Shown: positions 1 to 64,000 of the stretch, piece after piece
Layout of the letters: each line of letters opens with the position of its first letter
Numbering within the stretch: position 1 is the stretch's first letter
Source of the DNA: Escherichia phage AV110
Length of the DNA stretch: 64,000 nucleotides
Reading direction: 5' to 3' (one strand)
Sequence record: OR352940.1
The notes under the pieces: model-generated
Databases searched by the model: none
Seen by the model: only the letters and a program-made list of their open reading frames with translations
Told to the model about the DNA's origin: nothing
Program-made: the position numbers and the translations under genes

Positions 1-825
1 TTTGTCATAACACTCAGAAACTAATTTATCGATGAACCATGAATAATCAGCGGCATATTTTGGAGCTAACGCACGAAGCTGTTTGATATCTTTATTTTTC
101 ATTGCTTCTATGACATCATCTACCGTGCCACGATCATTGGTTACAATCGACAAAATACCTGCATCAAGAACACCTTTAGACGAGTACTGGTCTAATTGAC
201 CAATTGTACGTCGAAAGTCCGGGAAGTTCTTTTTAACCAGAGCTGCAACAACTTTCATATCAGCGATTTCGATATTTTCGTTCTTACAGATTTCAACCAT
301 GCGATGAATCATTTTCTTCATCATTGAGATTTTATCTTCTTCGGTTGGACGTCCGAATTCGATAACTCGACAACGACTACGTAACGGTTCGATAATTCCA
401 TCGATGTTGTTGGCAGTAATAATAATAGAACAGTTACTAGAGAATTCTTCCATGAATGTACGAAGGTGACGTTGTGATTCAGCGAGGCCACTACGGTCAA
501 ATTCATCAATAACAATAACTTTAGGCTTGCCTTCCATTGAGACTGAACGAGCGAATGCAGTTAACGGACCACGCACAAAATCAATCTTACAATCAGAACC
601 GTTGACGAACATCATTTCGGCATTGATATCATTACATAATGCTTTTGCTACGGTTGTTTTACCGGTACCAGGAGATGGAGAGTGTAAAATAATATGAGGA
701 AGTTTTCCTTTAGATACTAAAGACTTGAATGTTTCATGGTCATACGCAGGCAGAATACATTCGTCAATGGAAGAAGGACGATATTTCTGTTCTAGAATGT
801 GTTCTTTGGAATTGATAGTAATCAT
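1..825 (-). CDS. 44: Clamp loader large subunit gp44 (AAA+ ATPase); 3' end runs off the window edge
   Basis: Minus-strand ORF read by hand to the window edge, start codon at 825; Walker A SPSPGTGKTT, Walker B VIVIDEFD, RSRC motif; position upstream of 45 as in T4. Confidence 0.9.
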   Translation of the reverse strand, partial: MITINSKEHILEQKYRPSSIDECILPAYDHETFKSLVSKGKLPHIILHSPSPGTGKTTVAKALCNDINAEMMFVNGSDCKIDFVRGPLTAFARSVSMEGKPKVIVIDEFDRSGLAESQRHLRTFMEEFSSNCSIIITANNIDGIIEPLRSRCRVIEFGRPTEEDKISMMKKMIHRMVEICKNENIEIADMKVVAALVKKNFPDFRRTIGQLDQYSSKGVLDAGILSIVTNDRGTVDDVIEAMKNKDIKQLRALAPKYAADYSWFIDKLVSECYDK

Positions 826-900
826 GTAATTTTCCTCATTATCATTAAACTGGAGGATTTCTCCTCCATAATCGTATCACAATAAACGTAAAGCTTTGAC

Positions 901-1587
901 TTAGAAGTCGTGAGTAGAATCGGCTTCCATCGCAATAACATAACTTACTTGAGAGCTTTCAAACTTAGCTGCAACTTTATCACCAGCTCCCCACAACATT
1001 ACTTTATAGTTACCTGGCTGGATTTTCATATTAGCCATATTGATTACGAAGTTAAAGTTATTAGAACCGTCATAATCAGTAAGAGTCAAAGAATACTTAG
1101 GACGAGTTAGTCCGGAATCTTCAACTTTATTATAGCCATTGATAACAATTTTACCATCTTTATTTGTAATAGCAATTGTATCAATCTGAAGTCCACGTGA
1201 AACTCGAAGCAATTGTTGAAGGTCTTCAGCTTTAATTTCAGTAATCACAGAAGCCACTGGGAATTGAATTGGCTTATTAGGAAAAACAATGGTGCTCTTG
1301 TCGGCAGCAGGCCAATAAACTGTGGAACGTGTATCTGCAATTTTAATATTGCCATCAGTATGCATTGAAATTTCGGCATCGTCAGACACTAGACTCAAAA
1401 TGCTTAAGAAGCTATTCAAATCATAAAGTGCTACGTCAAAATCAATTTCATCAGAGATATTTGCTTCCGCATAAGTGGTGCCATTAACTGCACGAGTCAT
1501 AATAAATTTACCTTGACTCAGCAGAATGCCAGAGTTAATAGAGGCAAAGTTTTTCAGAATAGCGATAGTATCTTTAGACAGTTTCAT
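901..1587 (-). CDS. 45: Sliding clamp gp45
   Basis: ORF track 901..1602; start moved to ATG at 1587 (MKLSKDT, SD AAGGAAA upstream); N- and C-termini (..EADSTHDF) match remembered T4 gp45. Confidence 0.93.
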   Translation of the reverse strand: MKLSKDTIAILKNFASINSGILLSQGKFIMTRAVNGTTYAEANISDEIDFDVALYDLNSFLSILSLVSDDAEISMHTDGNIKIADTRSTVYWPAADKSTIVFPNKPIQFPVASVITEIKAEDLQQLLRVSRGLQIDTIAITNKDGKIVINGYNKVEDSGLTRPKYSLTLTDYDGSNNFNFVINMANMKIQPGNYKVMLWGAGDKVAAKFESSQVSYVIAMEADSTHDF

Positions 1588-1629
1588 TTTATTTCCTTTC
1601 AAGACAATTCAAAGTTTATAACAAATTTA

Positions 1630-2046
1630 TTATGCAGCAACCATCTGCTTTTTAATAGCTTCAGGCAGTGATTCAATATATTCTGGAATTTTAGAAGCAA
1701 CAATTTCGCCAGCTGCAATTAGTTGTTCGTCGGCATCAACACAGTAAAAATCTTCAAGGCGTTCAGAACCGTCTTTATCAAGAACGATTTTAGCACCTGC
1801 TTCGATAGAATCTTTATAGTGCTTACGCATCAAATGAATCCACATATCAGACACATCGTTATCAATAAAACCATAAATCATAAAACGAGTTTCTTGTGGC
1901 AAAGATTGGAGTTTTTTAGCACTTGCGTCATCACAATGCAGGACCCATGCTTTACGAACACGATTATGGTTATGCGGGTTAGCGTCAGTACGGATAGAAG
2001 TAACTTTCAGATCAGCAGCGGTAAAACCTTTAGCAGTAGTAAACAT
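1630..2046 (-). CDS. rpbA: RNA polymerase-binding protein RpbA-like
   Basis: 138-aa ORF at the position of T4 rpbA between 45 and 46; assignment by synteny and size. Confidence 0.6.
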   Translation of the reverse strand: MFTTAKGFTAADLKVTSIRTDANPHNHNRVRKAWVLHCDDASAKKLQSLPQETRFMIYGFIDNDVSDMWIHLMRKHYKDSIEAGAKIVLDKDGSERLEDFYCVDADEQLIAAGEIVASKIPEYIESLPEAIKKQMVAA

Positions 2047-2058
2047 ATTATTTCTCTC

Positions 2059-2259
2059 TTATTCGTAGAAGTCGGTAACTGTCCATGCGGAATTGCGATT
2101 AGACATTATTTTATTATACTCATCTTTAAAAGCAGATTTGAGCATTTGTTCAGTAACAATATGTTCTTCACCTGAAAACGTATTGGTCAAAACATATTTT
2201 TTAATTTCAGGGACAACGAGAAGATGTTGTCCAGTTGAATACTCCATGTTGTTCTCCAT
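2059..2259 (-). CDS. Hypothetical small protein (position of T4 45.2)
   Basis: 66-aa ORF tightly packed between rpbA and 46. Confidence 0.45.
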   Translation of the reverse strand: MENNMEYSTGQHLLVVPEIKKYVLTNTFSGEEHIVTEQMLKSAFKDEYNKIMSNRNSAWTVTDFYE

Positions 2260-2301
2260 TTAATTTGATGTGGTCATTATAACCACATCGTGTTAAAGCG
2301 T

Positions 2302-3990
2302 TTATGAAACAGTCATTACAGTAAATCGTCCAACTTTGCTCATTTGCAAATGTTGTCCATAACGTTGAGGGTCATGGTCCCTATGAGAAATAATGAACAC
2401 GTTAGTATTTTGTAAACTTCCAAGAATGGTATCTATAGCCTTAACAGCTTCAGAATCAACTGCCCCATCAAAAACCTCATCAAGAATCAGAGTGTTGATT
2501 TTAACACCAGAGACCTTTTCAGCAATATCTCGCCATGTAAACAACAACGCGATATCAATGCGTGCTTTTTCACCTTGACTAAATGAAGCATAACTAAAAT
2601 CTTCACGACCACGTGATTTTATAGATTCATTGAATTCTTCATCAATAGAAAACACGTAATCAGCTTCCATAATTTTAAGATAATGGTTAATCTGCTTGTT
2701 GAACAGAGGCACATATTTTTTAATGATAGCACCTTTAATACCAGAATCTTTTAACATATCTGTGATAATACCACGATGGTATTTTTCAAGAACGATATCC
2801 GATTTTGTTTTAATGATTTTATCAAGTTCTTTTTGAAGCAAAGCTATCTCATCGGCATGGTCGATAAATTCTGCTGAGGCTTGCTCTATTGCAGCTTTAA
2901 CTTTCTTAGCTTTATCAATAGTGGCAATCATTGCTTGTTTCTTGGTACGAATATCAGATGCAAGGTCCTGTTTAGTCTTAACATTAGCTCTATATTCGTC
3001 CACTAGGACACTCAGATTATCTCTGTGACATGTAAGTTGCTCGAATGAGTGATTACATTCATGAAGCTTATCGGTAATCTTAGAGACAATAGGATCACCC
3101 TGGTGCAACTGTGATGCGCAAGTAGGACATGTACCGCCGTCATGATACATCTTAATAACTTTGTTGTATGAGTCAATTTTAGATTTAATCAAGAATGCTT
3201 CTTGTCCTATCTTGTTGAATGCCTCAGTAGGGTCTTCATCAAGAACGATATTAAGTAGTCGCTCATTAGCTTCTTCGATTTCTGCTTTTAATGAACGAGC
3301 TTCTTTGGCTAGGTCGTCATACATATTCTGTAGACGCGCTACATTATCACCAGATAATTTCTTTTGACGTTCGATATTCTCGTTATAAATCTTAATTTGT
3401 TGGATAACACCATCTTTCTTGGCATCGAGAACTTGTCCCTGAGAATTAAGTTCGCGAACTTGAGACTTATTGATTTTATCCATTTCAGCGAGTGTGCCGA
3501 CTTCTAAAAGGTCTTCGACAAGTTTTCTACGAGCAGGGGTGCTAAGAGCCATGAAAGGGGTATACCCTGCCGTCCCAAGCACAACGATCTGTTTAAAAGA
3601 CGCGTATGACATTCCGATGCTACGTTCAAATTCTTCTTGGAAGTCACGACTGCTGGCAGATTCATCGAGACGAACACCGTCAACGGAGATTTCGAAAATA
3701 TTGGGCTTTTGGCCACGTTTAATGAAGTATTTTTTATCATCGAATTCCATCCAAAGCTCAACTAAGAGCTCTTTCTTGTTCGTGCTATTAATGATTTGTC
3801 CTTTCTTAACATCACGAAATGGTTTACCGAAAAGTCCGAAAGTAATGGCTTCTAACATCGTAGATTTACCACCGCCATTTTTACCGGTGATTAAGGTCTT
3901 TTGGACTTTATCTAATTGGATATCGATAGGATTCCCACCTACCGACATGATGTTTTGATAACGAACACGATTTAATTTAAATGATTTCAT
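2302..3990 (-). CDS. 46: Recombination endonuclease ATPase subunit gp46 (Rad50/SbcC-like)
   Basis: 562-aa ORF; N-terminal Walker A GKNGGGKST, long coiled-coil middle, C-terminal Walker B LILDEVFDG; synteny with 47. Confidence 0.92.
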   Translation of the reverse strand: MKSFKLNRVRYQNIMSVGGNPIDIQLDKVQKTLITGKNGGGKSTMLEAITFGLFGKPFRDVKKGQIINSTNKKELLVELWMEFDDKKYFIKRGQKPNIFEISVDGVRLDESASSRDFQEEFERSIGMSYASFKQIVVLGTAGYTPFMALSTPARRKLVEDLLEVGTLAEMDKINKSQVRELNSQGQVLDAKKDGVIQQIKIYNENIERQKKLSGDNVARLQNMYDDLAKEARSLKAEIEEANERLLNIVLDEDPTEAFNKIGQEAFLIKSKIDSYNKVIKMYHDGGTCPTCASQLHQGDPIVSKITDKLHECNHSFEQLTCHRDNLSVLVDEYRANVKTKQDLASDIRTKKQAMIATIDKAKKVKAAIEQASAEFIDHADEIALLQKELDKIIKTKSDIVLEKYHRGIITDMLKDSGIKGAIIKKYVPLFNKQINHYLKIMEADYVFSIDEEFNESIKSRGREDFSYASFSQGEKARIDIALLFTWRDIAEKVSGVKINTLILDEVFDGAVDSEAVKAIDTILGSLQNTNVFIISHRDHDPQRYGQHLQMSKVGRFTVMTVS

Positions 3991-4241
3991 ATGTATTCTC
4001 TTCGAATGAAGTCCTCTACATATTTTAACATGTCATCTCTATCAGCAAAATATTCATCTAGTTCTGCATACATAACAACACCTGGTGCATACTCACAGGT
4101 AACATACATTGTTCCAAAGAAACGAGGAGTTGATTCCTCGTAATTCTCAGTCCATTCAACGATACCAATATAACCGTCACCAATACTAAATTCATGACGA
4201 TGGATTTCATAATCAGTCTTCGTCATTATACGCATCCTCAA
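3987..4241 (-). CDS. Hypothetical protein (46.1 position)
   Basis: 84-aa ORF; stop overlaps gp46 start. Confidence 0.5.
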   Translation of the reverse strand: MRMRIMTKTDYEIHRHEFSIGDGYIGIVEWTENYEESTPRFFGTMYVTCEYAPGVVMYAELDEYFADRDDMLKYVEDFIRREYI

Positions 4242-4470
4242 TACACGCTTCAGCCATTTTAAGAATAGAGCCGGGAGTATCGTTGTCCATTATATTAAAG
4301 CTAAATTCAATAGCCCAGTCGGTGCAGACATGAACTGCTTTAACTTCATTGCCTTCAACGCGTAATGGCTCAATCCAATACTTGATGGTGTTCTCGAATC
4401 CATCATCGTCTTTAACGTCTATTTCAACTTCAAGCCCGAGCCCAGCATTGTTAAATTCATCTAAAGTCAT
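4213..4470 (-). CDS. Hypothetical acidic protein (46.2 position)
   Basis: 85-aa ORF coupled to gp47 stop. Confidence 0.5.
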   Translation of the reverse strand: MTLDEFNNAGLGLEVEIDVKDDDGFENTIKYWIEPLRVEGNEVKAVHVCTDWAIEFSFNIMDNDTPGSILKMAEACIEDAYNDED

Positions 4471-5486
4471 TGTGTTGCCTCAATATAAAGTTCGTTGGAA
4501 TATTTGACCAGCGCTTCTCTGTCTTCGTCTGAGATATCTGGAATCGCGTCAATATATTCTTTAATGATATCTTGAAGTGATTTAATCTCAATTTCCTGGT
4601 CATCATCAGATTCAACACTGTTATCAAATTTAGAAACCATACGAAGAGAGTGAACTACTTTTTCAAGTTCAGATTCAAACTTAGTCAACTCTGAATCAAT
4701 TTCTGATACTATAACACGTACGGCTAGATTAGTATAATCAGAATAATTAATTTTGCCTTTAAACGGATAAGTGATTCGTCGATGCCATGTTGTTTCATTA
4801 GGAATAAATTCCATACGTTCAACATCAGTGTCAAATACCCAGAATCCGCGTGGGTCGTTCTCATCGCCTGCAGTAAGGGTCCATGGTGTCCCAATATATT
4901 TGACGTTAGCAGCTTCAGAGATTGTGTGGAAGTGGCCGGACCAGACTTGTTTATAGGTCTTTAAGAAATCAGGTTCAAGCCCATGAGACTTCATTCCTTT
5001 ATAGAAATAAAAGCCATTTAATTCCCAGTGCCCAACACAATACGCGGCGGAAGAAGTCTTGATGTGCTCTAAGATTTCACCTGTATTTTCTTCACACATC
5101 CATGGAACGATATCAATCAGACATCCGTCAAAATCTACAGTAGTCGGATGCTCGTAAATAGTAAAGTTTTCAAATTGAGTTAACAATTCAGAAACAGTGT
5201 TAGGTGTTATTGTATTCTTAAACGCCATGTCATGGTTTCCTATCGTGACATGAACGTGAATGCCTGCTTTAGAAATCATATCAACGATTTCACGATTGAA
5301 TTCCATTGTACGATGTGTTATTGCTTTACGGACGTCAAACCAATCACCGTACTGAATCCAAGTTTTAATCCCGTGTTTCTTAGAGTATTCAATTGCTTGT
5401 TGAATACCATCACGTTGAATATCTTGAACCCATGGGTCGTCTTGTTTGACTCCGATATGGAAGTCGCCTAAGTGCAAAATTTTCAT
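4467..5486 (-). CDS. 47: Recombination nuclease subunit gp47 (Mre11/SbcD-like phosphoesterase)
   Basis: 339-aa ORF; calcineurin-like motifs LHLGDFHIG, GDWFD, GNHD, GHWE, GHFH. Confidence 0.92.
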   Translation of the reverse strand: MKILHLGDFHIGVKQDDPWVQDIQRDGIQQAIEYSKKHGIKTWIQYGDWFDVRKAITHRTMEFNREIVDMISKAGIHVHVTIGNHDMAFKNTITPNTVSELLTQFENFTIYEHPTTVDFDGCLIDIVPWMCEENTGEILEHIKTSSAAYCVGHWELNGFYFYKGMKSHGLEPDFLKTYKQVWSGHFHTISEAANVKYIGTPWTLTAGDENDPRGFWVFDTDVERMEFIPNETTWHRRITYPFKGKINYSDYTNLAVRVIVSEIDSELTKFESELEKVVHSLRMVSKFDNSVESDDDQEIEIKSLQDIIKEYIDAIPDISDEDREALVKYSNELYIEATQ

Positions 5487-5538
5487 ATTATTTCCTCATT
5501 AGTTAATTCATTTTATCATCCGTTTATAAAGCAAAAAA

Positions 5539-5556
5539 GGAACTCCGAAGAGTTCC
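5539..5556 (-). terminator. Stem-loop GGAACTC-TTCG-GAGTTCC followed by a T-run on the minus strand
   Basis: Perfect 6-7 bp stem with tetraloop, then TTTTTTGC on the transcribed strand; lies between a small ORF and the gene 47 start. Confidence 0.5.
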
Positions 5557-5729
5557 TATCCACATAGTACACCGTACAGAGGCTCATTTGAACTTTTAAA
5601 TCGAATGGGCTTGTACGTAATAGTTCCTTCGGCAGAAGCTTTATCATAAGACTCTTTAAAACGTCTCATTCTTTCTGCTTTGCCTTTACGGATTTTATCG
5701 AAATTTTCAGAAGTCGGGATGTTCGTCAT
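5556..5729 (-). CDS. Hypothetical small basic protein (57 aa)
   Basis: Hand-translated ORF MTNIPTSENFDKIRKGKAER.., below the ORF-track size cutoff. Confidence 0.35.
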   Translation of the reverse strand: MTNIPTSENFDKIRKGKAERMRRFKESYDKASAEGTITYKPIRFKSSNEPLYGVLCG

Positions 5730-5768
5730 GCATAATCACCTCTCAGAAAATACCTAAACCGATTTCTC

Positions 5769-5990
5769 TCATCGTTTCCACCATTTCTTAACTTGAAATG
5801 AATCGACCCACACGAGTTGTTTTGGGTCTGCCTTTACAATAGGCGGACAAATTTCTGTAATAGAACCGTCGTGATATTCCTTTTCAGAAATTTTAACACA
5901 AAGAGGACCTCCCAATTTAAGGGTGAACCCTGCGTTCAGCTTCAGATGTTTAAACTTTGTTTGAACTAGCGCCATTAATGATGTCCTCAA
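5769..5990 (-). CDS. Hypothetical protein
   Basis: 73-aa ORF. Confidence 0.4.
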   Translation of the reverse strand: MRTSLMALVQTKFKHLKLNAGFTLKLGGPLCVKISEKEYHDGSITEICPPIVKADPKQLVWVDSFQVKKWWKR

Positions 5991-6273
5991 TAGCCTGACG
6001 AGTAGTAACCCACTGGATTTTAATTAACTTGTCATTGTATGGTTGTCGTAGAATATCCCGAGATTTCTTAATAGCATATTCGTAAGCTTCGAAGTTGTTT
6101 TGAATTGCTGCTTCTTGAGCATGTGCATAAAGACGGTTTAGTTCAAAACGATTCTTTTTAAGAATCTTTTCGGATTTTTTACGTGCTTCAGCTTCATTTT
6201 TCTTTTGGATTTCTTGTAGCATTTTAGCTACTGCATCTTCTGCTTCTTTATTTTCAATAATCTCGGTAGTCAT
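5950..6273 (-). CDS. Hypothetical protein, predicted helical
   Basis: 107-aa ORF. Confidence 0.5.
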   Translation of the reverse strand: MTTEIIENKEAEDAVAKMLQEIQKKNEAEARKKSEKILKKNRFELNRLYAHAQEAAIQNNFEAYEYAIKKSRDILRQPYNDKLIKIQWVTTRQAIEDIINGASSNKV

Positions 6274-6274
6274 A

Positions 6275-6490
6275 TTATCTCATTAAATTAAAATAAAAAC
6301 GTCCGTCCTCTTCAATACAGAACTCGTACTCAACTGGAGTTCCATTTATCGAAAATGACACGTCATGTGGGTTCAAAGGGTCGATGTCAAAATTAATTTT
6401 AAATTCTCGACCCAACAGTTTTACCAAATAAGGGATTGCTTCGTCAAAAGGTTCTTCTAAGTAGTTAGAGATGTCAATTGTCATCCTCAT
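6275..6490 (-). CDS. Hypothetical protein
   Basis: ORF track 6275..6568, trimmed to an internal Met to avoid deep overlap with gene 55. Confidence 0.4.
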
Positions 6491-7049
6491 ATAAAAAATC
6501 CAAACTAGGCGAATCGCTAACAACTTCCTTCTTTTCAGCCCCAGGAGCTTTATAAGCGGATTCTTCATAATGCGTCATTTTATCGTAGATGTCTTGAATA
6601 AACGTTTCATCTACCAACGCTACCATATCATCGTCATGACTGTCGTAGACATTATGAACGAAGTAACTATATTTCTTTGCAACTTCCTTACGTTCTTTTT
6701 TGATACGTTGGACAAAAGCATTAAAACAAGCTCGAGTTATGTATGCATGTGGGTTATTGTACTTAGTTTCGTCGAAATTATGAAGTCCCTTAATAGAGGC
6801 TTCAATCCCATCTGCAATCATCTCCTGCTTCCAAGACTGGGTATATCCTGAAAAGTTGAAACGTTTGGACAGGCCTTCGGCGATAAGCATAATTGCTAAA
6901 CCGATAGTATCATTCTGACGAATAATTTTGTTTGGGTCTTTATTATTTAAGAGCTCCTTTTTCCACTCGATTATAGCGGCGAGAAGCTCTTTATTATTCA
7001 CATAGTTATTTTTAGGTTTTTGTTCAGTCATAAGTACCTCTTGGCTCAA
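6474..7049 (-). CDS. 55: Late-transcription sigma factor gp55
   Basis: 191-aa ORF; long near-identical stretches to remembered T4 gp55 ([39 protein letters not shown]..). Confidence 0.92.
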
Positions 7050-7103
7050 TTCATAGGTCTATTATATCATAATATTTAGAGACCTATCTTAAAGCACGAG
7101 ATA

Positions 7104-7373
7104 CTATCGGAGCAAACAATAAGCCTGAAACACTTTTTCCATTAAACGTTTGAACTCATGGATATCGATATAAAGCTCAGTAAGACCGGCATTATAAAGA
7201 AAATCTAAAAAGTTCTCATGTGTTTCGTTATAGTCGCCTTCGTTTAATTGAGATACATGAGTTTCCCAAAAACCAACACCTTTAACGAATGGAAAATACG
7301 TGACTTTCATGTATTCGTCAACATAAAATTCGCCAAGCTTTTCTTCAGTTATACTGATTCGAGTTAATTTCAT
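7104..7373 (-). CDS. Hypothetical protein
   Basis: 89-aa ORF. Confidence 0.5.
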   Translation of the reverse strand: MKLTRISITEEKLGEFYVDEYMKVTYFPFVKGVGFWETHVSQLNEGDYNETHENFLDFLYNAGLTELYIDIHEFKRLMEKVFQAYCLLR

Positions 7374-7597
7374 TCTAGTTCCTTTGCTGCTTCAAGAGCA
7401 GCATCCAGCGAGTCAAATTGGTCAACGAAATCAATATTCAACGCATCGTCAACCGTAGCATATAACCACCATTGTTTGAATTCGTATTCTAGAATAAATC
7501 CAGGACCTTCAATCTGAGGAAGACCTAGGCTATTTGTACCAACTTCGTAACCAGCTAGATGCAGGTCATTAATCAAAATTTCTGTTAATACGCTCAT
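7370..7597 (-). CDS. Hypothetical acidic protein
   Basis: 75-aa ORF, start/stop coupled to neighbours. Confidence 0.5.
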   Translation of the reverse strand: MSVLTEILINDLHLAGYEVGTNSLGLPQIEGPGFILEYEFKQWWLYATVDDALNIDFVDQFDSLDAALEAAKELE

Positions 7598-7926
7598 TTT
7601 ACCGCCTTAACAATTTTCAAGTCAGCGAATTTTTTCTTACGTTGATTTTTCATACGACGGATAGTTTTTTCAGAGATTTCATGTTTCTGATAAGCTTTAG
7701 ATTCAACACCAAATGCAGCAACGTCAAATTCAGAAAGAATATATTGTACTAGAATTTCGCGAATAGAATTACGTCCAATTTTCTGGTCGTGTTTTTGCAT
7801 GATTTCATAAAGACGGAATTCCCACGCGTCAAGAACTTGAGGAGTAACAATATTGCCGGATTCCAGAAGAGCAACAACTTTATCGAAAGCGAAAGAATTA
7901 ACTACGTTTTTGATTTTAGTAGACAT
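7594..7926 (-). CDS. Hypothetical protein
   Basis: ORF track 7594..7974 trimmed to MSTKIKN at 7926 (SD GAGGAAA upstream); the longer form would read through the promoter stem-loop. Confidence 0.5.
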   Translation of the reverse strand: MSTKIKNVVNSFAFDKVVALLESGNIVTPQVLDAWEFRLYEIMQKHDQKIGRNSIREILVQYILSEFDVAAFGVESKAYQKHEISEKTIRRMKNQRKKKFADLKIVKAVK

Positions 7927-7956
7927 ATTATTTTCCTCGGTTATTTTATTATCCAA

Positions 7957-7993
7957 CGAGAGAATTATACTCATCTCTCAAGAGTTTGTATAC
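7957..7993 (-). promoter_or_regulatory. Early sigma70-type promoter inside an inverted repeat (PeSL-type), arms GAGAGA/TCTCTC around TATAAT
   Basis: Minus-strand reading ..GTATACaaactcttgagagatgagTATAATtctctcgttgg..; near-identical copy at 37255-37320. Confidence 0.6.
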
Positions 7994-8232
7994 TATTTTT
8001 TAAGCATGAAAAGTAAGTAATTTGTATCACGTGGAGTAATATCAACACCCATATCAAAGATGCCTTTATAGATTGGGTATTTGTTTTCGGTTGTATCGAA
8101 GCTGAAACTATTTCCATCACAACTAACAGTAATAGCATCTGTTAAAATGTCATACTCAATCCTAACAATTGAATCCCCAATTTTAACGTCTAGGTGTTTT
8201 TTGAATTTGATAAAATCTAATTCTTGGGCCAT
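7993..8232 (-). CDS. Hypothetical protein
   Basis: 79-aa ORF with SD GAGGAAA. Confidence 0.5.
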   Translation of the reverse strand: MAQELDFIKFKKHLDVKIGDSIVRIEYDILTDAITVSCDGNSFSFDTTENKYPIYKGIFDMGVDITPRDTNYLLFMLKK

Positions 8233-8254
8233 GATATTTTCCTCATTTTAAGAC

Positions 8255-8293
8255 GATAGGAAGATAATAACATGTCTTCCTATCGTTGTACAT
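8255..8293 (-). promoter_or_regulatory. PeSL-type early promoter: 10-bp perfect inverted repeat GATAGGAAGA/TCTTCCTATC with -10 TATTAT in the loop
   Basis: Minus-strand reading aTGTACAacGATAGGAAGAcatgtTATTATCTTCCTATC, 17-bp spacing. Confidence 0.6.
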
Positions 8294-8295
8294 TA

Positions 8296-8508
8296 TTAAC
8301 CGAACTTTTTAGCGCCTTTCCAGCCTTCGTACATAACTGCGCAAGTCAGTAGTACAGCGTGCTGGCATTCTTTGTATTTGTAAATCCAGAACCAGCGTAA
8401 GAAGTCTTCGTCCTCAACACCGTTGAGTTTCATATTGGCAAAGAATTCGGCCCGTTCTTCACGAAGCTTTTGCGATAACATAGATTCAGGATTCATTTTG
8501 TGTTCCAC
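8296..8508 (-). CDS. Hypothetical protein
   Basis: 70-aa ORF. Confidence 0.45.
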   Translation of the reverse strand: MEHKMNPESMLSQKLREERAEFFANMKLNGVEDEDFLRWFWIYKYKECQHAVLLTCAVMYEGWKGAKKFG

Positions 8509-8634
8509 ACCCCATTTTCATCGATGAACTTAATCCAGTCATTTACAGACCATTTAGTTGTATCACCCTTTGGATTAACATTTAAAGTATATAATCCCTG
8601 CTTAAAAAGCATTCGTTTGATATTCATAATTTCC

Positions 8635-8928
8635 TCAACTGTAACGATAACATTCGTTAGCTTTACGTTTGGCTTCAGTATGAGAAGTATTATAATCATA
8701 ATCTTCTTTACTGTAAACATCTTTTTTCAACTTACGAACTTCTTTGCGGAGTTGTCGATTCATTTCATTCTTGACTTCAGAATCAACGCCTTTCATACGT
8801 TTCCATTTATCTGAGCGGAAAATGTTTTCAACCATGACTTTGTGGCTAACACCGTCAGGAGCTTTACGCTTACCAAAATAGTCGTAATCGCGAACTTTCA
8901 AATCTTTACGACGATATGTTTTACCCAT
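8635..8928 (-). CDS. Hypothetical highly basic protein
   Basis: ORF track 8635..8955 trimmed to MGKTYRR at 8928; Lys/Arg-rich. Confidence 0.4.
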   Translation of the reverse strand: MGKTYRRKDLKVRDYDYFGKRKAPDGVSHKVMVENIFRSDKWKRMKGVDSEVKNEMNRQLRKEVRKLKKDVYSKEDYDYNTSHTEAKRKANECYRYS

Positions 8929-8935
8929 AAGTACC

Positions 8936-9184
8936 TCAGAGGTTGATTGATACAATGCGTTTGATAAAATTCACTTCACTTACTGAAAGGTCTTTAAGAC
9001 CGATTGATTCTAAACGCTGAGTAAGCGTCAACATTGGGATATAATCCCAATGAGTTTTATTTGCTTGATAAGTACGAACGCCATTAGCAATTTCAACATA
9101 CAAATCGGAAATGGTAACGAATACCGGTCGCTCGTTATTTACATTAAGAGATAGAACAACTTTCTTTGAATCTAAACTAATCAT
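8936..9184 (-). CDS. Hypothetical protein
   Basis: 82-aa ORF. Confidence 0.5.
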   Translation of the reverse strand: MISLDSKKVVLSLNVNNERPVFVTISDLYVEIANGVRTYQANKTHWDYIPMLTLTQRLESIGLKDLSVSEVNFIKRIVSINL

Positions 9185-9363
9185 GGCTTAATTTCCTTCG
9201 CAATTGAACAGAAGATACCACGGTCACAAAGCATTTCACCAATTTCTGGATATTTGATTGAACGGTACCAAACATCCAGGTTTGAAACTTTGGTTATCTG
9301 TACTGCATTACCGTTGACAGAATAGTACTGGTCAACCTTAATTTCTTTATCTTCAATTGTCAT
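9181..9363 (-). CDS. Hypothetical small protein
   Basis: ORF track 9181..9525 trimmed to MTIEDKEIKV at 9363; the upstream part of the long ORF crosses a promoter and terminator. Confidence 0.4.
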   Translation of the reverse strand: MTIEDKEIKVDQYYSVNGNAVQITKVSNLDVWYRSIKYPEIGEMLCDRGIFCSIAKEIKP

Positions 9364-9514
9364 TTTATTTTCCTCTATAGTAGATGGTTTAATCTTAACA
9401 CATTTATTGAGGATGTAAACTGTTTTATGAAAATATTTTTTGATTTGAGAGGGGCACAAGGAGATAGTGAAGTGAAGATTCCAATGGATTATATTAGAAA
9501 TGAGATAAAGAAGA

Positions 9515-9529
9515 CCAGGCGGCACCTGG
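9515..9529 (-). terminator. Hairpin CCAGG-cggca-CCTGG directly after the nrdH-like stop
   Basis: 5-bp GC stem followed by a T-rich tract (TCTTCTTTATCT) on the minus strand. Confidence 0.4.
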
Positions 9530-9850
9530 TCAATCTTCTATGATATCAGAGTCATATCCTAATGAAATCAAGGACTTTTTAAACTCTGCAATATTCTTTT
9601 GTTTCTTATCATTTAAAAATATGACAGGATAACGAATATTAAGTGAAGTGAATCCTGCACGTTTAGCAAGAGATACGATTAAAGGACGGTCATATTCAAT
9701 CTTACCATTGTTAGTGAGGACTTTATAAAATGTATAAGGAGCATTGAGCTCCTTTAAAAGTTTTGTAACAGTATAACATCCTGGACAACGTCCAACTTCT
9801 TCAGGGATGCCATAAACTTCAATTTTATTCTTTGGGTTCGAGTTTTGTTC
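9530..9850 (-). CDS. nrdH: Glutaredoxin-like protein (NrdH-like, CPGC redox motif); start codon uncertain
   Basis: C-terminal ~100 aa of ORF 9530..10027 carries EVYGIPEEVGRCPGCY; no in-frame ATG near the domain start, so GTG at 9848-9850 (AAGGA 10 nt upstream) or ATT at 9821-9823 proposed. Confidence 0.6.
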   Translation of the reverse strand, partial: EQNSNPKNKIEVYGIPEEVGRCPGCYTVTKLLKELNAPYTFYKVLTNNGKIEYDRPLIVSLAKRAGFTSLNIRYPVIFLNDKKQKNIAEFKKSLISLGYDSDIIED

Positions 9851-10136
9851 CACGAGAAATAATTCCTTGATAAGCCCAGTACGGCGGGTTAACAGAATCA
9901 TCACCAGAATTTTCTTCAGGGAAATAAACCTGAATAACGAATCCGGATTCGTCAAAGGTAAAATACACTGTAGGCAGTTCACCAAGCAATTCGGAACGAG
10001 CGTTAATTTCTTCGAGGTCTTGCTCACGTCCAGCCCAAAAACTAGGATTTAAACTACATTCGTAAAAATAATAGTCATTACCAAACATATCAAAACCCTT
10101 CCAACTCTCTACCACGTACCGCTCAAAACTAATCAT
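9825..10136 (-). CDS. Hypothetical protein
   Basis: 103-aa ORF. Confidence 0.5.
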   Translation of the reverse strand: MISFERYVVESWKGFDMFGNDYYFYECSLNPSFWAGREQDLEEINARSELLGELPTVYFTFDESGFVIQVYFPEENSGDDSVNPPYWAYQGIISRGTKLEPKE

Positions 10137-10138
10137 AA

Positions 10139-10354
10139 TTAAGCCTTTTTATCAAGAACAGAATTCAGTTTATTAGTAATTTTGTCCAAACGTTCATTGA
10201 ATTCGCTGGAGGATAAACCCTTTTCCGGAGAAATTAAACTAATCACGAAAAATACACCAGTAAAAGGAATAAGAAAAATAGCTCCAACTGCCATAAACAA
10301 AAAGAACGTTACAGTTGTAAGAAAATCAGCTAAACCTTTACGAAATTTATACAT
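10139..10354 (-). CDS. Hypothetical small membrane protein
   Basis: 71-aa ORF with one long hydrophobic segment. Confidence 0.5.
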   Translation of the reverse strand: MYKFRKGLADFLTTVTFFLFMAVGAIFLIPFTGVFFVISLISPEKGLSSSEFNERLDKITNKLNSVLDKKA

Positions 10355-10464
10355 ATTTACCCTTAATTAACTAAGCATTGATAAGCATTAAACTATATTG
10401 CGAATAAAATTCTGGACCAAAATTAAAAATCATATCATTTATAGTATCCATAATGTAATTCAAT

Positions 10465-10935
10465 TTAATCATGTTTCCACACCCCATCGGTATTTGACCA
10501 AAGTCGCTGGTTATCTGATCCTCGCCACAGTTTTTTGGTCGGAAGATTTTTCTCATACTTCCCATCAATAATAACATCAACATATTTAAGCATTTCTAGT
10601 TGTTTAATATCTTCAAACTTATATCCTGTCCACAACCAAATGCTTTTATTTGGATAAAGATTTTTTACTGTTTGAACAATGCAATGAATAACATCTCGGT
10701 TATCAGGATAGAGAGGGTCACCTCCGGTTATAGTCAATCCTTCTATATAATCATTATTCAAACATTCAATTAATTGTTCTAGTGTTTCGCCAGTGAATGG
10801 AATACCATTTCTAGCATTCCATGTTGATTTATTATAACACCCTTCACATTTATGCAAACAACCTGTAACGAAAAGAACGACCCTGCAACCAGGGCCATTC
10901 ACAAAATCGCAAGGATAAAATCTATCATAATTCAT
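10465..10935 (-). CDS. nrdG: Anaerobic ribonucleotide reductase activating protein NrdG (radical SAM)
   Basis: 156-aa ORF; Cys-rich N-terminal cluster (..GCLHKCEGCYN..); stop overlaps nrdD start as in T4. Confidence 0.88.
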   Translation of the reverse strand: MNYDRFYPCDFVNGPGCRVVLFVTGCLHKCEGCYNKSTWNARNGIPFTGETLEQLIECLNNDYIEGLTITGGDPLYPDNRDVIHCIVQTVKNLYPNKSIWLWTGYKFEDIKQLEMLKYVDVIIDGKYEKNLPTKKLWRGSDNQRLWSNTDGVWKHD

Positions 10936-12749
10936 TGGTGTTTAACCCTATGCATGATTTCTTTATTTTTACCGAGATTAAATCCGCGTTCGTTCGGATT
11001 TCCCAAATAACCACAAGTTCTTCTTATTGTGTTCATCTTTTTAGGATCAGTTTCTCCGCAAACTGAACAAACAAATCCATTTTCAGTAGGAGTCATTTCA
11101 TGAGTACTTCCGCATGTAAAACATTTATCTACTGGCATATTAACACCAAAATAATCTAAATGTTGTGCAGCATAATCCCATACAGCCTCAAGTCCCTTTA
11201 AATTGTTTTTCATATCTGGAAGTTCAACATAAGAAATGTGACCGCCTGTCGCAATGAAATGATACGGCGCTTCACGAGAAATCTTTTCAAACGGAGTAAT
11301 ATTTTCTTCTACTGAAACATGGAAACTATTAGTGTACCAGCCTTTATCTGTAACATCTTTTACACTTCCATATTTTTCTGTGTCGAGTTTACAAAAGCGA
11401 TAACAAAGGTTTTCAGCAGGAGTAGAATATAAACTAAAAGCAAATCCGGTTCTTTCAGTCCACTGTTTAAGATGAGCATTCATTTTAGTTAAAATTTCTT
11501 GTCCAATATCACGACCGACAAGAATATTCAATTCGTGAATACCAATGTATCCCAAAGACACTGAACTTCTACCGTTTTTAAATAACTCAATTATATCGTC
11601 ATCAGGTTTAAGACGAACCCCAAATGCACCTTCTTGGTAAAGAATAGGAGCAACAGTCGCTTTAACTCCTTTTAAGGAACTAATTCTACACATCAAAGCT
11701 TCAAAACACAGGTCCATTCGTTCGTTAAATAGCTCAACAAATTTCTGTTCATTGAACTGTGTTCCAATATAAGAATCTAACGCAATACGAGGAAGATTCA
11801 GTGTTACAACACCAAGATTATTACGTCCATCAAGAATTTCATTACCAGTCGAATCTTTCCATACGCTCAAGAAACTACGGCAACCCATCGGAGAAACAGG
11901 AACTGAAGAACCGGTAATAGCTTTATTATTCTTAACCGAAATAATGTCAGGATACATTCTTTTGCTTGCACATTCTAACGCAAGTTGTTTAATATCATAG
12001 TTCGGATCGTCTTTATAAAGATTAACACCTTCTTCAACGAACATAACAAGCTTAGGGAAAATAGGAGTTATTCCATCACGACCAAGACCTTTAATGCGGT
12101 TTTTAAGAATTGCCTTCTGAATCATTCGTTCAGTCCAATCGGTTCCCGTACCAAATGTAATTGTTACAAAAGGAGTTTGTCCGTTTGAACTAAAGAGAGT
12201 ATTTACTTCATATTCATAAGCTTGGAATGCGTCATAGACATCTTTTTCTGTTTTAGATTGAGCATAATTCAGAATGTCTGGTATTTGCCATTTTTCTGCA
12301 TCTTCAACATGTTTAGCGTATGTACGTTTAACATAAGGAGAAAGAACTTTATCGACATTCGCAAATGTAGTTCCGCCATACTGATGTGAAGCAACCTGTG
12401 CAGTAATTTGTGCCATAATTGCAGTAGCAACGCCAATAGATTTAGGCGTTTCAATTTGAGCATTGCCTAATTTAAATCCATTCTCAAGCATCCCCTTTAA
12501 ATCGACTAAACAGCAATTGGTAAACGGAAGAGCAGGAGAATAATCAATATCATGCATGTGAATGATTCCGCTTTCATGCGCATTCATAATAAAAGACGGG
12601 ACCATATTTTTGGCAATGTGCTTAGACACAATACCAGCCATAAGGTCCCGTTGAGTTGGAAAAACACGAGAATCTTTATTAGCATTCTCGTTTAAAAGGT
12701 CTTTATTAGTTTTATGAATTAATCCTTCAATTTCTTTTTCAATTTTCAT
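10932..12749 (-). CDS. nrdD: Anaerobic ribonucleoside-triphosphate reductase NrdD (glycyl radical enzyme), uninterrupted
   Basis: 605-aa continuous ORF; C-terminal Zn-ribbon cysteines and glycyl-radical motif RRTCGYLG. Confidence 0.93.
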   Translation of the reverse strand: MKIEKEIEGLIHKTNKDLLNENANKDSRVFPTQRDLMAGIVSKHIAKNMVPSFIMNAHESGIIHMHDIDYSPALPFTNCCLVDLKGMLENGFKLGNAQIETPKSIGVATAIMAQITAQVASHQYGGTTFANVDKVLSPYVKRTYAKHVEDAEKWQIPDILNYAQSKTEKDVYDAFQAYEYEVNTLFSSNGQTPFVTITFGTGTDWTERMIQKAILKNRIKGLGRDGITPIFPKLVMFVEEGVNLYKDDPNYDIKQLALECASKRMYPDIISVKNNKAITGSSVPVSPMGCRSFLSVWKDSTGNEILDGRNNLGVVTLNLPRIALDSYIGTQFNEQKFVELFNERMDLCFEALMCRISSLKGVKATVAPILYQEGAFGVRLKPDDDIIELFKNGRSSVSLGYIGIHELNILVGRDIGQEILTKMNAHLKQWTERTGFAFSLYSTPAENLCYRFCKLDTEKYGSVKDVTDKGWYTNSFHVSVEENITPFEKISREAPYHFIATGGHISYVELPDMKNNLKGLEAVWDYAAQHLDYFGVNMPVDKCFTCGSTHEMTPTENGFVCSVCGETDPKKMNTIRRTCGYLGNPNERGFNLGKNKEIMHRVKHQ

Positions 12750-13219
12750 TTTAAACTCTTTCTAAGCTGCTTTTTGAATGAAGCTATTAATTGTGTTTTA
12801 GTATCTGATTCATTATATTCAAATCCTCTTTGAAGCATCTCGGTCATCATTTCCTCTTTACCTAGTCTTGAGAACTCTTTAGTTTTGTCTGGAACAAAAT
12901 TAGGATGGATATTATTATCAGAATAATCTTGTTTCAAATAAGCGAGAAGAGCTTCAAGCCATTCTAGGTAGTCGACATCACGGCCTTTAAGACCAGAACG
13001 GTTGAACTTATGCTTCATTTGACCTTCTGCTGCGTTGCACAGAGAACAGAGTAATCCACGAACTCTACCGGCTTTTGGCCCGTTTAATTCATGGTCGTGG
13101 TCAAGATGGTTACCTTGAACATCAGGGTCTAATTCACGGTGGCAAATAGGACACTTACCGTTCTGTGCATCATAAAATTTTTGTTTTTCTTCTTTATATT
13201 TTGCGCCTGATAATAACAT
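12746..13219 (-). CDS. 49: Endonuclease VII gp49 (Holliday junction resolvase)
   Basis: 157-aa ORF; N-terminal Zn-binding region and C-terminus match remembered T4 gp49. Confidence 0.9.
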   Translation of the reverse strand: MLLSGAKYKEEKQKFYDAQNGKCPICHRELDPDVQGNHLDHDHELNGPKAGRVRGLLCSLCNAAEGQMKHKFNRSGLKGRDVDYLEWLEALLAYLKQDYSDNNIHPNFVPDKTKEFSRLGKEEMMTEMLQRGFEYNESDTKTQLIASFKKQLRKSLK

Positions 13220-13254
13220 GATAAACCCTTACCTTAAATAGATAAGGGTATTTA

Positions 13255-13668
13255 TTAACTTAAACGTCTTTCTAAATATTCAATGTATTCTGCGGCTGCT
13301 TGCATCAGGTTACCTTCATAGCCGTCGTTATTTTCTTGTCCGGCTAATTTAGCTAAAGCATAAGAAATACGTTCACCTTCGAATTCGCCAAGTCCACCAT
13401 CACAAACTACTTGGTCAATTTCTTCGAGTTCATCTATTGAATGGGATTCCCAGAAGCACCAAAGAGAAGTATCACGGTCATAGATGCAAAGTTTCTCACC
13501 TGTGTTCAACAACACTTCGATAATGCCATGGTCGCCATAACCATCTTCGGTAGTAGTACCAATTACCTTGATGATCGTATCTTTCTTTAATTCAGGAAAC
13601 TTGACTTGTAGTTCTTCATCTTCTTTAACAATCTTGAACCATTTACCGCGAGTTTCAGAAATATTCAT
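13255..13668 (-). CDS. Hypothetical protein
   Basis: ORF track 13255..13806 trimmed to MNISETRGKW at 13668. Confidence 0.45.
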   Translation of the reverse strand: MNISETRGKWFKIVKEDEELQVKFPELKKDTIIKVIGTTTEDGYGDHGIIEVLLNTGEKLCIYDRDTSLWCFWESHSIDELEEIDQVVCDGGLGEFEGERISYALAKLAGQENNDGYEGNLMQAAAEYIEYLERRLS

Positions 13669-13669
13669 A

Positions 13670-13867
13670 TCAATATTCTCTATAAAAGTTACGATGAGAA
13701 CGTTTAGCTTTGCGAAGCTGACGTTTAGTAGGACGAACTGTAAATGGTTGTCCAGAGAAAAAATTCGGATCGGTTTTAATAAGCAAATACCAATCATGTT
13801 TACCATTTTTTAATAAACGGTACAATAATTTAACTTGCATAATAATCTCTTCCCATTTCCATATCAA
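13670..13867 (-). CDS. Hypothetical basic protein
   Basis: 65-aa ORF. Confidence 0.4.
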   Translation of the reverse strand: MIWKWEEIIMQVKLLYRLLKNGKHDWYLLIKTDPNFFSGQPFTVRPTKRQLRKAKRSHRNFYREY

Positions 13868-13968
13868 TTAATTCATTTATTGAAGGTTCATCATAACATG
13901 GTTCTTCGTCGTTGTAAACCGTTTTGACGTCTGGCTCGACAGTCTCCCATCGAGCAGAATACCACGGT

Positions 13969-14325
13969 TTAACCCCGGAGTTTATTGAGCTCTTCATAAT
14001 CAATCCAGGATTCTAGCCCTGACGGCAGGTCACATTCAATGTTCCACAGAAGCTCTTCAATGGCTTGCAGGCGATTATATTCTTCAACGGTAATGGTAAC
14101 CATTGGTGCAACCGGTTCTGCCTTTTTAACCATCATATCGTTCATCAGGACGTAAAGGTCATCACGAACGACAGTGTCGTTCCAACCCCATGATTTGGCT
14201 TCGTAAGCTAATGATGAAGGGAGCACATTTAAAACTTCAATAATAGTTGGAGCATCAGGACCAAGTTCATTGGCACAAACTTCGTATACATCTTGGAAAT
14301 CTTTAAGATTTAATGAATATGTCAT
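13969..14325 (-). CDS. Hypothetical protein
   Basis: 118-aa ORF coupled to nrdC. Confidence 0.5.
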   Translation of the reverse strand: MTYSLNLKDFQDVYEVCANELGPDAPTIIEVLNVLPSSLAYEAKSWGWNDTVVRDDLYVLMNDMMVKKAEPVAPMVTITVEEYNRLQAIEELLWNIECDLPSGLESWIDYEELNKLRG

Positions 14326-14585
14326 TTAAAATATTCTCGTAGTTGGTCAAAGCCACCGATCGAAGTTCCATCAGGAGCAAACACTTGAGGCATAGTCAAT
14401 CCGACTTGTGATTCACGTCCAAGCTTAGTCAGAAGCTCAGCAATTTTTTCTTCATCGAATACACCTTTTTCTGGCATAACATTAATGAATTCGAACGGCT
14501 GTTTCTTAACAGTCAGCAATCGTTTCGCATTATCACAATAAATGCATTTATGAATAGTAGAGTCATACCCGTACACTTTAAACAT
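14322..14585 (-). CDS. nrdC: Thioredoxin/glutaredoxin NrdC
   Basis: ORF track 14322..14600; start at MFKVYGYD (14585); CIYC active site; matches remembered T4 NrdC along its length. Confidence 0.88.
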   Translation of the reverse strand: MFKVYGYDSTIHKCIYCDNAKRLLTVKKQPFEFINVMPEKGVFDEEKIAELLTKLGRESQVGLTMPQVFAPDGTSIGGFDQLREYFK

Positions 14586-14991
14586 TATTTTTCCTTTCAT
14601 CGATTAAATATGCAATGCCAAATACAATACATGTAATAAAACCTGTGATACAGATAGAAACCAACAACACCGTACCAAAGAACCAAATCAAGTTATCTTT
14701 AGTAGTTTGTTTGATATCCATCTCACGAATTTCTATAGCTATCGTATCACCTTTATTCAGAAGCGTATAAAATGATGGAGATACACGCCTGTCAAAAACT
14801 CGTCCTTGCTCATCTTTATAAACTGCAATAAATTCTAATTTAGAATATTTTCCTGTAGATTGACCTGAAATTAATTCCACTACCTCCACAGGAATTACTT
14901 TAGTTTCCATGTAAGTATTCTGGCTGTTCCAAATGAATGGAATGATGGCAAAAACTAAAGCTGCGATAAAACAACGAAGGCTATATCTCAT
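14578..14991 (-). CDS. Hypothetical membrane protein
   Basis: 137-aa ORF with N- and C-terminal hydrophobic segments. Confidence 0.5.
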   Translation of the reverse strand: MRYSLRCFIAALVFAIIPFIWNSQNTYMETKVIPVEVVELISGQSTGKYSKLEFIAVYKDEQGRVFDRRVSPSFYTLLNKGDTIAIEIREMDIKQTTKDNLIWFFGTVLLVSICITGFITCIVFGIAYLIDERKNNV

Positions 14992-15296
14992 TATAATGTT
15001 CTCTCAAATTTATGGAAGCATTTACGGCATTTCAATTTCAAGTTATCAGTGGTCCAGTTAACCAGTTGGACTTGGATAGTTCCACATTCCGGGCATGGAT
15101 GTTTTGCTGCCGATTTGGCAGCATTTTCACGTCGTTCAACCATTTTCATTATTTCGTTCCATGCCGGAGGAACGAACTCTTCTTCACCGTGGATTTTATC
15201 TCGCTGAACAAATTCGATCTTTGAACTATCGTCAATAAACTTAACCAAGCCATGATTAGTGCTCATATCAATATCCTCTAAAAGACGTAGTTTCAT
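14991..15296 (-). CDS. Hypothetical protein with putative zinc ribbon (CPEC..CRKC)
   Basis: 101-aa ORF. Confidence 0.5.
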   Translation of the reverse strand: MKLRLLEDIDMSTNHGLVKFIDDSSKIEFVQRDKIHGEEEFVPPAWNEIMKMVERRENAAKSAAKHPCPECGTIQVQLVNWTTDNLKLKCRKCFHKFERTL

Positions 15297-16246
15297 TATA
15301 ACACCTCAATGGCATTTCGTAAACCATCCGCTTTCGCATTCAGAGCTTTTAACGATTTAGTTTGTTCTGCAATCTGGGCTTCGACTTCTTTCAGACGAGA
15401 TTTGAGATATTCGCGTTCTTCTCTTAAGTTATCAACTTTTTCTGCTTTAGGCTCTTTAATAGGCTTAGGCTTATACTCGTTAGGGTTCTTCAACTTAATT
15501 TGAATGCGAGAACTGTATAACATTGAACCATTAGCTTCGGTTTCATCATACATTTCTACCACGTCCATGATTCTTAACATCATGCGAAGTTTATAAGACA
15601 GCGAACGAACGGTTTTGTTGCGCTTATTAATTTCTTCGGCTTTCATGGTACCGAGATTACGTGAGTAGTAATAAGGAACCTGGATATCAATTGATAATGA
15701 TGCGTTACCATTACCGGTTGGTTTGAATACTGCAGTAACCCAATCTTTAACATGAACTTTATTTGTACGATCATCGCCGCCTGTGAATAATTTACGAGAA
15801 TGTTTAAAAAGCATATTCACTTGGTTATTGAATTCACAAGCAAATTTATCAGCAAATTTAGTTTCAGGAATGGTAGATAACCAATCAGCCAAATGAGTCT
15901 TTTTAACATCATTAACAATAGTGAATTCAACCAAATCGGTTTTAGATGTCACAGATTTAATAAAGCTCGGCTTCATAAAGTTTTTAATGTTATCGCGAGC
16001 TACAGTAGAAGATAATAAACGAGAACGTTTAAACCATTGAAGCAACGTCCCTAACGAATGAGAATACGCATTTTGAGTATCTTTACAGATATGATTTTCT
16101 TGGCCTATGTATGTACCAAAATCGCGAAGAATACCACTTACTACATCTCGGTGTGGAACATCAAATCCTAGTGCACCAGAAGCACGTTGGGCATGAACGT
16201 TAGCGATAAGACCTGCAAAGTATTCAATGTAATGTGAACGTGTCAT
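15296..16246 (-). CDS. Hypothetical protein with C-terminal coiled coil
   Basis: 316-aa ORF; heptad-like Lys/Glu-rich tail. Confidence 0.55.
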   Translation of the reverse strand: MTRSHYIEYFAGLIANVHAQRASGALGFDVPHRDVVSGILRDFGTYIGQENHICKDTQNAYSHSLGTLLQWFKRSRLLSSTVARDNIKNFMKPSFIKSVTSKTDLVEFTIVNDVKKTHLADWLSTIPETKFADKFACEFNNQVNMLFKHSRKLFTGGDDRTNKVHVKDWVTAVFKPTGNGNASLSIDIQVPYYYSRNLGTMKAEEINKRNKTVRSLSYKLRMMLRIMDVVEMYDETEANGSMLYSSRIQIKLKNPNEYKPKPIKEPKAEKVDNLREEREYLKSRLKEVEAQIAEQTKSLKALNAKADGLRNAIEVL

Positions 16247-16303
16247 AATATTTTCCTCTCGTTAAGATAGATTCATTATACTCCAACCATCCTTGGTTGT
16301 ACA

Positions 16304-17299
16304 TCATTCCTTAAGAAGTTTTACTACTTGAATAAGATTAGCTCGTTCTGTTTTATTTTTACCATTTAAGCCTGCTAATCGTGAGATTTCATCGTCGGTC
16401 TGTTGAATAGTTACATTAAGTTCGTTAATCAAAGCTTCAAAGTATTTGATTTGCTCAGCATGTTTTGATTCAAATTTCTGAACAGGAATAACGTCTTGGT
16501 TTAGTTCATCAATAAGGTCTTTAAGAGCATCTTCTTGGTTGATATCATATTCAACTTCTTTTATTTCTTCAACGAGCTCGTCTTTATATCTAACGTCTTT
16601 TAGTCCTGGTGCTGGTCCTGAAATCTCTTCTTTAAGAGTACAAACATACCCAATACGGTATCCAATGCCGTCTCGCTTGATATCAACTTCGTCGATAAAT
16701 CCACAATGTTTAAGACCAGAGCCGATTAGGTCAAAATATCCTTGACGTCGTCCTTCAAACGTTACACGAACTACTAAGACAGTTTTGCCACCAACCTTTT
16801 GAAGCTCACATTTATAAAAGTCTGTTGAACCTGAATAACTTGGATGAGTTTTAAAGTTCATCTGACGATCTAGGCCCATTTGTAAACGTGCTGTTACGGC
16901 CATAAAACGTGTTTGGTTCTCGTTAAGATGAGCAACAATCCATTTCAAAGGCATTTTACACTGTTCACGACCGAACAAATCGGTACGTCCTAGATTACGC
17001 AGGATGTTGTTAGAGTTAATCATCGACAGAACGTTAAGTTTATTCAGCGCGCTGAAGATTCCATCAGCCATTGATTTTCCATAACCTTTACACGCTTTAA
17101 TAAGTGCTCGCGGCAGATTAGTATAGATTTCAGACGGCATATGAAAATCAAATTTACTAGTCAGTAATTGATGAACTTGGATAGCAATTTGCTCATAATT
17201 AAGTGCTCTGCGATCGTTATGGTCTTTAAACCACACTTTAATCTGTGAAGCACATAAACCGTTAATTTCATGTTTTACCGCATCAGATGTAATGCTCAT
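16304..17299 (-). CDS. Hypothetical protein with C-terminal coiled coil
   Basis: 331-aa ORF. Confidence 0.55.
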   Translation of the reverse strand: MSITSDAVKHEINGLCASQIKVWFKDHNDRRALNYEQIAIQVHQLLTSKFDFHMPSEIYTNLPRALIKACKGYGKSMADGIFSALNKLNVLSMINSNNILRNLGRTDLFGREQCKMPLKWIVAHLNENQTRFMAVTARLQMGLDRQMNFKTHPSYSGSTDFYKCELQKVGGKTVLVVRVTFEGRRQGYFDLIGSGLKHCGFIDEVDIKRDGIGYRIGYVCTLKEEISGPAPGLKDVRYKDELVEEIKEVEYDINQEDALKDLIDELNQDVIPVQKFESKHAEQIKYFEALINELNVTIQQTDDEISRLAGLNGKNKTERANLIQVVKLLKE

Positions 17300-17361
17300 A
17301 ACTATTTCCTCAGATTGAATTGGAACTCAAAACCATTATAACCCGTCCTTGGGTAAAGCGT

Positions 17362-17889
17362 TTATGCGTGAACCGTCTTTAAACGTTCTTCAAATTTCCG
17401 AAGAGTACTAATACGTTCTGCTTTCTGTTTTGTATAGTTTGCAATACGTTCTGAAGTGAGAGCGTATCGTTCGTTTACTGTTTCTTTCATGAAGTCAGGG
17501 ATTTCACGAGAAGCTTTAATTTCATCAAACTTATCGAGTACTGCCTGGTCTTCAGCGATTAAATTTTCATACATCTCGATATCTTTCTTGATAAACTCGA
17601 TATCTTCCTGGGTTACTTTGGATAAACGAGATGCTTTATCCTTTTTGTACTGCTCGTTAGTTTCACGAGACCAGAATAATGTACGTTTTTTGTTAGTGTT
17701 TTTGTAGACTTCCGCAATTCCAACTGAATCGATGATAACAATCCAATTCCAGCGAGATTTGAAAATCTGACCTCCGTCTACGGTAATCTCGTTACCATAA
17801 GCAACGTCATTAAAGAACTTGCTTTGTGCTTCAGATTTAAATTTTCCGTCGTTATAATTTACCAGGTTGAAAATATCTTTAGCGTTCAT
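17362..17889 (-). CDS. Hypothetical protein
   Basis: 175-aa ORF. Confidence 0.55.
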   Translation of the reverse strand: MNAKDIFNLVNYNDGKFKSEAQSKFFNDVAYGNEITVDGGQIFKSRWNWIVIIDSVGIAEVYKNTNKKRTLFWSRETNEQYKKDKASRLSKVTQEDIEFIKKDIEMYENLIAEDQAVLDKFDEIKASREIPDFMKETVNERYALTSERIANYTKQKAERISTLRKFEERLKTVHA

Positions 17890-17907
17890 GTTTTACCTCC
17901 AGTAGTT

Positions 17908-17945
17908 GATAGGTCTATAATAACATAACTATAGACCTTGTAAAC
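17908..17945 (-). promoter_or_regulatory. PeSL-type early promoter (arms GGTCTATA/TATAGACC, GTTTAC -35)
   Basis: Plus-strand gataggtctataataacataactatagaccttgtaaac; reverse complement gives GTTTACAA..TATAGTTATGTTATTATAGACC. Confidence 0.55.
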
Positions 17946-17947
17946 AA

Positions 17948-18235
17948 CTAAAAGAAACTTTTTTCGGTATTTTTTCCACTGAACCAAACAGACTTCGGGA
18001 TTTTTTGTAATTTTTCAGATTTAAGTTTCTCTTCCTGTTCTTTCTTATATACACCCTTGTCGTACTGGAGCATCTCTATGGCATTCTTTTGCAAACGATC
18101 TAAGGTAATTAAGGCTTTAGTTTTTCCTTTCAAGGAAGAGTCCTGGCGAACCTCCTCACTATATTGCATCGTAGAACTAACCATACGATGAGCATACAGT
18201 TCGACTGCGGCTTTATTTTTTTGCATAAAATCCAT
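17948..18235 (-). CDS. Hypothetical protein
   Basis: 95-aa ORF. Confidence 0.5.
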   Translation of the reverse strand: MDFMQKNKAAVELYAHRMVSSTMQYSEEVRQDSSLKGKTKALITLDRLQKNAIEMLQYDKGVYKKEQEEKLKSEKLQKIPKSVWFSGKNTEKSFF

Positions 18236-18310
18236 AACATATCCTCTTTGATTTGTACATCATTATTTTAAATATTTCTATGCCCTCAGTAGGTTCCTGG
18301 TGTCCTTCTT

Positions 18311-18357
18311 TGAGGTAAGCCATATGATTATTCATCTTTATGGCTTTTGTTACCTCA
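18311..18357 (-). other. Long imperfect inverted repeat (14-bp arms with a 4-nt bulge) in an intergenic region
   Basis: TGAGGTAAGCCATA ..16 nt.. TATGGCTTttgTTACCTCA; no adjacent U-run. Confidence 0.5.
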
Positions 18358-18372
18358 GAACTTCCTATAAGC

Positions 18373-19374
18373 TTATTTCAGTAAAGTTACTTCAGAGATT
18401 TCCTCCCAACCATCTTTATCAGTTGAAATAAAATCTGCTACATAAAGAGCGGTACGTAATGATACATTGCGAAGACGAGATACATTAGCCTTCATCCAGG
18501 ACAATGCTTTATACGTTTCTGCATCAGTCAGACCACGTTTCTGCATCATGTCAGTAGATAATATTACATCTTCAACTCGAACCATAATCTCTTCATTAGA
18601 GTGTACTCCAAGGTCGAGATACACTGAGCGAGATACTAAAGCTTGAAGGTGTGGAGCAAGTTTCGAACCGCGTTCTAACTCTTTATCGATATCAACGTTT
18701 GTAATGAAAACGATAGTACCTTCAAACTCAAATTCTTTATCAATACCCTTATCATCGAGATAAGATGACGCAGTGCTCCAACAAACTTTGCGTTTATCTC
18801 CAGTATCTAATGCTGCTTTAAGAAGATTCAAGATGTCCATATCTGAGAATACGTCAACGTCATCGATTAAGAGAACGCTGTCTGCATCACGGTTGAGCCA
18901 AAGTTGTTCGTAAAGGCCAATACCAGAGATTTTACCATTAATGCTTTTGTATTTGATGAAACCATTATCATTAGCATTATTAAGTGCTTTATCCAGAGAA
19001 TACGTCTTACCAATACCGGCTGCACCTGAAATAATGAGTGAACGAATTTTGCCATCGATAATGCCATTCGTCATCATGTTCATTACTTTAAAGCGTTTGT
19101 TGATACGAGTTTTCATATCTTCAGTGCTTTCAACAACTGCAACTGGTGATGTCTCAACTCCTTCCATTACGATGTCTGATTTGAAGACCCATACTCCACG
19201 TTCAGAACCATCAATCATAACGAAAATTTTACCGTCACCTAAGTGGGAACATTCAGGATTAAGCTTTGCTGGGAACCAGGTCTTTGTGGCAACATAAGAA
19301 CCAGAGATTTCGTTATTACGATAGATACCTTTTTTGATTTGAACGTTGAACATTTTATTCTCCAATTTACTCAT
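18373..19374 (-). CDS. P-loop NTPase (AAA-like Walker A GAAGIGKT, Walker B LLIDDVD), function unknown
   Basis: 333-aa ORF; motifs read directly from the translation. Confidence 0.6.
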   Translation of the reverse strand: MSKLENKMFNVQIKKGIYRNNEISGSYVATKTWFPAKLNPECSHLGDGKIFVMIDGSERGVWVFKSDIVMEGVETSPVAVVESTEDMKTRINKRFKVMNMMTNGIIDGKIRSLIISGAAGIGKTYSLDKALNNANDNGFIKYKSINGKISGIGLYEQLWLNRDADSVLLIDDVDVFSDMDILNLLKAALDTGDKRKVCWSTASSYLDDKGIDKEFEFEGTIVFITNVDIDKELERGSKLAPHLQALVSRSVYLDLGVHSNEEIMVRVEDVILSTDMMQKRGLTDAETYKALSWMKANVSRLRNVSLRTALYVADFISTDKDGWEEISEVTLLK

Positions 19375-19449
19375 TTCGTTTCGATAGGTCTATAATAACA
19401 TATCCTAAAAGCATGTACACTACTTTTTTAAATATTTTAACCCCCTAAA

Positions 19450-19465
19450 GGGACCCGAAGGTCCC
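19450..19465 (-). terminator. Hairpin GGGACC-cgaa-GGTCCC followed by T-rich tract (minus strand)
   Basis: Perfect 6-bp GC stem 5 nt after the stop of the ORF at 19471..19752. Confidence 0.5.
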
Positions 19466-19470
19466 CACAT

Positions 19471-19752
19471 TTACTTATCGCACTTAGCAACATAATTAGG
19501 CATATCACAGAATACAGAGCGAGTAACTACTCGGCCCTTTGTCCATGCTTCAGTCGCTTGTCCGGCCGTGCTATTAATATAGCTTGATTTAATGTTCTCA
19601 ATACCTTGAGAATGTGATGCATTTACCGAACCATTGGAAGGCCCAGAAGACTGGTTACCACCAGCTCCTGCACTACCGCTGGCTGCACCCGTGGTAGCAC
19701 CAACAGAGAATGTCATCATTACTGCGAATAAACCAATTGCTAATTTTTTCAT
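19471..19752 (-). CDS. Small secreted protein (signal peptide, Gly/Ser/Ala-rich)
   Basis: 93-aa ORF; N-terminus MKKLAIGLFAVMMTFSVGA resembles a Sec signal peptide. Confidence 0.5.
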   Translation of the reverse strand: MKKLAIGLFAVMMTFSVGATTGAASGSAGAGGNQSSGPSNGSVNASHSQGIENIKSSYINSTAGQATEAWTKGRVVTRSVFCDMPNYVAKCDK

Positions 19753-19783
19753 ATTTACCTCAAGTTAAGGGTTATTTATCTAC

Positions 19784-20773
19784 TTATTTATAGTAAGAAT
19801 TATGATTTTCGAGATAGACTTGCTCAAGGAAATCATCCCAGAAACTCATATCTACTTTTTGTTGCATACCATTCTTGGCAGCTTGTTCTGACGCATGTTC
19901 AACTTGGTCAACGATATCTTCTAGGAATTCTTGTACAGTTTTAAACGTATGTTTACCAAGCTTAACATCGAGAATAAATGGAGCATCCTGAAGTGGGTAA
20001 ACCAGGTCGCCGGTTTTGTAAATTTCTAATAGTTGAAGTCCACCACGACATGCATGACTCAATGCTTTCCAGTCAATACCTTCGTTAGCTTCTGCCTTAC
20101 GAGCACGTTCACCGTAGTTCTCTTCCAGTTTAACCAGGATGGCATTGAACTCTTTATTGGTTAACGTATCTTGGAATTTACGGTCTAACAGATTATAGAA
20201 TGTTTGCTTACCTGTTTTCTCGTTTTCGGTTTCAACCCACGAAGCAAATTCACCTACAGGCAGAACATTCTTCATATGTGATAAACGAATTACTGCACCA
20301 TTATCAAAGTATTGTCCCCATTCATTAGAACGTTTAAGGGCTTGACGAAGAACAGCCAGTCGAGAACCCTTGACACCGTATTTAGAAGCTTGCTTACGGA
20401 CATACCCTAAATAAGATTTCATGTTAGTGGTATAGAAGCGAGACCTGTTATCTTGAATATACTTCCATACATCAGGCAAATCAGATTTAACTACTAGACT
20501 TTGCGGAGTGTGAAGCATATCTAATGCGACGGTTTCACCATCCGCAGCTAGTTTAAAGAAATATTTGAGACTATACAATTCATGGTCTACGTCGTCTTTT
20601 GTGTTCTTAGAAGATGTGTTATTCGTGTTCTTGCTCATGTGTTCTTTAACGTTACCGGTCAAAATATCACGAGCATGAGGGATATAAATTTCTTTAAAAT
20701 CTACGTCAGATTCAGGAGTAGACGTTCCATAAAGGTGGCTACCAAAGTAGCCTTTCATAATTGTTTTCATCAT
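19784..20773 (-). CDS. Nucleotidyltransferase-fold protein (Pol-beta-like GS..DVD motif), function unknown
   Basis: 329-aa ORF; N-terminal YFGSHLYGTSTPESDVDFKEIY fits the GS-x(9-13)-DxD NTase signature. Confidence 0.5.
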   Translation of the reverse strand: MMKTIMKGYFGSHLYGTSTPESDVDFKEIYIPHARDILTGNVKEHMSKNTNNTSSKNTKDDVDHELYSLKYFFKLAADGETVALDMLHTPQSLVVKSDLPDVWKYIQDNRSRFYTTNMKSYLGYVRKQASKYGVKGSRLAVLRQALKRSNEWGQYFDNGAVIRLSHMKNVLPVGEFASWVETENEKTGKQTFYNLLDRKFQDTLTNKEFNAILVKLEENYGERARKAEANEGIDWKALSHACRGGLQLLEIYKTGDLVYPLQDAPFILDVKLGKHTFKTVQEFLEDIVDQVEHASEQAAKNGMQQKVDMSFWDDFLEQVYLENHNSYYK

Positions 20774-21243
20774 TTAGCCTTATATTCAAGAGTAGGACAG
20801 ACTTTTTCTTTACGAGCTTTAAGGTATTCACCTATTAATGATTTCTTACGTTCAATAGGCTCAAGTCCATTTTTAATTCGTTCTTGGTTTTGTGCAATGA
20901 GCTCAACTTCTTTATAATACTTCCGCTCTCTGTATAAGTCGATTAGCCACGGTATGCCTAATACTAAAACTATAGAAATACCAACACATAATGCAATGAA
21001 TAAAACACCTACACCAATTGAGGCCGGAACTAATGTCCATAAACTACTAAAGACAAAGAATTTAGTTAAAATTTCCTGGCCAACGATTGTGGCCGCTGCT
21101 AAAATCGCAAATCCAATAATCGAAACAAACAATACCGGGAGAAACGTTTTCCAAAAATAAGCACACAACGTTTTCGGGCGATTCCATGTACTATTAAACG
21201 CGGTATAAATTTTAAAGTGCCAAGAGTTTTCATTGATAATCAT
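20770..21243 (-). CDS. Hypothetical membrane protein
   Basis: 157-aa ORF with at least three hydrophobic segments; stop overlaps the start of the NTase-fold gene. Confidence 0.5.
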   Translation of the reverse strand: MIINENSWHFKIYTAFNSTWNRPKTLCAYFWKTFLPVLFVSIIGFAILAAATIVGQEILTKFFVFSSLWTLVPASIGVGVLFIALCVGISIVLVLGIPWLIDLYRERKYYKEVELIAQNQERIKNGLEPIERKKSLIGEYLKARKEKVCPTLEYKAK

Positions 21244-21252
21244 AATAATTCC

Positions 21253-21783
21253 TTATTTCAAAGTTGGGATAATAGAATCGAGATAAGCTTTAAGAGCAAC
21301 TGCCTCATCTTTGTCTAATGTAATGATATGTTGACGAAGGTCATCAATTTGGCGAATAACTACGACATCACCGTCTTCATAAGAAGGATTAACGCCTAGG
21401 ACTGTTGTATAGTCAGGGCGGTCCTGATTTGTAATAAAAGCATTACGGCATTTAGCCCATTGAAGTTTGGCCTTTTTGGCTGTTTCAGATTCCATTAATT
21501 CTTTCACCTTATTGACAAATGTTTTCCAATTATTAATAGAAAAACATTCGTCTTCAGTTTCGATATTAACCCCACTATAAAGTCCGTGATAAAAACGAAC
21601 TTGAAGGTCTTCATCAATGTTAATTACAGATGCATGGCCGGGTGGATTGAGTTTCAAAATCTTGTCCAGTTCCATAGGAAGAATAGTAGCAGCATCATCT
21701 TCTTGTGTCAGAACATACACATAACCACGTTTTTCGATACATAAATCACCAAACAACTCGGTTGTTTCAATTACAGTTTTCAT
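21253..21783 (-). CDS. Hypothetical protein
   Basis: ORF track 21253..21795; start at MKTVIE (21783), overlapped ATGA-style by the upstream small ORF. Confidence 0.5.
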   Translation of the reverse strand: MKTVIETTELFGDLCIEKRGYVYVLTQEDDAATILPMELDKILKLNPPGHASVINIDEDLQVRFYHGLYSGVNIETEDECFSINNWKTFVNKVKELMESETAKKAKLQWAKCRNAFITNQDRPDYTTVLGVNPSYEDGDVVVIRQIDDLRQHIITLDKDEAVALKAYLDSIIPTLK

Positions 21784-21784
21784 A

Positions 21785-21964
21785 TTATTCACCAATTAAA
21801 GTTTCAACAAAATTCACCAAATCATTCAGACAAGCATCAACCTGTTTTTCATAAAAGTCTTCGTTATCATTTACTGCATGATAAGCTACATCATTCAAAT
21901 CTGAATCGGCTTCACGTAAGTCACGGATAAGGTCCATCAATTTATTAGCTTGTTCACGGGTCAT
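21785..21964 (-). CDS. Hypothetical small acidic protein (59 aa)
   Basis: Hand-translated ORF MTREQANKLMDLIRDL.., below the track cutoff. Confidence 0.35.
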   Translation of the reverse strand: MTREQANKLMDLIRDLREADSDLNDVAYHAVNDNEDFYEKQVDACLNDLVNFVETLIGE

Positions 21965-22090
21965 TTTACCATACTCGTTTCAATAAGATTCACTATGCCG
22001 TTTACCATGTTATAAGTAAACATCGGATAATTATATTGTACTACAACATAAGCGATAAGCAAAAGTTTCATTTTGGTCTCCGTTCGTTTT

Positions 22091-22129
22091 GATAGGACCA
22101 CTATAACATAGTCCTATCAAGATGTAAAC
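22091..22129 (-). promoter_or_regulatory. PeSL-type early promoter (arms ATAGGACC/AGTCCTAT, GTTTAC -35)
   Basis: Plus-strand gataggaccactataacatagtcctatcaagatgtaaac. Confidence 0.55.
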
Positions 22130-22344
22130 TACCGATTATGTTTTAAAATACTATAAAGAGCTTCTACTTGGCTTGCATCCAGGTAAATAACATCATCATC
22201 TTGCTCAATGGAAATTCCGCCAGTATTACCTTCAACGAAATTACATTCGCATACTTCAACAGTGCGATATACATCACCAACTGGATGCTCAGGCTCCAGA
22301 ACAATCACACCATCTTCAGAACAACCGCTTGGGTCATATAACAT
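22129..22344 (-). CDS. Hypothetical small protein (MLYD.. paralog A)
   Basis: ORF track 22129..22419 trimmed to MLYDPSGC at 22344 (SD GAGGAAA). Confidence 0.45.
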   Translation of the reverse strand: MLYDPSGCSEDGVIVLEPEHPVGDVYRTVEVCECNFVEGNTGGISIEQDDDVIYLDASQVEALYSILKHNR

Positions 22345-22435
22345 TACAGTTTCCTCGCTAACCATGAAAAGAATAAACCAATTAAAACAGGTCCTACAGC
22401 CATTGTTAACCAAGCCCAAGGTTCAAGATAATAAA

Positions 22436-22603
22436 TCATCTCATGCTCCTGTGCCAACAGTTTCTTGGTTCACGTTTAAAAATTTCATCATGCATTGATT
22501 GACAACCAACACAATATATCACCACCGTATCGTCATCTTCAGCGCTTTCAGGTAAAAGTTCAAGTACACCGTCTTCAGATTTTCCAGTATAATCGTAAAG
22601 CAT
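22436..22603 (-). CDS. Hypothetical small protein (MLYD.. paralog B, diverged C-terminus)
   Basis: ORF track 22436..22630 trimmed to MLYDYTGK at 22603 (SD GAGGA). Confidence 0.4.
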   Translation of the reverse strand: MLYDYTGKSEDGVLELLPESAEDDDTVVIYCVGCQSMHDEIFKREPRNCWHRSMR

Positions 22604-22610
22604 AATATCC

Positions 22611-22790
22611 TCACATAATCTCGTTAACATACATTTGCAATTCGGTGTGGGCGTCAGCCATCTTTTTCATAGCTCTGTTAATGTCGATGTCTCCATCTTC
22701 GCAACCATGAGCATTTTCCCAATCAGATACCGCATTAGCGTACTCTTCAATCAAAAACATTAACTTAGAAATTTTTTCTTTACGTGACAT
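22611..22790 (-). CDS. Hypothetical small protein
   Basis: ORF track 22611..22859 trimmed to MSRKEKIS at 22790 (SD AGGAGAA). Confidence 0.4.
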   Translation of the reverse strand: MSRKEKISKLMFLIEEYANAVSDWENAHGCEDGDIDINRAMKKMADAHTELQMYVNEIM

Positions 22791-22794
22791 AACG

Positions 22795-22846
22795 TTCTCC
22801 TCTAGTAAGTAAAGTTTACTATAACACAACCTGAGGAGAAGTAAAC
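22795..22846 (-). promoter_or_regulatory. PeSL-type early promoter; stem arms TCTCCTC/GAGGAGA, right arm doubles as the SD
   Basis: Minus-strand reading GTTTACttctcctcaggttgtgtTATAGTaaactttacttactagaggagaacgttATG. Confidence 0.6.
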
Positions 22847-22862
22847 TGATAGATGCCAAAAA

Positions 22863-22884
22863 GCCCCAACCATAAGGAAGGGGC
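22863..22884 (-). terminator. Rho-independent terminator GCCCC-(12 nt)-GGGGC + TTTTTGG after rI
   Basis: GC stem then U-run on the minus strand; same hairpin recurs at 38417-38438. Confidence 0.65.
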
Positions 22885-22891
22885 TAGTAAA

Positions 22892-23194
22892 TTAGATAGA
22901 TGTAGGCTCTAATTTTATTTTCATGAACTCGGCAAATTGTCTGGCAGTTTTTATGCCTTGTTCATGACATTCAAATGCATCATCACAGGGGCTATTTTTG
23001 TAATGCTTTGCCATATACTTATAGAATTTTTCAGAATTCTCGACATTTTGAATTTCAAACAAAGTATATACGTTTTTAATCCCTGATTCCATAAAGTTAT
23101 CAAAATATGGGTCAACATATGCAGTGCCAACAATAGGAGTTGTTGCTGCAAAAAACCCCAGCATCGCCATGACAGCTATCGCTCTTAAGGCCAT
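22892..23194 (-). CDS. rI: Lysis-inhibition regulator rI (periplasmic antiholin)
   Basis: 100-aa ORF with N-terminal signal-anchor; extended similarity to remembered T4 rI (..DPYFDNFMESGIKNVY..). Confidence 0.8.
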   Translation of the reverse strand: MALRAIAVMAMLGFFAATTPIVGTAYVDPYFDNFMESGIKNVYTLFEIQNVENSEKFYKYMAKHYKNSPCDDAFECHEQGIKTARQFAEFMKIKLEPTSI

Positions 23195-23206
23195 ATAGGC
23201 CTCCTG

Positions 23207-23419
23207 TTAATTTTGGCCAGTATTTATTTTTCGCCTTTGGACGGCCTTAACATCTGTGAGGTATTTTTCCAGCTTGCGCTTGCGTGTATAATCAGCTTTA
23301 GAACCAGTTTGACGGATATCCTCGTTTAAATGAGAAATAGAATGTCCTAATTCTCTTCGGATTTCATCCAATTGGGTTACAGTAAGATTACGAAGTTGTC
23401 TTTCGTTTAATTGCTGCAT
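23207..23419 (-). CDS. Hypothetical protein (rI.1 position)
   Basis: 70-aa ORF between tk and rI. Confidence 0.5.
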
Positions 23420-23443
23420 ATATACCTCTTGGTTAGATATTAG

Positions 23444-23451
23444 TATTTATA
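23444..23451 (-). promoter_or_regulatory. Late promoter TATAAATA (minus strand) about 25 nt upstream of the rI.1 start
   Basis: Exact T4 late-promoter octamer on the minus strand, overlapping the tk stop. Confidence 0.5.
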
Positions 23452-24028
23452 ACAACCCTGTCAAATCATTCCAATGCTTCCGGCATAATGACACATATCT
23501 ATCGGTATCACCAATTTCAATTTGACTGCCATCTGTAATTGGAAGTCCGTCTTCCGTGACTCTAGCTACCATTGTGGCCTTTTTACCACAATGACAGACA
23601 CCTTTAAGTTCAACAAGCTTATCAGCAATAGCCATTAATGCTTGAGAACCTTCAAATAGATTACCTTTAAAATCTGTTCGTAGTCCATATGCCATTACCG
23701 GCACATTGTATACGTCAACAATACGACTAAGTTGATACACCTTTTCAGTAGTTAAGAACTGAGCTTCGTCAACAAATACACAATGAATATCCTTTTGTGC
23801 TGCAGCCCATTTATAGAATTCAAAGATATCCATGTCTTTTGTAATTATATTGGCATCCTGACGAATACCAATACGAGAGACTATTTCACCTTTTGAATCA
23901 CGAGTATCAATAGCCGGTTTAAGAACTAATACACCCATGCCACGTTCTTTATAGTTATGTGCGGCAGTAAGTAATGAAGCAGACTTACCAGCATTCATAG
24001 CGGCATATGTAAAAATTAAACTAGCCAT
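23447..24028 (-). CDS. tk: Thymidine kinase
   Basis: 193-aa ORF; P-loop AAMNAGKS, VDEAQF, Zn-ribbon C..C pairs. Confidence 0.9.
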   Translation of the reverse strand: MASLIFTYAAMNAGKSASLLTAAHNYKERGMGVLVLKPAIDTRDSKGEIVSRIGIRQDANIITKDMDIFEFYKWAAAQKDIHCVFVDEAQFLTTEKVYQLSRIVDVYNVPVMAYGLRTDFKGNLFEGSQALMAIADKLVELKGVCHCGKKATMVARVTEDGLPITDGSQIEIGDTDRYVSLCRKHWNDLTGLL

Positions 24029-24037
24029 AAGAGTCCC

Positions 24038-24220
24038 TTATAGTGAATTCACGTAGTCAATGAGTTCTTGTTCTTTCCTGTCAAATGATTCCATCAATGC
24101 TTGATATTCTTCATCTGTTAAAGGAGCATATTCATCGTACGCATTGGTGGCTGCTTGCTCGTCCAATAGGTCATGGATAAGTTCGAACAGTTTAGTTTTC
24201 TCTTCTTTAGTCAATTTCAT
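24038..24220 (-). CDS. Hypothetical small acidic protein
   Basis: 60-aa ORF. Confidence 0.45.
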   Translation of the reverse strand: MKLTKEEKTKLFELIHDLLDEQAATNAYDEYAPLTDEEYQALMESFDRKEQELIDYVNSL

Positions 24221-24444
24221 TTAGGTTCACCTTCTTTAACGAAATCCGGGTAAGGGTAAAATCCTGAGTAAAACCCTTCACCTTTATGATTGCTACAACC
24301 TTTGTTCGAACAGTAACACCAATAATCAAAATCACAAGCCATTTCGTCATTGCATAAAGCAAAAACTACAGGCCATTCGCATTTTTCGCATTTAGCACCT
24401 GTAAGAATTTTTGTTTGACTCATAGCCATGTCACCTTTAAGCAA
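24217..24444 (-). CDS. Hypothetical Cys-rich small protein
   Basis: 75-aa ORF with 8 cysteines. Confidence 0.45.
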   Translation of the reverse strand: MLKGDMAMSQTKILTGAKCEKCEWPVVFALCNDEMACDFDYWCYCSNKGCSNHKGEGFYSGFYPYPDFVKEGEPK

Positions 24445-24647
24445 TATTCTTCTACATGTTGTTTACGGCCTTTCTTATCAATAAAGGTATATTCAACGAA
24501 TGTTCCAATGTAGTCTTTATCTACATCATGTGGACTATTAATTGGACATTTGGTACGACAAATGCGTTCCCATTGACGAATAATTACTGCCTTATTCTTT
24601 GGGTCATATGGATGTGGATAATGTATATTCATAATAATGGTTCCCAA
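24420..24647 (-). CDS. Hypothetical small protein
   Basis: 75-aa ORF. Confidence 0.45.
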   Translation of the reverse strand: MGTIIMNIHYPHPYDPKNKAVIIRQWERICRTKCPINSPHDVDKDYIGTFVEYTFIDKKGRKQHVEEYCLKVTWL

Positions 24648-25126
24648 TCAACAATCACAATTTCTAGTTTAGTGGAATACGTATCTAAAATCTCTTCGAT
24701 GACATCCCAGTTTCCACCACCAATACCTGCACCAATTCTTGGCATATAAATTACAGGCTTTGTTATCTTATTCTTTCCGAATTCATTTAATTCTATTATA
24801 CAATTCATTAAAGCAGAGTACTCAAAATTAGGTCCAGGCTCAAACTGCGTATAAAGATTAAAGCAATAAGCTTTATGGGTCTTAAAATATTTTTCATAAA
24901 CCGAATAAGACCCGAGTTTAGACTCGTCTCCGAATTCGGTTTGAAGTTTATCGGCTTCTAAAATTTTTGGATAAGCCTTTGCTAATTGGCCTGCTACACC
25001 GGCGCCCATTGTATGAAAACAATTACACCCATGAGCAATATTATTACCTTTAGAAAACAGGGCGACAATATCGCCCTTGATATAGTTTTTAATCACTTGC
25101 TGCAAGTCCTCTATTATAAGAGTCAA
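24629..25126 (-). CDS. Macro-domain-like protein (putative ADP-ribose binding/hydrolase)
   Basis: 165-aa ORF; IAHGCNCFHTMGAGVAGQLAKAYP and glycine-rich IGAGIGGG resemble macrodomain signature motifs (from memory). Confidence 0.55.
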   Translation of the reverse strand: MTLIIEDLQQVIKNYIKGDIVALFSKGNNIAHGCNCFHTMGAGVAGQLAKAYPKILEADKLQTEFGDESKLGSYSVYEKYFKTHKAYCFNLYTQFEPGPNFEYSALMNCIIELNEFGKNKITKPVIYMPRIGAGIGGGNWDVIEEILDTYSTKLEIVIVDWEPLL

Positions 25127-25436
25127 CTAGACGGTCCACCATAGAATTGCATGCTGCCTTATCTTTAGGTTCCGCCACCGAGCATTCTAATATTTGCCAT
25201 TTTTTATAGTATCTTTTAATTAAGGTAGACGCCTTGAACCTACTAGACGCCCCATCTTTTTCTCCGTCTTTATACGCATATAACAATTTTTGTGAAAAAT
25301 CTACTTTACACTCTTGACTTTTACCACAATAATCAGACGCCGTTCTGTTTGTATACTCCGTTACATCAGTATATGTAGTATTAGCAAGAGCGTTAAATGA
25401 AACCAAGCCAACTATTAAAGCCAACATTTTGGTCAT
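25089..25436 (-). CDS. Small secreted protein (signal peptide, four Cys)
   Basis: 115-aa ORF; N-terminus MTKMLALIVGLVSFNALA. Confidence 0.5.
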   Translation of the reverse strand: MTKMLALIVGLVSFNALANTTYTDVTEYTNRTASDYCGKSQECKVDFSQKLLYAYKDGEKDGASSRFKASTLIKRYYKKWQILECSVAEPKDKAACNSMVDRLVDSYNRGLAASD

Positions 25437-25975
25437 TCTTTTATTTCCAGTAGTTTATTTGATTTAAGGTAATTAGCCTTTTCTAGGACTTCAGAAGCAT
25501 ATTTACTTCCAGCACTTGTCTTCCATCCCGCATTATATGAGGATATAGCTTTTCTTATATCCCCGTTATGTATATTTAACCAATAAGAAAATTCAATATA
25601 AGCCCATCTGGCTGAATTAGACCGCTTAGATAGCATTTTCTTAATTTGGGCATCAGTCATATTATAACCAAGCTGGTTAATTCTTGCCCTCATTGTTGGT
25701 AGATAATTTTGGAACATTCCATACGCATGGTGACCTTTCTTATCTTTAAGATTAATACCGGCAGATGATTCCTGCCATAGTATGGCGGCCATTATGTATC
25801 CAAGTCCTTTCTTATGCATATTTTCATGCGTTTTAAATTTTCCGTCCTTAGAAAACTGTTCCCCAAACTGATAAGCATAATTCAAGTTATCGAGTTGGAC
25901 ATTACTAAAAGTATGCTCGGAGCTATGTGCTGATAACGAAAGAGCAAATAGACCAGCGAGTAGTGCTTTTCTCAT
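25433..25975 (-). CDS. Secreted lytic transglycosylase-like protein (SLT-domain motifs)
   Basis: 180-aa ORF; signal peptide MRKALLAGLFALSLSAHS; WQESS and AYGMFQ motifs. Confidence 0.6.
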   Translation of the reverse strand: MRKALLAGLFALSLSAHSSEHTFSNVQLDNLNYAYQFGEQFSKDGKFKTHENMHKKGLGYIMAAILWQESSAGINLKDKKGHHAYGMFQNYLPTMRARINQLGYNMTDAQIKKMLSKRSNSARWAYIEFSYWLNIHNGDIRKAISSYNAGWKTSAGSKYASEVLEKANYLKSNKLLEIKE

Positions 25976-25983
25976 GTTTACCT

Positions 25984-26442
25984 CTAGATTTTAATCACTG
26001 CTTTAGAAGCTTTTCCTGGTAGTCGTTTACTGTTAATAATAGCCATTCTGCATTGAAGAGTCTTCATTTTGAATGCTGGATTTTCACGACAAACTGTAAG
26101 ACCTAACCAAAGATTTCCATCAGTTATTTCTAAACGGCCTGGGCGATATTCGACACCTTCGACAAAATCTTCATCAACATCTGGACGTGCCGGCATTGAT
26201 AAAAATTCTGCAACTTCTTTAACATGATTTTTTACTTTATGAAATAATTCAAAAACGTAATTCTCATCTATTTCTCTCTGGATGGCACGATCTAAGAGAT
26301 GTTGAGAATACTTGATATGAAAGCCTGGTAGTCCAAGAGACTTTGCAGCATCTTTTATACCGGCATTTATTTTGCGGAACTCCGTTTCAAAGATTCGACG
26401 GAGTTTATTACGGCGGATAAAAACGTCTGAATTGATAGTCAT
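25984..26442 (-). CDS. regB: Endoribonuclease RegB
   Basis: ORF track 25984..26466; start at MTINSDVF (26442); extended similarity to remembered T4 RegB. Confidence 0.85.
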   Translation of the reverse strand: MTINSDVFIRRNKLRRIFETEFRKINAGIKDAAKSLGLPGFHIKYSQHLLDRAIQREIDENYVFELFHKVKNHVKEVAEFLSMPARPDVDEDFVEGVEYRPGRLEITDGNLWLGLTVCRENPAFKMKTLQCRMAIINSKRLPGKASKAVIKI

Positions 26443-26447
26443 TTTGA

Positions 26448-26499
26448 TTTCTCCTCTAGTTGTCATGTCTATAGTAACACAACTAGAGGAGAAGTAAAC
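26448..26499 (-). promoter_or_regulatory. PeSL-type early promoter with 15-bp perfect inverted repeat upstream of regB
   Basis: TTCTCCTCTAGTTGT ... ACAACTAGAGGAGAA, then GTTTAC -35; right arm supplies the regB SD. Confidence 0.65.
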
Positions 26500-26503
26500 T
26501 ACT

Positions 26504-26719
26504 TTATTGATAAAATGGAGTTAAAGCCCAAGATTCTTTAGATACCATATTGGCGAAATGCCTCATCTCTTCGATTTGGCGACGACGCTGGTCAGCATAG
26601 TCTTCTTCGCCTTCTTCCTTACAATCTTCAAGGTCTTCTTCAAGATACTTTAAGTATTCACTACAAATTTTGTTGACCTTTTCTTGAAAGTCCAATAACC
26701 CAGTAATAGTAGAAGCCAT
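26504..26719 (-). CDS. Hypothetical small protein
   Basis: ORF track 26504..26761 trimmed to an internal Met (TAATG overlap with upstream gene). Confidence 0.4.
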   Translation of the reverse strand: MASTITGLLDFQEKVNKICSEYLKYLEEDLEDCKEEGEEDYADQRRRQIEEMRHFANMVSKESWALTPFYQ

Positions 26720-26985
26720 TAGTATTTTTCCTCGGGTCGAAATACTGCACGACAGGCCCACATGCTGGCTTCTTTTAGATGTTGCTTAGCGTACTTAAGA
26801 GCCTGCACTACATCCATATCTTCTTTGGTTTGTTGCTCTGTTTCATTTTCTTTCAAGATATATGCTTCTTCAATCAGAGCATCAAACATCAATCCAAGAC
26901 GGACTTCGGCATCTTTAATAGCGTTCACTTTGCCGATTTTGTCATCGGTGTGCGGTTTGTAACCTTTAATATCTTCAATCGACAT
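26719..26985 (-). CDS. Hypothetical small protein (regB-denV accessory block)
   Basis: ORF track 26719..27153 trimmed to MSIEDIKGYK at 26985. Confidence 0.4.
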   Translation of the reverse strand: MSIEDIKGYKPHTDDKIGKVNAIKDAEVRLGLMFDALIEEAYILKENETEQQTKEDMDVVQALKYAKQHLKEASMWACRAVFRPEEKY

Positions 26986-27199
26986 AAGGAATTTCCTCAT
27001 CGGTGGCAAGGTCATATTCGACCAATTGGATAGGCTCATTAATACCATATCCACGCACAGTGATATCAGTTGTCGGATAGTTTCCGGTAATATCACCCAT
27101 TCTAAATGCTTCAGTGAATGATTGCTCGCCTGAGCAACTAAACCAGGCGGCAAAACATTTTAAAACATCTTCAGACCCTTCTATAATCAATTTAGCCAT
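26975..27199 (-). CDS. Hypothetical small acidic protein
   Basis: 74-aa ORF. Confidence 0.45.
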   Translation of the reverse strand: MAKLIIEGSEDVLKCFAAWFSCSGEQSFTEAFRMGDITGNYPTTDITVRGYGINEPIQLVEYDLATDEEIPYVD

Positions 27200-27561
27200 T
27201 ATAGACTCTCAGTAAAGGTACGAGCGATAACGTCGCGCTGCTGTTCTGGAGTCAGAGAGTTAAAGCGAACTGCATAACCGGATACACGAATGGTCAGCTG
27301 AGGATATTTTTCCGGATGCTTAACTGCATCTTCCAGAGTTTCACGACGCAGAACGTTAACGTTCAGGTGTTGACCACCTTCAATTTTAACTTTAGGTTGA
27401 TGTTCAATTTCAATTTCACGGGCATTCAAACCGTAGAAAATTTCCGGGTCTACAATAGCGTCTTCTTTAAAAGTCTTAGAGACAATAATCCGGGCCTGAG
27501 TACCGTCTTCAAAATAAATAGTGCCTTTATGCGCACCTTCAAGAATTTGATATGCTTTCAT
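27199..27561 (-). CDS. Autonomous glycyl-radical cofactor (GrcA/YfiD-like)
   Basis: 120-aa ORF; C-terminal half carries glycyl-radical motif [17 protein letters not shown] and closely matches remembered E. coli YfiD. Confidence 0.85.
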
Positions 27562-27567
27562 ATAACC

Positions 27568-27876
27568 TCAATTAGAAAATAAATTTATCCAAGTTTTTTC
27601 TTTAATCAAAAATGGGACGGAATTAAACGCCATTAAACTTTGAGTGATTAATCCCTTAAACGGCCCATCAATAAATTCCATTTTGAAATGCGGAATACTA
27701 GTCATCAACCGTGCATTAGGAGCAGTACAAAGAACCTGCTGACCTGCGAACGGGCCTTTAGTCAAACGATATCGTTTAGGTTTAAAATGGTAGATCTCGT
27801 AATTTTCTACAAGAGCCCTTTTATTGCATACTGGACTGTTATAACAATATTCAAAAACTTCAATAGTGGTCATCAT
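27568..27876 (-). CDS. Hypothetical protein coupled to the upstream P-loop NTPase
   Basis: ORF track 27568..27939 trimmed to MMTTIEVF; ATGATGA start/stop overlap with the NTPase gene. Confidence 0.5.
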   Translation of the reverse strand: MMTTIEVFEYCYNSPVCNKRALVENYEIYHFKPKRYRLTKGPFAGQQVLCTAPNARLMTSIPHFKMEFIDGPFKGLITQSLMAFNSVPFLIKEKTWINLFSN

Positions 27877-28412
27877 TGCATTCCAATCACAAAAAATTGA
27901 GGACGAGCAATACCGCCGCTGCAATATTTGCTTTTGCAACAGTGTTGGACTGTTTTGATATGGATGTCGTAAATCTTATCCATATCAGGAGCTTTAATAG
28001 GCTCGTCAATTATGTACAGAATACGAGAAAGCGTTAATCCACGGAATTTATATCCTTCATTACCAATAAAACTACGGACAGAATCAGTAAATAAACGGAA
28101 TCGAATATCATCGCTAGAATAACGAGAAAATTCTTTTTCAATGTTGCCAGCAGAAATTTTAGAATAAGCTGAAGTATTAGAAAGAACAATAACTGTTCCA
28201 CCGTCATACAGCCAATTAACAGCAAAATTAGTTACTGCGGTCGATTTACCTGATTGTCTGCCGCCGTCTAAACGAAGTGTACAGTACTGCTTGAGTACGT
28301 CTTCAAATGGTGGGGCATAACCGTTCTTACAAATTTCTTCTACTCTAGCATCAGAATGGTGTGTAAAAGCATTCATCAGGGATAGATAAGGTCCAGTTAA
28401 AAATGTTCTCAT
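27873..28412 (-). CDS. Small P-loop NTPase (Walker A GGRQSGKST, Walker B ILYIIDEP), function unknown
   Basis: 179-aa ORF; motifs read from the translation. Confidence 0.55.
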   Translation of the reverse strand: MRTFLTGPYLSLMNAFTHHSDARVEEICKNGYAPPFEDVLKQYCTLRLDGGRQSGKSTAVTNFAVNWLYDGGTVIVLSNTSAYSKISAGNIEKEFSRYSSDDIRFRLFTDSVRSFIGNEGYKFRGLTLSRILYIIDEPIKAPDMDKIYDIHIKTVQHCCKSKYCSGGIARPQFFVIGMQ

Positions 28413-28439
28413 ATTATTTCTCTTAAGGTTGGGGCCATT

Positions 28440-28684
28440 CCATGGCGCATGAATTGTCCATTTCTGTATTTACCCATTACCGCACTTGGGCTCGACCTTA
28501 TTACAGGTTGGCGGGAATCCCTCATAGAATCATGAGGTCCAGGTTGTTCCCATTTTATTTGAATGTAAATATTTTTGCCACGCGTTTACGAATTATACCA
28601 AAAAACACGTGGCAATTCACAGTATTCGGCGATTAAATGTTGATCAGCAAATTTAGATACTAAAGTCAAATTAATATAAGTCAT
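28440..28684 (-). pseudogene. Degraded partial copy of denV (N-terminal 32 codons in frame, then frameshifts and deletion)
   Basis: Hand translation [32 protein letters not shown] vs intact Den[29 protein letters not shown]; DNA alignment continues past the stop. Confidence 0.6.
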
Positions 28685-28740
28685 TTACCCATCCAAGTAA
28701 TTATGAATATACTATCACAATTCTAGGAGAAAGTAAACTG

Positions 28741-29043
28741 TTATTTACCTTTAATTACTTTAGCTGCTTCGATAGCCGCTTGCTGAAGGTCATCCATAGA
28801 CATACCGAATTTAGAAGCAAAGTTATCAATTTTCTTTTCGACAGCATTCAAAGGCTTGGCCTGTTTACCTTCATTAGCGCCAGGAAGAGCGAGAATACGC
28901 TCTTTGTCAATATAAAGGCTTACAAGTTTCTTACGGTCTTTATCGGACAAATCATGAAATGAATGGGCCTTTTTATTTATAGCGGCTTCTAATTTACCTG
29001 CACTCACTCGAGCTTCAGTAATAAATTCTTGATATGTTTTCAT
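28741..29043 (-). CDS. ipII: Internal protein II (capsid-targeted, MKTYQEF signal)
   Basis: 100-aa ORF matching remembered T4 IPII along its length. Confidence 0.8.
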   Translation of the reverse strand: MKTYQEFITEARVSAGKLEAAINKKAHSFHDLSDKDRKKLVSLYIDKERILALPGANEGKQAKPLNAVEKKIDNFASKFGMSMDDLQQAAIEAAKVIKGK

Positions 29044-29069
29044 TTTTGTTCCTATTGTTTTAATTTATG

Positions 29070-29384
29070 TTATTCTTTAGGGAAGTTTTTAGAGTATGCG
29101 TCATAAAGTTTATTACCGATGCGACGGAAAACTTTAGCTGCAAAACGGTTTTCAGGGTTTTTAATCATGATTTGCATCATGTAAGTTCCTGCATCCGAAA
29201 GAGCTTCTTCATAGTACCCATTAATTTCTTTAAGAGTCCTACGTTTACCACCAGGACCATCGACAGTAATTTTCCATTTACCTGTAGAAGTGCGGCTCGG
29301 TGGCTCAACTTGTTCAATCCAAATATAACCACCTTCAACGCGTTGGTTGGCGGATTCTGCAATAAATTCTTTATACGTTTTCAT
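29070..29384 (-). CDS. Internal protein with capsid-targeting signal (MKTYKEFIAE)
   Basis: 104-aa ORF; N-terminal 10 aa is the T4 capsid-targeting sequence, body unrelated to IPII. Confidence 0.65.
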   Translation of the reverse strand: MKTYKEFIAESANQRVEGGYIWIEQVEPPSRTSTGKWKITVDGPGGKRRTLKEINGYYEEALSDAGTYMMQIMIKNPENRFAAKVFRRIGNKLYDAYSKNFPKE

Positions 29385-29447
29385 TTTTGTTTCCTTGTTT
29401 GTTTTGATAGAGTAATTATACCATATTAATACTTAAGCGTAAACAAT

Positions 29448-29708
29448 TTAAGCTTTACCGCCAGAAATAATTCCGAAGTTGTTAAAATCGTATCCAATAT
29501 CGTCAACATCTACTTTAGGACTTGCTACAACATAAGCAATTTCACTACGTTTTGCATAGGTGTTGATTTCTTTACCATCGCCACCTAAGAAAGAATACCC
29601 ATTACGTTTTAATGAGCCAAAGTCTTCCGCATCACCAATGAAAGCTTTAACTTTAAATTTAGGACCTTTGGCATCTGCTTCAGCGATAAATTCTTGATAC
29701 ATTTTCAT
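29448..29708 (-). CDS. Internal protein with capsid-targeting signal (MKMYQEFIAE)
   Basis: 86-aa ORF with the same N-terminal signal. Confidence 0.65.
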   Translation of the reverse strand: MKMYQEFIAEADAKGPKFKVKAFIGDAEDFGSLKRNGYSFLGGDGKEINTYAKRSEIAYVVASPKVDVDDIGYDFNNFGIISGGKA

Positions 29709-29714
29709 TTTTCC

Positions 29715-30128
29715 TTAGTAAATTGATTTACCATAGTATTTGTACCAAGTCGGACGTTGAGCAATTTTTTCATCTAAGCGTGCTTGACTTATCGCAATGG
29801 ACGCTTCGGACGGGACATAATTATTACGAAATTCGGCAGGGATGTCGGAAATATCCTGGACAGTCGTGTCCTTGATTTTGAAACCACGTTTCAAGCATTC
29901 AGCGATTAGCTCGATTTGTCGTAAACGTAAAAATTCGAGTTTGTCGTAAAAGAATGTTACGTGACCTGTGCCTAAGATAAATGTTGGAGAGATTTTAAAA
30001 TCCTTTACACGTTTACCGTTTTGAACATGTTTACGGACTGCACCAAATACGCGTGGTAATTCACGATACTCAGCCATAAGATGTTGGTCGGCCAGTTCAG
30101 AAACAAGTGTTAAATTGATACGGGTCAT
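29715..30128 (-). CDS. denV: Endonuclease V (pyrimidine-dimer DNA glycosylase) DenV
   Basis: ORF track 29715..30140; start at MTRINLTLV (30128); matches remembered T4 DenV throughout. Confidence 0.92.
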
Positions 30129-30186
30129 AATTTCCTCCAAGTAGTTGATGAATGTATAGTATCAAAACCCTTGGAGGAAGTAAACA
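30129..30186 (-). promoter_or_regulatory. PeSL-type early promoter upstream of denV (arms TTCCTCCAAG/CTTGGAGGAA)
   Basis: Minus-strand reading GTTTACttcctccaagggttttgatactatacattcatcaactacttggaggaaattATG. Confidence 0.6.
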
Positions 30187-30468
30187 CTATTTTTCTGAAG
30201 CGCCTGAAATATATTTTTCAAGACGTTGTTTCATTAGCGAGCCGTTCTTAGCGATTTCTTCCGGTTTATCGCACATACGCAACAAGGCTTCAAGCTTAGC
30301 GATATCGCTGGTACGTTCAAATTTGCGAGTATCTATCTTACTAGCAAGTTCAGAAATACGTGCTAATAGACTTTCGGCTTCAACCAAAGCTGCACCTAGC
30401 TTAGTTGCAAATGTGTCAGTAGCTTCGTTAAGAATAGATTCTGATAAAAATTCACTATATGTTTTCAT
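30187..30468 (-). CDS. Internal-protein-like small protein ([11 protein letters not shown]-terminus)
   Basis: ORF track 30187..30483 trimmed to the MKTY start at 30468. Confidence 0.55.
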
Positions 30469-30953
30469 ATATACGCTTTCCAAGTTCCTGTTTTAAATGT
30501 TGAGATTACTCGTTTCGCGCGATTAGGTGTCTGACGATACCATTTAGATTGGGCTAGATTTACTGCCGCTTCATCCCAACGTTTCTGTTGAAGCATACGA
30601 AGAGAATTAGTAAAACCGGCGACGCCTGCTACACCCATTTGGAAGACCATATTGACCAATGCACAACGACGAACTGCATCTAAAGAATCATACACCGGTT
30701 TAAGTTTAGCATTACCCAAGATTCCGCGAACGGCTTTATCAACGTCTTCATTAAATAGCTTTTCAGCCTCATCAAGGGTAATTGTACCGTTGCATTTACG
30801 GCCGATCATTCTGTCAAGTTCAGCTTTAGCTACGGCTAAAGACGGGTTCTTTGTTACTAAATGGCCAATGCCAATCGTCCAAAAGCCTTCAGTGTCTTTG
30901 TATAAAGTCAGTCTAAGACCTTCGTCATTACGAAGCATTTCAAATATATTCAT
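30465..30953 (-). CDS. e: Endolysin (T4 lysozyme e)
   Basis: ORF track 30465..30965; start at MNIFEML (30953); catalytic E11/D20/T26 context conserved. Confidence 0.95.
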
Positions 30954-30987
30954 AATACCTCCCACGTTTATAGGAGGTATTTATTAC

Positions 30988-31446
30988 TTATAGGAGTTTA
31001 GTGAGCACCTTATATAATGATTTGCCCATTACATATTCCCATTGAGAAGGTTTAATTAAAGCGAATGCATCAAATTCAGGAATCTGTCGTCCGTCCGGGA
31101 ATGTATGATAGGAATTACAAACACTGTTTCTGAATTGCTCGTGCTCTACAGGGATGGTATATTGGAACAGATGAATATTCTTATTGTCTGAGTAATGATG
31201 TTCGCCTAGGTCTTTCAGGAAGGCAGGGTCATATTGTGTAAACCCAGTTTCTTCTTCGCATTCACGAATAGCGGCTTCGATAGGAGATTCGCCAGGTTCG
31301 ACACGGCCTTTAGGAATATCCCACCGATGAGCTAATGCACCTTTAGGACGAGAACCAGTTACACGCCCCATGAATAATTCTTTATCTTCGGTAAGGAAAA
31401 TAATACCGGCTGATAGTTCTTTCACTTTATTTTTCTTACTCATCAT
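30988..31446 (-). CDS. nudE: Nudix hydrolase NudE
   Basis: 152-aa ORF; Nudix box GRVEPGESPIEAAIRECEEETG. Confidence 0.85.
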   Translation of the reverse strand: MMSKKNKVKELSAGIIFLTEDKELFMGRVTGSRPKGALAHRWDIPKGRVEPGESPIEAAIRECEEETGFTQYDPAFLKDLGEHHYSDNKNIHLFQYTIPVEHEQFRNSVCNSYHTFPDGRQIPEFDAFALIKPSQWEYVMGKSLYKVLTKLL

Positions 31447-31672
31447 CTCGGTCCCATGATTTGGCCATTAATTCGGACATAAATTCTTCAATGCGCGTTT
31501 CTTTAGATGGACTTTCACTATTAGAGACCGCAAGTTTGTAATCTGCAATAGGACAGAACATATCAAGGTCCATATTAAGGACGTCTTTGATTTTTTCTTC
31601 TGACACATCTTTATCGTATGTGTACAGATAACTATCACATGATTCTGATTTAATGTAAATTGCTATACTCAT
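31436..31672 (-). CDS. Hypothetical acidic protein
   Basis: ORF track 31436..31687 trimmed to MSIAIYIK; ATGA overlap with upstream gene. Confidence 0.45.
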   Translation of the reverse strand: MSIAIYIKSESCDSYLYTYDKDVSEEKIKDVLNMDLDMFCPIADYKLAVSNSESPSKETRIEEFMSELMAKSWDRDDE

Positions 31673-32160
31673 CTCAAATTCCTGCATTCGGTAATAAAAC
31701 GTTCAACTTCATTATTCTTGGCTTTTATCTTGTCTTTATGTTCTTGTAAACTACTTTTAATAAGATTAATAATGATGGCGGCGGTACCGCCGCCAATGAT
31801 GCCACCAACAACACTTATTATACTAGATGCTAATAAGATAGCAATAATATCAACAAAACCGAAAGAACTCACCTTAGTACTAAAAAACCATACCGACGGT
31901 ACAAATATAATCCATCCTGTTATCCATTGGCACTTATTGAAAAACTTTTCAAGCTCAGCTTGAGTTGTTCGTATTACTTCATCGATAGGTTGATATCCAT
32001 TAATGTATCTGTTCACAATAATACCTGCTGGCTGGTCGATTTTAAATTCTTGGCAAATATGTTTCACTAAGTAGAATGGACAGGATGTCCATTCTACTGA
32101 ATAGTATGAAATACCTTCGTTGCCATCGTCTATATTAGACCAATATGTTTTGTTAATCAT
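31669..32160 (-). CDS. Hypothetical membrane protein with C-terminal ..RFITECRNLR tail
   Basis: 163-aa ORF; hydrophobic segments in the C-terminal half. Confidence 0.5.
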   Translation of the reverse strand: MINKTYWSNIDDGNEGISYYSVEWTSCPFYLVKHICQEFKIDQPAGIIVNRYINGYQPIDEVIRTTQAELEKFFNKCQWITGWIIFVPSVWFFSTKVSSFGFVDIIAILLASSIISVVGGIIGGGTAAIIINLIKSSLQEHKDKIKAKNNEVERFITECRNLR

Positions 32161-32846
32161 TACCAGCCTTCCATAGGGAATTCCAGATAAACTTGGGCAT
32201 TGACACGAATTTCATTGGTAATCTTTTTAACTCGGTCTGTATTACGAGATACACGTCCGAACCAACGCCATCCATTACTAATTGCACGAGAACCAGTGTG
32301 CCATGTTTGCCAATCAAACTGAAGAAGAGTACGATCTGGAGCTTCCCATTTCTCTAGTTCACCTTTTTCGATTTTTTCGAGGACTTCTTTGTGCCACTGG
32401 CGATAGATAAGTTCGCCATCAGGAATCTGACTGAACTCTGCAGTTCCTGTTGCAAAATGAGTAGGACACACATCAGCGTTAACAAGACCAAGAATGTGTT
32501 CAGACAAATAGCGAGGATTGTCATAGTCAGGTTGTCCTGCAGTAATAAAGTGTTGACCAACTGGAATATCCGGGCGTGGTACATCGTCATGGTGATAACC
32601 TGGGATAGCAGGGTACCAACCAGGCATCAGCATGTGGACTCGTGAATCAAATACAACCTGGTCGGTGTTCCAATCATCTGGCAAGTTCATGATGAAGCTG
32701 CGAGTAATAGGACCGCCGTTATTATAAGCAAATTCTAAACTACAGTTGAAGAACATAGGTTCGTTTTTAATCTGGTCGTTTTTAATCGCATGAGCAAAAC
32801 CACCTACTGCACGAGCTTGACTATTAAACACTTTAGAACTATTCAT
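32160..32846 (-). CDS. Hypothetical protein (weak HxD..H..RxS pattern)
   Basis: 228-aa ORF; motif assignment speculative. Confidence 0.5.
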   Translation of the reverse strand: MNSSKVFNSQARAVGGFAHAIKNDQIKNEPMFFNCSLEFAYNNGGPITRSFIMNLPDDWNTDQVVFDSRVHMLMPGWYPAIPGYHHDDVPRPDIPVGQHFITAGQPDYDNPRYLSEHILGLVNADVCPTHFATGTAEFSQIPDGELIYRQWHKEVLEKIEKGELEKWEAPDRTLLQFDWQTWHTGSRAISNGWRWFGRVSRNTDRVKKITNEIRVNAQVYLEFPMEGW

Positions 32847-32847
32847 A

Positions 32848-33153
32848 TTATTTTCCTCGACATTCTTTAATGAAATTTTCTAGATTGGTAGATTCAATAG
32901 CTTTTTTACGAGCTTCTGCGTGTTCTTCTTCGGACAATTTACGTTTATAATTGACCCAGACATTATTGTCGAAACCAGACGTGGCATATAATAACAAAGC
33001 TCCAACGAATAGCAAAAATGGTGATAAAAATATACAACCAGGAACACCATCCATACTGTAAGCCTTTTGTAATACTGCAACAGAAAGAGTTGCGTAAAAA
33101 GGTGATGCAAGTATTGTTAAAAGACCAATTCGATTGGTTTCTGTTAATTTCAT
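32848..33153 (-). CDS. Hypothetical membrane protein with C-terminal ..ENFIKECRGK tail
   Basis: 101-aa ORF with two hydrophobic segments. Confidence 0.5.
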   Translation of the reverse strand: MKLTETNRIGLLTILASPFYATLSVAVLQKAYSMDGVPGCIFLSPFLLFVGALLLYATSGFDNNVWVNYKRKLSEEEHAEARKKAIESTNLENFIKECRGK

Positions 33154-33173
33154 AATATTCTCCTCATGTTTTA

Positions 33174-33211
33174 ATAGGACTACTATAACATAGTCCTATA
33201 ATTGTGTAAAC
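33174..33211 (-). promoter_or_regulatory. PeSL-type early promoter (ATAGGACT/AGTCCTAT arms)
   Basis: Plus-strand ataggactactataacatagtcctataattgtgtaaac. Confidence 0.55.
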
Positions 33212-33223
33212 AGTTTTGTGAAG

Positions 33224-34180
33224 TTATTTGAAAGGTTTTACCATATGGAAATTTTGTTTGAAACGTTTTACGTAATCGTCATGTCCTAAGCTTTGGTACA
33301 TACTTACAACTTTGCTGTAGTTTTCCCAGGCGTATTCACGGAACCAACCGGAGGTGATGCTTGTGCAGACTTTTTCTAATGCCATCATGAAACTGGCTTC
33401 AGGGTTAATTTTAAAGTCATTAGGAATCTGAGAACGTTCTAATGCTAGTACACATGATTCTTCATATACACCGGCCAATTTGACCATTTCTGGTAACGAT
33501 TCGAACTTCTCGCGTGAGGTCATGACTTCAGAACCGTCTTTCATATAAAATGTATACGCTGGGCGGTCTGTTAGCGCAATGGCTTCGTGAATAGTATCAT
33601 GGTCATATGTATAGATGTCATCTTTAAAGAACGCACTTTTAGAAGTGTCAAGAACTGGGTGAGCATAGTTCAAGGTTTCTTTCTGGCGTTTCAGCATAAT
33701 TTCAGTAAGTTCATCGTTCAGTGTAACACCTTTACCACGAAGATACTGAATATGGTTCATAGTCTTTAAAAAGAATGGATTATTTTTCTTGAAACGATGA
33801 GACATCTTAATTGCAAGACATATCTCAGGAGTTGCCCAGTAAAACCCGTTCAAACGGTCTTTAGACAAATTTTTCTCGGCGTATTTTAAAAGGTCATAAG
33901 AAGACGTGAAATCTTCAGGAGTGAGTTCACCGACTAATTCACGGACATTAGTGATTGCCGGAACAATATATGCTTCAAAATGAGTTTCGCGTCCATTATG
34001 GAAGCATTTGAAAACTTGGACATCAGGGTTATCTTGGTGAACATATACACCCATCATTTGATTTTTGAATGCATTCCAAGAACATTGGTCCGCAATAAAG
34101 TCCCAATCACTATTTTTGATAGCGCTAGAATCAATAAGACCGTGATAGTGAAGCGCACGAGAACCAATAACTAACATCAT
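33224..34180 (-). CDS. Hypothetical protein with possible nucleotidyltransferase-like N-terminus (GS..DWD)
   Basis: 318-aa ORF; N-terminal VIGSRALHYHGLIDSSAIKNSDWDF loosely fits the NTase pattern. Confidence 0.45.
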   Translation of the reverse strand: MMLVIGSRALHYHGLIDSSAIKNSDWDFIADQCSWNAFKNQMMGVYVHQDNPDVQVFKCFHNGRETHFEAYIVPAITNVRELVGELTPEDFTSSYDLLKYAEKNLSKDRLNGFYWATPEICLAIKMSHRFKKNNPFFLKTMNHIQYLRGKGVTLNDELTEIMLKRQKETLNYAHPVLDTSKSAFFKDDIYTYDHDTIHEAIALTDRPAYTFYMKDGSEVMTSREKFESLPEMVKLAGVYEESCVLALERSQIPNDFKINPEASFMMALEKVCTSITSGWFREYAWENYSKVVSMYQSLGHDDYVKRFKQNFHMVKPFK

Positions 34181-34208
34181 AATATTTTCCTCGGATTAAT
34201 TCATTAAC

Positions 34209-34460
34209 TTAAATTTCACGACATGCGATATCATATTCATCCCAGAGGTCGTCATGTGAAGCCTCTACCAATGGAACGATTGTACCGTTTATGTCTTCAT
34301 TATAAGGACAAATTGTACAGTGCGCATCTTCGAATCGGATGCCTTTGTGTTCAGATTTTTTATAACGCATATCGAATATCTTTGCAAACTTTTCACGAGT
34401 AATAGTTTTAGCAACTACTTCGGTTCCGATACTTTCGTAATAAATCATTGTGGACTCCAT
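34209..34460 (-). CDS. Hypothetical protein
   Basis: 83-aa ORF. Confidence 0.45.
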   Translation of the reverse strand: MESTMIYYESIGTEVVAKTITREKFAKIFDMRYKKSEHKGIRFEDAHCTICPYNEDINGTIVPLVEASHDDLWDEYDIACREI

Positions 34461-34468
34461 TTGTTTTG

Positions 34469-34506
34469 ATAGGACTACTATAACATAGCCCTATCTTGTT
34501 GTAAAC
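34469..34506 (-). promoter_or_regulatory. PeSL-type early promoter
   Basis: Plus-strand gataggactactataacatagccctatcttgttgtaaac. Confidence 0.55.
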
Positions 34507-34510
34507 TGTT

Positions 34511-34708
34511 TTAGCAAGAATAACTAGATGATACCCAGCCTTGAACAGTGATACTATTGTGGGATAATGAGATCGCGTCCTGGATATTCAGACCTGCGTT
34601 ATCTTCAATCCATAATGTAACTTCTTCGCGTTCTTCTGTTGCAATTTGGAACAGGTTTTCCAGGGCAGCTACTGCCGTACGTACAGCACAATCTAATTCA
34701 CGAGACAT
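34511..34708 (-). CDS. Small protein, WVSSS..C-tail family member 1
   Basis: 65-aa ORF ending GWVSSSYSC. Confidence 0.45.
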   Translation of the reverse strand: MSRELDCAVRTAVAALENLFQIATEEREEVTLWIEDNAGLNIQDAISLSHNSITVQGWVSSSYSC

Positions 34709-34717
34709 ATTGTTTCC

Positions 34718-34990
34718 TTAGCAAGTGTGAGAAGATGCAACCCAACCACCAGTTTCGAGGCTCAGGTTGTAGTCGTATTGGTAAACGTCAGCCCATTCAG
34801 CATAGCCATTTTTTGTACAACGTTCAAGATCGGCTTTAAGATGTCCGGGTGAATGATAGGTTCCACCCATACCATAAGCTGGGTACAAGTTGAATGTTGT
34901 GTTTTGTTTATCAGCAATTTCTTTGGCAGCCTCAATAGCTGCATAGATTTTTGCTACAGCTTCAGCCAGTTCGGTTTGTTCTTTAGACAT
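34718..34990 (-). CDS. Small protein, WVSSS..C-tail family member 2
   Basis: 90-aa ORF ending GGWVASSHTC. Confidence 0.5.
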   Translation of the reverse strand: MSKEQTELAEAVAKIYAAIEAAKEIADKQNTTFNLYPAYGMGGTYHSPGHLKADLERCTKNGYAEWADVYQYDYNLSLETGGWVASSHTC

Positions 34991-34999
34991 AATGATTCC

Positions 35000-35305
35000 T
35001 TAGCACAACGCAGAAGACGAAACCCAAGCACCTTCAGTAATAACGTATCCATTACCTTCACGCTTAACATCGCCGCCATTATTTTCAATTTCATCTTTCA
35101 TCCACTGGGATACGATTTCACCCTTAGGATAATAAGTACGACCGCTACCATAATCACCTACAGAAAATGATACGGCATATTGGTCTGCGATCTTTGTTGC
35201 TTCTTCTTCGATACGTTCAGCTTGATTCAGAAGTTTATAAATTGCATCTGAAGCGGATTTGGCATCATTAAACTCTGGTACTTTAATTTCAATAATCTTA
35301 CTCAT
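35000..35305 (-). CDS. Small protein, WVSSS..C-tail family member 3
   Basis: 101-aa ORF ending GAWVSSSALC; central region homologous to member 2. Confidence 0.5.
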   Translation of the reverse strand: MSKIIEIKVPEFNDAKSASDAIYKLLNQAERIEEEATKIADQYAVSFSVGDYGSGRTYYPKGEIVSQWMKDEIENNGGDVKREGNGYVITEGAWVSSSALC

Positions 35306-35661
35306 TTTCTACATTCCTTAATAAAGTTTTCGATTGTTTCATTTTCACGTCTAGCTAGGAGTTCATTATAACTAATCATTTGAGAAGCGTAAACCTTTTT
35401 ATTTTTCTTGTTGTGGTTTATAAAACCGTAGTAAAAATAGACTACAGTACAAAATGATGCGATGGATGCAAAGGCTTGGGTATACCGTAAGTCCTGCCAT
35501 TGGTCTGTGAATCCACCAGTGTTCCCTATAAATCCTAACACAACGCCGTCAATAAGAAATCCAACTAATCCAAAGGCAAATCCCATGCCAATACTCATAA
35601 TAAAAATTAGAATGTTCTCACCAAGAGAAGGCCATACGGTTAAGAGTTGTGGCTTTTGCAT
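35302..35661 (-). CDS. Hypothetical membrane protein with C-terminal ..ENFIKECRK tail
   Basis: 119-aa ORF with hydrophobic segments. Confidence 0.5.
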   Translation of the reverse strand: MQKPQLLTVWPSLGENILIFIMSIGMGFAFGLVGFLIDGVVLGFIGNTGGFTDQWQDLRYTQAFASIASFCTVVYFYYGFINHNKKNKKVYASQMISYNELLARRENETIENFIKECRK

Positions 35662-36035
35662 CTTATCTCCTTAACGAATTCCATAGCTTCTTCATATTCA
35701 TACTTTTTAACAGCTTCATCATACTGAGCTTGGGCTTTTGCGCACTGAACTTTCCACTCACGAACTCGAGCTCTGTGATGACGGCCTTGGTGCCAATATC
35801 CTACCCAATTAATAGGCATTAATAAAAACGGTACAATAAGTGGTGCGACGAACATTAATGAAAACGCTGCATCGGACGATATAACTTTATTGGAATCTAA
35901 AACAGCTCCTATAATCATAAAGATTAAAAATGCTAAAGCTAAAATAGGGCCAAATAGTACTTCGTTTGGGATTAATTTACGTTTGTATTCGTATGCCCAG
36001 GGCTTACTTGGCATGTATAGGGTTGGCTTTGACAT
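35640..36035 (-). CDS. Hypothetical membrane protein
   Basis: ORF track 35640..36065 trimmed to MSKPTLYMP at 36035. Confidence 0.45.
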   Translation of the reverse strand: MSKPTLYMPSKPWAYEYKRKLIPNEVLFGPILALAFLIFMIIGAVLDSNKVISSDAAFSLMFVAPLIVPFLLMPINWVGYWHQGRHHRARVREWKVQCAKAQAQYDEAVKKYEYEEAMEFVKEIRCKSHNS

Positions 36036-36606
36036 ATTCTCTACATTCCATAATAAATTGCTCAAGGATTAAATTGTTAGTGAAATTAGGACTAACAACC
36101 ATAGTTTCATAAAGCGCATCAATAGCACTTAAAGCATCAACTCTTTTAAGCAAAGGCTTGCCTTCATACATAGTTTCAGAATCGACGATTAAAGTGAAGT
36201 AGTATTTTTTATTATTGACCAGAACTTCTGTATCAATATAAAACATGTTAGACCTTAAAAGCTTATCTCTAAAACCATAATAATCTTTAGAGCGTTCGCT
36301 GATATATTCCCATTCGGTGTTTAAACAACAAACAGACCATGTAGGAGCAACGAAATCGGTGAATCTAATATCATGGTCTGCAACTAGTTTAGCAATAGCT
36401 CCGATATCATGAATCATAATACCTGGGGCTAATAAAGATTTTCTGCTATGGCTAGCTGTTTTCTCAGTAGTCTCATAAGAAGACGACCAGTACCATTTAC
36501 GCCCAGTTGCAACATATCGTAATGAATCAACTAAAGACGTAGGTGGATTTACCTTATCTCGGAACTCTTCGAACATTGAGTCAATATCATTATTTTGGTT
36601 TCGCAT
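36004..36606 (-). CDS. Hypothetical protein with C-terminal ..EQFIMECREY.. motif
   Basis: ORF track 36004..36627 trimmed to MRNQNN at 36606 (SD AAGGAG). Confidence 0.5.
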   Translation of the reverse strand: MRNQNNDIDSMFEEFRDKVNPPTSLVDSLRYVATGRKWYWSSSYETTEKTASHSRKSLLAPGIMIHDIGAIAKLVADHDIRFTDFVAPTWSVCCLNTEWEYISERSKDYYGFRDKLLRSNMFYIDTEVLVNNKKYYFTLIVDSETMYEGKPLLKRVDALSAIDALYETMVVSPNFTNNLILEQFIMECREYVKANPIHAK

Positions 36607-36628
36607 GTTAACTCCTTTATTATCCAAA

Positions 36629-36646
36629 AGGAGGACCGGAGTCCTC
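36629..36646. terminator. Perfect hairpin GGAGGAC-cgga-GTCCTCC with T-runs on both sides
   Basis: 7-bp stem; on the minus strand followed by TTTTGG, directly after the stop of the gene at 36656..37249. Confidence 0.6.
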
Positions 36647-36655
36647 CGTATTATT

Positions 36656-37249
36656 TTATTTCAAAGAGTTAATATATTCTTGTACATCAGCAGAAGTGGT
36701 TTCAACGCCGGCTGGAGTGCCATTGAACGTTTCAACACGAGTCAGAGTGTCTTCGATATCAACCTTAGTCAGTGCAGCGATTTCAATTACATCATCGGCC
36801 GTAGAGATACCAAGGGCATTGGCTGCTCGAGTTTCACGAATGTATTCGAGTTTGATTGCCAGGTTCTGACGAGCATCGTCAAGTTCAACCACCTTACGAG
36901 CAATTTCAATTCGCATAGCGGCATACCCGTCAGCTTTTGTATTAAGTTGTTCGGCAGTTCGACGATACAGAAGACCAAGCTTAGCATGCATGGTAACATC
37001 TTGTCCTTCAGCCAGGAGCTTACGAATTTCACGTTCCTTAGAAGCGGCTTGCTTGTTCTTTTCATTAACAAGTTCGCGAATACGTTTTTCTTCATTAATA
37101 GATTTAACAGAAGCCGTTTTTAGTTCTTTGATTTGGGTAATCAACTTATCTGCAGCTGCGTTATACTGTTCTTCGACAGTCAGATTTTTAGCCATAGCAG
37201 TACCCAGTTTAGTGCGGATGAATTCAACAAGTTTCTTCAGTGTGTTCAT
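36656..37249 (-). CDS. Coiled-coil protein, function unknown
   Basis: ORF track 36656..37264 trimmed to MNTLKK (SD GAAAGG); strongly helical, charged composition. Confidence 0.55.
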
Positions 37250-37254
37250 ATTAT

Positions 37255-37320
37255 TACCTTTCAATTGGTGGTTTATTATCCAACGAGAGCATTATACTCT
37301 GCTCTCAAGAGTTTGTAAAT
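37255..37320 (-). promoter_or_regulatory. Early promoter in stem-loop; near-copy of the element at 7957-7993 with compensatory arm change (GAGAGC/GCTCTC)
   Basis: Minus-strand reading TTTACAaactcttgagagcagagTATAATgctctcgttggataataa. Confidence 0.65.
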
Positions 37321-37547
37321 TATTTTTTAATCAAATTGACATAAAACTTGGCGTCTTCGGGGTGCATGCCTTCGCAGTATTCTTCAACCATGAACTTCTT
37401 AACAGCTTCATAAGGACCACTCAGATTAAGCTCAGTTGCCCAGAACTTGGAATCTTGGACTGAATCGATACGAACTTCGGGGTGGCGGTTGCGAATAACT
37501 TCTTCTGTGTATTCATAATCAACGACATCAATATTAACTTTAGCCAT
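37320..37547 (-). CDS. Hypothetical protein
   Basis: 75-aa ORF. Confidence 0.5.
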   Translation of the reverse strand: MAKVNIDVVDYEYTEEVIRNRHPEVRIDSVQDSKFWATELNLSGPYEAVKKFMVEEYCEGMHPEDAKFYVNLIKK

Positions 37548-37593
37548 TTTGTTTTCCTCTTGATTTGATAGGACTACTATAACATAAACTTAC

Positions 37594-37758
37594 TTAGATG
37601 TAAATTATTTCAACGTCACCTTTAGCTGCTTTATAACCTTCAGCCCAAGATACAACAGAGTTTTTATCCGAGGATTCAAATTCAGGCATTGGACTTTCAC
37701 CAATATTCACACAGTATGTTTCTTCATTTTCATCGAACCAAATAATTAAAGTAGTCAT
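37594..37758 (-). CDS. Hypothetical small protein
   Basis: ORF track 37594..37821 trimmed to MTTLIIWFD at 37758 (SD GGAG). Confidence 0.4.
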   Translation of the reverse strand: MTTLIIWFDENEETYCVNIGESPMPEFESSDKNSVVSWAEGYKAAKGDVEIIYI

Positions 37759-37817
37759 TTTGTTTACTCCTCTGTAGTTGATAAGTCTATAGTACCACCA
37801 TCCTTGGCGTTTGTACA

Positions 37818-38321
37818 TCATTTATTTTTAATTTTGCAAATTTTTTCTGCTTCAGTAATTGCAGCGTCAATGATGCTTTGTGCAATTTTATTACTAGTTG
37901 ACCTGGCAATCACACTAAGAACAATTTCTTTTTCTTCACCACCCCAACCCCAAGTCCTTTGTTCGTGGGTACCTTTAACTACAGCTGAAACTTCAACAGA
38001 ACGTCCACCATCAGAAGTTTTAACATCTACAACCCAATCACCATCTTTCTCTTCTACCCTTGATTTATCCCAAGAAATACTAATATATGATTCGCCGTCA
38101 ATAGAAGTCGCCGGGTTTTTCTCTACCGTAAGACCTTCACTTTCCAGCCATTCAATAGTATTTGCGCATAAATCAGAAGAACACCTCATCGGAAACCGGC
38201 AAGATTTTTCACCTTTAGATGCTGCATCGTACATCTTTTCCAAAATACGCTTTTGCACGTTTTTAAAAATAGTTTCAGCAAATTCTTCAGATTTTTTATT
38301 CAGTTCAGTGTAAAGACTCAT
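37818..38321 (-). CDS. Hypothetical protein
   Basis: 167-aa ORF. Confidence 0.5.
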   Translation of the reverse strand: MSLYTELNKKSEEFAETIFKNVQKRILEKMYDAASKGEKSCRFPMRCSSDLCANTIEWLESEGLTVEKNPATSIDGESYISISWDKSRVEEKDGDWVVDVKTSDGGRSVEVSAVVKGTHEQRTWGWGGEEKEIVLSVIARSTSNKIAQSIIDAAITEAEKICKIKNK

Positions 38322-38416
38322 AACATTTTCCTCTATGGTTGATAAGTCTATAGTATCATGTCCTTAGAAGAAGTAAACATCTTTATGAAATATTTTTATG
38401 CCCTAGATACCAAAAG

Positions 38417-38438
38417 GCCCCAACCATAAGGAAGGGGC
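38417..38438 (-). terminator. Rho-independent terminator GCCCC-(12 nt)-GGGGC + CTTTTGG (repeat of 22863-22884)
   Basis: Same stem and loop sequence as the rI terminator, followed by a U-run. Confidence 0.6.
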
Positions 38439-38444
38439 ATTCTA

Positions 38445-38909
38445 TTATTTAATTTGTTTAGCAGACCAGATACGGTCTTTAATAAGTTTTTGGATATCTT
38501 CAACATACTCAAGGCTATGAGCGTGAGGATTATCTTTGAAGCTATGTGCTCGTGCCAGTTTCTGGCCTTCTGTTTTGATTACTAAAAGCTCTTTAAGAAT
38601 TGCTTCATACTTAGAAATAATTCCTTTGGCGATATTTTTTTCTTGAGTTGCTTTAGGGTCTGTTTTTGGCGCAGGTGCTTTACCTGTAGCTTTCTGGAAC
38701 AATTCACCTGATGCAGCTAGGCTTTTAAAAACTCGGCTAACAGTATTAGCATTAGTAAAACCTTCGGCTTTAAAATCTCTAATAAAACGGAAACGTTCTT
38801 CATCAGAGGCGTCTTTGTAAGAATATTTACCTGCTTGAATTGCTGCAATCGCAGCGGCTTTTACATCTGAACTAGATTGTTCAGTCAAAAATTCAGCGTA
38901 TGATTTCAT
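38445..38909 (-). CDS. Internal-protein-like protein with capsid-targeting signal (MKSYAEFLTE)
   Basis: 154-aa ORF; N-terminus resembles the capsid-targeting sequence; Ala/Lys-rich body. Confidence 0.6.
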   Translation of the reverse strand: MKSYAEFLTEQSSSDVKAAAIAAIQAGKYSYKDASDEERFRFIRDFKAEGFTNANTVSRVFKSLAASGELFQKATGKAPAPKTDPKATQEKNIAKGIISKYEAILKELLVIKTEGQKLARAHSFKDNPHAHSLEYVEDIQKLIKDRIWSAKQIK

Positions 38910-38957
38910 GTTGCTTTTCCTAAGTTAATTAACTTATCTATTTATTATTATGCCAAA

Positions 38958-38981
38958 AAGCCCCGACCTTTCGGAAGGGCT
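38958..38981 (-). terminator. Hairpin AGCCC-(13 nt)-GGGCT + TTTTTGG closing the tRNA/small-RNA transcription unit
   Basis: GC stem then U-run on the minus strand, between the RNA locus and the internal-protein gene. Confidence 0.55.
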
Positions 38982-39030
38982 AAGCCTTGCGGCAACCTTG
39001 TCGGGGTTCCACCTGCTAAGGCAAGTGTTT

Positions 39031-39125
39031 GTACGAAACGCCGGGATTTGAACCCGGTTATTAAGCAGTTGACGCTACTCAATATTTTTAAAAGGCCATA
39101 TCTCGACCATATCCGAACGTTCCGT
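39031..39125 (-). ncRNA. Putative small stable RNA with tRNA-like T-arm and acceptor stem (possible counterpart of T4 RNA C/D)
   Basis: Minus-strand CCGGG-TTCAAAT-CCCGG T-arm followed by a 7-nt strand complementary to CGGAACG about 85 nt upstream; no convincing D or anticodon arm; ~290 nt with no ORF. Confidence 0.3.
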
Positions 39126-39292
39126 CAAAAACGCTACTCGGCTTACGGCAAAGATATTTCCTCGAATCGATAATTCGGTGCGCCGTTTCTGCTGTGATGT
39201 AAGGGGATATTAATAAATCGTAAAGATTTATTAAGACCAGTCCTTACTCAGGGAACATCAGTCCGACGACTTGCCGGTAGCGACCCGGCTTC

Positions 39293-39661
39293 TTATTTTG
39301 GCATATCATCAATTTGCTCTCGACGCCGACGCCATAGATTAATCGCTTCATAAACACATTCAGCATTTGGTATATGACGACAATAGTATAGTGATTCGCG
39401 TTTCTGGAACCGATGTTGTAATGGAATTTCGTTTAAAAGGTCTTTACGGTCAAAGTATTCAAAACTAGTTAACCCGGAACGGTTTTTAAGAAACTTCCAA
39501 TGGCCAAATTCATTTTGGAAATAAACGTAATCGGCGTGTTGATATAACGAATTAATCAACCGGTCGGAAATAACTGTATCCTGTTCATTAAAATAAAACG
39601 TTAAATCATGAACTACCAAATAAATATTGCCTTTCATATTTTCCTCACAGTGGTATATCAA
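39293..39661 (-). CDS. Hypothetical protein within the tRNA region
   Basis: 122-aa ORF. Confidence 0.5.
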   Translation of the reverse strand: MIYHCEENMKGNIYLVVHDLTFYFNEQDTVISDRLINSLYQHADYVYFQNEFGHWKFLKNRSGLTSFEYFDRKDLLNEIPLQHRFQKRESLYYCRHIPNAECVYEAINLWRRRREQIDDMPK

Positions 39662-40178
39662 ATTTAGTAGATTTTGAATCTAATTTTCTAATTATAGAAT
39701 TTATATCATGGAAGAAAAACCATTCGCCGTTTACATGGTCAGATTCATAAATTGAATGTAAGTATTTTTCGAGTTCAACCGCATCTTGAGAATATCTAAA
39801 TGATAGTATTTTAAAACTTTTAAATGGAGAAAATGTATTTGCCGATAAAGCTCTTATATCAGGTTCTATACTTCTTCCTATTTTATAATAATTTGGATTT
39901 TTAGTGTCAGCCATTATATAAACAAATGCCTGACGGTGGCTTTTTTCTATATCAAACTCATCTTTAAATTTTAAGAGATTTAAAGCAGCAGTTCTACAAA
40001 ACACTCGCCAAATAGCTTGTTGTTTTGCTCTTGACTTTAAAAGAAAATTTTCTTTATCCACAATTTTAAGATAGGCCACCTTTTCGATAAGTTCTTTAGT
40101 CATTTCAAAATTATAATGACCAATTAAGCCTTTTTTAATAGCCAAATTAATTTGGTCCCAATCTACATCGCTTCTCAT
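39645..40178 (-). CDS. T5orf172-like (GIY-YIG superfamily) domain protein in the tRNA cluster
   Basis: ORF track 39645..40271 trimmed to MRSDVDWD at 40178 (longer form overlaps a tRNA-like gene); C-terminal VYIMADTKNPNYYKIGRS..LEKYLH..GEWFFF resembles the T5orf172 pattern. Confidence 0.5.
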   Translation of the reverse strand: MRSDVDWDQINLAIKKGLIGHYNFEMTKELIEKVAYLKIVDKENFLLKSRAKQQAIWRVFCRTAALNLLKFKDEFDIEKSHRQAFVYIMADTKNPNYYKIGRSIEPDIRALSANTFSPFKSFKILSFRYSQDAVELEKYLHSIYESDHVNGEWFFFHDINSIIRKLDSKSTKFDIPL

Positions 40179-40196
40179 AGTGTTATTCTCATAAAT

Positions 40197-40273
40197 TGGC
40201 CAGTGTGGAAGGATTCTAACCTTCAACCTACGGTTTAGAGGACCGCTGCTCTGTACATTTGAGCTACACACTG
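40197..40273 (-). tRNA. tRNA-like gene, anticodon TCT (Arg) by position, with atypical D-loop, T-loop and position 33
   Basis: Hand-folded cloverleaf: acceptor CAGTGTG/CACACTG, encoded CCA, anticodon stem GCGGT/ACCGT, loop CCTCTAA; D-loop lacks GG and T-loop is TTAGAAT. Confidence 0.5.
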
Positions 40274-40301
40274 TACTAACTTTTATACTATATAAATTGT
40301 T

Positions 40302-40376
40302 TGGTGACCCTGGCTGGTTTCGATCCAGCTACCTATCAGTTATGAGCTGACAGCTCTCCCATTGAGCTACAGGGCC
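40302..40376 (-). tRNA. tRNA with anticodon CAT (elongator Met or lysidine-modified Ile)
   Basis: Hand-folded cloverleaf: acceptor GGCCCTG/CAGGGTC, D-arm GCTC-AATGGGA-GAGC, anticodon loop CTCATAA, T-arm GCTGG-ATCGAAA-CCAGC, encoded ACCA. Confidence 0.75.
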
Positions 40377-40455
40377 TAAATAACTTTCTATTATGAAAGG
40401 CACTTTAGAGCACCTTTGGTAATAGAGGGTATGAATTAATAATAACACATAATTC

Positions 40456-40971
40456 TTAAAGCAAATCAATCATTTTAACAGTCGGCAAAACAATTTCTTC
40501 TTCAATATAAGCGAATTCAACACGTTCAACTACACGCAAGAAATCATAGTCGTAGTATTCAGAAGCATAGCCAAGAATATCAATAAGTCCTTGAGATATC
40601 TCATCGCCTTTCACAAAGAACAGGTCGAATACGCGGCCTTCGTCTTCTTCAGATTTATCACCAAGGTCTACTTCAATACCAAAGACCTTTTTAATGAATT
40701 CCGGCTGGAGCTGGTCTGAGAACAGTCCTTCAACCAAGTATTCATAGATTAAAAGCGAGCAATCACTGAATGGTGTATTACCACAGTAACGTTCAGCTTT
40801 AGTGCTTGAATGACGACTCTTAAATTTCTTCAAGAGATATTTAAACTGTTGGAGCTCATGCTCTTCCACACCAAATAATGTTTTGGTTTTATAGTTGTCC
40901 CCGTCGTTTTCCCAAGTAGTGACATCAATTACGTAACCCTTAGGAATTGTACTGCCTAAACAAATATTCAT
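40456..40971 (-). CDS. Hypothetical acidic protein
   Basis: 171-aa ORF. Confidence 0.5.
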   Translation of the reverse strand: MNICLGSTIPKGYVIDVTTWENDGDNYKTKTLFGVEEHELQQFKYLLKKFKSRHSSTKAERYCGNTPFSDCSLLIYEYLVEGLFSDQLQPEFIKKVFGIEVDLGDKSEEDEGRVFDLFFVKGDEISQGLIDILGYASEYYDYDFLRVVERVEFAYIEEEIVLPTVKMIDLL

Positions 40972-40975
40972 TTAC

Positions 40976-41266
40976 TCACCGTACCATATTAATGTAATTA
41001 TATTCAATGCAACGTAATTTCAAAGGATTCTTGAAAATATCATATTCAAGAGGGCCTTTTTCTGTTTCAACAAAGAAATCGAAGTTAACGCTGTTAAATT
41101 TACGGTCTTCCCAGAGTAATTTAACTTGCGAAGACGAACGGTCGATATAAACCTTTTCAACCACGAAGTTGGTCAGAATACCATAGTCATCGACTAGTGC
41201 TTTAGCTGCAGCTCGGTCGCTTTCATATCCGTTCTCGACAGATTTTACTTTAGCATAAAGAATCAT
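40976..41266 (-). CDS. Hypothetical protein
   Basis: 96-aa ORF. Confidence 0.5.
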   Translation of the reverse strand: MILYAKVKSVENGYESDRAAAKALVDDYGILTNFVVEKVYIDRSSSQVKLLWEDRKFNSVNFDFFVETEKGPLEYDIFKNPLKLRCIEYNYINMVR

Positions 41267-41634
41267 GAATGTTCCACCATTTCAAAGGTACGAGCATCAA
41301 CAATATGATACCAGTCAAAATTTTCTTCCGCGTTTTTATAAATTTCGCGAAGAGCTTCAACAGTTTTTCCTGTAGCAACAAGGTCGTCAATACCACCAAG
41401 AGGATAACAGTCATAACCAGCAAACAGAAGGAAATTAATAGTTTCTGTAGGTTCTGTAGGTTCTGGATGCAGAACACCATTATCATCTACTACTTCAAAG
41501 AATGTGTAAGAAGGAGTACAAGTTTTAATCCAGGCCCATGCTTGAGCTGCTGAATCAAACGGATTACGGAATAAACGACAATCCGGGTCTTTAGAAGGAT
41601 TTGCTTCAAAATCCGCATATACGTGATATTTCAT
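41263..41634 (-). CDS. Hypothetical protein containing a PEPTEPTE repeat
   Basis: ORF track 41263..41667 trimmed to MKYHVYADF at 41634. Confidence 0.5.
   Translation of the reverse strand: MKYHVYADFEANPSKDPDCRLFRNPFDSAAQAWAWIKTCTPSYTFFEVVDDNGVLHPEPTEPTETINFLLFAGYDCYPLGGIDDLVATGKTVEALREIYKNAEENFDWYHIVDARTFEMVEHS
41443..41469 (-). repeat. Tandem 9-bp repeat (ttctgtagg x2 plus a partial copy) encoding PEPTEPTE
   Basis: Direct tandem repeat inside the CDS. Confidence 0.6.
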
Positions 41635-41635
41635 T

Positions 41636-41821
41636 TTACTCACCTTTTGCAATTTTATCCATAACAATAGCGATTAAACCGATTAGAAATGCTACTACCA
41701 ATGAGATAGAATTTTCGGTTGTTGTCAGTAGTCCGCAAATGAATCCTACAAACATCGAAAAACTAAAAGCCATTGAAGCAATTACTACAGCAACATTACG
41801 AATCAGTTCAGCGCGTTTCAT
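41636..41821 (-). CDS. Hypothetical small membrane protein
   Basis: ORF track 41636..41842 trimmed to MKRAELIRN (SD GGAG); single hydrophobic helix. Confidence 0.4.
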   Translation of the reverse strand: MKRAELIRNVAVVIASMAFSFSMFVGFICGLLTTTENSISLVVAFLIGLIAIVMDKIAKGE

Positions 41822-41850
41822 TTTATTTCTCCATTTACTCATTTTGTTTT

Positions 41851-41890
41851 GATAGGACTACTATAACATAGTCCTATCGTGTTGTAAACT
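41851..41890 (-). promoter_or_regulatory. PeSL-type early promoter (perfect ATAGGACT/AGTCCTAT arms)
   Basis: Minus-strand reading GTTTACaacacGATAGGACTatgttatagtAGTCCTATC. Confidence 0.6.
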
Positions 41891-41892
41891 AC

Positions 41893-42180
41893 TTACAGAA
41901 GAGTTTTTGCAATAATTTTAAGCTGAGCTACAGAAATATGCTTAGCTTTAAACAGTGCAGTCTCTTCAGCCGGAGAGATAACAATAGTAGCGCCATCTTT
42001 CTTAGCAGACCATCCGTCCCCTAAGTAAACAGTACCTTTTACTTCTTCACCGTCAACCAGACTAATCATTGGTTTACCCTCACGTCCTTTATTTGCTTTA
42101 ATAACTTCGGAAGTAAGGGTTGCTTCGGTTAGAGTAGAAACGTTAGCATCAGGTGATATAAATTCTTTATAGGTTTTCAT
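41893..42180 (-). CDS. Internal protein with capsid-targeting signal (MKTYKEFISP)
   Basis: 95-aa ORF with the conserved N-terminal signal. Confidence 0.6.
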   Translation of the reverse strand: MKTYKEFISPDANVSTLTEATLTSEVIKANKGREGKPMISLVDGEEVKGTVYLGDGWSAKKDGATIVISPAEETALFKAKHISVAQLKIIAKTLL

Positions 42181-42257
42181 TTTATTTCCTTGAGGTCGTT
42201 TATTTGATAGAATGATAGTAACACACCATCATCCTTATGTAAACTGTTTTGTGAAAA

Positions 42258-42943
<686 letters not shown>

Positions 42944-42947
42944 TTTA

Positions 42948-43682
42948 TTACCTTAAGATTGTTTCAATTTTAGAATAAAGCTCTTCTAAAGAGCCGTCGT
43001 TTGTAATAACTAAATCGCCTTCTTCAATAGGCAACCCAGCTTCTGTAATATGTTTATCGGTGGATTCCGTACCAGAGCGAACCACATGAATAACTGTAGC
43101 ACCCATCGCTCTAGCGGTTTCCATTTCATGGACTTGGCGTGTATCGGTTACAACATAGTAATCGAAATCACTTCCAATATAATCCATATAGTTTAATGCA
43201 AAAAGCTTAACCCAATACATACGGTCAAATAAATTAACGACAACATCCGTACCGAGGGCTTGCATAAGACGGCGGATTGACCATGTGTCGTTGATATTAT
43301 TTATAGCTTCACGCAGGGCTTCGTATGGTTTAATATCTAGATATGAATACCCACCTTCTAATGATGATAATACTTTAACATTATTAATTGGTAAATATTG
43401 ACTTTGTAAATAAATTAGCGCTTCTTCCATTAATTCAAGAACATCCAACTTATTGATATTTAATGGTGTTTCACGGTCGTATCCAACACCTTCAAAGTAT
43501 TCATATTTCAACTCAGTGAATACATCAGGGTTTTCAGCATGTTTACGTCCCCAGGCTATTGCTAGAGCGTCTTTAATCGGATATGCCAATTGGTATTTTA
43601 CGGATTTAAAGTTTGAATTGATGTAATCAGCAGTGGTGTCTTTACCACTACGTTTGATGCCGCTTAAAAAGATTAGCTCCAT
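42948..43682 (-). CDS. 1: dNMP kinase gp1
   Basis: 244-aa ORF; extended similarity to remembered T4 gp1 (LSGVKRSGKDTTAD.., ..GDLVITNDGSLEEL). Confidence 0.9.
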   Translation of the reverse strand: MELIFLSGIKRSGKDTTADYINSNFKSVKYQLAYPIKDALAIAWGRKHAENPDVFTELKYEYFEGVGYDRETPLNINKLDVLELMEEALIYLQSQYLPINNVKVLSSLEGGYSYLDIKPYEALREAINNINDTWSIRRLMQALGTDVVVNLFDRMYWVKLFALNYMDYIGSDFDYYVVTDTRQVHEMETARAMGATVIHVVRSGTESTDKHITEAGLPIEEGDLVITNDGSLEELYSKIETILR

Positions 43683-43735
43683 AGGTTTTCCTCATATAAT
43701 TTATGAGTGATTATAACATACGGAGCTAGAAGCGA

Positions 43736-44320
43736 TTAACGCAAGGAAGGGTGTCTAGAAATGGATTTAGATTCGGCTGCCTGACGTGGTTGTTGAGATA
43801 CAATGACTTCGCCATCCTTTTCTATCGTCATATACGCGTAGTGAATAGTTGCTACGCACGTAACGGCAGGGTCAGAGTCTTCAGTGTAACTAAATTCAAT
43901 TTCACTCAAATCAGAAATCCATGGTTTATAGAAATTTGCCGTCAAAACGACTTCAGTCTTATTGTTGTTTAAAATGTGCAAAGTAACAAACTCAGGACCA
44001 TCGGAGTGGGCCGTATTATGTCCGGTTATATAGTTATTAGTGCTGAGCATCCATTTATACATGTTCATCCAGGACGTCATGTCTTCATCAACTATAAATC
44101 GTACAACAAAAGGGTCATATTCAAATGTGGTGCCTGCACGCATTGCACGTCCTAACCCCATTGTGCCTGTCACAGTTTCAACAACAGGAATTCTCACACC
44201 TGGCAATGGAGCCGTTTGGGCATTGAGCACAAAACCCGAAGTTCGTGTACTATCTGGGATATCCACAACAAAGTTTGTTATATTTGTTTGGTTAAAAATC
44301 TGTCTCGCTGGACGAGTCAT
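43736..44320 (-). CDS. 3: Tail completion/sheath-terminator protein gp3
   Basis: ORF track 43736..44326 trimmed to MTRPARQ; assignment by synteny and size. Confidence 0.7.
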   Translation of the reverse strand: MTRPARQIFNQTNITNFVVDIPDSTRTSGFVLNAQTAPLPGVRIPVVETVTGTMGLGRAMRAGTTFEYDPFVVRFIVDEDMTSWMNMYKWMLSTNNYITGHNTAHSDGPEFVTLHILNNNKTEVVLTANFYKPWISDLSEIEFSYTEDSDPAVTCVATIHYAYMTIEKDGEVIVSQQPRQAAESKSISRHPSLR

Positions 44321-44422
44321 AAGCACCTCAAAAACGCTTTAATAAAAATGCAGTATAATGGTTTTAGGTCTCTTCCATTAATCTGGTTCAACAGAATATC
44401 AGAAGAACGGAAGAGAATAGAA

Positions 44423-45244
44423 TTAAGATTTCCAAACAGTATTCGCAGAGAAACGTTTTCCTTTTGACATAAACTGCTGAGTAGGTAACATGATTATGTT
44501 AGCCCAGTCTTTAGGAGCTATTTCTGTTATTGTTCCTCTAATGTGGCCTGGCAGATATGCTTTAATCATTTTGTCAGCACCTTGAAATCCTTTCACCTTG
44601 CTCCAGTCTATCTTCAACTTTGTGTTATTAGTAATAGTAGTTGTGCTAGCATATTGCTTCAGCAATTCTTCAAGAAACTGTTGACGTGCTTTAGGTGGGA
44701 TATAGTGCAAGTTTAATCCATACATCAAATTATGTTTACCTAATCCTAAATAAATAATCAAAGGATATCTGTCCCAATACGGCAGAGTATCTTTATGTTT
44801 AGCATCATACACGTAAGTATAAATTTTGCCTGGCGTAGGCTTGACTACTTTATGACCTTTTACACTTTTCTTAATTGTTTCAACAAACCACTTAGATGAT
44901 TTGTTGTTTACTGCTGCGCCTTCATTTCTAATCTTTTCTCGTATTGAACTGCGAAACGAGTTTATCATCAGAAGTTGACGTTCTTGCTTATTGAGTTTAT
45001 TTTTAGGTTTAGATTCAAGCGTTTCAATTTTCTGTGCGGTCTTAATAGATGATGCATATCTAGACATTGCAGATGTAAACGACGAGTATTTTATTCCTTT
45101 TGATTCTGCAAATGCTTTTGCAGTGATTCCTTTCTCTTTAGCTTTCTTGTATTCTAATCCTATCTCAATCCATTTTCTTTCATTCATAGACTGAGCAATC
45201 TTAGGGGCTTGTACGCCTTCAGATATAATTTGGAATATGCTCAT
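44423..45244 (-). CDS. 2: DNA end-protector protein gp2
   Basis: 273-aa ORF; synteny and size. Confidence 0.7.
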
Positions 45245-45246
45245 AA

Positions 45247-45696
45247 TTACCCCTTGTATCCGAGTTTTCTAAGACCATCTTCGGTTAGAACTCGAAATTT
45301 TATATTTCTCTTTTCTGCGACAGCAGAAGCAGCTTTCCATTTGTCGCAGTTCACAGACCAGGTGTATATTTCATTCATATAACGTTTCTTTGCTGCGGTA
45401 GTAAGATTTGCAGGCTTAATAGGTGGTTGAGTTTCTTTCTTTGGTTTTATTTCTACAAAGAACTCTTGACCTGATGCATCTTTCATCCATATGTCCATAT
45501 AGTATCGACGTTTCTTACCTTCAGCATTACAAAAATATGGAATTACTGCTGTTTCACTACCCCATGCAATAATTTCCGGATTTTTATCCAACCATTCGAA
45601 AAAGAATTTTTCCCAGTTTGAACGATACGTTATTTTGGTATGGTCTCCACGGTATTTTTTTAAATTTTTCGGGACCCATTTACCAGAGTAGGCCAT
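45247..45696 (-). CDS. 4: Head completion protein gp4
   Basis: ORF track 45247..45840 trimmed to MAYSGKWVP at 45696 (SD GGAGGA); late promoter upstream. Confidence 0.75.
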
Positions 45697-45707
45697 GTTG
45701 TCCTCCT

Positions 45708-45715
45708 TATAAATA
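45708..45715 (+). promoter_or_regulatory. Late promoter TATAAATA (plus strand) for gene 53
   Basis: Exact octamer 43 nt upstream of the gene 53 start. Confidence 0.65.
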
Positions 45716-45723
45716 GTATTATT

Positions 45724-45731
45724 ATTTATAC
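45724..45731 (-). promoter_or_regulatory. Late promoter TATAAATA (minus strand) for gene 4
   Basis: Exact octamer 28 nt upstream of the gene 4 start. Confidence 0.65.
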
Positions 45732-45757
45732 CAATTTCATATTGGAAGGAGACTATC

Positions 45758-46333
45758 TTGTTATTTACATTCTTCGACCCAATAGGATATAGTGCTAAAA
45801 CAGTTAATAAGAACGCACCTACTATTCCTATGACAGACATATTTCGTAACTATAAAGAGTACTTTAAGCGTGTTGCTGCCAATTATAGATTACGTTCTTA
45901 TTATATTAAAGGCTCTCCGCGTCCTGAAGAACTAGCGAATATCATTTATGGTAACCCGCAATTATACTGGGTTCTTTTGATGTGCAACGATAACTACGAC
46001 CCGTATTATGGTTGGATTACATCTCAGGAAGCAGCGTATCAAGCGTCTATTCAGAAATATGCAAATGCTGGTGGAGACCAAATTCTTTACCATATTAACG
46101 AGAACCGTGAGAAATTTTACAATTTGGTTTCATATCCAGACGAGCCTTTAGTGTGGTACGATAAAGGTGATGAAGCTCGTAAGTATCCGCAATATAAAGG
46201 ACCTTTAGCTGCAGTAGATACTTATGAAGCTGCAGTATTAGATAATGAAAAACTTCGTAAAATAAAAATTGTTGCAAAAGAAGATATAAACTCGTTTATC
46301 ACAGATTTGATTCGTGAGATGGAGATTGCATAA
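45758..46333 (+). CDS. 53: Baseplate wedge protein gp53 (apparent TTG start)
   Basis: 191-aa ORF beginning at TTG 45758 with SD GGAAGGAG 7 nt upstream; N-terminus MLFTFFDP matches remembered T4 gp53. Confidence 0.85.
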   Translation: MLFTFFDPIGYSAKTVNKNAPTIPMTDIFRNYKEYFKRVAANYRLRSYYIKGSPRPEELANIIYGNPQLYWVLLMCNDNYDPYYGWITSQEAAYQASIQKYANAGGDQILYHINENREKFYNLVSYPDEPLVWYDKGDEARKYPQYKGPLAAVDTYEAAVLDNEKLRKIKIVAKEDINSFITDLIREMEIA

Positions 46334-48066
46334 TGGAAATGATTAGCAGTAGCCTTAATTGGTTCGTGGGTGTTGTCGAGGACAGAATGGACCCATTAAA
46401 ACAAGGGCGAGTTCGAGTGCGAGTAGTTGGACTTCATCCCGCACAGAGAGTACAAGGCGACGTGCAGGGTATTCCTACAGAAAAACTTCCATGGATGACT
46501 GTTATTCAACCTATTACGTCTGCATCAATGTCAGGTATTGGTGGTTCTGTTACAGGTCCTGTTGAAGGAACTCGAGTATATGGTCATTTCTTAGACAAAT
46601 GGAAAACAAACGGGATTGTACTTGGTACATATGGTGGAATCGTACGTGAAAAGCCTAATAGACTTGAAGGTTTTTCAGACCCGACAGGTCAGTATCCGCG
46701 TCGTTTAGGTAATGATACGAACGTATTAAACCAAGGTGGTGAAGCTGGTTATTATTCGAACTCTAACGTAATTCAAGATAACAACTTGGATTATGGTATA
46801 AACCCAGATGATACAGATTTAGCAAATATTCCAGAAGATGATGACCCTAATTTTACAATAACAGAAATGTTACGTCGTGATGAAGGTCTTCGTGATAAAG
46901 TGTATTGGGACCATCTCGGGTATCCTACAGTAGGTATTGGACACCTTATCGTAATGGAAAAGACCCGAGATATGTCTCGAATTAATAAATTGTTATCTGA
47001 TCAAGTAGGGCGTGAAGTAACAGGAAATCCGGGAACTATTACATTAGAAGAAGCAACAGCGTTATTTGAGAAGGACCTTGCTAAGATGCAGAAAGACATT
47101 CGTTCTAATTCTAAAGTGGGTCCTGTTTATGCTAAAATGAACAGATCTCGCCAAATGGCATTAGAAAACATGTGCTTCCAAATGGGCGTTGGTGGTGTAG
47201 CAAAATTCAATACTATGCTTAAAGCAATGGCCGAAGGTGATTGGAAAACTGCATACAAATCTGGGCGCGATTCATTATGGTTCCAACAGACTAAAGGACG
47301 CGCTTCACGTGTAACAACAATTATTTTAACCGGTAACATGGAATCATACGGTGTTCCTGTTAAAACACCGCCTTCACCAGGAGTTGGTGCCGATTTAGTT
47401 ACTAGAAATACTGATTCAGAAGACCCGGCTGGTCCTCCTGTTCCATTAGATTCACGCATCCTTTTTAAAGAACCGGAATCAAGTTATCGTGGTGAGTATC
47501 CATATGTTCATGCTATGGAAACAGAAAGCGGTCATATCCAAGAATTTGATGACACTCCAGGTAATGAACGTTATCGTTTAGTTCATCCAACAGGGTCATA
47601 TGAGGAAGTTTCTCCGTCTGGGCGTCGTACTCGTAAAACTGTAGAAGACCTTTTTGACATCACTAATGGTGATGGGAACTTCTTGATTTCTGGCGATAAG
47701 CTTGTTAACGTTGGTGCTAATGAAATATATTATAACATGGCAGACCGCCTCCATCAAATAGACGGCAATGACACAATCTTTATTCGTGGTAACCAATCTA
47801 AAACTGTTGAAGGCGATGGAACTCTTTACGTTAAGGGTAATATCAAAATAGTTGTTGACGGAAATGCAGATATTCTTGTTAAAGGTGATGCTAAAACTCA
47901 GGTCGAAGGGAATCATGATTACACCGTCAACGGAAACGTTAAATGGACCGTTAATGGTAATGTTGATATGACTGTTGCCGGGGATTGGGCAGAAACAATG
48001 TCTACAATGAGCTCAGTAGCTTCAGGACAATACACTGTTGACGGATCTCGTATTGATATTGGGTAA
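46333..48066 (+). CDS. 5: Baseplate hub / tail-associated lysozyme gp5
   Basis: 577-aa ORF; internal lysozyme domain (..MLRRDEGLRDKVYWDHLGYPTVGIGHL..) and C-terminal VxGxxxxx beta-helix repeats. Confidence 0.95.
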   Translation: MEMISSSLNWFVGVVEDRMDPLKQGRVRVRVVGLHPAQRVQGDVQGIPTEKLPWMTVIQPITSASMSGIGGSVTGPVEGTRVYGHFLDKWKTNGIVLGTYGGIVREKPNRLEGFSDPTGQYPRRLGNDTNVLNQGGEAGYYSNSNVIQDNNLDYGINPDDTDLANIPEDDDPNFTITEMLRRDEGLRDKVYWDHLGYPTVGIGHLIVMEKTRDMSRINKLLSDQVGREVTGNPGTITLEEATALFEKDLAKMQKDIRSNSKVGPVYAKMNRSRQMALENMCFQMGVGGVAKFNTMLKAMAEGDWKTAYKSGRDSLWFQQTKGRASRVTTIILTGNMESYGVPVKTPPSPGVGADLVTRNTDSEDPAGPPVPLDSRILFKEPESSYRGEYPYVHAMETESGHIQEFDDTPGNERYRLVHPTGSYEEVSPSGRRTRKTVEDLFDITNGDGNFLISGDKLVNVGANEIYYNMADRLHQIDGNDTIFIRGNQSKTVEGDGTLYVKGNIKIVVDGNADILVKGDAKTQVEGNHDYTVNGNVKWTVNGNVDMTVAGDWAETMSTMSSVASGQYTVDGSRIDIG

Positions 48067-48069
48067 TAT

Positions 48070-48585
48070 ATGGCACAAATACTTCCTTTAAATACCGACT
48101 TAGGAGAAGACATGGAAGGGGCGTCTATTGACGTCCTTTTTACTCCACAGTTAGAAACAACCGAAACTTTAGTGTCAATAAATATAACAGATTATGAACC
48201 GACACAAGGCATTACGGTAGATGGTAATCGTTTATATGGAACATATGAAAGTGTGTTTAGCTTTTCTTCGGATGCATTGAAATACCGATTAAATGATGAT
48301 TTTGAAACCGCATCTTCATGGGATGATTTACCAAAAGATGAATCCACACAGTTATATTTGTGGAGAGCTCCTCAGAATCTTCGTAAAGTGTTTAGTTATA
48401 CGGTTGAAATGATTTATAACTACCAAGAAGAAAGTTCATCGGGCGGTTCTAGAAGTGACTCTGGTACAGAACCTCCACCGGCTCCAGTACAAAAAACTCT
48501 TACTAAGGTTTATACAAAAACTATAGTAGGAAATTGGAGCAAATGGGCTCATCAATTAAGAAACTATGTTTATGCGAGGCCGTGA
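48070..48585 (+). CDS. Hypothetical protein (5.1 position)
   Basis: 171-aa ORF between gene 5 and 5.4. Confidence 0.6.
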
Positions 48586-48587
48586 AA

Positions 48588-48881
48588 ATGTCTGGCTTAA
48601 GTTACGACAAGTGCGTTACAACAGGTCATGAAGCATGGCCTCCTACTGTAATAAATGCTTCCCAATCTAAAGTGTTCACCGGCGGTATTCCTGTTCTTGT
48701 GGCAGGAGACCAAATAACACCTCATACAGAAATTAAAAAACCATACGAGACTCATGGAGGTGTTACTGAACCTCGTACATCTAAAGTATACGTCACCGGT
48801 AAAAAGGCCGTTCAAATGGCCGACCCAATTTCATGCGGGGATACTGTTTCTCAGGCCTCGTCAAAAGTCTTTATAAAATAG
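48588..48881 (+). CDS. 5.4: PAAR-repeat tail-spike tip protein gp5.4
   Basis: ORF track 48534..48881 trimmed to MSGLSYDK at 48588; matches remembered T4 gp5.4. Confidence 0.85.
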
Positions 48882-48889
48882 GAATTAAA

Positions 48890-50863
48890 ATGGCAAACAC
48901 TCCTGTAAATTATCAATTAACCCGAACAGCGAATGCTATTCCCGAGATTTTTATCGGGGGCACATTTGCCGAAATCAAACAGAACATTATCGAATGGCTT
49001 AATGGGCAGAATGAATTTCTTGATTATGATTTTGAAGGTTCACGCTTAAACGTATTGTGCGACCTTTTAGCATATAACACTCTTTACATCCAACAGTTCA
49101 GTAATAGTGCAGTGTATGAAAGTTTTATGCGTACTGCAAACTTGCGTAGTTCTGTTGTACAAGCGGCTCAAGATAACGGATATCTGCCTTCATCTAAATC
49201 AGCAGCACAAACAGAAATTATGCTCACATGTACGGATGCATTAAATAGAAACTATATCACCATTCCACGTGGCACTCGTTTCTTAGCATACGCTAAAGAT
49301 ACTTCTGTTAACCCGTATAACTTTGTTTCTACTGAAGACGTCATTGTAGTTAAAGACAAAAATAACCAATATTTCCCACGTCTTCGATTAGCTCAGGGTC
49401 GTATTGTTCGCACTGAATTAACATTTGATAGATTAAAACCTATCATTATTCGTGATAAGAATATTGACCGTAATTTGGTTAAGTTGTATGTTGATGGAGC
49501 AGAATGGATTAACTGGACTCGTAAGTCGATGGTTCACGCTGGTTCTACGTCAACAATCTATTATATGCGTGAAACAGTTGATGGGAACACCGAATTTTAT
49601 TTTGGTGAAGGCGAAATCTCTATTAACACATCAGAAGGTGCGTTAACATCTAACTATATTGGTGGCCTTAAACCTGTTCAGGGTTCTAAAATCGTAATTG
49701 AGTATATTTCTACTAATGGCGCAGATGCTAACGGTGCTGTAGGATTTTCTTATGCTGATACATTAGCTAATATCACGGTAATCGATATTAACGAGAACCC
49801 TAGCAATAACCCAGACTTTGTCGGGGCCGATGGTGGTGGTGACCCTGAAGATATTGAACGTATCCGCGAATTAGGCACAATTAAACGCGAAACTCAACAA
49901 CGTTGTGTAACCGCTTCCGACTATGACACATTCGTCTCTGAGCGGTTTGGTTCTATTATTCAAGCGGTTCAGACGTTCACTGATTCTACTAAACCCGGTT
50001 ATGCATTTATTGCTGCTAAACCTAAATCAGGTCTGTATTTAACTTCTGTCCAACGCGATGATATCAAAAACTATTTAAATGATTATAACTTAGGGACTAT
50101 TACACCTGTTGTTATTTCGCCTGATTATTTGTTTATCAAAATGAATATCAAGGTTACATACGCGTTGAATAAACTCCAAGAATCAGAACAATATCTTGAA
50201 GGGCAGATTATTAATAAAATAGACCGATATTATATCGAAGATGTAGAAATTTTTAACTCATCGTTTGCAAAATCTAAAATGCTAACTTATGTCGATGATG
50301 CAGATATTTCTATTATTGGTTCTTCAGCTACTATTCAAATGGTTCGCGAAGTACAAAACTTCTATAAAACGCCTGAGGCCGGTATTAAATACAATAATCA
50401 GATTAAAGATAGATCGATGGAATCTAATATATTCTCGTTTGATTCGCACAGACCTAATCCAGAAAATGCAAACGAAACTATTAAATACGGTGTTCGCATA
50501 GTATCTTCTGACCGTAATGACCGTGGCATAGGTCAAGTTATTATTGGTCCATTTGCAGACGGTGATGTTGTTGAAAACGAAAATATACAACCTTATACAG
50601 GTAATGATTTTAATAAACTTACTGTTACTGACGGACGAAACAAATACTATTCAATTGGTGAAGTGAATTATCCTGCCGATTCGATTTATTGGAACATTGC
50701 TAAAATTGACCTCACTTCAGACCGTTTTGAAGTTCAAACAATTGAACTTTATTCAGACCCTGCAGATGATATTATTTTTACAAAGGACGGTTCTTTAATC
50801 GTATTCGAAAATGACTTACGTCCTCAGTACTTAACTATAGATTTGGAGCCTATTTCACAATGA
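48890..50863 (+). CDS. 6: Baseplate wedge protein gp6
   Basis: ORF track 48833..50863 trimmed to MANTPVNYQ; size and synteny. Confidence 0.85.
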   Translation: MANTPVNYQLTRTANAIPEIFIGGTFAEIKQNIIEWLNGQNEFLDYDFEGSRLNVLCDLLAYNTLYIQQFSNSAVYESFMRTANLRSSVVQAAQDNGYLPSSKSAAQTEIMLTCTDALNRNYITIPRGTRFLAYAKDTSVNPYNFVSTEDVIVVKDKNNQYFPRLRLAQGRIVRTELTFDRLKPIIIRDKNIDRNLVKLYVDGAEWINWTRKSMVHAGSTSTIYYMRETVDGNTEFYFGEGEISINTSEGALTSNYIGGLKPVQGSKIVIEYISTNGADANGAVGFSYADTLANITVIDINENPSNNPDFVGADGGGDPEDIERIRELGTIKRETQQRCVTASDYDTFVSERFGSIIQAVQTFTDSTKPGYAFIAAKPKSGLYLTSVQRDDIKNYLNDYNLGTITPVVISPDYLFIKMNIKVTYALNKLQESEQYLEGQIINKIDRYYIEDVEIFNSSFAKSKMLTYVDDADISIIGSSATIQMVREVQNFYKTPEAGIKYNNQIKDRSMESNIFSFDSHRPNPENANETIKYGVRIVSSDRNDRGIGQVIIGPFADGDVVENENIQPYTGNDFNKLTVTDGRNKYYSIGEVNYPADSIYWNIAKIDLTSDRFEVQTIELYSDPADDIIFTKDGSLIVFENDLRPQYLTIDLEPISQ

Positions 50864-53800
50864 CAGTAAAAGCGCCAGCAGTCACAAGTCTCAGAATATC
50901 CAAGTTGTCCGCTAACCAAGTTCAAATACGCTGGGATGACGTTGGTGCTAATTTCTACTATTTCGTAGAAATCGCTGAGACTAAAACGGCAGACGGTGGA
51001 ATAATTCCCCCTGCCAGCTACAGATGGATAAATTTAGGATATACTCCTAATAGCAACTGGTTCGAAAATAGCTTAGACCCATTAACTTCTTATATTATTC
51101 GTGTATCAACTGCCGCCGAAGGCTTTGAGAGATCTGATTGGGTATATACCGAAATATTTGAATCATTTCAGACTAACGCGTATACATTTCAACATATGAT
51201 TGAAATGCAATTGGCTAACACTTTTATTAGAGAAAAATTTACAAATAACAACATGGCTTATGTCGATTTTAATAACGACACTATAATGGCAGCTCTAATG
51301 AATGAATCGTTCCAATTTAGCCCTGCTTATGCGGATATTTCATCTATTAAAAATTTCATTATTGGCGAAAATGAGTATCATGAAATTCAAGGTTCGATTC
51401 AACAGGTGTGTCATGATATAAACCGTGTTTATTTGATGGAATCCGAAGGAATTCTTTATTTGTTTGAACGGTATCAGCCTGTGGTTAAAGTCTCTAATGA
51501 TAAGGGACAAACCTGGAAATCGGTTAAATTGTTTAATGACCGTGTAGGGTATCCTGTATCAAGAACAGTGTATTACCAGACAGATTACACCACGTATGTT
51601 CTTGGGTACGATAAATTATTTTACGGCCGTAAATCAACTGACGTTCGTTGGTCTGCTGATGATGTGAGATTTAGTTCTCAAGATATAACATTTGCTAAAA
51701 TTGGTGACCAGTTAAATTTAGGATATGATGTAGAAATATTTGGTAACTATGCATCATTACCTGCTAACGTATCACGTATTGCAGAAGCTATCGTTTGCAA
51801 TGACGATTATGTATACGTTGCTGCTCGAGATAAAGTTCGTTTTATTAAAACTAGTAATGCCCCTATTGATTCAGACCCGTTATCTCCGACATATTCCGAA
51901 CGTTTGTTTGAACAAGAAACATTTAACATCACAGGTAACCCTAAGGCAGTTTGCTATAAAATGGATTCTGTCGGTGGTAAAATATTTGCACTGATTATCG
52001 GTGAAGTTGTTAATCTTAATGACGACCCGAGGACCACTCCTATTGTTGATTCTGCTGATAAGGGTGTTTACGTTCTAGACCATGATGCTGGCACATTTAA
52101 ACGTGTGTTTGGTAATACTGAAGAAGAACGCCGTCGTATTGAACCTGGGTACACCAGTATGTCTACTGATGGTGTTGAGTTATCTATTTCATCTAGTAAT
52201 TTTAAATTTTTAGAATCAGATATTGTTGATGACCCAAAAACACAAATCAAGTACGGTTTAATCGGTGCTGTTAAATATGAGTATCCTCGCGAATGGTTGG
52301 CTGATAAACATTATCATATGATGGCATTTATTTCAACTGAAGACTCTCAATGGGAATCGTTCACTCCTCAACCAATGGAATACTATGCTGAGCCATTCTT
52401 TAGTTATTCTAGAAAGTCTGGTACTCGTTGTTGGATTAATAACTCAGACAAGGCCGTTGTAATTTATTCTGATTTACTTTACACTAAGGTTATTGAGAAT
52501 CATCCACTTAGTTCTTCAGACCGTGAAGTTCATGAATATTGGAAGGACGGTGACTGTACAATAGTGATGCCTAACGTAGATTTCACCGGATTTAAAAAAT
52601 ATGCATCAGGCATGATTTTCTATAAATCATCAGGTGAGATTATTTCTTATTATGATTTTAGTTATCGTGTTAGAGATAATGTTTCTATAATTTGGAAGCC
52701 TACTAATATATTCTTAACAGCATCGTTACAAAACCAAGAAAAAGATACCACATGGACTCCTGTAGAAGAGAATGGTATTGCAGACCCAGATTTACGACCA
52801 TTGCTCACTACAATGATGCCGGAGTCTTATCTTTTAGATAATTCAAACTTCGAAGCATTCTGTGAGGCTTATATTCAGTATCTTTCTGACGGCTATGGGA
52901 CCCATTATAACAACCTTTTAAATCTTATTAAAAATCAATATCCGCGAGAAGAACATGCGTGGGAATATTTATGGTCCGAGATTTATAAACGAAACATTTA
53001 TTTAAACGCCGAAAAACGCGATTTAGTGTCTCGTTTCTTTGAATCAAGAAGTTATGACTTCTATTCAACTAAAGGAACTGAAGCATCATATAAATTCTTG
53101 TTTAAAGTGCTTTATAACGAAGATGTTGAAATTGAAATTGAATCTAGCTCCGGGACCGAATATGATATCATCATTGAATCTGATTCGTTGACAGAAGATT
53201 TGGTCGGACAAACCATATACACCGCGACAGGACGTTGTAATGTGACGTATATCGAGAGAAGTTACTCTAAAGGTAAATTACAATGGACTGTAACAATTCA
53301 CAACCTCTTAGGACGTTTAATCCAAGGACAGGAAGTTAAAGCTGAAAGACTCCCTGGTTTTGAAGGTGAAATTGTTCGTGGTATTAAAGGTAAAGAGCTT
53401 TCTCAGAACAACATCGATTACATAAATCGTGGTAGAGCATACTACGTAATGAAGATTAAATCTAAACTTCCATCATCTCGTTGGAAATCAGACGTATTAC
53501 GGTTTGTTCATCCGGTTGGATTTGGATTTATCGCAATTACCCTTCTCACAATGTTTATTAACACCGGATTAACACTTAAACATGTTGAAACCGTTATTAA
53601 TAAATACAAAAACTATAAGTGGGATTCTGGATTACCGACTAAATATGCAGACCGAGTGGCTAAATTAGACCCACAAGGAAATGTTGAGTTTGACCCTATT
53701 ACAGGTAAAGCGATATATGAAATAGGCCCTATGGCTGGTCAAGATTATCCATTACCTGAAGATTATAACGCTGAAAACAATAACTCCATATTTCAAGGTC

Positions 53801-53958
53801 AACTTCCATCGGAACGACGTAAACTGATGAGCCCATTATTTGATGCGTCCGGAACAACATTCTCTAAATTTAGAGATTTGGTTGAACAGCGGTTAATCGA
53901 TAATGTAGGAAATCCAAGAGACCCCGTGAATCCACCACAGGTTAAATTAGATGAATGA
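50860..53958 (+). CDS. 7: Baseplate wedge protein gp7
   Basis: 1032-aa ORF, same length as T4 gp7; ATGA overlap with gene 6. Confidence 0.85.
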   Translation: MTVKAPAVTSLRISKLSANQVQIRWDDVGANFYYFVEIAETKTADGGIIPPASYRWINLGYTPNSNWFENSLDPLTSYIIRVSTAAEGFERSDWVYTEIFESFQTNAYTFQHMIEMQLANTFIREKFTNNNMAYVDFNNDTIMAALMNESFQFSPAYADISSIKNFIIGENEYHEIQGSIQQVCHDINRVYLMESEGILYLFERYQPVVKVSNDKGQTWKSVKLFNDRVGYPVSRTVYYQTDYTTYVLGYDKLFYGRKSTDVRWSADDVRFSSQDITFAKIGDQLNLGYDVEIFGNYASLPANVSRIAEAIVCNDDYVYVAARDKVRFIKTSNAPIDSDPLSPTYSERLFEQETFNITGNPKAVCYKMDSVGGKIFALIIGEVVNLNDDPRTTPIVDSADKGVYVLDHDAGTFKRVFGNTEEERRRIEPGYTSMSTDGVELSISSSNFKFLESDIVDDPKTQIKYGLIGAVKYEYPREWLADKHYHMMAFISTEDSQWESFTPQPMEYYAEPFFSYSRKSGTRCWINNSDKAVVIYSDLLYTKVIENHPLSSSDREVHEYWKDGDCTIVMPNVDFTGFKKYASGMIFYKSSGEIISYYDFSYRVRDNVSIIWKPTNIFLTASLQNQEKDTTWTPVEENGIADPDLRPLLTTMMPESYLLDNSNFEAFCEAYIQYLSDGYGTHYNNLLNLIKNQYPREEHAWEYLWSEIYKRNIYLNAEKRDLVSRFFESRSYDFYSTKGTEASYKFLFKVLYNEDVEIEIESSSGTEYDIIIESDSLTEDLVGQTIYTATGRCNVTYIERSYSKGKLQWTVTIHNLLGRLIQGQEVKAERLPGFEGEIVRGIKGKELSQNNIDYINRGRAYYVMKIKSKLPSSRWKSDVLRFVHPVGFGFIAITLLTMFINTGLTLKHVETVINKYKNYKWDSGLPTKYADRVAKLDPQGNVEFDPITGKAIYEIGPMAGQDYPLPEDYNAENNNSIFQGQLPSERRKLMSPLFDASGTTFSKFRDLVEQRLIDNVGNPRDPVNPPQVKLDE

Positions 53959-54955
53959 TTCAAGTGTTATCTATCGTGCAATAGTTACATCAAAATTTAG
54001 AACAGAGAAAATGCTGAATTTTTATAATTCAGTTGGGGATGGAGATGATAAGAACTCCATTTATATTACGTTTGGACGTTCAGAGCCTTGGGCGTCAAAT
54101 GAAAATGAGGTGGGCTTCGCCCCACCTTATCCTACAGATTCTGTTCTTGGTGTTACTGATATGTGGACCCACATGATGGGTACCGTTAAAGTTTTACCTT
54201 CAATGTTAGATTCTGTTATTCCTAGACGTGATTGGGGAGATGTGCGATATCCAGACCCTTACACGTTTAGAATTAACGATATAGTCGCATGTAATACTGC
54301 TCCGTACAACGCGACAGAAGTTGGAGCCGGTTGGTTAATTTACCGTTGTTTAGACGTCCCTGACGTAGGGCTCTGTTCAATAGAATCTTTAGATAATAAA
54401 GACGAATGTCTTAAATTAGGTGGTAAATGGACTCCGTCTGTTCGTTCTATGTCTCCTCCTGAAGGCAGAGGCGATGCTAATGGGGTTATCGAAACCGGTG
54501 ATGGATATATTTGGGAATATCTTTATGAGATTCCTGCCGATGTGTCAATTAACCGTTGCACTAATGAATATCTTGTAGTTCCATGGCCGGAAGAAATTAA
54601 AGAAGACCCCACCCGTTGGGGATATGAAAATAACTTAACTTGGCAACAAGACGACTACGGCTTGATTTATCGTGTTAAAGCTAATACAATGCGGTTTAAA
54701 GCATATTTTGATTCTGTTTATTTCCCTGAGGCAGCTTTGCCAGGTAACAAGGGTTTTAGACAGATATCAATTATCGCAAACCCATTAGAAGCTAAGAAAA
54801 ATCCAAATGACCCTAATGTTAAAGCAGAAAAGGATTATTACGACCCTAGAGACCTGCAACGTCATTCTGGTGAAATGATTTATATGGAAAACCGACCACC
54901 TGTTATTATGGCAATGGACCAAACAGAAGAAATTAACATTTTGTTTATGTTTTAA
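53951..54955 (+). CDS. 8: Baseplate wedge protein gp8
   Basis: 334-aa ORF, same length as T4 gp8. Confidence 0.85.
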   Translation: MNDSSVIYRAIVTSKFRTEKMLNFYNSVGDGDDKNSIYITFGRSEPWASNENEVGFAPPYPTDSVLGVTDMWTHMMGTVKVLPSMLDSVIPRRDWGDVRYPDPYTFRINDIVACNTAPYNATEVGAGWLIYRCLDVPDVGLCSIESLDNKDECLKLGGKWTPSVRSMSPPEGRGDANGVIETGDGYIWEYLYEIPADVSINRCTNEYLVVPWPEEIKEDPTRWGYENNLTWQQDDYGLIYRVKANTMRFKAYFDSVYFPEAALPGNKGFRQISIIANPLEAKKNPNDPNVKAEKDYYDPRDLQRHSGEMIYMENRPPVIMAMDQTEEINILFMF

Positions 54956-54958
54956 TTA

Positions 54959-54983
54959 GGGAGCCTTCGGGCTCCCATTTTTG
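54959..54983 (+). terminator. Rho-independent terminator GGGAGCC-ttcg-GGCTCCC + ATTTTTG after gene 8
   Basis: Perfect 7-bp stem with tetraloop and T-run on the plus strand. Confidence 0.75.
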
Positions 54984-54987
54984 TATC

Positions 54988-54995
54988 TATAAATA
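54988..54995 (+). promoter_or_regulatory. Late promoter TATAAATA for gene 9
   Basis: Exact octamer about 33 nt upstream of the gene 9 ATG. Confidence 0.7.
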
Positions 54996-55027
54996 GAATA
55001 TAATATCGGACAACAAAAGGCAGAATT

Positions 55028-55900
55028 ATGGCATTTTTTAAGCAAACTCCTAAACAATTAATCGATACCGGCGAAATTGGTAATGCCTCAACAGGTGATA
55101 TCTTATTCGACGGTGGTAATAAAATAAATGACGATATCAACGCTATTTACAATGCATTTGGCGATCAACGTAAAATGGCCGTAGCAGATGGAACCGGACC
55201 TACAGGTCAAACTATTCATGCCACAGGTTATTATCAAAAAGGAAAGGCGGTCGATTATCAAACTCCTATTAAACCAGGCACTATGCATGATATTGATGCT
55301 TCTGATGGTGGTGTGATTGTTATTATTGACCGTCCTGAATTAGGTGACTCTGTAGAATTCATAAACTCTAATGGGTCTATTTCTGTTAACAATCCTTTAA
55401 GTATCCAAGTAACTGATGGTTCAATTAAAGGTGTTCTTAATAATCTTGTTATTTCCACCCCTTATACCCATGTTGTTCTTCGTTGTGTTGAAATTAATGG
55501 GCCGACTTCAGTATGGAATTATTCTACTGATAGCATGTTTGGGCAGAAAGAATCTCCTGTCGATGGGACTTGGAGTCTTACAGGAAACACAGTTTCTATT
55601 CCTCTGTTTTATCGCACAGATTATAACATGGCTAAATTGCTTGTTACATGTCAATCCGCTGACGGCAGAAAAATAAAAACATGTGAAATAAATATTCTAA
55701 TAGATACAATTAACTCAGAAGTTCTTTCTACCGAATTTGCAGTAATGCGAGTTGGTAATGTAGATGAAACCGACGAGATTGCTAATATTAGCTTTAGTAT
55801 TATTAACAACTTTGCTACTATGACGATTACATCCGATATTATTGGATTACGTTCGGCAGTTAAAATTATCTCAACTCAGAAAATTGGGGTCGCTCAATAA
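55028..55900 (+). CDS. 9: Baseplate wedge / long tail fiber socket protein gp9
   Basis: 290-aa ORF; extended similarity to remembered T4 gp9. Confidence 0.9.
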   Translation: MAFFKQTPKQLIDTGEIGNASTGDILFDGGNKINDDINAIYNAFGDQRKMAVADGTGPTGQTIHATGYYQKGKAVDYQTPIKPGTMHDIDASDGGVIVIIDRPELGDSVEFINSNGSISVNNPLSIQVTDGSIKGVLNNLVISTPYTHVVLRCVEINGPTSVWNYSTDSMFGQKESPVDGTWSLTGNTVSIPLFYRTDYNMAKLLVTCQSADGRKIKTCEINILIDTINSEVLSTEFAVMRVGNVDETDEIANISFSIINNFATMTITSDIIGLRSAVKIISTQKIGVAQ

Positions 55901-57705
55901 TGAAACAAAATATTAAAATTGGTAACGTCGTTGATGACGGACAAGGCGATTACCTTCGTCGAGGTGGTGAAAAAATAAATGAGAACTTTGACGAAATCTA
56001 TTATGAATTAGGTGATGGTGAAGTTCCTTATGCCGCTGGCGCATGGAAGACTTATGATGCGGCTGATGGTCTTAATCTTAAGGCTGCTTGGGGTAAATCT
56101 TATGCAATTAATACTACTTCTGGGCGAGTTTCGGTAAATCTTCCTAAAGGGACAATTGCAGACTATAATAAAGTTATTCGTGCTCGTGACGTATTTGCAA
56201 CTTGGAACATTAACCCTGTTACTTTAATTCCGGCAAACGGGGACACGATTAAAGGTTCTTCATCTCCGGTGGAAATTAACGTTCAGTTCTCTGATTTAGA
56301 ATTAGTTTATTGTGCTCCTGGACGTTGGGAATACATCAAGAACAAACAAATTGACAAAATAGTTAGCTCTGACATTAGTAACGTTGCTCGTAGAGAATAT
56401 CTGGTTGAAACCCAAGGTCAGACCGATTTCATGGATGTTTTTAACGGGACCTCTTATAATGTTAACAACATTCGCGTAAAACATCGTGGCAACGAATTGT
56501 ACTATGGTGATGTATTCAGTGATAATAGTGATTTTGGTTCTCCAGGCGCTAATCCTGGTGAACTGGTTGCACTCGATGGATTTAATATTAGATTACGCCA
56601 ACCGTGTAATGTTGGGGACACTGTACAAATTGAGACATTCCTAGATGGTGTTTCTCAGTGGCGTAGTTCATATACTCGTCGCCAAGTTCGCATTTTAGAT
56701 AGTAAATTGACTGCTAAAAAGTCTATTGACGGAAGTATTTACGTCACTGATTTGAGTACGTTCCGGTCTATTCCATTTACAGCATTTGGTATTAATCCTA
56801 CGGAACCACCTAACCCTAATTCGTTAGAAGTTCGCTTCAATGGTATTCTCCAAGAATTAGCTGGTACTGTTGGAACTCCTATTTTCCGTTGTGAAGGTGT
56901 GGATGCTGATTCTGAAGAGTCATGCGCTAATCTCGGTGGGACGTGGACTCAATCGTATACAGATTATGCGATTGAATATACTGATAATATCCCTAGCGCA
57001 ATTCTGTTTGACCGTCAATTTGAAGACCAAGACATTATTACCATCACATGGTTTAATAACGATTTAGGAACTCTTCTTGAAATGGAAGAAATCCTTGATG
57101 TCGCTGATGAGAAATATGTTTCTCAAGGGTCTAACATTGAAATTACTGGTGACGTTGCATTAACCGATTTCGATAAAATTGGATGGCCTAATGTAGAACC
57201 TGTTCCTAAGTATGAACGTGAATTCTCGACTATCTCAGCAATATTTGATACAATTTATCCTGTCGGGACTATTTACGAAAATGCGGTTAACCCTAATAAT
57301 CCGGCAACTTATTTAGGTTTTGGTTTGTGGAAAATTTGGGGACAAGGCAAAGTATTAGCAGGTTGGAATGACGACGCATCCGATCCTAATTTTGCATTAA
57401 ATAATAATGACCTTGACGTCAATGGTAACCCTACTCATACCGCAGGTGGTACCGTTGGTGTAACAACCATCACATTAGAAAATGCTGATTTACCAGCTAC
57501 ACAAACCGATGAAAAGGTTCTTATTTCTGATGATAATGGTACAGTAATTATAGGCGGTTGCCAATATGACCCGGATGAAGAAGGTCCTATTTACACTAAA
57601 TATCGTGAAGACCATGCAAAGACTAATGGATCTCATGTTCCAGCGCGTTCTATAACTAATATTCAGCCATCTATAACTGTATACCGTTGGGTAAGGATTG
57701 CATAA
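55900..57705 (+). CDS. 10: Baseplate wedge protein gp10
   Basis: 601-aa ORF; size and synteny. Confidence 0.88.
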
Positions 57706-58364
57706 TGACTGTACTTAATACAAAGGCGGGAGTTATTTCCCGTCATGCTGATTTTTTGAATTACAGAAAAAATCCAGCTCAAATTGATGTTTTAAACAAC
57801 CAAGCTGTAGGTTCCGTGACTATTTCTCAGTTAGCTCGCGGTTTTTATGATGCTAACGTAGAATCTGCAATAAATGATGTCCATAATATGGCACGAGCTG
57901 ATATTGGTACTGTTGTCACAAACACTTCAGGCGTATCGCCTGAAGGTACAGCACAAGTTGATTATTGGACTTTTTCTGGTGATGTTCTCGACGATACTTT
58001 GACCACTGGAACGCCAGTCGTTATTAACGTATTTGGACTTGCTGTTAAAGCAACAATCGGTATGACTGATAACGAATTAACGGCACAAGTTCGTATAGCT
58101 TTACAAGAAGCCATTGCTAATCAAATCGCTATTTCTTCTTATAAAGACCATCCATCCGAAGGTAATAAACTTCAGGTGACATATTTAGATAACCAACGTC
58201 ATGTGTTGCCAACATATGCTTCGTTTGGTGTAACAATTTCGCAAGAAATTTTGTCTGAAGCAAAATCCGGATACGGAACATGGAATTTATTAGGTGCCCA
58301 AACGGTTACTCTTGATAACCATGATACTCCTACCGTTTTCTACCACTTTGTGAGAGCCTCATGA
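57705..58364 (+). CDS. 11: Baseplate wedge protein gp11
   Basis: ORF track 57687..58364 trimmed to [10 protein letters not shown] (TAATG overlap with gene 10); matches remembered T4 gp11. Confidence 0.9.
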
Positions 58365-59944
58365 GTAATAACAATACATACCAACACGTTTCAAATGAAT
58401 CTATTTACGTTGAATTCGACCCTACTGGGTCGAATTTTCCAGATACAGTCACTAATGTCCAAGCCGCATTAGCTGCTATTTCTCCTTCAGGTGTTAATGG
58501 CGTACCGGAAGCAACAACTACTACACCTGGAATTATTCAAATAGCCACTCCACAAGAAGTTATTGATGGATTAGATAATAGTAAAGCTGTTACTCCGGCA
58601 TCACTGAATGCTCGTCTACAATATCCTAATGCAACCGAAACTCAATATGGTTTAACTCGTTATGCTACTGAAGATGAAGCAGTAGCCGGAGCTATTGACG
58701 ATGCATCAATTACTCCGCTTAAATTGAATCAAAAAATAGACAATGTATTCCAGACAAAAGTATCAACAGAAGCAACAAATGGTGTAATTAAAATTTCAAC
58801 TTCTGCTGCGGCATTAGCTGGTTCTGACGATACAACGGCAATGACACCGTTAAAAACACAACAATTAGCAATTAAACTTATTTCACAAATTGCTCCAAAT
58901 AATAGTGACGCCACCGAATCTATTACAGGTGTTGTTCGTTTAGCTACAGTTGCACAAGCACAACAAGGCACCCTGCGTGAAGGCTATGCAATTTCACCTT
59001 ATACCTTTATGAATTCAGTAGCATCAGAAACTAATAAAGGTGTCGTTAAACTAGGGACACAGACTGAAGTAAATAGTAACAACTCTTCAGTTGTAGTGAC
59101 CGGCGCAACATTAAACGGGCGCGGGGCTACAACTTCTTTACGTGGAGTTGTTCGTTTAACTACACAAGCGGGTAGCCAATCAGGTGGTGATGGTTCTTCT
59201 GCCCTTGCTTGGAATGCTGATGTTATCCACCAACGAGGCGGTCAAACTATTAATGGCACGCTTCGCATTAATAATACGTTGACGGTTGGTTCTGGTGGTG
59301 CTAATATAACGGGTAATGTCAATATGACCGGTGGTTATATTCAAGGCAATCGTATTGTGACTCAAAATGAATTAGACCGAATTCTTCCAGTTGGCGCTAT
59401 TACAATGTGGGCTGCAGATAGTTTGCCGAGTTCGGACTGGCGTTTCTGTCACGGTGGGACCGTTTCTGCTTCAGAATGTCCTGTATATGCTTCCAGAATT
59501 GGGACACGATATGGTGGTAGTTCTTCTAACCCAGGCTTGCCCGATATGCGTGGATTATTTGTTCGCGGCTCAGGTCGTGGTAACCATTTAACTAACCCTA
59601 ATGTTAATGGTAATGACCAATTCGGTAAGCCTCGTCTGGCGGTAGGTTGTACCGGTGGATATGTTGGTGAGGTGCAAAAACAACAGATGTCATATCATAA
59701 GCATGCTGGCGGTTTTGGTGAACATGACGATGCAGGAGCATTCGGTAATACTCGTCGTTCAAACTTTGTTGGTACTCGTAAAGGACTTGACTGGGATAAC
59801 CGTTCGTATTTTACTAACGATGGATATGAAATTGATCCAGCGTCTCAGCGTAACTCTAAATATACCCTGAATCGTCCAGAATTAATTGGAAATGAAACTC
59901 GCCCATGGAATATTTCTTTAAACTATATCATTAAGGTAAAATAA
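58361..59944 (+). CDS. 12: Short tail fiber protein gp12
   Basis: 527-aa ORF, same length as T4 gp12. Confidence 0.9.
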
Positions 59945-61392
59945 TGACTGATATAACTCTGGTAGATTTACCATATGTTGACGGCCCACCAGACGCGGGT
60001 CAGAGTCGTATTGAATGGATTAAAAACGATGAAGAAATAACAGGTGCTGACACAAAATACGGTTCTGAAGGTGTAATGAACCGTCCTATTGTTGAAGTTC
60101 AACGTAACGTAGAAGCGTTAGATGTTAATATTAAAACTATAGCATCTTCTTTGAATACGGCCAATGAAGATATCAAAGCTATTCAAGGTATTTTAGATGT
60201 TTCTGGGGATGTTGATGCTCTTGCACAGATAGGCCAGAACACCCAAGATATCGATGTCATTAAAGTCACAGTTCAAACCCATGCCAGTGAATTGAATGAT
60301 TTGAATGAACATATTGATGCGAATACTGACGATATTGGTGTTTATAATCAGGAAACAGATTCAGTTTATAGAACGGTTCGTAACGACCTGCTTTGGATTA
60401 AAAATGAATTAGGACAATATACCGGTCAAGATATTAATGGGGTTCCTACTCCAGGAAATGATAGCACTGGTATGAAACGCCGTATTATGACTAATAGCTC
60501 CGTAATTGTTGACCACGGTGTTCGATTAACTGATTTGGAAACTAAATTTGCTGATTCTGACGTCGGCTCTTTAACTGTTGAAGTTGAACACTTGCGCGAA
60601 GAAATGGGGCCTCGCACTTCTTTCACTACTCCAGTGTTTAGTCGTCTTTCCGGTATTGATTTAACTTTGTCGCGTCAAAATGCTGACTTGGATGGCATTA
60701 AACAGTCTATTGGGTATCCTAATACGACTTCTATTATTACTACAACTAATGCGAATAGTTCAGCAATAAACGACATTAATCTTGAGCTCAATCAATCTGG
60801 TGGTATTAAACCTCGTTTGACTACAGTAGAAACTGCCATTGGCGCCGATGATTTGCCTACTACAATCCAAGGACGTATTAAACTCAATACTGATGCTATC
60901 GGAGCATTGAATACTGTTGTCGGCTCTGATTCTTCGTCAGGATTGCGTTTTAATGTGTCATGGTTAAATAACGTAGTTGGTGTTGACGCTTCAGGTGGGA
61001 AACCGGAACCAGACGGCTCTTTGCTTTATCGTACTCGAGAGCTTGAAGGAACTATCGGTGGGCTGAGTAATGACATTCAGAACATTCAAACTGATGTTGG
61101 GACTAATTCCACAGGAATTAAGGGTTCTGTAAACACATTAAATACTCTTATAAATGGCACCAACCCAAATGGTTCGACTGTTGAAGAACGCGGTATATTG
61201 CCTACAGTTAAAAGTCATGATACGACAATTAATGGTTTAACTTCTAGAATTGCTACTCTTGAAACTGATTTGGCCGCTGCAGAAGCTGAAATCCAAACTC
61301 TTAAGGACGCTGGATATATTGAAGATGCTCCTTCAGACGGTAAATTCTATGTTCGCAAAGATGGTGCATGGGTTGAACTTCCTACAGCTTAA
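59944..61392 (+). CDS. wac: Fibritin (whisker antigen control) Wac
   Basis: 482-aa ORF with coiled-coil repeats and C-terminal foldon-like GYIEDAPSDGKFYVRKDGAWVELPTA. Confidence 0.9.
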   Translation: MTDITLVDLPYVDGPPDAGQSRIEWIKNDEEITGADTKYGSEGVMNRPIVEVQRNVEALDVNIKTIASSLNTANEDIKAIQGILDVSGDVDALAQIGQNTQDIDVIKVTVQTHASELNDLNEHIDANTDDIGVYNQETDSVYRTVRNDLLWIKNELGQYTGQDINGVPTPGNDSTGMKRRIMTNSSVIVDHGVRLTDLETKFADSDVGSLTVEVEHLREEMGPRTSFTTPVFSRLSGIDLTLSRQNADLDGIKQSIGYPNTTSIITTTNANSSAINDINLELNQSGGIKPRLTTVETAIGADDLPTTIQGRIKLNTDAIGALNTVVGSDSSSGLRFNVSWLNNVVGVDASGGKPEPDGSLLYRTRELEGTIGGLSNDIQNIQTDVGTNSTGIKGSVNTLNTLINGTNPNGSTVEERGILPTVKSHDTTINGLTSRIATLETDLAAAEAEIQTLKDAGYIEDAPSDGKFYVRKDGAWVELPTA

Positions 61393-61398
61393 TGAAAA

Positions 61399-61412
61399 GG
61401 GCCTTCGGGCCC
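61399..61412 (+). other. GC hairpin GGGCC-ttcg-GGCCC after wac, no U-run
   Basis: Perfect 5-bp stem with tetraloop followed by TAAAGG. Confidence 0.35.
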
Positions 61413-61424
61413 TAAAGGATTTAT

Positions 61425-62351
61425 ATGTCAGGTTATAATGCACAAAACCCTAAAGAATTAAAAGATGTAATATTACGTCGTTTAGGCGCTCCTATTGTAA
61501 ATGTTGAATTAACTACAGACCAAATTTATGATTGTATTTCACGAGCGTTAGAACTTTATGGCGAATACCATTTTGACGGGTTGAATAAAGGTTTCCATGT
61601 ATTTTTTGTTGATGACGAAGAAAAATACCGTCACGGCGTATTTGATATGCGTGGTTCTAACGTATTTGCTGTAACAAGAATTATAAGAACAAACGTTGGC
61701 TCTATTACTTCAATGGATGGTAATGCAACTTATCCATGGTTCACTGATTTCCTTTTAGGAATGGCCGGTGTTTCAGGTGGTATGGGTAGTAATTGTGGTA
61801 AATTCTACGGTCCGAACGCTTTTGGCGCTGACCTCGGGTATTATTCTCAATTAGTATCTTATATGGGTATGCTTCAAGATATGATTGCTCCTCTTCCAGA
61901 TTTTTGGTTTAACTCTGCAAACGAGCAATTAAAAGTAATGGGTAACTTTAGACAGAAAGATGTCATTATCGTTGAATCGTATGTTCGCTCTTATATCGAG
62001 ACCCATAAGATGGTAGGAAATACAGTAGGGTACGGTCAGGTCGGTCCTCGTGATTCATGGTCTATTTCTGAACGTTATGATAATCCAGACCATAATTTGG
62101 TCGGACGTCGAGTTGGTGAAGATCCTGCAACTAAACAAGGCGCATATAACAACCGCTGGGTTAAAGATTATGCAACTGCATTAGCTAAAGAGCTTAATGG
62201 ACAAATTCTTGCTAAACATCAAGGTATGATGTTACCTGGTGGCGTCACTGTTGATGGTGTTCGATTAATTGAAGAAGCTCGTTTAGAGAAAGAAGCTTTA
62301 CGAGAAGAGCTATATTTACTGGACCCTCCTGCAGGTATTTTGGTAGGTTAA
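61425..62351 (+). CDS. 13: Neck protein gp13
   Basis: 308-aa ORF; size and synteny. Confidence 0.85.
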
Positions 62352-62352
62352 T

Positions 62353-63117
62353 ATGGCAACTTATGATAAAAATCTTTTCGCCAAACTAGAAAATCGTGGT
62401 GGGTATTCTCAGACAAATGAGACTGAAATCCTCAATCCATTTGTCAATTTTAATAATTATGAGAATAGTCAGACATTAGCCGATGTTCTAGTGGCAGAAA
62501 GCATACAGATGCGCGGTATTGAATGTTTTTATGTTCCACGTGAATATGTTGCCGTGGACCTTATCTTTGGTGAGGACCTTAAAAATAAATTTACTAAAGC
62601 ATGGAAATTTGCTGCATATCTGAACTCTTTTGAAGGTTATGAAGGAGCGAAATCGTTCTTCAGCAACTTCGGAATGCAAGTTCAAGACGAAGTTACATTA
62701 TCTATTAACCCGGGTCTTTTCAAACACCAGGTCAACAATCAGGAGCCCAAGGAAGGTGATTTAATATACTTCCCAATGGACAACAGTTTGTTTGAGATTA
62801 ACTGGGTTGAACCATATGACCCATTCTATCAAGTAGGTAAAAATGCGATTCGTAAAATTACTGCAGGCAAGTTTATTTACTCTGGCGAAGAAATCAATCC
62901 GGTGCTTCAGAAAAATGAAGGTATCAATATACCTGAATTTAGTGACTTGGAACTTAACCCTGTTAGAAATCTTGACGGTATCCATGACATTAATATCGAT
63001 GAGTATTCTGAAGTTGAGCAAATCAATTCAGAGGCAAGTGAATACGTTGAGCCGTATGTAGTAGTTAACAACCGTGGTAGACAAAATTCACCATTTGACG
63101 ATGGGTTTATGAATTAA
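62353..63117 (+). CDS. 14: Neck protein gp14
   Basis: 254-aa ORF; size and synteny. Confidence 0.85.
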
Positions 63118-63166
63118 TAAATAGATAAGATAAAGCAAACACCGGTCGAAAGGCCGGTTAGGAGAA

Positions 63167-63991
63167 ATGATGTTTGGCTATTTTTACAACTCGTCGTTCA
63201 GGCGATATATCACAATGATGGGCGATTTGTTTTCAAATATCCAAGTTAACCGTCAATTGTCTACAGGCAATAAATTAATTAGAGTTCCTATTACGTATGC
63301 ATCTAAAGAGCACTTTATGATGAAACTTAATAAATGGACCTCTATAAACTCACAAGAAGATGTGGCTAAAGTCGAAACTATTCTACCACGTATAAATCTC
63401 CAAATGGTAGATTTCGTTTATAACCCAACGTTTAAAACGAATATATTGAATAACTCTCTTTTGAGTAAATCGACTAAGGATATTGTAGACCAATACAACC
63501 CATCACCAATTAAAATGATTTTTGAACTGAGCATCTTTACTCGTTATGAAGATGATATGTTCCAAATCGTTGAGCAAATTATTCCATATTTTCAGCCACA
63601 TTTTAATACGACTATGATTGAGCAATATGGGCAGGATATTCCATTTGAAAGAGATATTAAAGTCGTATGGATGGCAGCAGCAATGGATGAACAAATAGAC
63701 GGTGATAATTTATCCCGTCGACGTTTAGAGTGGTCATTAACATTTGAAGTAAATGGATGGATGTATCCTCCGGTAGGCGCAGCAGAAGGCCTTATTAAAA
63801 CGACTTATCTTGATTTTCATGCTAATGAACGAGACCTTCAAACAGCCGCCAGTGTTTTTGAATCAGTTGATACAGAAATTAAACCGAGAGACGTTGAAGC
63901 ACAAGATTGGAATGGTGAAGTTGAACAAACTTATACTCATGATATTCCAATCCCGACTCCACCAACCCCTCCTGGTCCTAGAAAACAATAA
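63167..63991 (+). CDS. 15: Tail sheath stabilizer/completion protein gp15
   Basis: 274-aa ORF; size and synteny. Confidence 0.85.
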   Translation: MMFGYFYNSSFRRYITMMGDLFSNIQVNRQLSTGNKLIRVPITYASKEHFMMKLNKWTSINSQEDVAKVETILPRINLQMVDFVYNPTFKTNILNNSLLSKSTKDIVDQYNPSPIKMIFELSIFTRYEDDMFQIVEQIIPYFQPHFNTTMIEQYGQDIPFERDIKVVWMAAAMDEQIDGDNLSRRRLEWSLTFEVNGWMYPPVGAAEGLIKTTYLDFHANERDLQTAASVFESVDTEIKPRDVEAQDWNGEVEQTYTHDIPIPTPPTPPGPRKQ

Positions 63992-64000
63992 GAGGTAAAT

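Follow-up and report, generated by a model that had tools for sequence, protein, structure and literature searches.

Two near-identical elements lie far apart in the 64,000-nt stretch of Escherichia phage AV110 DNA analysed here (OR352940.1; hereafter the window), each with inverted-repeat arms around a promoter -10 hexamer and with arm letters that differ in a complementary manner between the copies. They raise the question of whether evolution maintains the pairing itself and, if so, in which molecule a hairpin at such a position would act. Here, we describe the anatomy of the two elements, their covariation across related phages, their place among T-even early promoters, and the readings that could account for them.

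Two look-alike elements and their promoters

On the plus strand, the arms are GAGAGA (7958-7963) and TCTCTC (7974-7979) at site 1 and GAGAGC (37285-37290) and GCTCTC (37301-37306) at site 2, so that the copies differ in their innermost pair, A-T at site 1 and C-G at site 2. These two arm pairs, reported in a preliminary description of the sequence, were confirmed by direct reading and by a pattern search, in which CAACGAGAGNNTTATACTCNNCTCTCAAGAGTTTGTA matched the window exactly twice (7954-7990 and 37281-37317) and had zero matches in 100 shuffles. The flanks, said to be almost identical over about 50 bp, belong to 62-nt repeats (7945-8006 and 37272-37333; repeat finder, family D13) that are 90% identical. 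The arms do bracket the -10 hexamer as claimed, but TATAAT is the minus-strand reading and the plus strand has ATTATA; the second element, previously placed at 37255-37320, is properly centred on 37284-37319. A third difference is a loop base beside the changed pair, T vs A on the minus strand. The minus-strand orientation, the genome-wide spread among early promoters, and the published class to which such elements belong (promoter-early stem-loop, PeSL) had all been missed.

The window shares 99% identity with Mosigvirus genomes and represents the minus-strand-encoded early region of an RB69-like, T4-type coliphage of this genus. The minus strand has about 25 early promoters, which fall into several repeat families (repeat finder and promoter scan). 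A scan of the whole window against Rfam at gathering score yielded only two tRNAs, with no match at the stem-loops.

Both sites are identified as sigma70-type early promoters, ahead of homologues of gene 55.2 (7594-7926, minus strand; orthologous locus annotated in LR027383.1) and e.6 (36656-37249, minus strand; MK373784.1 annotation, with T4 e.6 at 69312-69905 as a match). They share a TTTACA-like -35, a 17-nt spacer, TATAAT, an upstream A-tract, and a downstream Shine-Dalgarno and ATG. At site 1 (cassette core 7945-8006, minus strand; repeat finder and pattern search), an A-rich tract (7996-8004) lies beyond the stop codon of an upstream 79-aa ORF (7993-7995; ORF list), which abuts the -35 TATACA (7987-7992; promoter scan, 10/12 consensus matches, 17-nt spacer). 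The 5' arm TGAGAGA (7974-7980) occupies about -20 to -14 of the promoter spacer, the -10 TATAAT (7964-7969) is within a 10-nt loop, and the 3' arm TCTCTCG (7957-7963) spans about -6 to +1, followed by Shine-Dalgarno GAGG (7935-7938) and ATG (7924-7926), all on the minus strand. Transcription is predicted to start at 7957, the last base of the 3' arm, given its spacing of 7 nt from the -10 and the purine at alignment column 37.

At site 2 (repeat unit 37272-37333, minus strand; same searches), the stop codon (37320-37322) of an upstream frd.3-like ORF (37320-37547) abuts the -35 TTTACA (37314-37319; 11/12 matches, 17-nt spacer), followed on the same strand by the 5' arm TGAGAGCA (37300-37307), the -10 TATAAT (37291-37296), the 3' arm TGCTCTCG (37284-37291), Shine-Dalgarno AAGG (37257-37260) and ATG (37247-37249); the start site is predicted at 37284. 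The last T of the -10 pairs with an A of the 5' arm, leaving an 8-nt loop. The minus-strand letters immediately before the -35 are ...ttaaaaaaTAG at site 1 and ...ttaaaaaaTAA at site 2. The helix has 7 bp when the flanking T.G wobble is counted, and 8 bp at site 2 with the A-T pair. RNA folding predicts a weak hairpin for site 1 (-8.5 kcal/mol, z -1.4) and one of moderate strength for site 2 (-12.6 kcal/mol, z -3.2), and at both sites the Shine-Dalgarno is unpaired in the predicted read-through fold, the hairpin not reaching it.

Covariation across the cassette family

A single paired change between two copies is thin evidence. The alignment across related phages comprised 18 distinct copies, that of T4 motB among them, drawn from Mosig-, Tequatro-, Dhaka- and Gaprivervirus phages. 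Family members precede motB (T4), e.6 (fPS-2), ndd (VR20) and a pseT.2-adjacent ORF (JS98, VR25); two more copies occur elsewhere in one Mosigvirus genome, and most Mosigvirus records have three matching places among the matches listed. The inverted repeat links the spacer at about -20 to -14 with about -6 to +1, leaving the -10 in the loop. Across the 18 copies the arms are the most variable stretch of the core, yet 97.6% of cells are paired in the 7-bp helix, compared with just 36-56% in slid registers. Changes on both sides are seen in 5/7 pairs, with arm versions such as GGGACC/GGTCCC (T4 motB), GGGGTC/GACCCC (VR20 ndd) and GGGAGT/ACTCCC (fPS-2 e.6), and the observed covariation score was reached by 0/500 shuffles. 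At least six independent double changes occurred within the family, and its non-Watson-Crick cells comprise 8 G.U (sense strand), 2 C/T and 1 C/A. These alignments show that complementarity of the arms around the -10 has been maintained by evolution.

The proposed selection on pairing thus holds strongly across the family, but the pair on which it was first based is the least constrained. An unpaired arm substitution, of the kind put forward earlier as evidence that would speak against selection, was found at site 1 of mar007P3 and EP02SG, which reads GAGAGC...TCTCTC and has a C/T mismatch. The exact 76-nt mismatch version occurs in 14 phage records and the window version in 25. Since the mismatch version loses the site 1 hairpin, the structure cannot be essential at this promoter. 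The change could also stem from gene conversion by the paralogous copy.

Hairpin promoters in T-even phages

Among 146 candidate early promoters of three T-even genera, 29.5% have a stem scoring at least 8 that spans the -10, compared with 1.9% of shuffles. These hairpin promoters share the same layout in all three genera with unrelated arm sequences, and in about 40% of the -10-spanning hairpins the 3' arm includes the Shine-Dalgarno. When best stems were sought without constraint, 16/30 were centred at most 3 nt from the -10. For 25 window promoters, arms pair with their cognate partners at -11.0 kcal/mol and with non-cognate arms at -7.5 kcal/mol (permutation p <5e-5). At promoters 22129 and 8293, orthologues show further double changes in which A-T has become G-C, and G.U as well as A.C intermediates persist.

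The commonest hairpin promoter type (family D1) is exemplified by GATAGGACTA-8 nt-TAGTCCTATC around TATAGT (41851-41878, minus strand; -16.6 kcal/mol, z -6.2), with other copies at 22088-22135, 33170-33217 and 34465-34512. In an example of a second type (26449-26493, minus strand; -25.6 kcal/mol), the spacer arm TTCTCCTCTAGTTGT pairs with the Shine-Dalgarno-containing ACAACTAGAGGAGAA; similar hairpins occur at promoters 30185, 22846, 38378 and 9420.

Junctions of insertions and deletions also concentrate near the promoters. Of 104 junction ends relative to five Mosigviruses, 31% fall no more than 60 nt from a promoter -10, where a random distribution would give 8.6%; junctions that several genomes share are not independent observations in this count. 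No insertion/deletion junction falls at site 1 or site 2 in the five genome comparisons, and the cassette stands before non-orthologous genes in other genera.

Proposed role and alternative readings

We consider it probable, at roughly 60%, that the two elements, PeSL-type early-promoter cassettes whose pairing is selected, serve as insulators in read-through RNA and as recombination homology. As the predicted start is downstream of both arms, the hairpin would form only in read-through RNA (or in DNA); the promoter's own transcript would begin at the final base of the 3' arm. Most likely, the hairpin acts as an insulator in read-through transcripts from upstream promoters, where it may pause or attenuate read-through, or else mark the position behind the upstream ORF as a site of processing or 3' stabilisation. 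At the sister promoters, the equivalent hairpin would mask the read-through RNA's ribosome binding site, so that translation would proceed from the gene's own promoter only. The repeated cassettes may double as recombination homology that moves small ORFs, as in the PeSL model. Both the start sites and the read-through at these promoters are inferred. Among 63 unique stems, G.T pairs outnumber A.C pairs (34 vs 14, p=0.0055), an excess that, like the prevalence of G.U among the non-Watson-Crick cells of the family, leans toward sense-strand RNA; it comes mainly from Tequatrovirus (19 to 3), with 10 to 9 in Mosigvirus, and single substitutions in orthologues comprise 5 G.U and 4 A.C.

Under a strict promoter-terminator reading of PeSLs, the stem-loops would be efficient terminators that end upstream transcripts right before each promoter. 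The stems do sit right behind the stop codon of the upstream ORF, and an RB49/phi1 PeSL stem, when set between lacZ and a strong promoter, cut expression to roughly the same extent as the rrnB T1 terminator (PMC2839356). Rho-independent terminators likewise form a nascent-RNA hairpin directly behind an ORF, but theirs is G+C-rich with an immediate U-run, whereas the stems here are short and A/U-rich (-8.5 and -12.6 kcal/mol) and are followed by GUUGGAUAAUAAA with no T-run, and a terminator scan reports neither of them. Without a U-run, the hairpins of sites 1 and 2 are not classical terminators. Canonical GC-rich hairpins with T-runs do occur in the window at expected termination points (36630-36647, 22850-22884 and 38404-38438), and two of these directly precede promoters that keep their own hairpin. 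We regard termination as a rather unlikely main function.

The inverted repeat might instead work in DNA, where a hairpin or cruciform would offer the -10 as a single-stranded loop and initiation would depend on supercoiling or single-strand binding proteins. The geometry is tightly tied to the -10 (16/30 best stems centred within 3 nt), the start site is downstream of both arms, and the G.T excess on the non-template strand also fits a non-template DNA hairpin; moreover, single-strand PeSL stems block sequencing polymerases (PMC2839356). Yet in the commonest geometry the -7 T that sigma70 has to flip out is base-paired, and the extension of about 40% of hairpins to the Shine-Dalgarno is sensible only in RNA. 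Stems of 6-8 bp with loops of 8-10 nt are also unlikely to extrude as cruciforms. Promoters recognised through a hairpin in the DNA are known for the virion RNA polymerase of coliphage N4 and for Frpo of the F plasmid, which likewise combine promoter elements with an inverted repeat. The N4 polymerase is a phage enzyme whose recognition site is a stem of 5-7 bp with a loop of 3 nt, and Frpo-type promoters rebuild duplex -35 and -10 hexamers from folded single-stranded DNA; here, the sigma70 hexamers are already ordinary duplex and the -10 is in the loop. Action in DNA appears distinctly unlikely. It is a long shot that a non-template-strand hairpin with the -10 in its loop renders the early promoters of T-even phages sensitive to supercoiling or to single-strand binding proteins of the phage; if it did, it would offer a physical means of switching early promoters off abruptly 2-3 minutes after infection, a shut-off the mechanism of which has been described as not completely understood (PMC3014915).

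Complementarity could also be a by-product of mutation or recombination, and not a selected function, through quasi-palindrome template switching or gene conversion between cassette copies, which would transfer a change between the arms or shift the two arms as a unit. Quasi-palindrome-templated mutation is classic in T4. Site 1 of mar007P3/EP02SG resembles a site-2 patch, its 5' arm and adjacent loop base being of site-2 type and its 3' arm of site-1 type, and crossovers inside PeSL loops have been seen experimentally (PMC2839356). However, the site 1 loop change beside the arm differs from what templating off the other arm predicts, and such processes leave unexplained the same register around the -10 in dozens of promoters with unrelated arms, the complementarity of spacer arms to the Shine-Dalgarno, and the independent double changes inside one family. 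This origin therefore seems very unlikely. An operator for a dimeric DNA-binding regulator would fit an inverted repeat overlapping a promoter, but is extremely improbable and already contradicted by the covariation, since the arm sequences vary freely while complementary, and a site bound by protein would keep its sequence rather than its pairing.

Should the pairing prove functional, about 30% of the early promoters of T-even phages would be enclosed in a hairpin that exists only in read-through RNA, making each small early gene dependent on its own promoter and insulating packed transcription units, and the same repeats would be recombination handles that shuffle accessory genes among phages. 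The present analysis adds explicit covariation evidence for selection on the stems, itself a modest addition, together with PeSL-type elements in RB69-like, Dhaka- and Gapriver-type phages, a constant register around the -10, and two stem classes, one ending at the start site and one masking the Shine-Dalgarno. These results may be of use in the annotation and engineering of T4-like therapeutic phages, and would not surprise specialists.

Comparison with known systems

PeSL cassettes have been described in the T4-type phages RB49/phi1 (Arbiol et al., 2010; PMC2839356) and in PST/T4 and nt-1/KVP40 (Comeau et al., 2014; PMC4122927), with parts that include stems overlapping the -10 and G-T pairs (PMC2839356, PMC4122927). 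A PeSL stem reduced the expression of lacZ downstream of it, and crossovers were mapped to the loop; terminator or attenuator activity of the stem and mini-circles from recombination between cassettes count among the features of the class (PMC2839356). By their sequence features, the elements at sites 1 and 2 match these published cassettes, a class already known from T4-type phages. The T4-group promoter consensus TTTACW-N17-TAYWAT corresponds to TATACA-17-TATAAT (7992-7964) and TTTACA-17-TATAAT (37319-37291) on the minus strand; the A/T-rich tract before the -35 holds the stop of the upstream gene, with ORFs ending at 7993 and 37320; a 7-8 bp helix surrounds the -10, although with modest stability at site 1; and the 3' end bears the Shine-Dalgarno and start codon of the downstream gene. 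Dispersed, mutually similar copies stand mostly before small early ORFs in plastic regions, the link to insertions, deletions and gene replacements between close relatives is found for the window promoters as a group, and the chimeric mar007P3/EP02SG copy is consistent with a crossover in the loop. PeSL stems are polyG/polyC, whereas those here are A/U-rich, and the PST/T4 figure legend places them just upstream of the promoter, whereas the -10 lies at their centre both here and in T4 itself. In the two PeSL papers (PMC2839356, PMC4122927), we found no description of these elements in RB69-like (Mosigvirus) phages, and their text contains neither 'compensatory' nor 'covariation' nor words related to these.

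The T4 genes e, soc, 49 and I-TevI have a promoter inside a hairpin that masks translation (reviewed in PMC3014915). As in the elements described here, their 5' arm lies upstream of the proximal start, so that the helix would form only in transcripts from upstream promoters. They embed a late promoter, whereas the promoters here are early, and masking of their type is not found at sites 1 and 2, where the helix stops at the start site, short of the Shine-Dalgarno; a Shine-Dalgarno within the 3' arm, as in these genes, is found at window promoters 26499, 30185, 22846, 38378 and 9420.

Results

The preliminary description had singled out two distant, near-identical promoter stem-loops, and both exist as described: a core degenerate pattern has exactly two matches in the window (7954-7990 and 37281-37317) and none in 100 shuffles, and a repeat finder pairs 7945-8006 (site 1) with 37272-37333 (site 2) as a 62-nt repeat of 90% identity. 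The window shares 99% identity with Mosigvirus (RB69-like, T4-type) coliphages, with early genes on the minus strand. On this strand, each site is a sigma70-type early promoter (TATACA-17 nt-TATAAT at site 1 and TTTACA-17 nt-TATAAT at site 2), with an A-rich tract 5' and a Shine-Dalgarno sequence and ATG 3', followed by the 55.2 and e.6 homologues, respectively; the stop codon of an upstream small ORF abuts each -35. On the plus strand, the arms read GAGAGA/TCTCTC at site 1 and GAGAGC/GCTCTC at site 2, and a third difference between the sites is in the loop, adjoining the changed pair. The 5' arm is part of the spacer; the 3' arm follows between the -10 and the predicted start, placing the -10 in the loop. 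Each promoter's own transcript is thus expected to have neither arm, judging from the usual 7-nt spacing and a purine at the predicted start position, and only read-through transcripts or DNA could form the hairpin. At 8001-8006, 5' of the site 1 -35 (minus strand ATGCTTA), TGCTTA resembles a MotA box; lying some 33 nt 5' of the -10, it is too distant for a standard middle promoter that uses this hexamer.

The change between the two sites had been read as compensatory, and the paired change is real, yet this A-T/C-G pair is the innermost and least constrained of the helix. In phages mar007P3 and EP02SG, site 1 reads GAGAGC...TCTCTC, a C/T mismatch with which the hairpin is no longer predicted; this exact version occurs in 14 records versus 25 for the window version, and C-G is the site-1 state in other Mosigviruses. 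A tree of the 2.2-kb flanks, made to order the three site-1 states (C-G, C/T and A-T), shows mosaic flanks and the C/T state in two clades, so the states are compatible with two steps, C-G to C/T and C/T to A-T, a path not proven against gene conversion of a short patch from the site-2 copy, which fits them equally well.

Selection on the structure itself, the wider claim of the preliminary description, is supported by far broader evidence. BLAST finds the 76-nt element at 714 places in 369 phage records. Family copies were taken from GenBank phage records; an IMG/VR scan that did not constrain the arms gave three loci, all of the site-2 version, in a collection poor in these coliphages. Covariation was analyzed in 18 distinct copies (an earlier 15-copy version was also run), comprising site-1 and site-2 orthologues of several Mosigviruses, two more copies from one Mosigvirus genome outside the window, T4 motB, fPS-2 e.6, JS98 and VR25 (adjoining pseT.2), VR20 ndd, CEV1 and two Dhakavirus copies. 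The -35, the spacer segment AAACTCTT, AGAG and the -10 are near-invariant, and the variable part is the arms, which occur as GAGAGA/TCTCTC, GAGAGC/GCTCTC, GGGACC/GGTCCC, GGGAGC/GCTCCC, GGGAGT/ACTCCC and GGGGTC/GACCCC, all complementary. Across the 7-bp helix, 97.6% of cells (one base pair in one aligned copy) hold a standard pair, and both sides change in 5 of 7 pairs; the observed pairing or covariation score was reached by 0 of 500 shuffles, and pairing is 36-56% when the partner is slid by 1-3 columns. Every copy also has a predicted outer helix, CTCT with GGA(G) further downstream, which gives no covariation evidence, because its 5' side never varies and its register shifts. Orthologues of the other window promoters have more double changes, with G.U and A.C intermediates both still present. 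A protein operator is rejected as the reason for the palindrome, since arm sequences differ freely among copies while complementarity is kept, and a chance origin of the pairing was considered and rejected. Two copies of the ACAAACTCTT promoter family lie on the minus strand of a Mosigvirus genome, outside the window, at 27495 in L025 (KY608965.1) and at 6579 in L026; in one of them, A-T stands in place of the G.T of the CEV1 copy.

The stem-loop is not peculiar to sites 1 and 2, since most of the approximately 25 early promoters on the window's minus strand have an inverted repeat across the -10. Their arms are quite different, for example GATAGGACTA/TAGTCCTATC (several copies), GATAGGAAGA/TCTTCCTATC and AGGTCTATA/TATAGACCT, and elsewhere the Shine-Dalgarno region is the partner of a spacer arm, such as TTCTCCTCTAGTTGT. 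Cognate arms pair at -11.0 kcal/mol versus -7.5 kcal/mol for arms from different promoters (permutation p <5e-5). The pattern recurs in T4 and another Tequatrovirus, in a Dhakavirus and in the remainder of one Mosigvirus genome: 29.5% of 146 candidate early promoters have a stem score of at least 8 across the -10, versus 1.9% of shuffles. Stems of score at least 7 end at the start site in about 57% of cases and extend over the Shine-Dalgarno in about 38%; in an unconstrained stem search, 16 of the 30 best stems were centred within 3 nt of the -10. A decayed stem is seen at 37576-37605 (minus strand), upstream of a frd.3-like ORF, where the common 3' arm TAGTCCTATC is kept, the 5' arm is degenerate and the arm duplex reaches only -1.9 kcal/mol.

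The favoured reading is that the hairpin would act as sense-strand RNA, because of the G.U excess in the family (8 G.U, 2 C/T and 1 C/A among non-Watson-Crick cells), the excess of G.T over A.C across genera, and the stems that reach the Shine-Dalgarno, which make sense only in RNA. The G.T to A.C ratio is 34 to 14 in 63 unique stems with genera pooled (p=0.0055), an asymmetry that comes from Tequatrovirus, is not seen within Mosigvirus (10 to 9) and is therefore suggestive only; G.U versus A.C is significant only with genera pooled, was borderline in the first, smaller set and is flat for orthologous single substitutions. At sites 1 and 2, the Shine-Dalgarno stays free in the read-through fold, and we infer that the stem most likely serves attenuation, pausing, processing or 3' protection of read-through RNA behind the upstream ORF. 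Classical intrinsic termination by these stems is rejected, as no T-run follows 3' and the scan calls promoters there, not terminators; true GC-rich terminators with T-runs are present elsewhere in the window. Repeated terminator-like GC-rich hairpins followed by T-runs lie on the minus strand at 22850-22884 and 38404-38438 (94% alike) and at 38947-38981. Immediately downstream of the first two lie early promoters 22846 and 38378, respectively, which retain their own Shine-Dalgarno-masking hairpins, so each pair is a terminator-plus-promoter composite.

Between the window and five related Mosigviruses, 31% of insertion, deletion and replacement junctions fall within 60 nt of a -10, versus 8.6% expected, and the same cassette stands before unrelated genes in different genera. 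An early-promoter sequence of 53 nt (16249-16301) aligns to either flank of a segment of about 950 bp that is present in all five Mosigviruses and missing from the window, as is expected of a deletion or insertion that arose by recombination between two promoter cassettes. Phage SQ17 (MW882907.1) has 14 nt in place of a 5.4-kb block (35042-40409) that holds site 2, both tRNA genes and several small ORFs. Within this block, the frd.3-like small ORF at 37320-37547 adjoins e.6 and has an early promoter on each side; frd.3 is beside frd in JS98, and e.7 occupies this position in T4. The ORF looks like a relocated single-ORF cassette. Small ORFs in tandem at 29010-29747 (spacing 341 and 324 nt), with one distant copy at 42147-42193, conserve the ribosome-binding region and first codons (repeat families D4, D7 and D9).

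Discussion

No Rfam family matches the elements; the only Rfam and ARAGORN matches in the whole window are the minus-strand genes for tRNA-Arg(TCT) (40197-40273) and tRNA-Met(CAT) (40302-40376). The 2006 RB69 genome paper predicted 57 early promoters without mention of stems or repeats, and a T4 transcription review notes additional consensus regions in T4 early promoter alignments without mention of inverted repeats; no usable cappable-seq mapping of T4 start sites or terminators was found in a literature search. In T4 e, soc, 49 and I-TevI, translation of read-through RNA is masked by a hairpin with an embedded late promoter (PMC3014915), whereas the sister promoters described here are early promoters in which the same design would mask translation of read-through RNA.

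The closest published elements are the promoter-early stem-loops (PeSLs) of RB49/phi1, PST/T4 and nt-1/KVP40 (Arbiol et al., 2010, PMC2839356; Comeau et al., 2014, PMC4122927). The searched text of these papers has no mention of RB69-like phages and no word beginning "compensat" or "covari". In PeSLs, an A/T-rich tract holding the upstream stop codon is followed by sigma70-like hexamers, a Shine-Dalgarno and a start codon; the stem-loop frequently overlaps the -10, and G-T pairs occur in it. PeSLs are present in many copies in plastic regions, with crossovers in the loop, and were proposed to serve as attenuators and recombination sites (PMC2839356, PMC4122927). All features of the window elements match, and they belong to this already published class.

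Follow-up and report, generated by a model that had tools for sequence, protein, structure and literature searches.

The Mosigvirus ortholog of T4 Tk.4 (AdfM), a stand-alone phage macrodomain with glutamine at the position of the DarG catalytic lysine

Between the vs and tk.3-like genes of Escherichia phage AV110 (OR352940.1), on the minus strand, lies a gene that by sequence is the Mosigvirus ortholog of T4 tk.4. The window analysed is a single stretch of 64,000 nucleotides, and all coordinates are counted from its first letter. We consider it likely that this Tk.4/AdfM ortholog is an early-made, single-domain macrodomain that clears thymidine-ADP-ribose, by what is probably a glutamine- and water-based chemistry. 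The macrodomain annotation and the anti-DarTG2 role are already known, from the T4 record and from a 2025 preprint on T4. The replacement of the catalytic lysine by glutamine in the Tk.4 family is a nuance that may be absent from print.

T4 Tk.4 (NP_049723) is identical to the window protein at 132 of 155 residues (85%; 94% similar, E 2e-105). T4 is a Tequatrovirus, whereas the window phage is a Mosigvirus, that is, an RB69-like T-even phage. In T4, tk.4 likewise lies between vs and tk.3, and its SD spacing and internal hairpin match those of the window gene. Twelve positions (H22, N25, G33, D49, N80, Y82, T83, Q84, P119, G122, G124 and W130) are identical in T4 Tk.4 and invariant in the family. 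The two genes differ in their start codon (ATG in T4, GTG here), in their overlap with vs (4 nt in T4, 8 nt here) and by 23 substitutions, including G127 here for K127, at a diphosphate-loop position that is variable across the family.

In a HIDEN-SEQ screen of a T4 transposon library on DarTG2-carrying E. coli, tk.4 was the single significant hit, and its clean deletion sensitises T4 to DarTG2; the gene was renamed adfM, for anti-DarT factor Macrodomain, in November 2025 (bioRxiv 10.1101/2025.11.20.689424). The preprint notes the structural similarity of Tk.4 and DarG and, offering no enzymology, says only that it "seems likely" that Tk.4 strips ADP-ribose from DNA enzymatically (bioRxiv 10.1101/2025.11.20.689424). 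A reading of the window made beforehand from the sequence alone (the sequence-only reading) had suggested counter-defence against DarTG. The 85%-identical, syntenic T4 Tk.4, whose deletion is DarTG2-sensitive, lends this idea support, and the deletion test on DarTG hosts proposed with it had already been published for the T4 ortholog (bioRxiv 10.1101/2025.11.20.689424). Without the anti-DarTG1 factors adfA/adfN, T2 and T4 are still fully resistant to DarTG2, an earlier observation that a role for adfM in T4 fits. Secondary sources give T5 and SECphi18 as DarTG2 targets and do not name RB69. The complete genome of T5, taken as a DarTG2-sensitive control and searched with all filters off, has no ORF matching the Tk.4-family or the DarG macrodomain profile (best E 0.14). 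In the same search the window ORF scores 2.4e-66 with the Tk.4-family profile and 6.7e-10 with the DarG-type profile.

The gene and its surroundings comprise the following features.

24629..25096, minus strand: coding sequence of adfM, the tk.4 ortholog, opening with GTG and closing with TGA at 24631..24629, for a 155-aa stand-alone macrodomain
25096..25094, minus strand: GTG, most likely start codon of the adfM ortholog (product of 155 aa, ~17.4 kDa)
25107..25111, minus strand: GAGGA, predicted ribosome-binding site of the adfM ortholog
25097..25126, minus strand: 5′ extension from TTG 25126, within the 3′ end of vs and holding the GAGGA site
25059..25077, minus strand: GC-rich hairpin followed by a U-run, terminator-like, in codons 7-13 of adfM (terminator scan and fold)
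25089..25436, minus strand: vs (valyl-tRNA synthetase modifier), upstream of adfM (synteny with T4 and JK36)
24420..24632, minus strand: tk.3-like gene (DUF7202), downstream of adfM (Pfam DUF7202, 2e-38; JK36 and T4 annotation)
23447..24028: thymidine kinase, TK (Pfam PF00265, 7e-57)
25984..26466: RegB (Pfam PF10715, 7e-69)

The minus-strand ORF spans 24629..25126 and gives 165 aa when opened at TTG 25126, the form in which the sequence-only reading had described it. The frame stands, and both IAHGCNCFHTMGAGVAGQLAKAYP and IGAGIGGG occur letter for letter in its translation, but that start lies 30 nt too far upstream. GTG 25096 is most likely the true start, rather than TTG 25126, judging from several comparisons. 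T4 Tk.4 (155 aa) aligns with the GTG-started product over residues 1-155 with zero gaps, and the T4 ATG and GTG 25096 align base for base, each with GAGGA 11-12 nt upstream. In the 165-aa version, the alignments with more distant phage homologs and with the PHROG profile begin only at residue 10/11. P0001, the nearest protein cluster (97% identity, 184 members), is 155 aa long, and the GenBank record of phage JK36 is annotated with the identical GTG 25096 start. A start at TTG 25126 or TTG 25105 is disfavoured by the T4 alignment, the homolog N-termini and the cluster length, and the extra 30 nt (25097..25126) are probably not translated as part of the macrodomain protein. A GGTGG sequence lies 9 nt upstream of TTG 25126 and leaves some room for the longer form. 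A start at the internal ATG, as annotated for NicPhage (126 aa), is rejected because it would delete strand 1 and the HGCNC loop, pieces of a confidently folded domain.

The genes are densely packed here, as is typical for T-even early genes. The TAA stop of vs overlaps the adfM start region (GTGATTAA), and the ATG of the tk.3-like gene overlaps the adfM TGA in an ATGA, which suggests translational coupling of the latter pair. The gene order vs, tk.4, tk.3, tk.2, tk, on one strand, is common to the window and T4. Pfam matches to TK and RegB bear out the tk-regB context that the sequence-only reading had given; the interval between these two genes also holds vs, a vs.1-like ORF and three small genes, for DUF7202, a phage zinc-binding domain and DUF7438. 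The hairpin inside adfM is found, identical, inside T4 tk.4, and two GenBank records carry 'Terminator' features beneath the match. Judged from its sequence, it could lower read-through from vs, or else do no more than reflect conserved coding sequence.

By sequence and predicted fold, the window protein is a genuine macrodomain and belongs to the TARG1/DarG/Poa1p ('ALC1-like') class. The Pfam Macro model PF01661 matches it with 27.4 bits (E 3.6e-6; gathering score 22) over profile positions 2-117 of 118. Searched against PDB sequences, the protein matches BT1257 (4.8e-11) and Poa1p (1e-8). A profile built from a family alignment of 92 phage and metagenome homologs strengthens these matches, to 7e-17 for both BT1257 and TARG1, 3e-14 for Poa1p, 4e-14 for SCO6735 and 6e-14 for M. 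tuberculosis DarG, while viral macrodomains of the nsP3/Mac1 type remain far weaker, at about 1e-4. The same alignment yields an AlphaFold2 model with pLDDT 95.2 and pTM 0.91, in which six strands and five helices alternate. Its top Foldseek matches in the PDB are TARG1, Poa1p, the T. aquaticus and M. tuberculosis DarG, BT1257 and SCO6735, with TM 0.68-0.80 for the best of them (TARG1, Poa1p, DarG and BT1257), and every one of the best 50 is a macrodomain or a macrodomain-based design. Model and matches together show the three-layer alpha/beta/alpha macrodomain fold. The motif assignment of the sequence-only reading thus agrees with Pfam, with PDB sequence and profile searches, with profile-profile comparison and with a model of pLDDT 95. 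Two checks had been proposed for it, and neither refutes the macrodomain call: in profile searches, Pfam Macro scores above threshold and hhalign against DarG gives 98.8%, and the best AlphaFold2/Foldseek matches are ADP-ribosyl hydrolase macrodomains.

Database labels for the family are varied. PHROG 335, named 'phosphatase', matches at 1.5e-66, and the T4 RefSeq entry for Tk.4 reads 'phosphatase; Tk.4; contains A1pp phosphatase motif'. Several GenBank records carry 'macro domain protein', 'ADP-ribose binding module' or 'Macro domain, Poa1p-like family', and the JGI name for relatives is 'O-acetyl-ADP-ribose deacetylase'. In PADLOC and NCBIfam, DarG models are the sole matches, over their macrodomain part only (8.8e-9 and 7.5e-8).

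Four segments, located by alignment, would line the active site.

25019..25033, minus strand: H22-G-C-N25-C motif, residue roles taken from equivalents
24998..25009, minus strand: M30-G-A-G33, first glycine-rich loop, predicted ADP-ribose/phosphate binding
24845..24859, minus strand: N80-L-Y-T-Q84 strand end, with Q84 at the DarG K80 / TARG1 K84 position
24707..24742, minus strand: P119-RIGAGIGGGN-W130, second glycine-rich loop, predicted diphosphate binding

N25 corresponds to DarG N22, PhiKZ AdfM N23 and SCO6735 N27, and H22 to Poa1p H23 and SCO6735 H24; roles of residues equivalent to H22 and N25 have been described (PMC5179494, PMC9411070, PMC13309987). Among 260 proteins pooled from two database searches, H22 is conserved in 253 and N25 in 258. 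The MGAG loop, with an invariant G33, aligns with VMGKG of DarG and MGAG of TARG1. In the second loop, G122 and G124 correspond to G126 and G128 of SCO6735 and to G121 and G123 of TARG1, and G126 takes the position of TARG1 D125. Both the MGAG and PRIGAGIGGG loops are present and invariant across the family.

The residue that sets the family apart from DarG and TARG1 is Q84. Profile-profile comparison (hhalign) of the family alignment with a set made up of M. tuberculosis, T. aquaticus and Thermosipho DarG and PhiKZ gp104 gives a probability of 98.8% and lays NLYTQ opposite NFPTK, placing Q84 on the catalytic lysine. Profile alignment to TARG1 (4J5R) places it on K84 (tQ/TK) and G126 on D125; the Lys84/Asp125 pair with which TARG1 carries out catalysis is thus Q84/G126 in the window protein. 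The glutamine never varies: it is present in all 92 homologs from phages and metagenomes, in a set of 81 sequences (the query and 80 homologs from bacterial genomes, retrieved by patterns that do not include Q84) and in all 260 pooled proteins.

A mechanistic parallel is SCO6735 of Streptomyces coelicolor (PDB 5E3B), a stand-alone ALC1-like macrodomain that, like the window protein, combines a glutamine with a first-loop asparagine (Q84 and N25 here) and has the Gly126/Gly128 loop. SCO6735 carries Gln85 in place of the lysine and cleaves DarT-made thymidine-ADP-ribose with a turnover above that of DarG or TARG1, by a proposed mechanism that uses a positioned water molecule (PMC9411070). Q85A or Q85E abolishes all of this activity and N27S nearly all (PMC9411070). 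SCO6735 also guards against DarT toxicity outside any DarTG operon (PMC9411070). Its loop, PRIGxGxxGGxW, is nearly identical to that of the window protein, and the two diphosphate loops align directly (PRIGAGIGGGNW in the window, PRIGCGLAGGTW in SCO6735). The correspondence of Q84 with Q85 is drawn through the DarG and TARG1 alignments and a statement in PMC9411070, not through direct alignment of that segment; a half-length PDB query for such an alignment aligned the C-terminal loop only. In overall sequence SCO6735 is distant, scoring 26 bits in the pairwise comparison and 4e-14 when the family profile is used, and by profile search against PDB sequences the Tk.4 family is no closer to it than to Poa1p or TARG1. 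A counterpart of its longer mobile loop, with Lys89 and Lys94, was sought in the FEPGPN segment of the window protein and none was found. SCO6735 is a bacterial housekeeping gene, whereas the window gene belongs to a phage.

DarG (T. aquaticus 5M31/5M3E, M. tuberculosis 5M3I; NF048014) has in common with the modelled window protein the fold and the ADP-ribose pocket, along with the conserved asparagine (N22, equivalent to N25), the glycine loops and the target system, DarT2. The DarG macrodomain alone suffices as an antitoxin against DarT; its K80A mutant is inactive and gives no rescue from DarT toxicity, and N22A is the second most damaging change (PMC5179494). Identity to the window protein is about 20%. 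DarG has about 330-340 aa, whereas the window protein has 155 aa and lacks the C-terminal DarT-binding domain. The DarG catalytic K80, in the FPTK motif, is Q84 here, and W83, the proposed thymine stacker, is P87. The NF048014 equivalog model scores 32 bits against a cut-off of 250, over model positions 4-146 of 338, and no darT lies beside the window gene, whose neighbours are vs and tk.3. The protein is therefore not filed as a DarG, from which equivalog score and architecture, catalytic lysine and darT adjacency all separate it.

PhiKZ gp104, also named AdfM, removes DarT2-made ADP-ribose from DNA; its N23A mutant has lowered activity, and K78 is modelled as the equivalent of DarG K80 (Cell Rep 2026, PMC13309987). 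Like T-even AdfM, gp104 and its chimallivirus homologs are phage stand-alone macrodomains that counter DarTG2. However, gp104 is close to DarG (9e-25 to the M. tuberculosis protein) and keeps its lysine, K78, in FPTK, and BLASTP aligns it with the window protein over 23 residues only (E 6e-4). Both facts rule out a single family. The two proteins called AdfM are, as their sequences indicate, different macrodomain lineages with different predicted catalytic residues. They also differ in setting: gp104 enters a phage nucleus by import, a structure absent from T-even phages.

Human TARG1/OARD1, yeast Poa1p and Bacteroides BT1257 (2FG1/2AFC) are the best fold and profile matches and have the same overall pocket. 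Poa1p, characterised as an Appr-1''-p phosphatase, has the H-x-C-N-C motif in common with the window protein. Of its mutated residues, taken from PDB titles (H23, S30 and F152), H23 aligns with H22 and S30 with T29, and the alignment around F152 is poor. BT1257, a protein of no known function, has the PRIGCGLAGGKW loop in common with the window protein; opposite Q84 it has a lysine in the pairwise phmmer alignment and a glutamine in the profile alignment.

The family is large and widely distributed. By megablast, about 145 phage records contain the ORF at 95-99.6% identity; the two inspected, JK36 and NicPhage, are classed as Mosigvirus (RB69 group). A further 221 records match at 80-90% identity, the band that holds the T4-type alleles (84-85% protein identity). 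With tblastn, 2,796 of 50,697 phage records contain relatives, and their hosts span many genera. An exhaustive profile search returns 1,259 clusters (50% identity) at E <= 1e-30 and 9,219 at E <= 1e-10. Most members of the Tk.4 type appear to be single-domain proteins, since the median length among 259 pooled family proteins is 156 aa. Copies with 35-45% identity occur in bacterial genomes of many phyla, and the genes immediately beside the 36 bacterial loci inspected have diverse housekeeping roles. The 72 bacterial neighbour ORFs contain 92 Pfam families, and the 25 commonest of these do not include DarT. A NADAR gene is a neighbour at two bacterial loci. The distribution suggests a stand-alone macrodomain of bacteria, and not a DarG antitoxin, as the source of the phage gene. 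Given such housekeeping surroundings, with no DarT among their 25 commonest families, something other than DarT-modified DNA could have been the ancestral substrate.

A sequence of events can be proposed on this basis. AdfM would be made early in infection from the overlapping vs-tk.4-tk.3 gene string. Host DarT2, of the DarTG2 system, would ADP-ribosylate thymidines of single-stranded phage DNA and so block replication. The glycine-rich loops MGAG and PRIGAGIGGG are predicted to hold the ADP-ribose moiety, and Q84, held by N25, would position the distal ribose so that a water molecule begins cleavage, as in SCO6735. Hydrolysis of the thymidine-ribose bond would give back clean DNA, and AdfM would thereby serve as a free-standing stand-in for the macrodomain of the DarG antitoxin. 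The lysine-nucleophile chemistry of DarG and TARG1 is improbable, as the equivalent residue is the invariant Q84, and catalysis by AdfM is probably of another kind. With the essential DarG lysine missing, DarG-like activity is not to be assumed from homology alone; that the window protein hydrolyses dT-ADP-ribose by a Gln/water mechanism is inferred by analogy with its characterised relatives.

The absence of the DarG/TARG1 catalytic lysine also invites a reading in which DarT2 is neutralised mainly without catalysis, through binding of the toxin or shielding of ADP-ribosylated sites. The phage anti-DarT factors AdfA and AdfB do work through toxin binding, and catalytically dead SCO6735 Q85A still inhibits DarT in vitro, more so than dead DarG or TARG1 (PMC9411070). 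SCO6735, with the same glutamine, is nonetheless a fast hydrolase (PMC9411070), and the T. aquaticus DarG macrodomain with K80A alone does not inhibit DarT (PMC5179494). N25, Q84 and the glycine loops are moreover invariant across hundreds of clusters, including those of bacteria without a DarT neighbour, and such invariance favours a conserved catalytic pocket over a toxin-specific interface; we regard this non-catalytic route as quite unlikely. Somewhat less improbable, yet still unlikely, is that the protein reverses ADP-ribosylation of protein or RNA, whether by ART-type defences and toxins or as Asp/Glu-linked marks, instead of or besides that of DNA. The nearest relatives with characterised activity, TARG1 and SCO6735, strip Glu/Asp-linked ADP-ribose from proteins as well, the family is very large and mostly outside DarT contexts, and T-even phages face ADP-ribosylation conflicts such as mRNA ADP-ribosylation by CmdTAC. 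However, CmdTAC is described as a robust defence against the T-even family, tk.4 carriers notwithstanding, and the protein/RNA reading comes without a supporting phenotype. The ADP-ribosyltransferases of T4 itself, Alt, ModA and ModB, target arginine. Cleavage of arginine-linked ADP-ribose is not known for the macrodomain class of AdfM, which counts against such a role.

The database names raise another alternative, namely that the main job is a small-molecule one, as an ADP-ribose-1''-phosphate phosphatase or an O-acetyl-ADP-ribose deacetylase, with protection from DarTG2 secondary or indirect. The T4 RefSeq A1pp label, PHROG 335 and the JGI name all point that way, as does Poa1p, which ranks among the top matches by both sequence and fold, has the H-x-C-N-C motif in common and aligns at H22/H23 and T29/S30. 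These names are, however, homology transfers from Poa1p-like proteins rather than the outcome of assays, and the profile match to Poa1p is weaker than that to TARG1 or BT1257. DarTG2 sensitivity is the only tk.4 phenotype in the cited screens. RNA repair by T4 Pnkp/Rnl1 is not known to yield the 2′-phosphate junction, the source of Appr-1''-p, which also tells against this role, and we find it the least probable of the alternatives. Clearance of thymidine-ADP-ribose is the preferred reading.

A further, joint reading concerns the origin of T-even AdfM: an independent recruitment from a very large family of Gln-type stand-alone macrodomains with housekeeping settings in bacteria, not a captured DarG, working by an SCO6735-like water mechanism and maybe on broader substrates than DarG does. 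The arguments for and against it are, in our estimation, evenly poised. Here Q84, and perhaps also D49 and Y82, which are family-specific invariants, would take part in the mechanism.

The discovery value of the gene itself is small, given that the T4 reference record already bears the macrodomain label and that protection from DarTG2 was published for the T4 ortholog in 2025. The remaining value is mechanistic and lies in the invariant Lys-to-Gln swap and in the existence of two AdfM lineages. By analogy with the T4 phenotype, adfM would let T-even-type phages replicate in DarTG2-armed hosts, and its commonness together with its anti-DarTG2 role would be useful when therapeutic phages are picked or engineered. 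Together, the swap and the two lineages offer a clean case in which convergent counter-defence, and DNA de-ADP-ribosylation that needs no lysine, can be tested. If the joint reading is true, anti-DarTG2 activity would have arisen in phages on at least two occasions, from Tk.4-type and PhiKZ gp104-type lineages.

The name AdfM was coined independently in two papers, for T4 Tk.4 and for PhiKZ gp104, which belong to different macrodomain lineages. T4 Tk.4 is of the Gln-type and, among solved structures, lies closest to TARG1 and BT1257, whereas PhiKZ gp104 is of the Lys-type and a close relative of DarG.

The start of the AV110 gene, an ortholog of tk.4, differs between public records. An ORF finder begins it at a TTG codon (165 aa; window 24629..25126, minus strand), the JK36 record at a GTG (155 aa) and the NicPhage record at an internal ATG (126 aa), the last truncating the domain. 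Mosigvirus adfM carries no ATG at its true N-terminus. Features within and around the gene are as follows.

24038..24647, minus strand, three small genes of unknown function, downstream of adfM
24950..24952, codon of D49
25059..25077, minus strand, 8-bp hairpin of high GC content, AGGGCGAUAUUGUCGCCCU; GUUUUCU comes after it, with the U-run reaching 25049
25433..25975, minus strand, vs.1-like ORF, 180 aa, hydrophobic N-terminus
25984..26466, RegB (PF10715, 7e-69)

The hairpin falls 20-38 nt into the adfM coding sequence. T4 tk.4 contains it unchanged, and a "terminator" feature stands at this site in two GenBank records. Such an element could attenuate read-through from the upstream gene vs. 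Alternatively, it could result simply from conservation of the codons for KGDIVALF. Over its 91-nt context, the fold z-score is only -1.76.

The first small gene below adfM is tk.3-like (DUF7202) and probably coupled to it through an ATGA overlap. The product of the second is rich in Cys and matches the "phage zinc binding domain" (PF23895, 5e-29); the third is tk.2-like (DUF7438). The vs.1-like ORF matches the SLT lytic-transglycosylase family weakly, under the gathering score (E 1.3e-3). Its RegB label in the JK36 record is wrong, the real RegB being the next gene.

Relatives sharing 35-45% identity are also encoded by bacteria, among them Rhodobacterales, Desulfobacter, Verrucomicrobia and Planctomycetes. 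Their neighbours are housekeeping genes, for example semialdehyde dehydrogenase, or Ile-tRNA synthetase together with signal peptidase II. A NADAR-domain neighbour was found at two of 36 bacterial loci, and DarT is absent from the 25 commonest of the 92 neighbour families at these loci. Among the ORFs of T5 (NC_005859), the control phage sensitive to DarTG2, neither Tk.4-family nor DarG-type macrodomain profiles detected a homolog, even with filters off (best E 0.14).

Like Q84, the glutamine at the position of the DarG/TARG1 catalytic lysine, D49 and Y82 are strictly invariant in the Tk.4 family (260/260, family alignment and pooled database hits). Among the residues named in the descriptions consulted for DarG, TARG1 and SCO6735, none could be matched to either of the two. 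D49 and Y82 are therefore best listed as candidate residues, with a possible part in catalysis or substrate positioning that is particular to this family.

Follow-up and report, generated by a model that had tools for sequence, protein, structure and literature searches.

Two spare-part proteins have been validated biochemically, YfiD of E. coli and Y06I of phage T4 (Andorfer et al. 2021, PMC8683613). According to the passages of that paper that cite Wagner et al. (2001, pmid 11444864), both proteins are radicalised by the activase of pyruvate formate-lyase (PFL) and restore PFL that O2 has cleaved at Gly734, the rescue by T4 Y06I being an in-vitro result. Residues 1-60 of YfiD are disordered, yet they promote binding to cleaved PFL and activation, and the C-terminal half, which is structured, bears the radical and docks in the PFL active site (PMC8683613). 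Y06I can be equated with the T4 gene vs.6 because vs.6 is the sole small open reading frame (ORF) with a Gly_radical domain in T4. Nolan et al. (2006; PMC1524935) had already named vs.6 as one of the small number of ORFs that are conserved throughout the T4-like genomes, and they remarked on its Gly_radical match. The gene and its family are therefore not new, and the RefSeq name for the T4 protein, as for its counterpart in Escherichia phage vB_EcoM_JS09, is already “autonomous glycyl radical cofactor GrcA”.

Here we describe the corresponding gene in a 64,000-nucleotide stretch of Escherichia phage AV110 (sequence record OR352940.1), which we refer to as the window. The original prediction, made from the sequence alone, placed a 120-aa GrcA/YfiD-like protein at 27199-27561 and anaerobic ribonucleotide reductase genes at 10.4-12.7 kb. 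Both positions are right, the latter genes being identified by Pfam at 10465..12749; the strand of the former, which had been left unstated, is minus, and its ORF runs from an ATG start to a TAA stop. The features to which we refer are the following.

27199..27561, minus strand: coding sequence of the vs.6/Y06I ortholog, a GrcA/YfiD-type autonomous glycyl-radical cofactor of 120 aa (ORF, Pfam, TIGR04365, PDB 6owr and synteny)
27277..27279, minus strand: codon of Gly95, the predicted glycyl-radical site, equivalent by alignment to GrcA Gly102 and PflB Gly734
27566..27569, minus strand: Shine-Dalgarno sequence GAGG, 4 nt 5' of the ATG, read from the sequence
26975..27199, minus strand: ORF of the vs.5 homolog, the next gene, whose ATG shares one base with the stop codon of the grcA-like gene (TAATG)
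10465..10935, minus strand: nrdG, anaerobic ribonucleotide reductase activase (Pfam Fer4_12, 2.3e-48; Radical_SAM)
10932..12749, minus strand: nrdD, class III ribonucleotide reductase with the motif RRTCGYLG (Pfam NRDD, 2.5e-171; Gly_radical, 1.7e-25)

The surroundings of the gene are an AT-rich cluster of phage early genes, and the 3-kb region around it is 98.8% identical to that of vB_EcoM_JS09 (Mosigvirus, Straboviridae). JS09 and T4 have the gene order regB-vs.3-vs.4-vs.5-vs.6-vs.7-vs.8 in common, and the position of our gene, between vs.7 and vs.5 in the regB-denV early region, is conserved in both. Because its TAA and the ATG of vs.5 overlap by one base, the grcA-like gene is part of a tightly packed, translationally coupled cluster on the minus strand. 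A scan for promoters and terminators around the gene returned nothing beyond chance level. The protein is 93.3% identical to that of T4 vs.6 (NP_049730.1), which makes it the syntenic ortholog and bears out the homology to T4 Y06I put forward in the original prediction, as the account in PMC8683613 bears out the restoration of cleaved PFL named with it. The two genes are alike in length (120 aa), in synteny, and in the division into head and tail described below, including an E. coli-type tract. They are unlike in eight amino acids, seven of them in the head, and in their last three codons; T4 vs.6 carries R73H inside the tract, where the window keeps the host residue.

The protein has the size and architecture of GrcA/YfiD, an N-terminal half followed by a PFL-type glycyl-radical domain within 120 aa. 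Pfam Gly_radical matches residues 60-101 (E=2e-18), with the radical glycine, Gly95, in the motif RVSGYAV, and PHROG 1209 matches the full length of residues 1-120 (9e-63). The NMR structure of E. coli GrcA (PDB 6owr) aligns with residues 21-120 (E=2e-42). The NCBIfam model TIGR04365 (“spare_glycyl / GrcA”, IPR011140) aligns with residues 18-120 and scores 159.1 bits against a curated equivalog cutoff of 170, falling 11 bits short because the head is of phage type. This shortfall slightly lowers the case for an equivalog of bacterial GrcA. It does not lower the case for a protein that works like GrcA, because the protein assayed, the T4 ortholog, has this head too. The models for GrcA2 (NF008341, 95.7 bits against a cutoff of 145) and GrcA3 (NF038360, 106.6 against 158) score far below their cutoffs; those families, of about 80 aa, have the glycyl-radical tail in common with our protein and are without the long head.

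The quoted C-terminal peptide on which the original prediction rested is present, and its claim that the C-terminal half matches YfiD can be put more strongly: residues 61-120 are identical to E. coli GrcA 68-127 at 60 of 60 positions. Over the head (residues 1-60), only 20 of 59 positions (34%) agree with GrcA, and the phage version is seven residues shorter and starts differently. Even so, the head alone is still significantly homologous to GrcA (BLASTP E=3e-6, 35% over 40 aa). The similarity thus extends over the whole 60-aa C-terminal domain and, more weakly, out to residue 18-22, so that the entire gene, and not the radical motif alone, is by its alignments a grcA homolog. The tail also matches PflB residues 696-759 (3e-26, 49 of 64 identical), which is the part that PFL loses when O2 cleaves it at Gly734 (PDB 1h16 etc.). 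Unlike PflB, an 85-kDa enzyme, the phage product stands alone at 14 kDa and is without the catalytic cysteines.

By tblastn, 1,588 phage records contain a homolog, almost always just one. The T4-like phages that bear them have hosts in Escherichia, Klebsiella, Salmonella, Enterobacter, Citrobacter, Aeromonas and Vibrio, and there are also homologs in T5-like Demerecviridae. The phage-type head, which begins MKAYQILEG in the window, is kept among T4-like phages and is unlike the bacterial head; its N-terminus is common to the T5-like phages as well, with a conserved pattern of MKAYQ.L..G.

When the gene is aligned by codon to E. coli grcA, the differences fall almost entirely on one side: 89 in the first 175 aligned nucleotides and six in the last 182. 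A maximum chi-squared test places the breakpoint at gene nucleotide 179/180, between codons 60 and 61 (permutation p<0.0005), and the tail is identical to E. coli grcA at 177 of 183 nt. Judged from these sequences, the gene is a mosaic of an old phage-type head and an E. coli grcA tract of 171-175 nt, with parts as follows.

27382..27561, minus strand: head, codons 1-60, old and diverged, of phage type (34% aa identity to the GrcA head)
27211..27381, minus strand: host-derived tract of 171 nt, codons 61-117, E. coli grcA DNA that specifies the structured glycyl-radical domain
27199..27210, minus strand: last three codons, GAG AGT CTA, and the TAA stop, of phage type by comparison among phages, marking the 3' end of the tract

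Both edges of the tract can be read from phages that are free of it. The final Mosigvirus codons GAG AGT CTA, where E. coli has GAA AGC CTG, also occur in Slopekvirus and Pseudotevenvirus ECW2. The 5' boundary lies just past CAA CCT A(A/C)A GTT AAA ATT, a block that is closest in Jiaodavirus and Karamvirus. Since these boundary codons are common to, or resemble those of, phage genera without the tract, they represent the ancestral phage sequence flanking the patch. In Tequatrovirus the last codons show all four combinations of AGT or AGC with TTG or CTG (E. coli has AGC CTG), and these four 3'-boundary haplotypes hint at more than one end-point of conversion.

The nearest analogue that we know of is that of the cyanophage genes psbA/psbD, in which intragenic recombination between host and phage is reported to have affected a metabolic gene of lytic myoviruses. 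In both cases a metabolic gene has traded patches with its host homologue through homologous recombination. Unlike the cyanophage genes, ours belongs to a T-even phage that degrades the DNA of its enteric host, and it holds one sharply bounded tract of about 171 nt that is practically identical to the allele of one host species.

A tail protein this similar to that of the host could in principle be the product of constraint only, that is, of purifying selection for fit to host PflB and PflA without any recent transfer of DNA. Conservation of the tail protein is extreme throughout the bacteria (0-2 aa differ among Enterobacterales), and several phage genera keep the protein, to the point that the tail protein of Enterobacter phage ECW2 is 100% identical. 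Selection on protein cannot, however, fix synonymous codons, and it is the synonymous sites that are decisive here. Between the window and E. coli, the tract has a dS of 0.073 (3 synonymous changes in 43 synonymous sites); between T4 and E. coli it is 0, with R73H the one non-synonymous change. The same tract gives a dS of 0.38 between E. coli and Citrobacter, 0.77 to Klebsiella and 1.13 to Salmonella, in comparisons in which the tail protein is identical or only two residues apart. Because the bacterial proteins remain nearly identical at dS values of 0.38-1.13, constraint on the protein cannot explain identity of the DNA, and the phage-E. coli values of 0-0.07 contradict it.

Other phages provide the matching control from the viral side. 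ECW2 and its relatives have the same tail protein and differ from E. coli at 31 of 183 nt, and across Pseudotevenvirus, Slopekvirus and Karamvirus the same or nearly the same protein is encoded with 31-46 differences in 183 nt. T4, OES_C-2 and L096, by comparison, show 0-1 differences in 171 nt. The longest exact run with E. coli grcA is 175 nt, in Tequatrovirus OES_C-2 and L098 and Mosigvirus L096, and that of the window measures 82 nt; exact runs in other phage genera are 13-36 nt, and between bacterial genera the 95th percentile is 34 nt. The identity is, moreover, specific to the E. coli allele and does not extend to those of Citrobacter, Salmonella or Klebsiella. We consider constraint only to be extremely improbable as an account of the tail.

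Database searches with host DNA give the same picture. With E. coli grcA as the query, 486 phage records match at 95% identity or more, always from nucleotide 200 of the host gene onward, and a further 146 match at 90-95%; in the examples listed from this lower band the alignments run upstream into the head, as does that of the window. Queries with grcA from Salmonella or from a Klebsiella MAG against a set of 50,697 phage records returned none at 95% identity or more, so the strong signal is specific to E. coli paired with Tequatrovirus and Mosigvirus. Composition fits a host origin as well. Each of the five Leu codons in the tract is CTG, compared with a CTG share of 9% in the window's other ORFs, and its GC content of 48% places it in the top 0.5% of 171-nt windows. 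These are the only distinctive measures: GC3 is only in the top 17%, and the log-likelihood of overall tract codon usage under phage usage is no outlier (27th percentile).

Could the tract instead be an artefact of host reads mis-assembled into phage genomes, or have moved from phage to E. coli? Every E. coli genome does match it: the tail is found at 95-97% identity in all 5,426 complete genomes, in which the remaining 61.4 kb of the window (leaving out 25001-27198) had no megablast match. Nevertheless, the tract occurs with the same 5' boundary in over 600 phage genomes that were sequenced independently, among them the T4 reference from the Sanger era, the phage tracts bear private substitutions, and the tract sits in frame between codons of phage type. 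As for direction, the divergence of the E. coli grcA tail from those of Citrobacter, Salmonella and Escherichia sp. parallels that of its own head, which indicates transfer from host to phage, and the Leu-CTG and GC values are host-like and not phage-like. An artefact or a reversed transfer is, to us, scarcely credible. The original prediction had offered recent acquisition from, or strong constraint by, an enterobacterial host as alternatives; both parts stand, the first for the tail only. On the synonymous sites, the identity of the tail is recent host-to-phage gene conversion on top of strong constraint on the protein.

Two further readings of the variation within the tract were considered and set aside. 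The first is that different phages received distinct E. coli donor alleles. None of the 5,426 E. coli genomes matches the window's three private tract changes, none matches the variants of phage G10400, and the one site common to a phage and an Escherichia sp. allele, TCT at Ser94, is too little to establish independent donors. The second is amelioration towards phage composition. All three changes in the window are GC to AT, but a hand tally over 11 phages gives about nine GC-to-AT changes against seven AT-to-GC, which is no consistent bias.

The relative age of the tract can be gauged from the 11 T-even alleles (Tequatrovirus and Mosigvirus) to which base-by-base reading was limited. Across these alleles, the two genera differ by a mean of 18.75 sites in the head (180 nt) and 3.5 in the tract (171 nt); fixed differences number 12 in the head and zero in the tract. 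For the window against T4, the dS is 0.49 in the head and 0.073 in the tract (Fisher p=0.002), and it is 0.8-1.9 in the flanking genes regB, vs.4, vs.5, vs.7 and vs.8. This low divergence of the tract relative to head and flanks indicates that the tract was installed or homogenised after Tequatrovirus and Mosigvirus split. Two or more host-to-phage transfers may have occurred, or a single one with later spread from phage to phage. Within genera, mean differences are 2.5-4.8 in the head and 2.8-3.5 in the tract, and each departure of the tract from E. coli is either private or common to two or three closely related phages. Because diversity within genera is similar in tract and head, continuous re-conversion is possible and is not required.

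T4-type recombination is highly active, and marker exchange between phage and plasmid is well known. We hypothesize that a fragment of host DNA carrying grcA could convert the homologous phage segment by homologous recombination, and that repeat conversions would then be eased by the 171 nt of perfect homology that the first one left. Repeated conversion from host to phage may have kept the 3' half of vs.6 from drifting away from the E. coli chromosome, a proposal that we hold only tentatively and to which we give somewhat less than an even chance.

Some side observations hint in the direction of repetition. The lack of fixed tract differences between the two genera is one, and the set of four 3'-boundary haplotypes in Tequatrovirus another. 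Outside the T-even phages, Jiaodavirus tails have residues of Klebsiella/Salmonella type (LLDAVEH) and exact runs of 53-56 nt with grcA of Lelliottia and Pseudocitrobacter.

What the mosaic protein does can be approached through its two relatives. We conclude that the ORF is very probably the Mosigvirus vs.6/Y06I, a spare part for O2-cleaved PflB built from a phage head and an E. coli-derived tract. Its role in PFL repair is assigned by analogy with the T4 ortholog and with E. coli YfiD/GrcA, which it resembles in having a flexible head before a PFL-type glycyl-radical domain. By that analogy, host PFL activase PflA would place the radical on Gly95, and the C-terminal 60 residues, as a copy of the PflB glycyl-radical domain, would dock into a PflB shorn of that domain by cleavage at Gly734, bringing pyruvate formate-lyase activity back. 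The phage copy would be useful because host transcription is off after T-even infection and host GrcA is not replenished; with the cell's own gene expression off during infection, restored PFL would maintain the supply of acetyl-CoA/ATP and of formate.

Class III ribonucleotide reductase uses formate as its reductant. We propose that formate from rescued PFL could feed this enzyme, which the phage encodes as NrdD with its activase NrdG. The original prediction had gone further, describing a full anaerobic glycyl-radical toolkit. The description holds for NrdD, NrdG and the spare part, and fails for PFL and PFL activase, both of which the phage lacks; the protein consequently depends on host PflB and PflA.

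Gene position gives mixed indications on the formate link. Aeromonas phage phiAS5 has its homolog immediately between nrdG and nrdC/nrdH, an arrangement that fits the link. The distance of about 14.5 kb between the vs.6 ortholog and nrdG/nrdD in the AV110 window is an observation against it.

A different role for the protein would be to serve phage NrdD as a spare glycyl-radical domain, or nucleotide metabolism more generally, instead of host PFL. T4 NrdD is also cleaved by O2, and the phiAS5 arrangement counts for such a role too. Nolan et al. (2006; PMC1524935) suggested a role in nucleotide metabolism from the Gly_radical match. Nevertheless, the protein is no mimic of NrdD: BLASTP against the window's own NrdD gives E=6.2 with the glycine motifs unaligned, and the motifs themselves differ (RVSGYAV vs RRTCGYLG). 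The resemblance of the tail is instead to PflB 696-759 (49/64) and GrcA (60/60), and PFL is what T4 Y06I rescues in the account given in PMC8683613. We judge service to NrdD or nucleotide metabolism very unlikely.

The head is where we would look for departures from YfiD. Because the YfiD head modulates binding and activation, any phage-specific behavior would reside in the head, and the quantitative behavior of the phage protein may differ from that of YfiD given its phage-type head. A rival reading of the protein with its different head is a decoy or inhibitor that competes with GrcA, titrates PflA or blocks PflB, thereby redirecting host fermentation. A head only 34% identical to that of GrcA, conserved as MKAYQ.L..G across T4-like and T5-like phages, is compatible with this, as is the finding that the YfiD head governs binding to cleaved PFL and the efficiency of activation (PMC8683613). 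Against it, PFL activity was reconstituted in vitro by the T4 ortholog (Wagner et al. 2001, as cited in PMC8683613), and the protein retains the radical glycine and a complete docking domain, both identical to those of the host. A decoy has, in our estimation, a slim chance of being correct; a spare part that would restore PflB is the reading that we retain.

We found no earlier description of the host-derived tract in the searchable literature, although prior mention is possible and we claim no priority. The gene itself adds nothing new, being one more example of an already characterised auxiliary phage gene that sustains host fermentation after oxygen exposure. Its added value is evolutionary, as a very clean case in which constraint on a protein can be separated from recent transfer of the DNA that encodes it. 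There is also a practical caution: DNA-based filters for host contamination, or calls of “host genes”, will flag the 171-nt tract in every T-even genome. More broadly, T-even phages, though they destroy host DNA, have gained a short stretch of the host chromosome by homologous recombination. If conversion has indeed been repeated, the tract would be a direct and datable footprint of homologous exchange that a virulent phage, one that degrades host DNA, has had with its host, and would mark the principal host of each phage lineage.

The phage-type head of vs.6, the GrcA/YfiD-like glycyl-radical gene of the window (codons 1-60, 27382..27561), differs from its T4 counterpart at a dS of 0.49, against 0.8-1.9 for the neighbouring genes regB, vs.4, vs.5, vs.7 and vs.8. 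The product of vs.5 is only 40% identical between the window and T4. Mosigvirus and the genus of T4 may have swapped the entire vs.6 gene more recently than its neighbours. Codons 61-117 of the gene are the tract of E. coli grcA DNA, and this E. coli-type tract is also present, at 96.8-97.8% identity, in Tequatrovirus records from isolation hosts other than Escherichia, such as Serratia phage PhiZZ30 and Yersinia phage PYPS2T. In other words, the tract mirrors lineage history, not isolation host.

The vs.6 tails of Jiaodavirus (Klebsiella phage pKp20 and Salmonella phage PSE-D1) carry residues of the Klebsiella/Salmonella type, LLDAVEH, where E. coli has LEDAVKH. Exact runs of 53-56 nt are shared by pKp20 with Lelliottia grcA and by PSE-D1 with Pseudocitrobacter grcA; the best identity of both tails is 90-91%, to Pseudocitrobacter grcA, and the median is 83%, in a comparison set that was without K. 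pneumoniae grcA DNA. These tails may represent an older host-to-phage conversion, or a conversion from an unsampled donor.

Where T4 has the order vs.8-denV-ipII, the window contains the following features:

28586..28684, (-), denV 5' fragment, a 32-aa ORF
28741..29043, internal-protein gene
29070..29384, internal-protein gene
29448..29708, internal-protein gene
29715..30140, (-), full-length denV

The three internal-protein genes share an upstream repeat as well as the leader MKTY(Q/K)EFI. They lie between the denV fragment and the full-length gene, ~1.1 kb apart, so the two copies of a partial denV duplication enclose the ip cassette.

The IMG/VR contig IMGVR_UViG_2706794630_000006 (19 kb), although labelled viral, encodes a bacterial-type, Yersinia-like GrcA; the sequence probably comes from a host or from the flank of a prophage and is not a phage gene. 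In Aeromonas phage phiAS5 a vs.6/GrcA-like homolog (301-678 of locus L012) sits directly between nrdG and nrdC/nrdH, and is thus physically joined to the anaerobic ribonucleotide-reductase cluster, whereas in the window vs.6 and the cluster are 14.5 kb apart. T5-like siphoviruses carry a GrcA-like gene as well, in phage VEc33 (301-669 of locus L010) and in many Demerecviridae records, and there it is adjoined by tRNA genes. Two phage tRNA genes lie in the window:

40197..40273, (-), tRNA-Arg(tct)
40302..40376, (-), tRNA-Met(cat)

The N-terminus of the T5-like protein, MKAYQNLKSG, is closer to the head of the T4-like phages than to the bacterial head, which suggests that a phage-adapted version of GrcA has moved between unrelated phage families.

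Follow-up and report, generated by a model that had tools for sequence, protein, structure and literature searches.

The interval from 28740 to 28440 in a 64,000-nt stretch of Escherichia phage AV110 DNA (OR352940.1; the whole stretch is called the window, and coordinates count from its first letter) harbors, judged from its sequence, a pseudogene of the denV family. We consider it very likely that this relic descends from an imported Tequatrovirus-type ipII-denV block whose denV was later disrupted by deletion and drifted. The window itself is that of a Mosigvirus, an RB69-like T-even phage, and among database records it most resembles JS09, pEK20 and AV117 (about 97–98%). An intact denV of the RB69 type lies elsewhere in the same locus (Table 1).

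Table 1. Features of the e to vs.8 locus in the AV110 window, listed in the order of transcription.
Feature	Position	Strand	Remarks
e (lysozyme)	30965-30465	minus	
Internal-protein gene between e and intact denV	30483-30187	minus	
Promoter stem-loop before intact denV	30125..30186	minus	stem UUCCUCCAAG/CUUGGAGGAA, Shine-Dalgarno included
Intact resident denV, RB69-type	29715..30128	minus	137 aa; PF03013 52.5 bits
Internal-protein gene after intact denV	29708-29448	minus	
Internal-protein gene	29384-29070	minus	
ipII-like internal-protein gene	28741-29043	minus	
Putative left crossover zone	29030..29043	minus	first 14 nt (ATGAAAACATATCA) of the ipII-like capsid-targeting leader
Tequatrovirus-type block, very likely imported	28443..29030	minus	ipII-like body, promoter stem-loop, relic, start of vs.8 leader
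Interval under study	28740-28440	minus	relic and conserved element, between ipII-like gene and vs.8
Promoter-early stem-loop (PeSL-like)	28683..28738	minus	T4 early-type promoter inside
5' part of denV relic, codons 1 to ~35	28580..28684	minus	holds 32-codon ORF 28586-28684
T6 run with extra T	28600..28605	minus	T5 in JS09, ESCO47 and intact alleles
Deletion junction	28574..28580	minus	one GGCAAA copy (28579-28574) left from two direct repeats
Last ~21 nt of donor-type denV	28559..28579	minus	alignment to VIPECOOM02 and fFiEco06
Conserved element, putatively structured, not denV	28472..28551	minus	conservation on to about 28412
Predicted helix H1 GGGAA/UUCCC enclosing hairpin CCUCAU/AUGAGG	within 28551-28472	minus	
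Predicted helix P1, closing the core	28512-28510 with 28474-28472	minus	
Almost invariant 32-nt core	28508-28477	minus	ACCUGUAAUAAGGUCGAGCCCAAGUGCGGUAA (ACCTGTAATAAGGTCGAGCCCAAGTGCGGTAA)
vs.8 homologue	27873..28412	minus	179 aa; nearest intact gene after the retained promoter
vs.7, vs.6	further downstream of vs.8	minus	

The relic is recognizable in both protein and DNA. Comparison of its 32-aa ORF with the N-terminus of the window's intact DenV by BLASTP gave 23 identities in 28 residues (E 6e-15), in agreement with the minus-strand DenV-like peptide and stop reported in the initial annotation, except that the ORF runs three codons beyond that earlier reading. At the nucleotide level, the alignment to the intact gene that had been proposed there pairs 28738–28584 with 30185–30029 at 72.5% (E 3e-18; local score 93 versus 18.4 ± 2.2 in shuffles), and no similarity between 28430–28740 and the intact denV was found beyond that stretch. 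The ORF ends at 32 codons because of the frameshift from an extra T at 28605–28600, which occurs in the window and pEK20 only. Similarity had been described as continuing past the stop with frameshifts; it does so for about six more bases, to 28580, and is then interrupted by the deletion junction, after which come the last ~21 nt of denV, whose old stop codon (28561–28559) is now CAA. The remainder of the interval had also been read as denV, but 28553–28440 has no denV similarity.

The 32-aa ORF has no match to PF03013 (gathering threshold 23 bits), and a frameshift-corrected relic peptide of 42 aa scores 18.6 bits, below that threshold. We take the full-length T4 enzyme to have ~138 residues, with an N-terminal Thr2 nucleophile, Glu23 and an Arg3/Arg22/Arg26 cluster, of which Arg3 and Arg22 are presumably catalytic/DNA-binding residues. 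Compared with T4 DenV, the relic amounts to about a quarter of the protein, is frameshifted, and has kept Thr2, Glu23 and Arg26 with Arg3 and Arg22 replaced (R3Y, R22C) and residues ~38–131 deleted, and is thus no full-length enzyme. Its origin in the T4 endonuclease V family (DenV; PDB 2END, 1VAS; PF03013, Pyr_excise) is still evident from residues 1–28, and nucleotide homology at the start, the 3' end and the flanks places it in the denV lineage. An internal deletion of 292 bp, a frameshift, a mutated Shine-Dalgarno sequence and the loss of purifying selection together identify it as a pseudogene. The window's intact DenV matches T4 endonuclease V (2END) at E 1.8e-82.

By sequence, the parent of the relic is a distinct denV allele class, represented by fFiEco06 and VIPECOOM02, and not T4's own allele. 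Relic DNA shares 72% identity with the window's resident denV, versus 89.5% (162 nt) with that of fFiEco06 and ~90% with that of VIPECOOM02, it carries the diagnostic residues of the fFiEco06/VIPECOOM allele (LIAEY and GI(V/I)RK), and on its 3' side a 26-nt tail and the flank match donor-type denV. Consistent with this, a phage-genome search matched the 5' half of the interval at 90–92% to the denV start of many Tequatroviruses and the 3' half to DNA just downstream of the same Tequatrovirus denV, the two matching pieces lying ~290 bp further apart in those genomes than in the window. The DenV protein of VIPECOOM02 shares 77.5% identity with T4 DenV and equally with window DenV, and identity between the latter two is 91%.

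Alignment to fFiEco06 and to VIPECOOM02, the best intact relative, revealed one internal deletion in the relic, which joins ...CGTAAACAYGT and its following GGCAAA to a second GGCAAA followed by AATATTTAC.... On the VIPECOOM02 reference, this class A deletion is 292 bp long, lies between the two GGCAAA repeats and removes codons ~38–131. It is therefore one microhomology deletion, rather than the frameshifts emphasized in the initial annotation, that constitutes the main lesion. Beyond the window, the class A junction was found in only four records, those of pEK20, JS09 (two records) and ESCO47. The comparison of denV-ipII junctions among related phages also uncovered two further classes: class B, in AV117, W143 and SF, is a 347-bp deletion that joins ATGAC to TCGATG at the repeat GACTCG, and class C, in SA35RD, is a 507-bp deletion that joins GGGGTAAA to TACAG at the repeat GGTAAA. 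The three classes are independent and all have 6-nt microhomology; in random deletions of the same sequence, microhomology of at least 6 nt had a probability of 0.0026 per junction, and its presence at three of three junctions points to slipped or illegitimate recombination. Classical studies of T4 rII deletions described losses of a few hundred base pairs between 6-nt direct repeats. The denV deletions resemble these, but they occur naturally, as alleles that became fixed in separate phage lineages, and are not laboratory mutants. A T4 mutant clone from the laboratory, T4_3t3 (OL964735), has another deletion at the same gene junction, in which the end of ipII appears to be fused to about codon 14 of denV (~2100–2150) and the promoter stem-loop and denV start are missing.

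Decay of the relic extends beyond the deletion. In its coding part, 9–14 of 104 sites differ between genomes compared with 1–2 of 303 in the adjacent ipII (Fisher p 1e-4 to 2e-7), a substitution density approximately ten times that of ipII, synonymous sites of the latter included (28684–28580 versus 29043–28741). Seven of the ten changes relative to VIPECOOM02 are G:C>A:T, with R3Y and R22C among the changes, and ~7/10 of the substitutions are non-synonymous, which indicates that there is no purifying selection on the ORF. A G->T change at 28691 has converted the Shine-Dalgarno sequence from GGAG to GGAT, and the window has two private changes not shared with pEK20, JS09 or ESCO47, namely one A lost before the ATG and CAC->CGC at the junction. 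The ~10% divergence of the relic is greater than simple neutral drift would lead one to expect from its near-identical neighbor ipII, and this counts against our main reading. Possibly, selection to silence a truncated DNA-binding peptide contributed to the excess. Gene conversion from the resident denV was considered as another source of the excess substitutions and rejected, since the changes are not toward the RB69-type sequence.

The DNA surrounding the relic is a mosaic. The window is colinear with RB69 from 31500 to 29013 (97.9%) and again from 28511 downward (96.6%), and between these segments lies a block of ~590 bp (29030–28443) that is 99% VIPECOOM02-like, with 2 mismatches in 286 positions in ipII and 1 in 111 downstream of denV. 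The flanks of the block are 97–98% RB69-like and only 71–80% Tequatrovirus-like, and at the same place RB69 has an unrelated gene, ORF123c, and no relic. This bears out the view of the initial annotation that the locus carries a footprint of cassette exchange. Also upheld was its placement of the relic at the position of denV in T4, as the gene order e-ipIII-ipII-denV-vs.8 is found in both VIPECOOM02 and T4. The intact denV does lie between internal-protein genes, as had been stated, but this is the native arrangement of RB69, to which the region is 97.9% colinear, and not the displacement that had been implied.

Both edges of the block could be located. On the left, resemblance to RB69 extends to the ATG at 29043 and resemblance to VIPECOOM02 begins at 29029, so that the switch coincides with ATGAAAACATATCA, the sequence that begins the capsid-targeting leader of every ip gene; this signal-coding leader occurs at four ip genes (29011–29043, 29352–29384, 29676–29708 and 30436–30468). 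On the right, VIPECOOM02-like sequence reaches about 28443, past the resumption of RB69 similarity at 28511, which puts the crossover within a conserved element upstream of vs.8. Recombination between either signal-coding repeats or promoter stem-loops had been proposed initially; the former holds for one crossover, and the latter for neither. In this respect the window differs from the published cassettes, each of which is preceded by a T4 early promoter inside a stem-loop, or PeSL (PMC2839356, PMC4122927), as its mapped crossovers lie outside the stem-loops and the PeSL did not act as the recombination joint of the cassette.

Four other explanations of the relic were weighed. One is that the window's own denV and promoter were locally duplicated by unequal recombination between stem-loops and that one copy decayed. 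The presence on one strand of a pair of denV-like starts, separated by 1.4 kb and preceded by similar promoter hairpins, would fit such an event; however, the far lower identity of the relic to the resident gene than to the other allele class, which extends to the 3' tail and the downstream flank, and the adjacent ipII, a 99% match to a Tequatrovirus gene not present in RB69, make a duplication hardly credible. A different possibility is that the relic is the original Mosigvirus denV at the T4 position and the RB69-type copy the newcomer. Although the relic does occupy the T4 position in a locus that shuffles often, we regard this as unlikely given the contrast between the 99% Tequatrovirus identity of 29030–28443 and the 71–80% of the surrounding Mosigvirus DNA, the presence of ORF123c instead of a relic in RB69, and the embedding of the RB69-type denV in RB69-colinear DNA.

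The short ORF might alternatively have been kept for a function, as a DNA-binding or dominant-negative micro-protein from the DenV N-terminus or as a leader peptide of vs.8. Persistence of the ATG and ORF in four phages, retention of Glu23 and the intact promoter are compatible with this, but the length and C-terminus of the ORF vary among class A carriers (45 aa in JS09, 42 aa in ESCO47, 32 aa in pEK20 and the window), classes B and C have no ORF, the Shine-Dalgarno sequence is mutated, and the mainly non-synonymous substitutions include R3Y and R22C, so that a retained function is very unlikely. Least probable, to the point of being negligible, is that the similarity reflects a leader common to unrelated genes. 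Promoter hairpins and ip leaders are indeed repeated at the locus, but the match takes in ~35 codons of denV together with its final 21 nt, it is specifically to annotated endonuclease V genes, and the repeated ip leader is a different sequence; the junctions in related phages likewise speak for a relic and not a common leader.

Our preferred reading, import of a Tequatrovirus-type block, rests on the allele identity of the relic, the RB69/VIPECOOM02 mosaic and the gene order of the donor. Under it, an RB69-like (Mosigvirus) ancestor would already have had its own denV between internal-protein genes when recombination with a co-infecting Tequatrovirus-like phage exchanged the ORF123c of RB69 for an ipII-denV block in T4 order, with one crossover in the 14 nt of signal-coding leader that ip genes share and the other in the conserved element upstream of vs.8. 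The incoming denV of the fFiEco06/VIPECOOM class would have been surplus, and could have lost its 292 bp by slipped or illegitimate recombination between the GGCAAA repeats; the replacements R3Y and R22C, the change of GGAG to GGAT, the loss of an A before the ATG and the frameshifting T would be later drift. The lesions themselves are observed, and from them we infer their order and cause. As for the direction and timing of the transfer, a recent import would be the simplest reading.

Redundancy with the resident gene is likely the cause of the denV loss, but is not required for it, since ESCO47 has the relic without an RB69-type denV between e and vs.8. All other relic carriers inspected keep the RB69-type gene. 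ESCO47 (locus 1–2556) follows a T4-like arrangement, with e, a 132-aa ip, IpIII, ipII and then the class A relic, and its e-vs.8 interval holds neither an RB69-type nor any other intact denV. When a chimeric query was used (473 records, 473 places), no record had the bodies of both denV alleles, and a genome carrying both copies intact did not turn up.

Unlike the coding sequence, which would be functionless and is best read as dead, the promoter stem-loop of the relic has been retained. Its early promoter consists of GTTTAC (28738–28733), a 14-nt spacer and GTGATAGTAT (28718–28709), in accordance with the T4 early promoter consensus that we used (GTTTAC-N14-gtggTAttaT). The identical promoter/hairpin sequence is annotated in SA35RD as a T4 early promoter and a rho-independent terminator, and promoter and hairpin are nearly invariant across seven aligned phages. 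A generic sigma-70/terminator scan missed the T4-type promoters, the relic promoter having 8 of 12 E. coli consensus positions. The similarity to the stem-loop before the intact denV noted in the initial annotation was confirmed, with GTTTAC and the hairpin both within the alignment, but its claim that the relic stem is no longer complementary was not: the stem folds at -17.2 kcal/mol (z -4.2; none of 200 shuffles as stable), compared with -19.7 kcal/mol for the intact donor-type hairpin and -19.1 kcal/mol (z -3.8) for that of the intact denV. The hairpins of T4, RB69-type and VIPECOOM-type alleles have differing arms, yet these are complementary within each. A stable stem-loop thus overlaps the promoter and sequesters in its 3' arm the former Shine-Dalgarno sequence; the G->T change at 28691 has weakened the stem slightly and destroyed the GGAG. 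Most likely, the predicted promoter and stem-loop continue to initiate early transcripts that enter vs.8 and to reduce read-through from ipII.

The other part of the interval is the conserved element in which the right-hand crossover fell. The window has a single copy of its core, which shows 95% identity in rV5-like phages and is also conserved among the genera of Tevenvirinae, and a 1-nt indel within the core of RB69 excludes its conservation as protein. Pattern scans for the core or element found 20 viral and 34 metagenome loci, whereas the core, sought as an exact pattern, was absent from all 185,579 bacterial and archaeal species genomes scanned, and a full-text literature search for its sequence returned no papers. 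Rfam 15 was searched at permissive thresholds: the window gave no family up to E = 10, and the matches in eight related loci were all to tRNAs. Two known identities, T4 rnaC and rnaD, were rejected by sequence. Further copies lie in the retrieved loci L011 (1129–1261), L021, L038, L046–L048, L051, L053 and L071.

Several features of the element suggest a folded RNA. Across 39 distinct sequences, covariation is seen in the core-closing helix at one pair (CG:32/GC:6), at the next (CG:29/UA:4/GC:3/AU:1/GU:1) and at a third (GU:12/AU:8/UA:3/GC:1), with a covariation score of 0.164 that was reached by none of 500 shuffles and compares with 0.010–0.075, about 2- to 16-fold lower, for slid controls. 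The G-U pairs in this helix point to RNA on the transcribed strand. The upstream helix has a lineage-specific sequence with compensatory changes between close relatives (GGGAA/UUCCC versus GGGAG/CUCCC, CCUCAU/AUGAGG versus CCUUAU/AUAAGG, and GAAUG/CAUUC versus GAGUG/CACUC). Within the core, the candidate inner helices show no variation, and the 18-36 pair does not hold consistently.

The hosts of the element are T4-like, rV5-like, ~47-kb, 97-kb and 130-kb phages. It is always in the ~180-nt gap before vs.8 in T4-like phages, but a tie to vs.8 was rejected because the non-T4 loci have no vs.8 homologue; 12 of 20 non-T4 loci have same-strand tRNA genes within 600 nt, with the element at the head of or inside the clusters. 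It must be dispensable, as class C phages are without most of it. Tentatively, and with slightly less than even confidence, we propose that 28551–28472 (to about 28412) represents an undescribed family of structured phage RNA. It is possible that such an RNA has a tRNA-related regulatory or processing role and is also a recurrent recombination joint. The element appears to have served as the right-hand joint in both the window, where the crossover comes after the core, and ESCO47, where it is inside the core. Phage SF has two copies (2619–2751 and 3115–3246 of its locus), one of T4 type and one of RB69 type, with an inserted 130-aa gene between them, as though the element marked the edge of a cassette.

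The annotated vs.8 of T4 (219 aa; locus 1754–2413) starts 41 codons upstream of the conserved MRTFLTG and so translates the element. In the window this region forms an ORF of its own (38 aa; 28525–28409), and in VIPECOOM02 and RB69 the frame of the extension differs or is broken. The N-terminal extension annotated for T4 vs.8 is probably spurious.

The relic is not new to the databases. At the same locus and with the same deletion junction as in the window, ORFs are recorded in pEK20 (UAW07165.1, with the identical 32 aa), JS09 (JS09_060, YP_009037383.1) and ESCO47 (ESCO47_00047), all labeled "endonuclease V N-glysidase", the retrieved annotation fields bearing no pseudogene or relic mark. The hyperplastic internal-protein locus of T-even phages is likewise established from Repoila et al. 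(1994), as described in PMC2839356; the ip/denV cassettes between e and vs.8 are variable and exchanged modularly among related phages. Given this GenBank annotation and the published shuffling of the locus, the finding of the relic is already known. Other arrangements of the locus are found in fFiEco06 (locus 2002–3070), where the lysozyme gene e and denV are immediate neighbors, in that order, and no internal-protein genes intervene, and in T2-like phages, where an ip gene (Ip4) occupies the place of denV behind the same promoter stem-loop; both show that the locus is freely rebuilt.

The value of the relic is modest. It offers a clean, datable example of the trading of accessory cassettes among T-even phages, with one crossover in the ip signal-coding leader, and it illustrates the erasure of a surplus gene by deletions between short repeats, with the promoter left in place. 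It also corrects database labels that call a 32–45-aa fragment "endonuclease V". The conserved element before vs.8, if it is a true RNA, would be a widespread phage RNA linked to tRNA clusters with no described family, and could outweigh the relic in importance.
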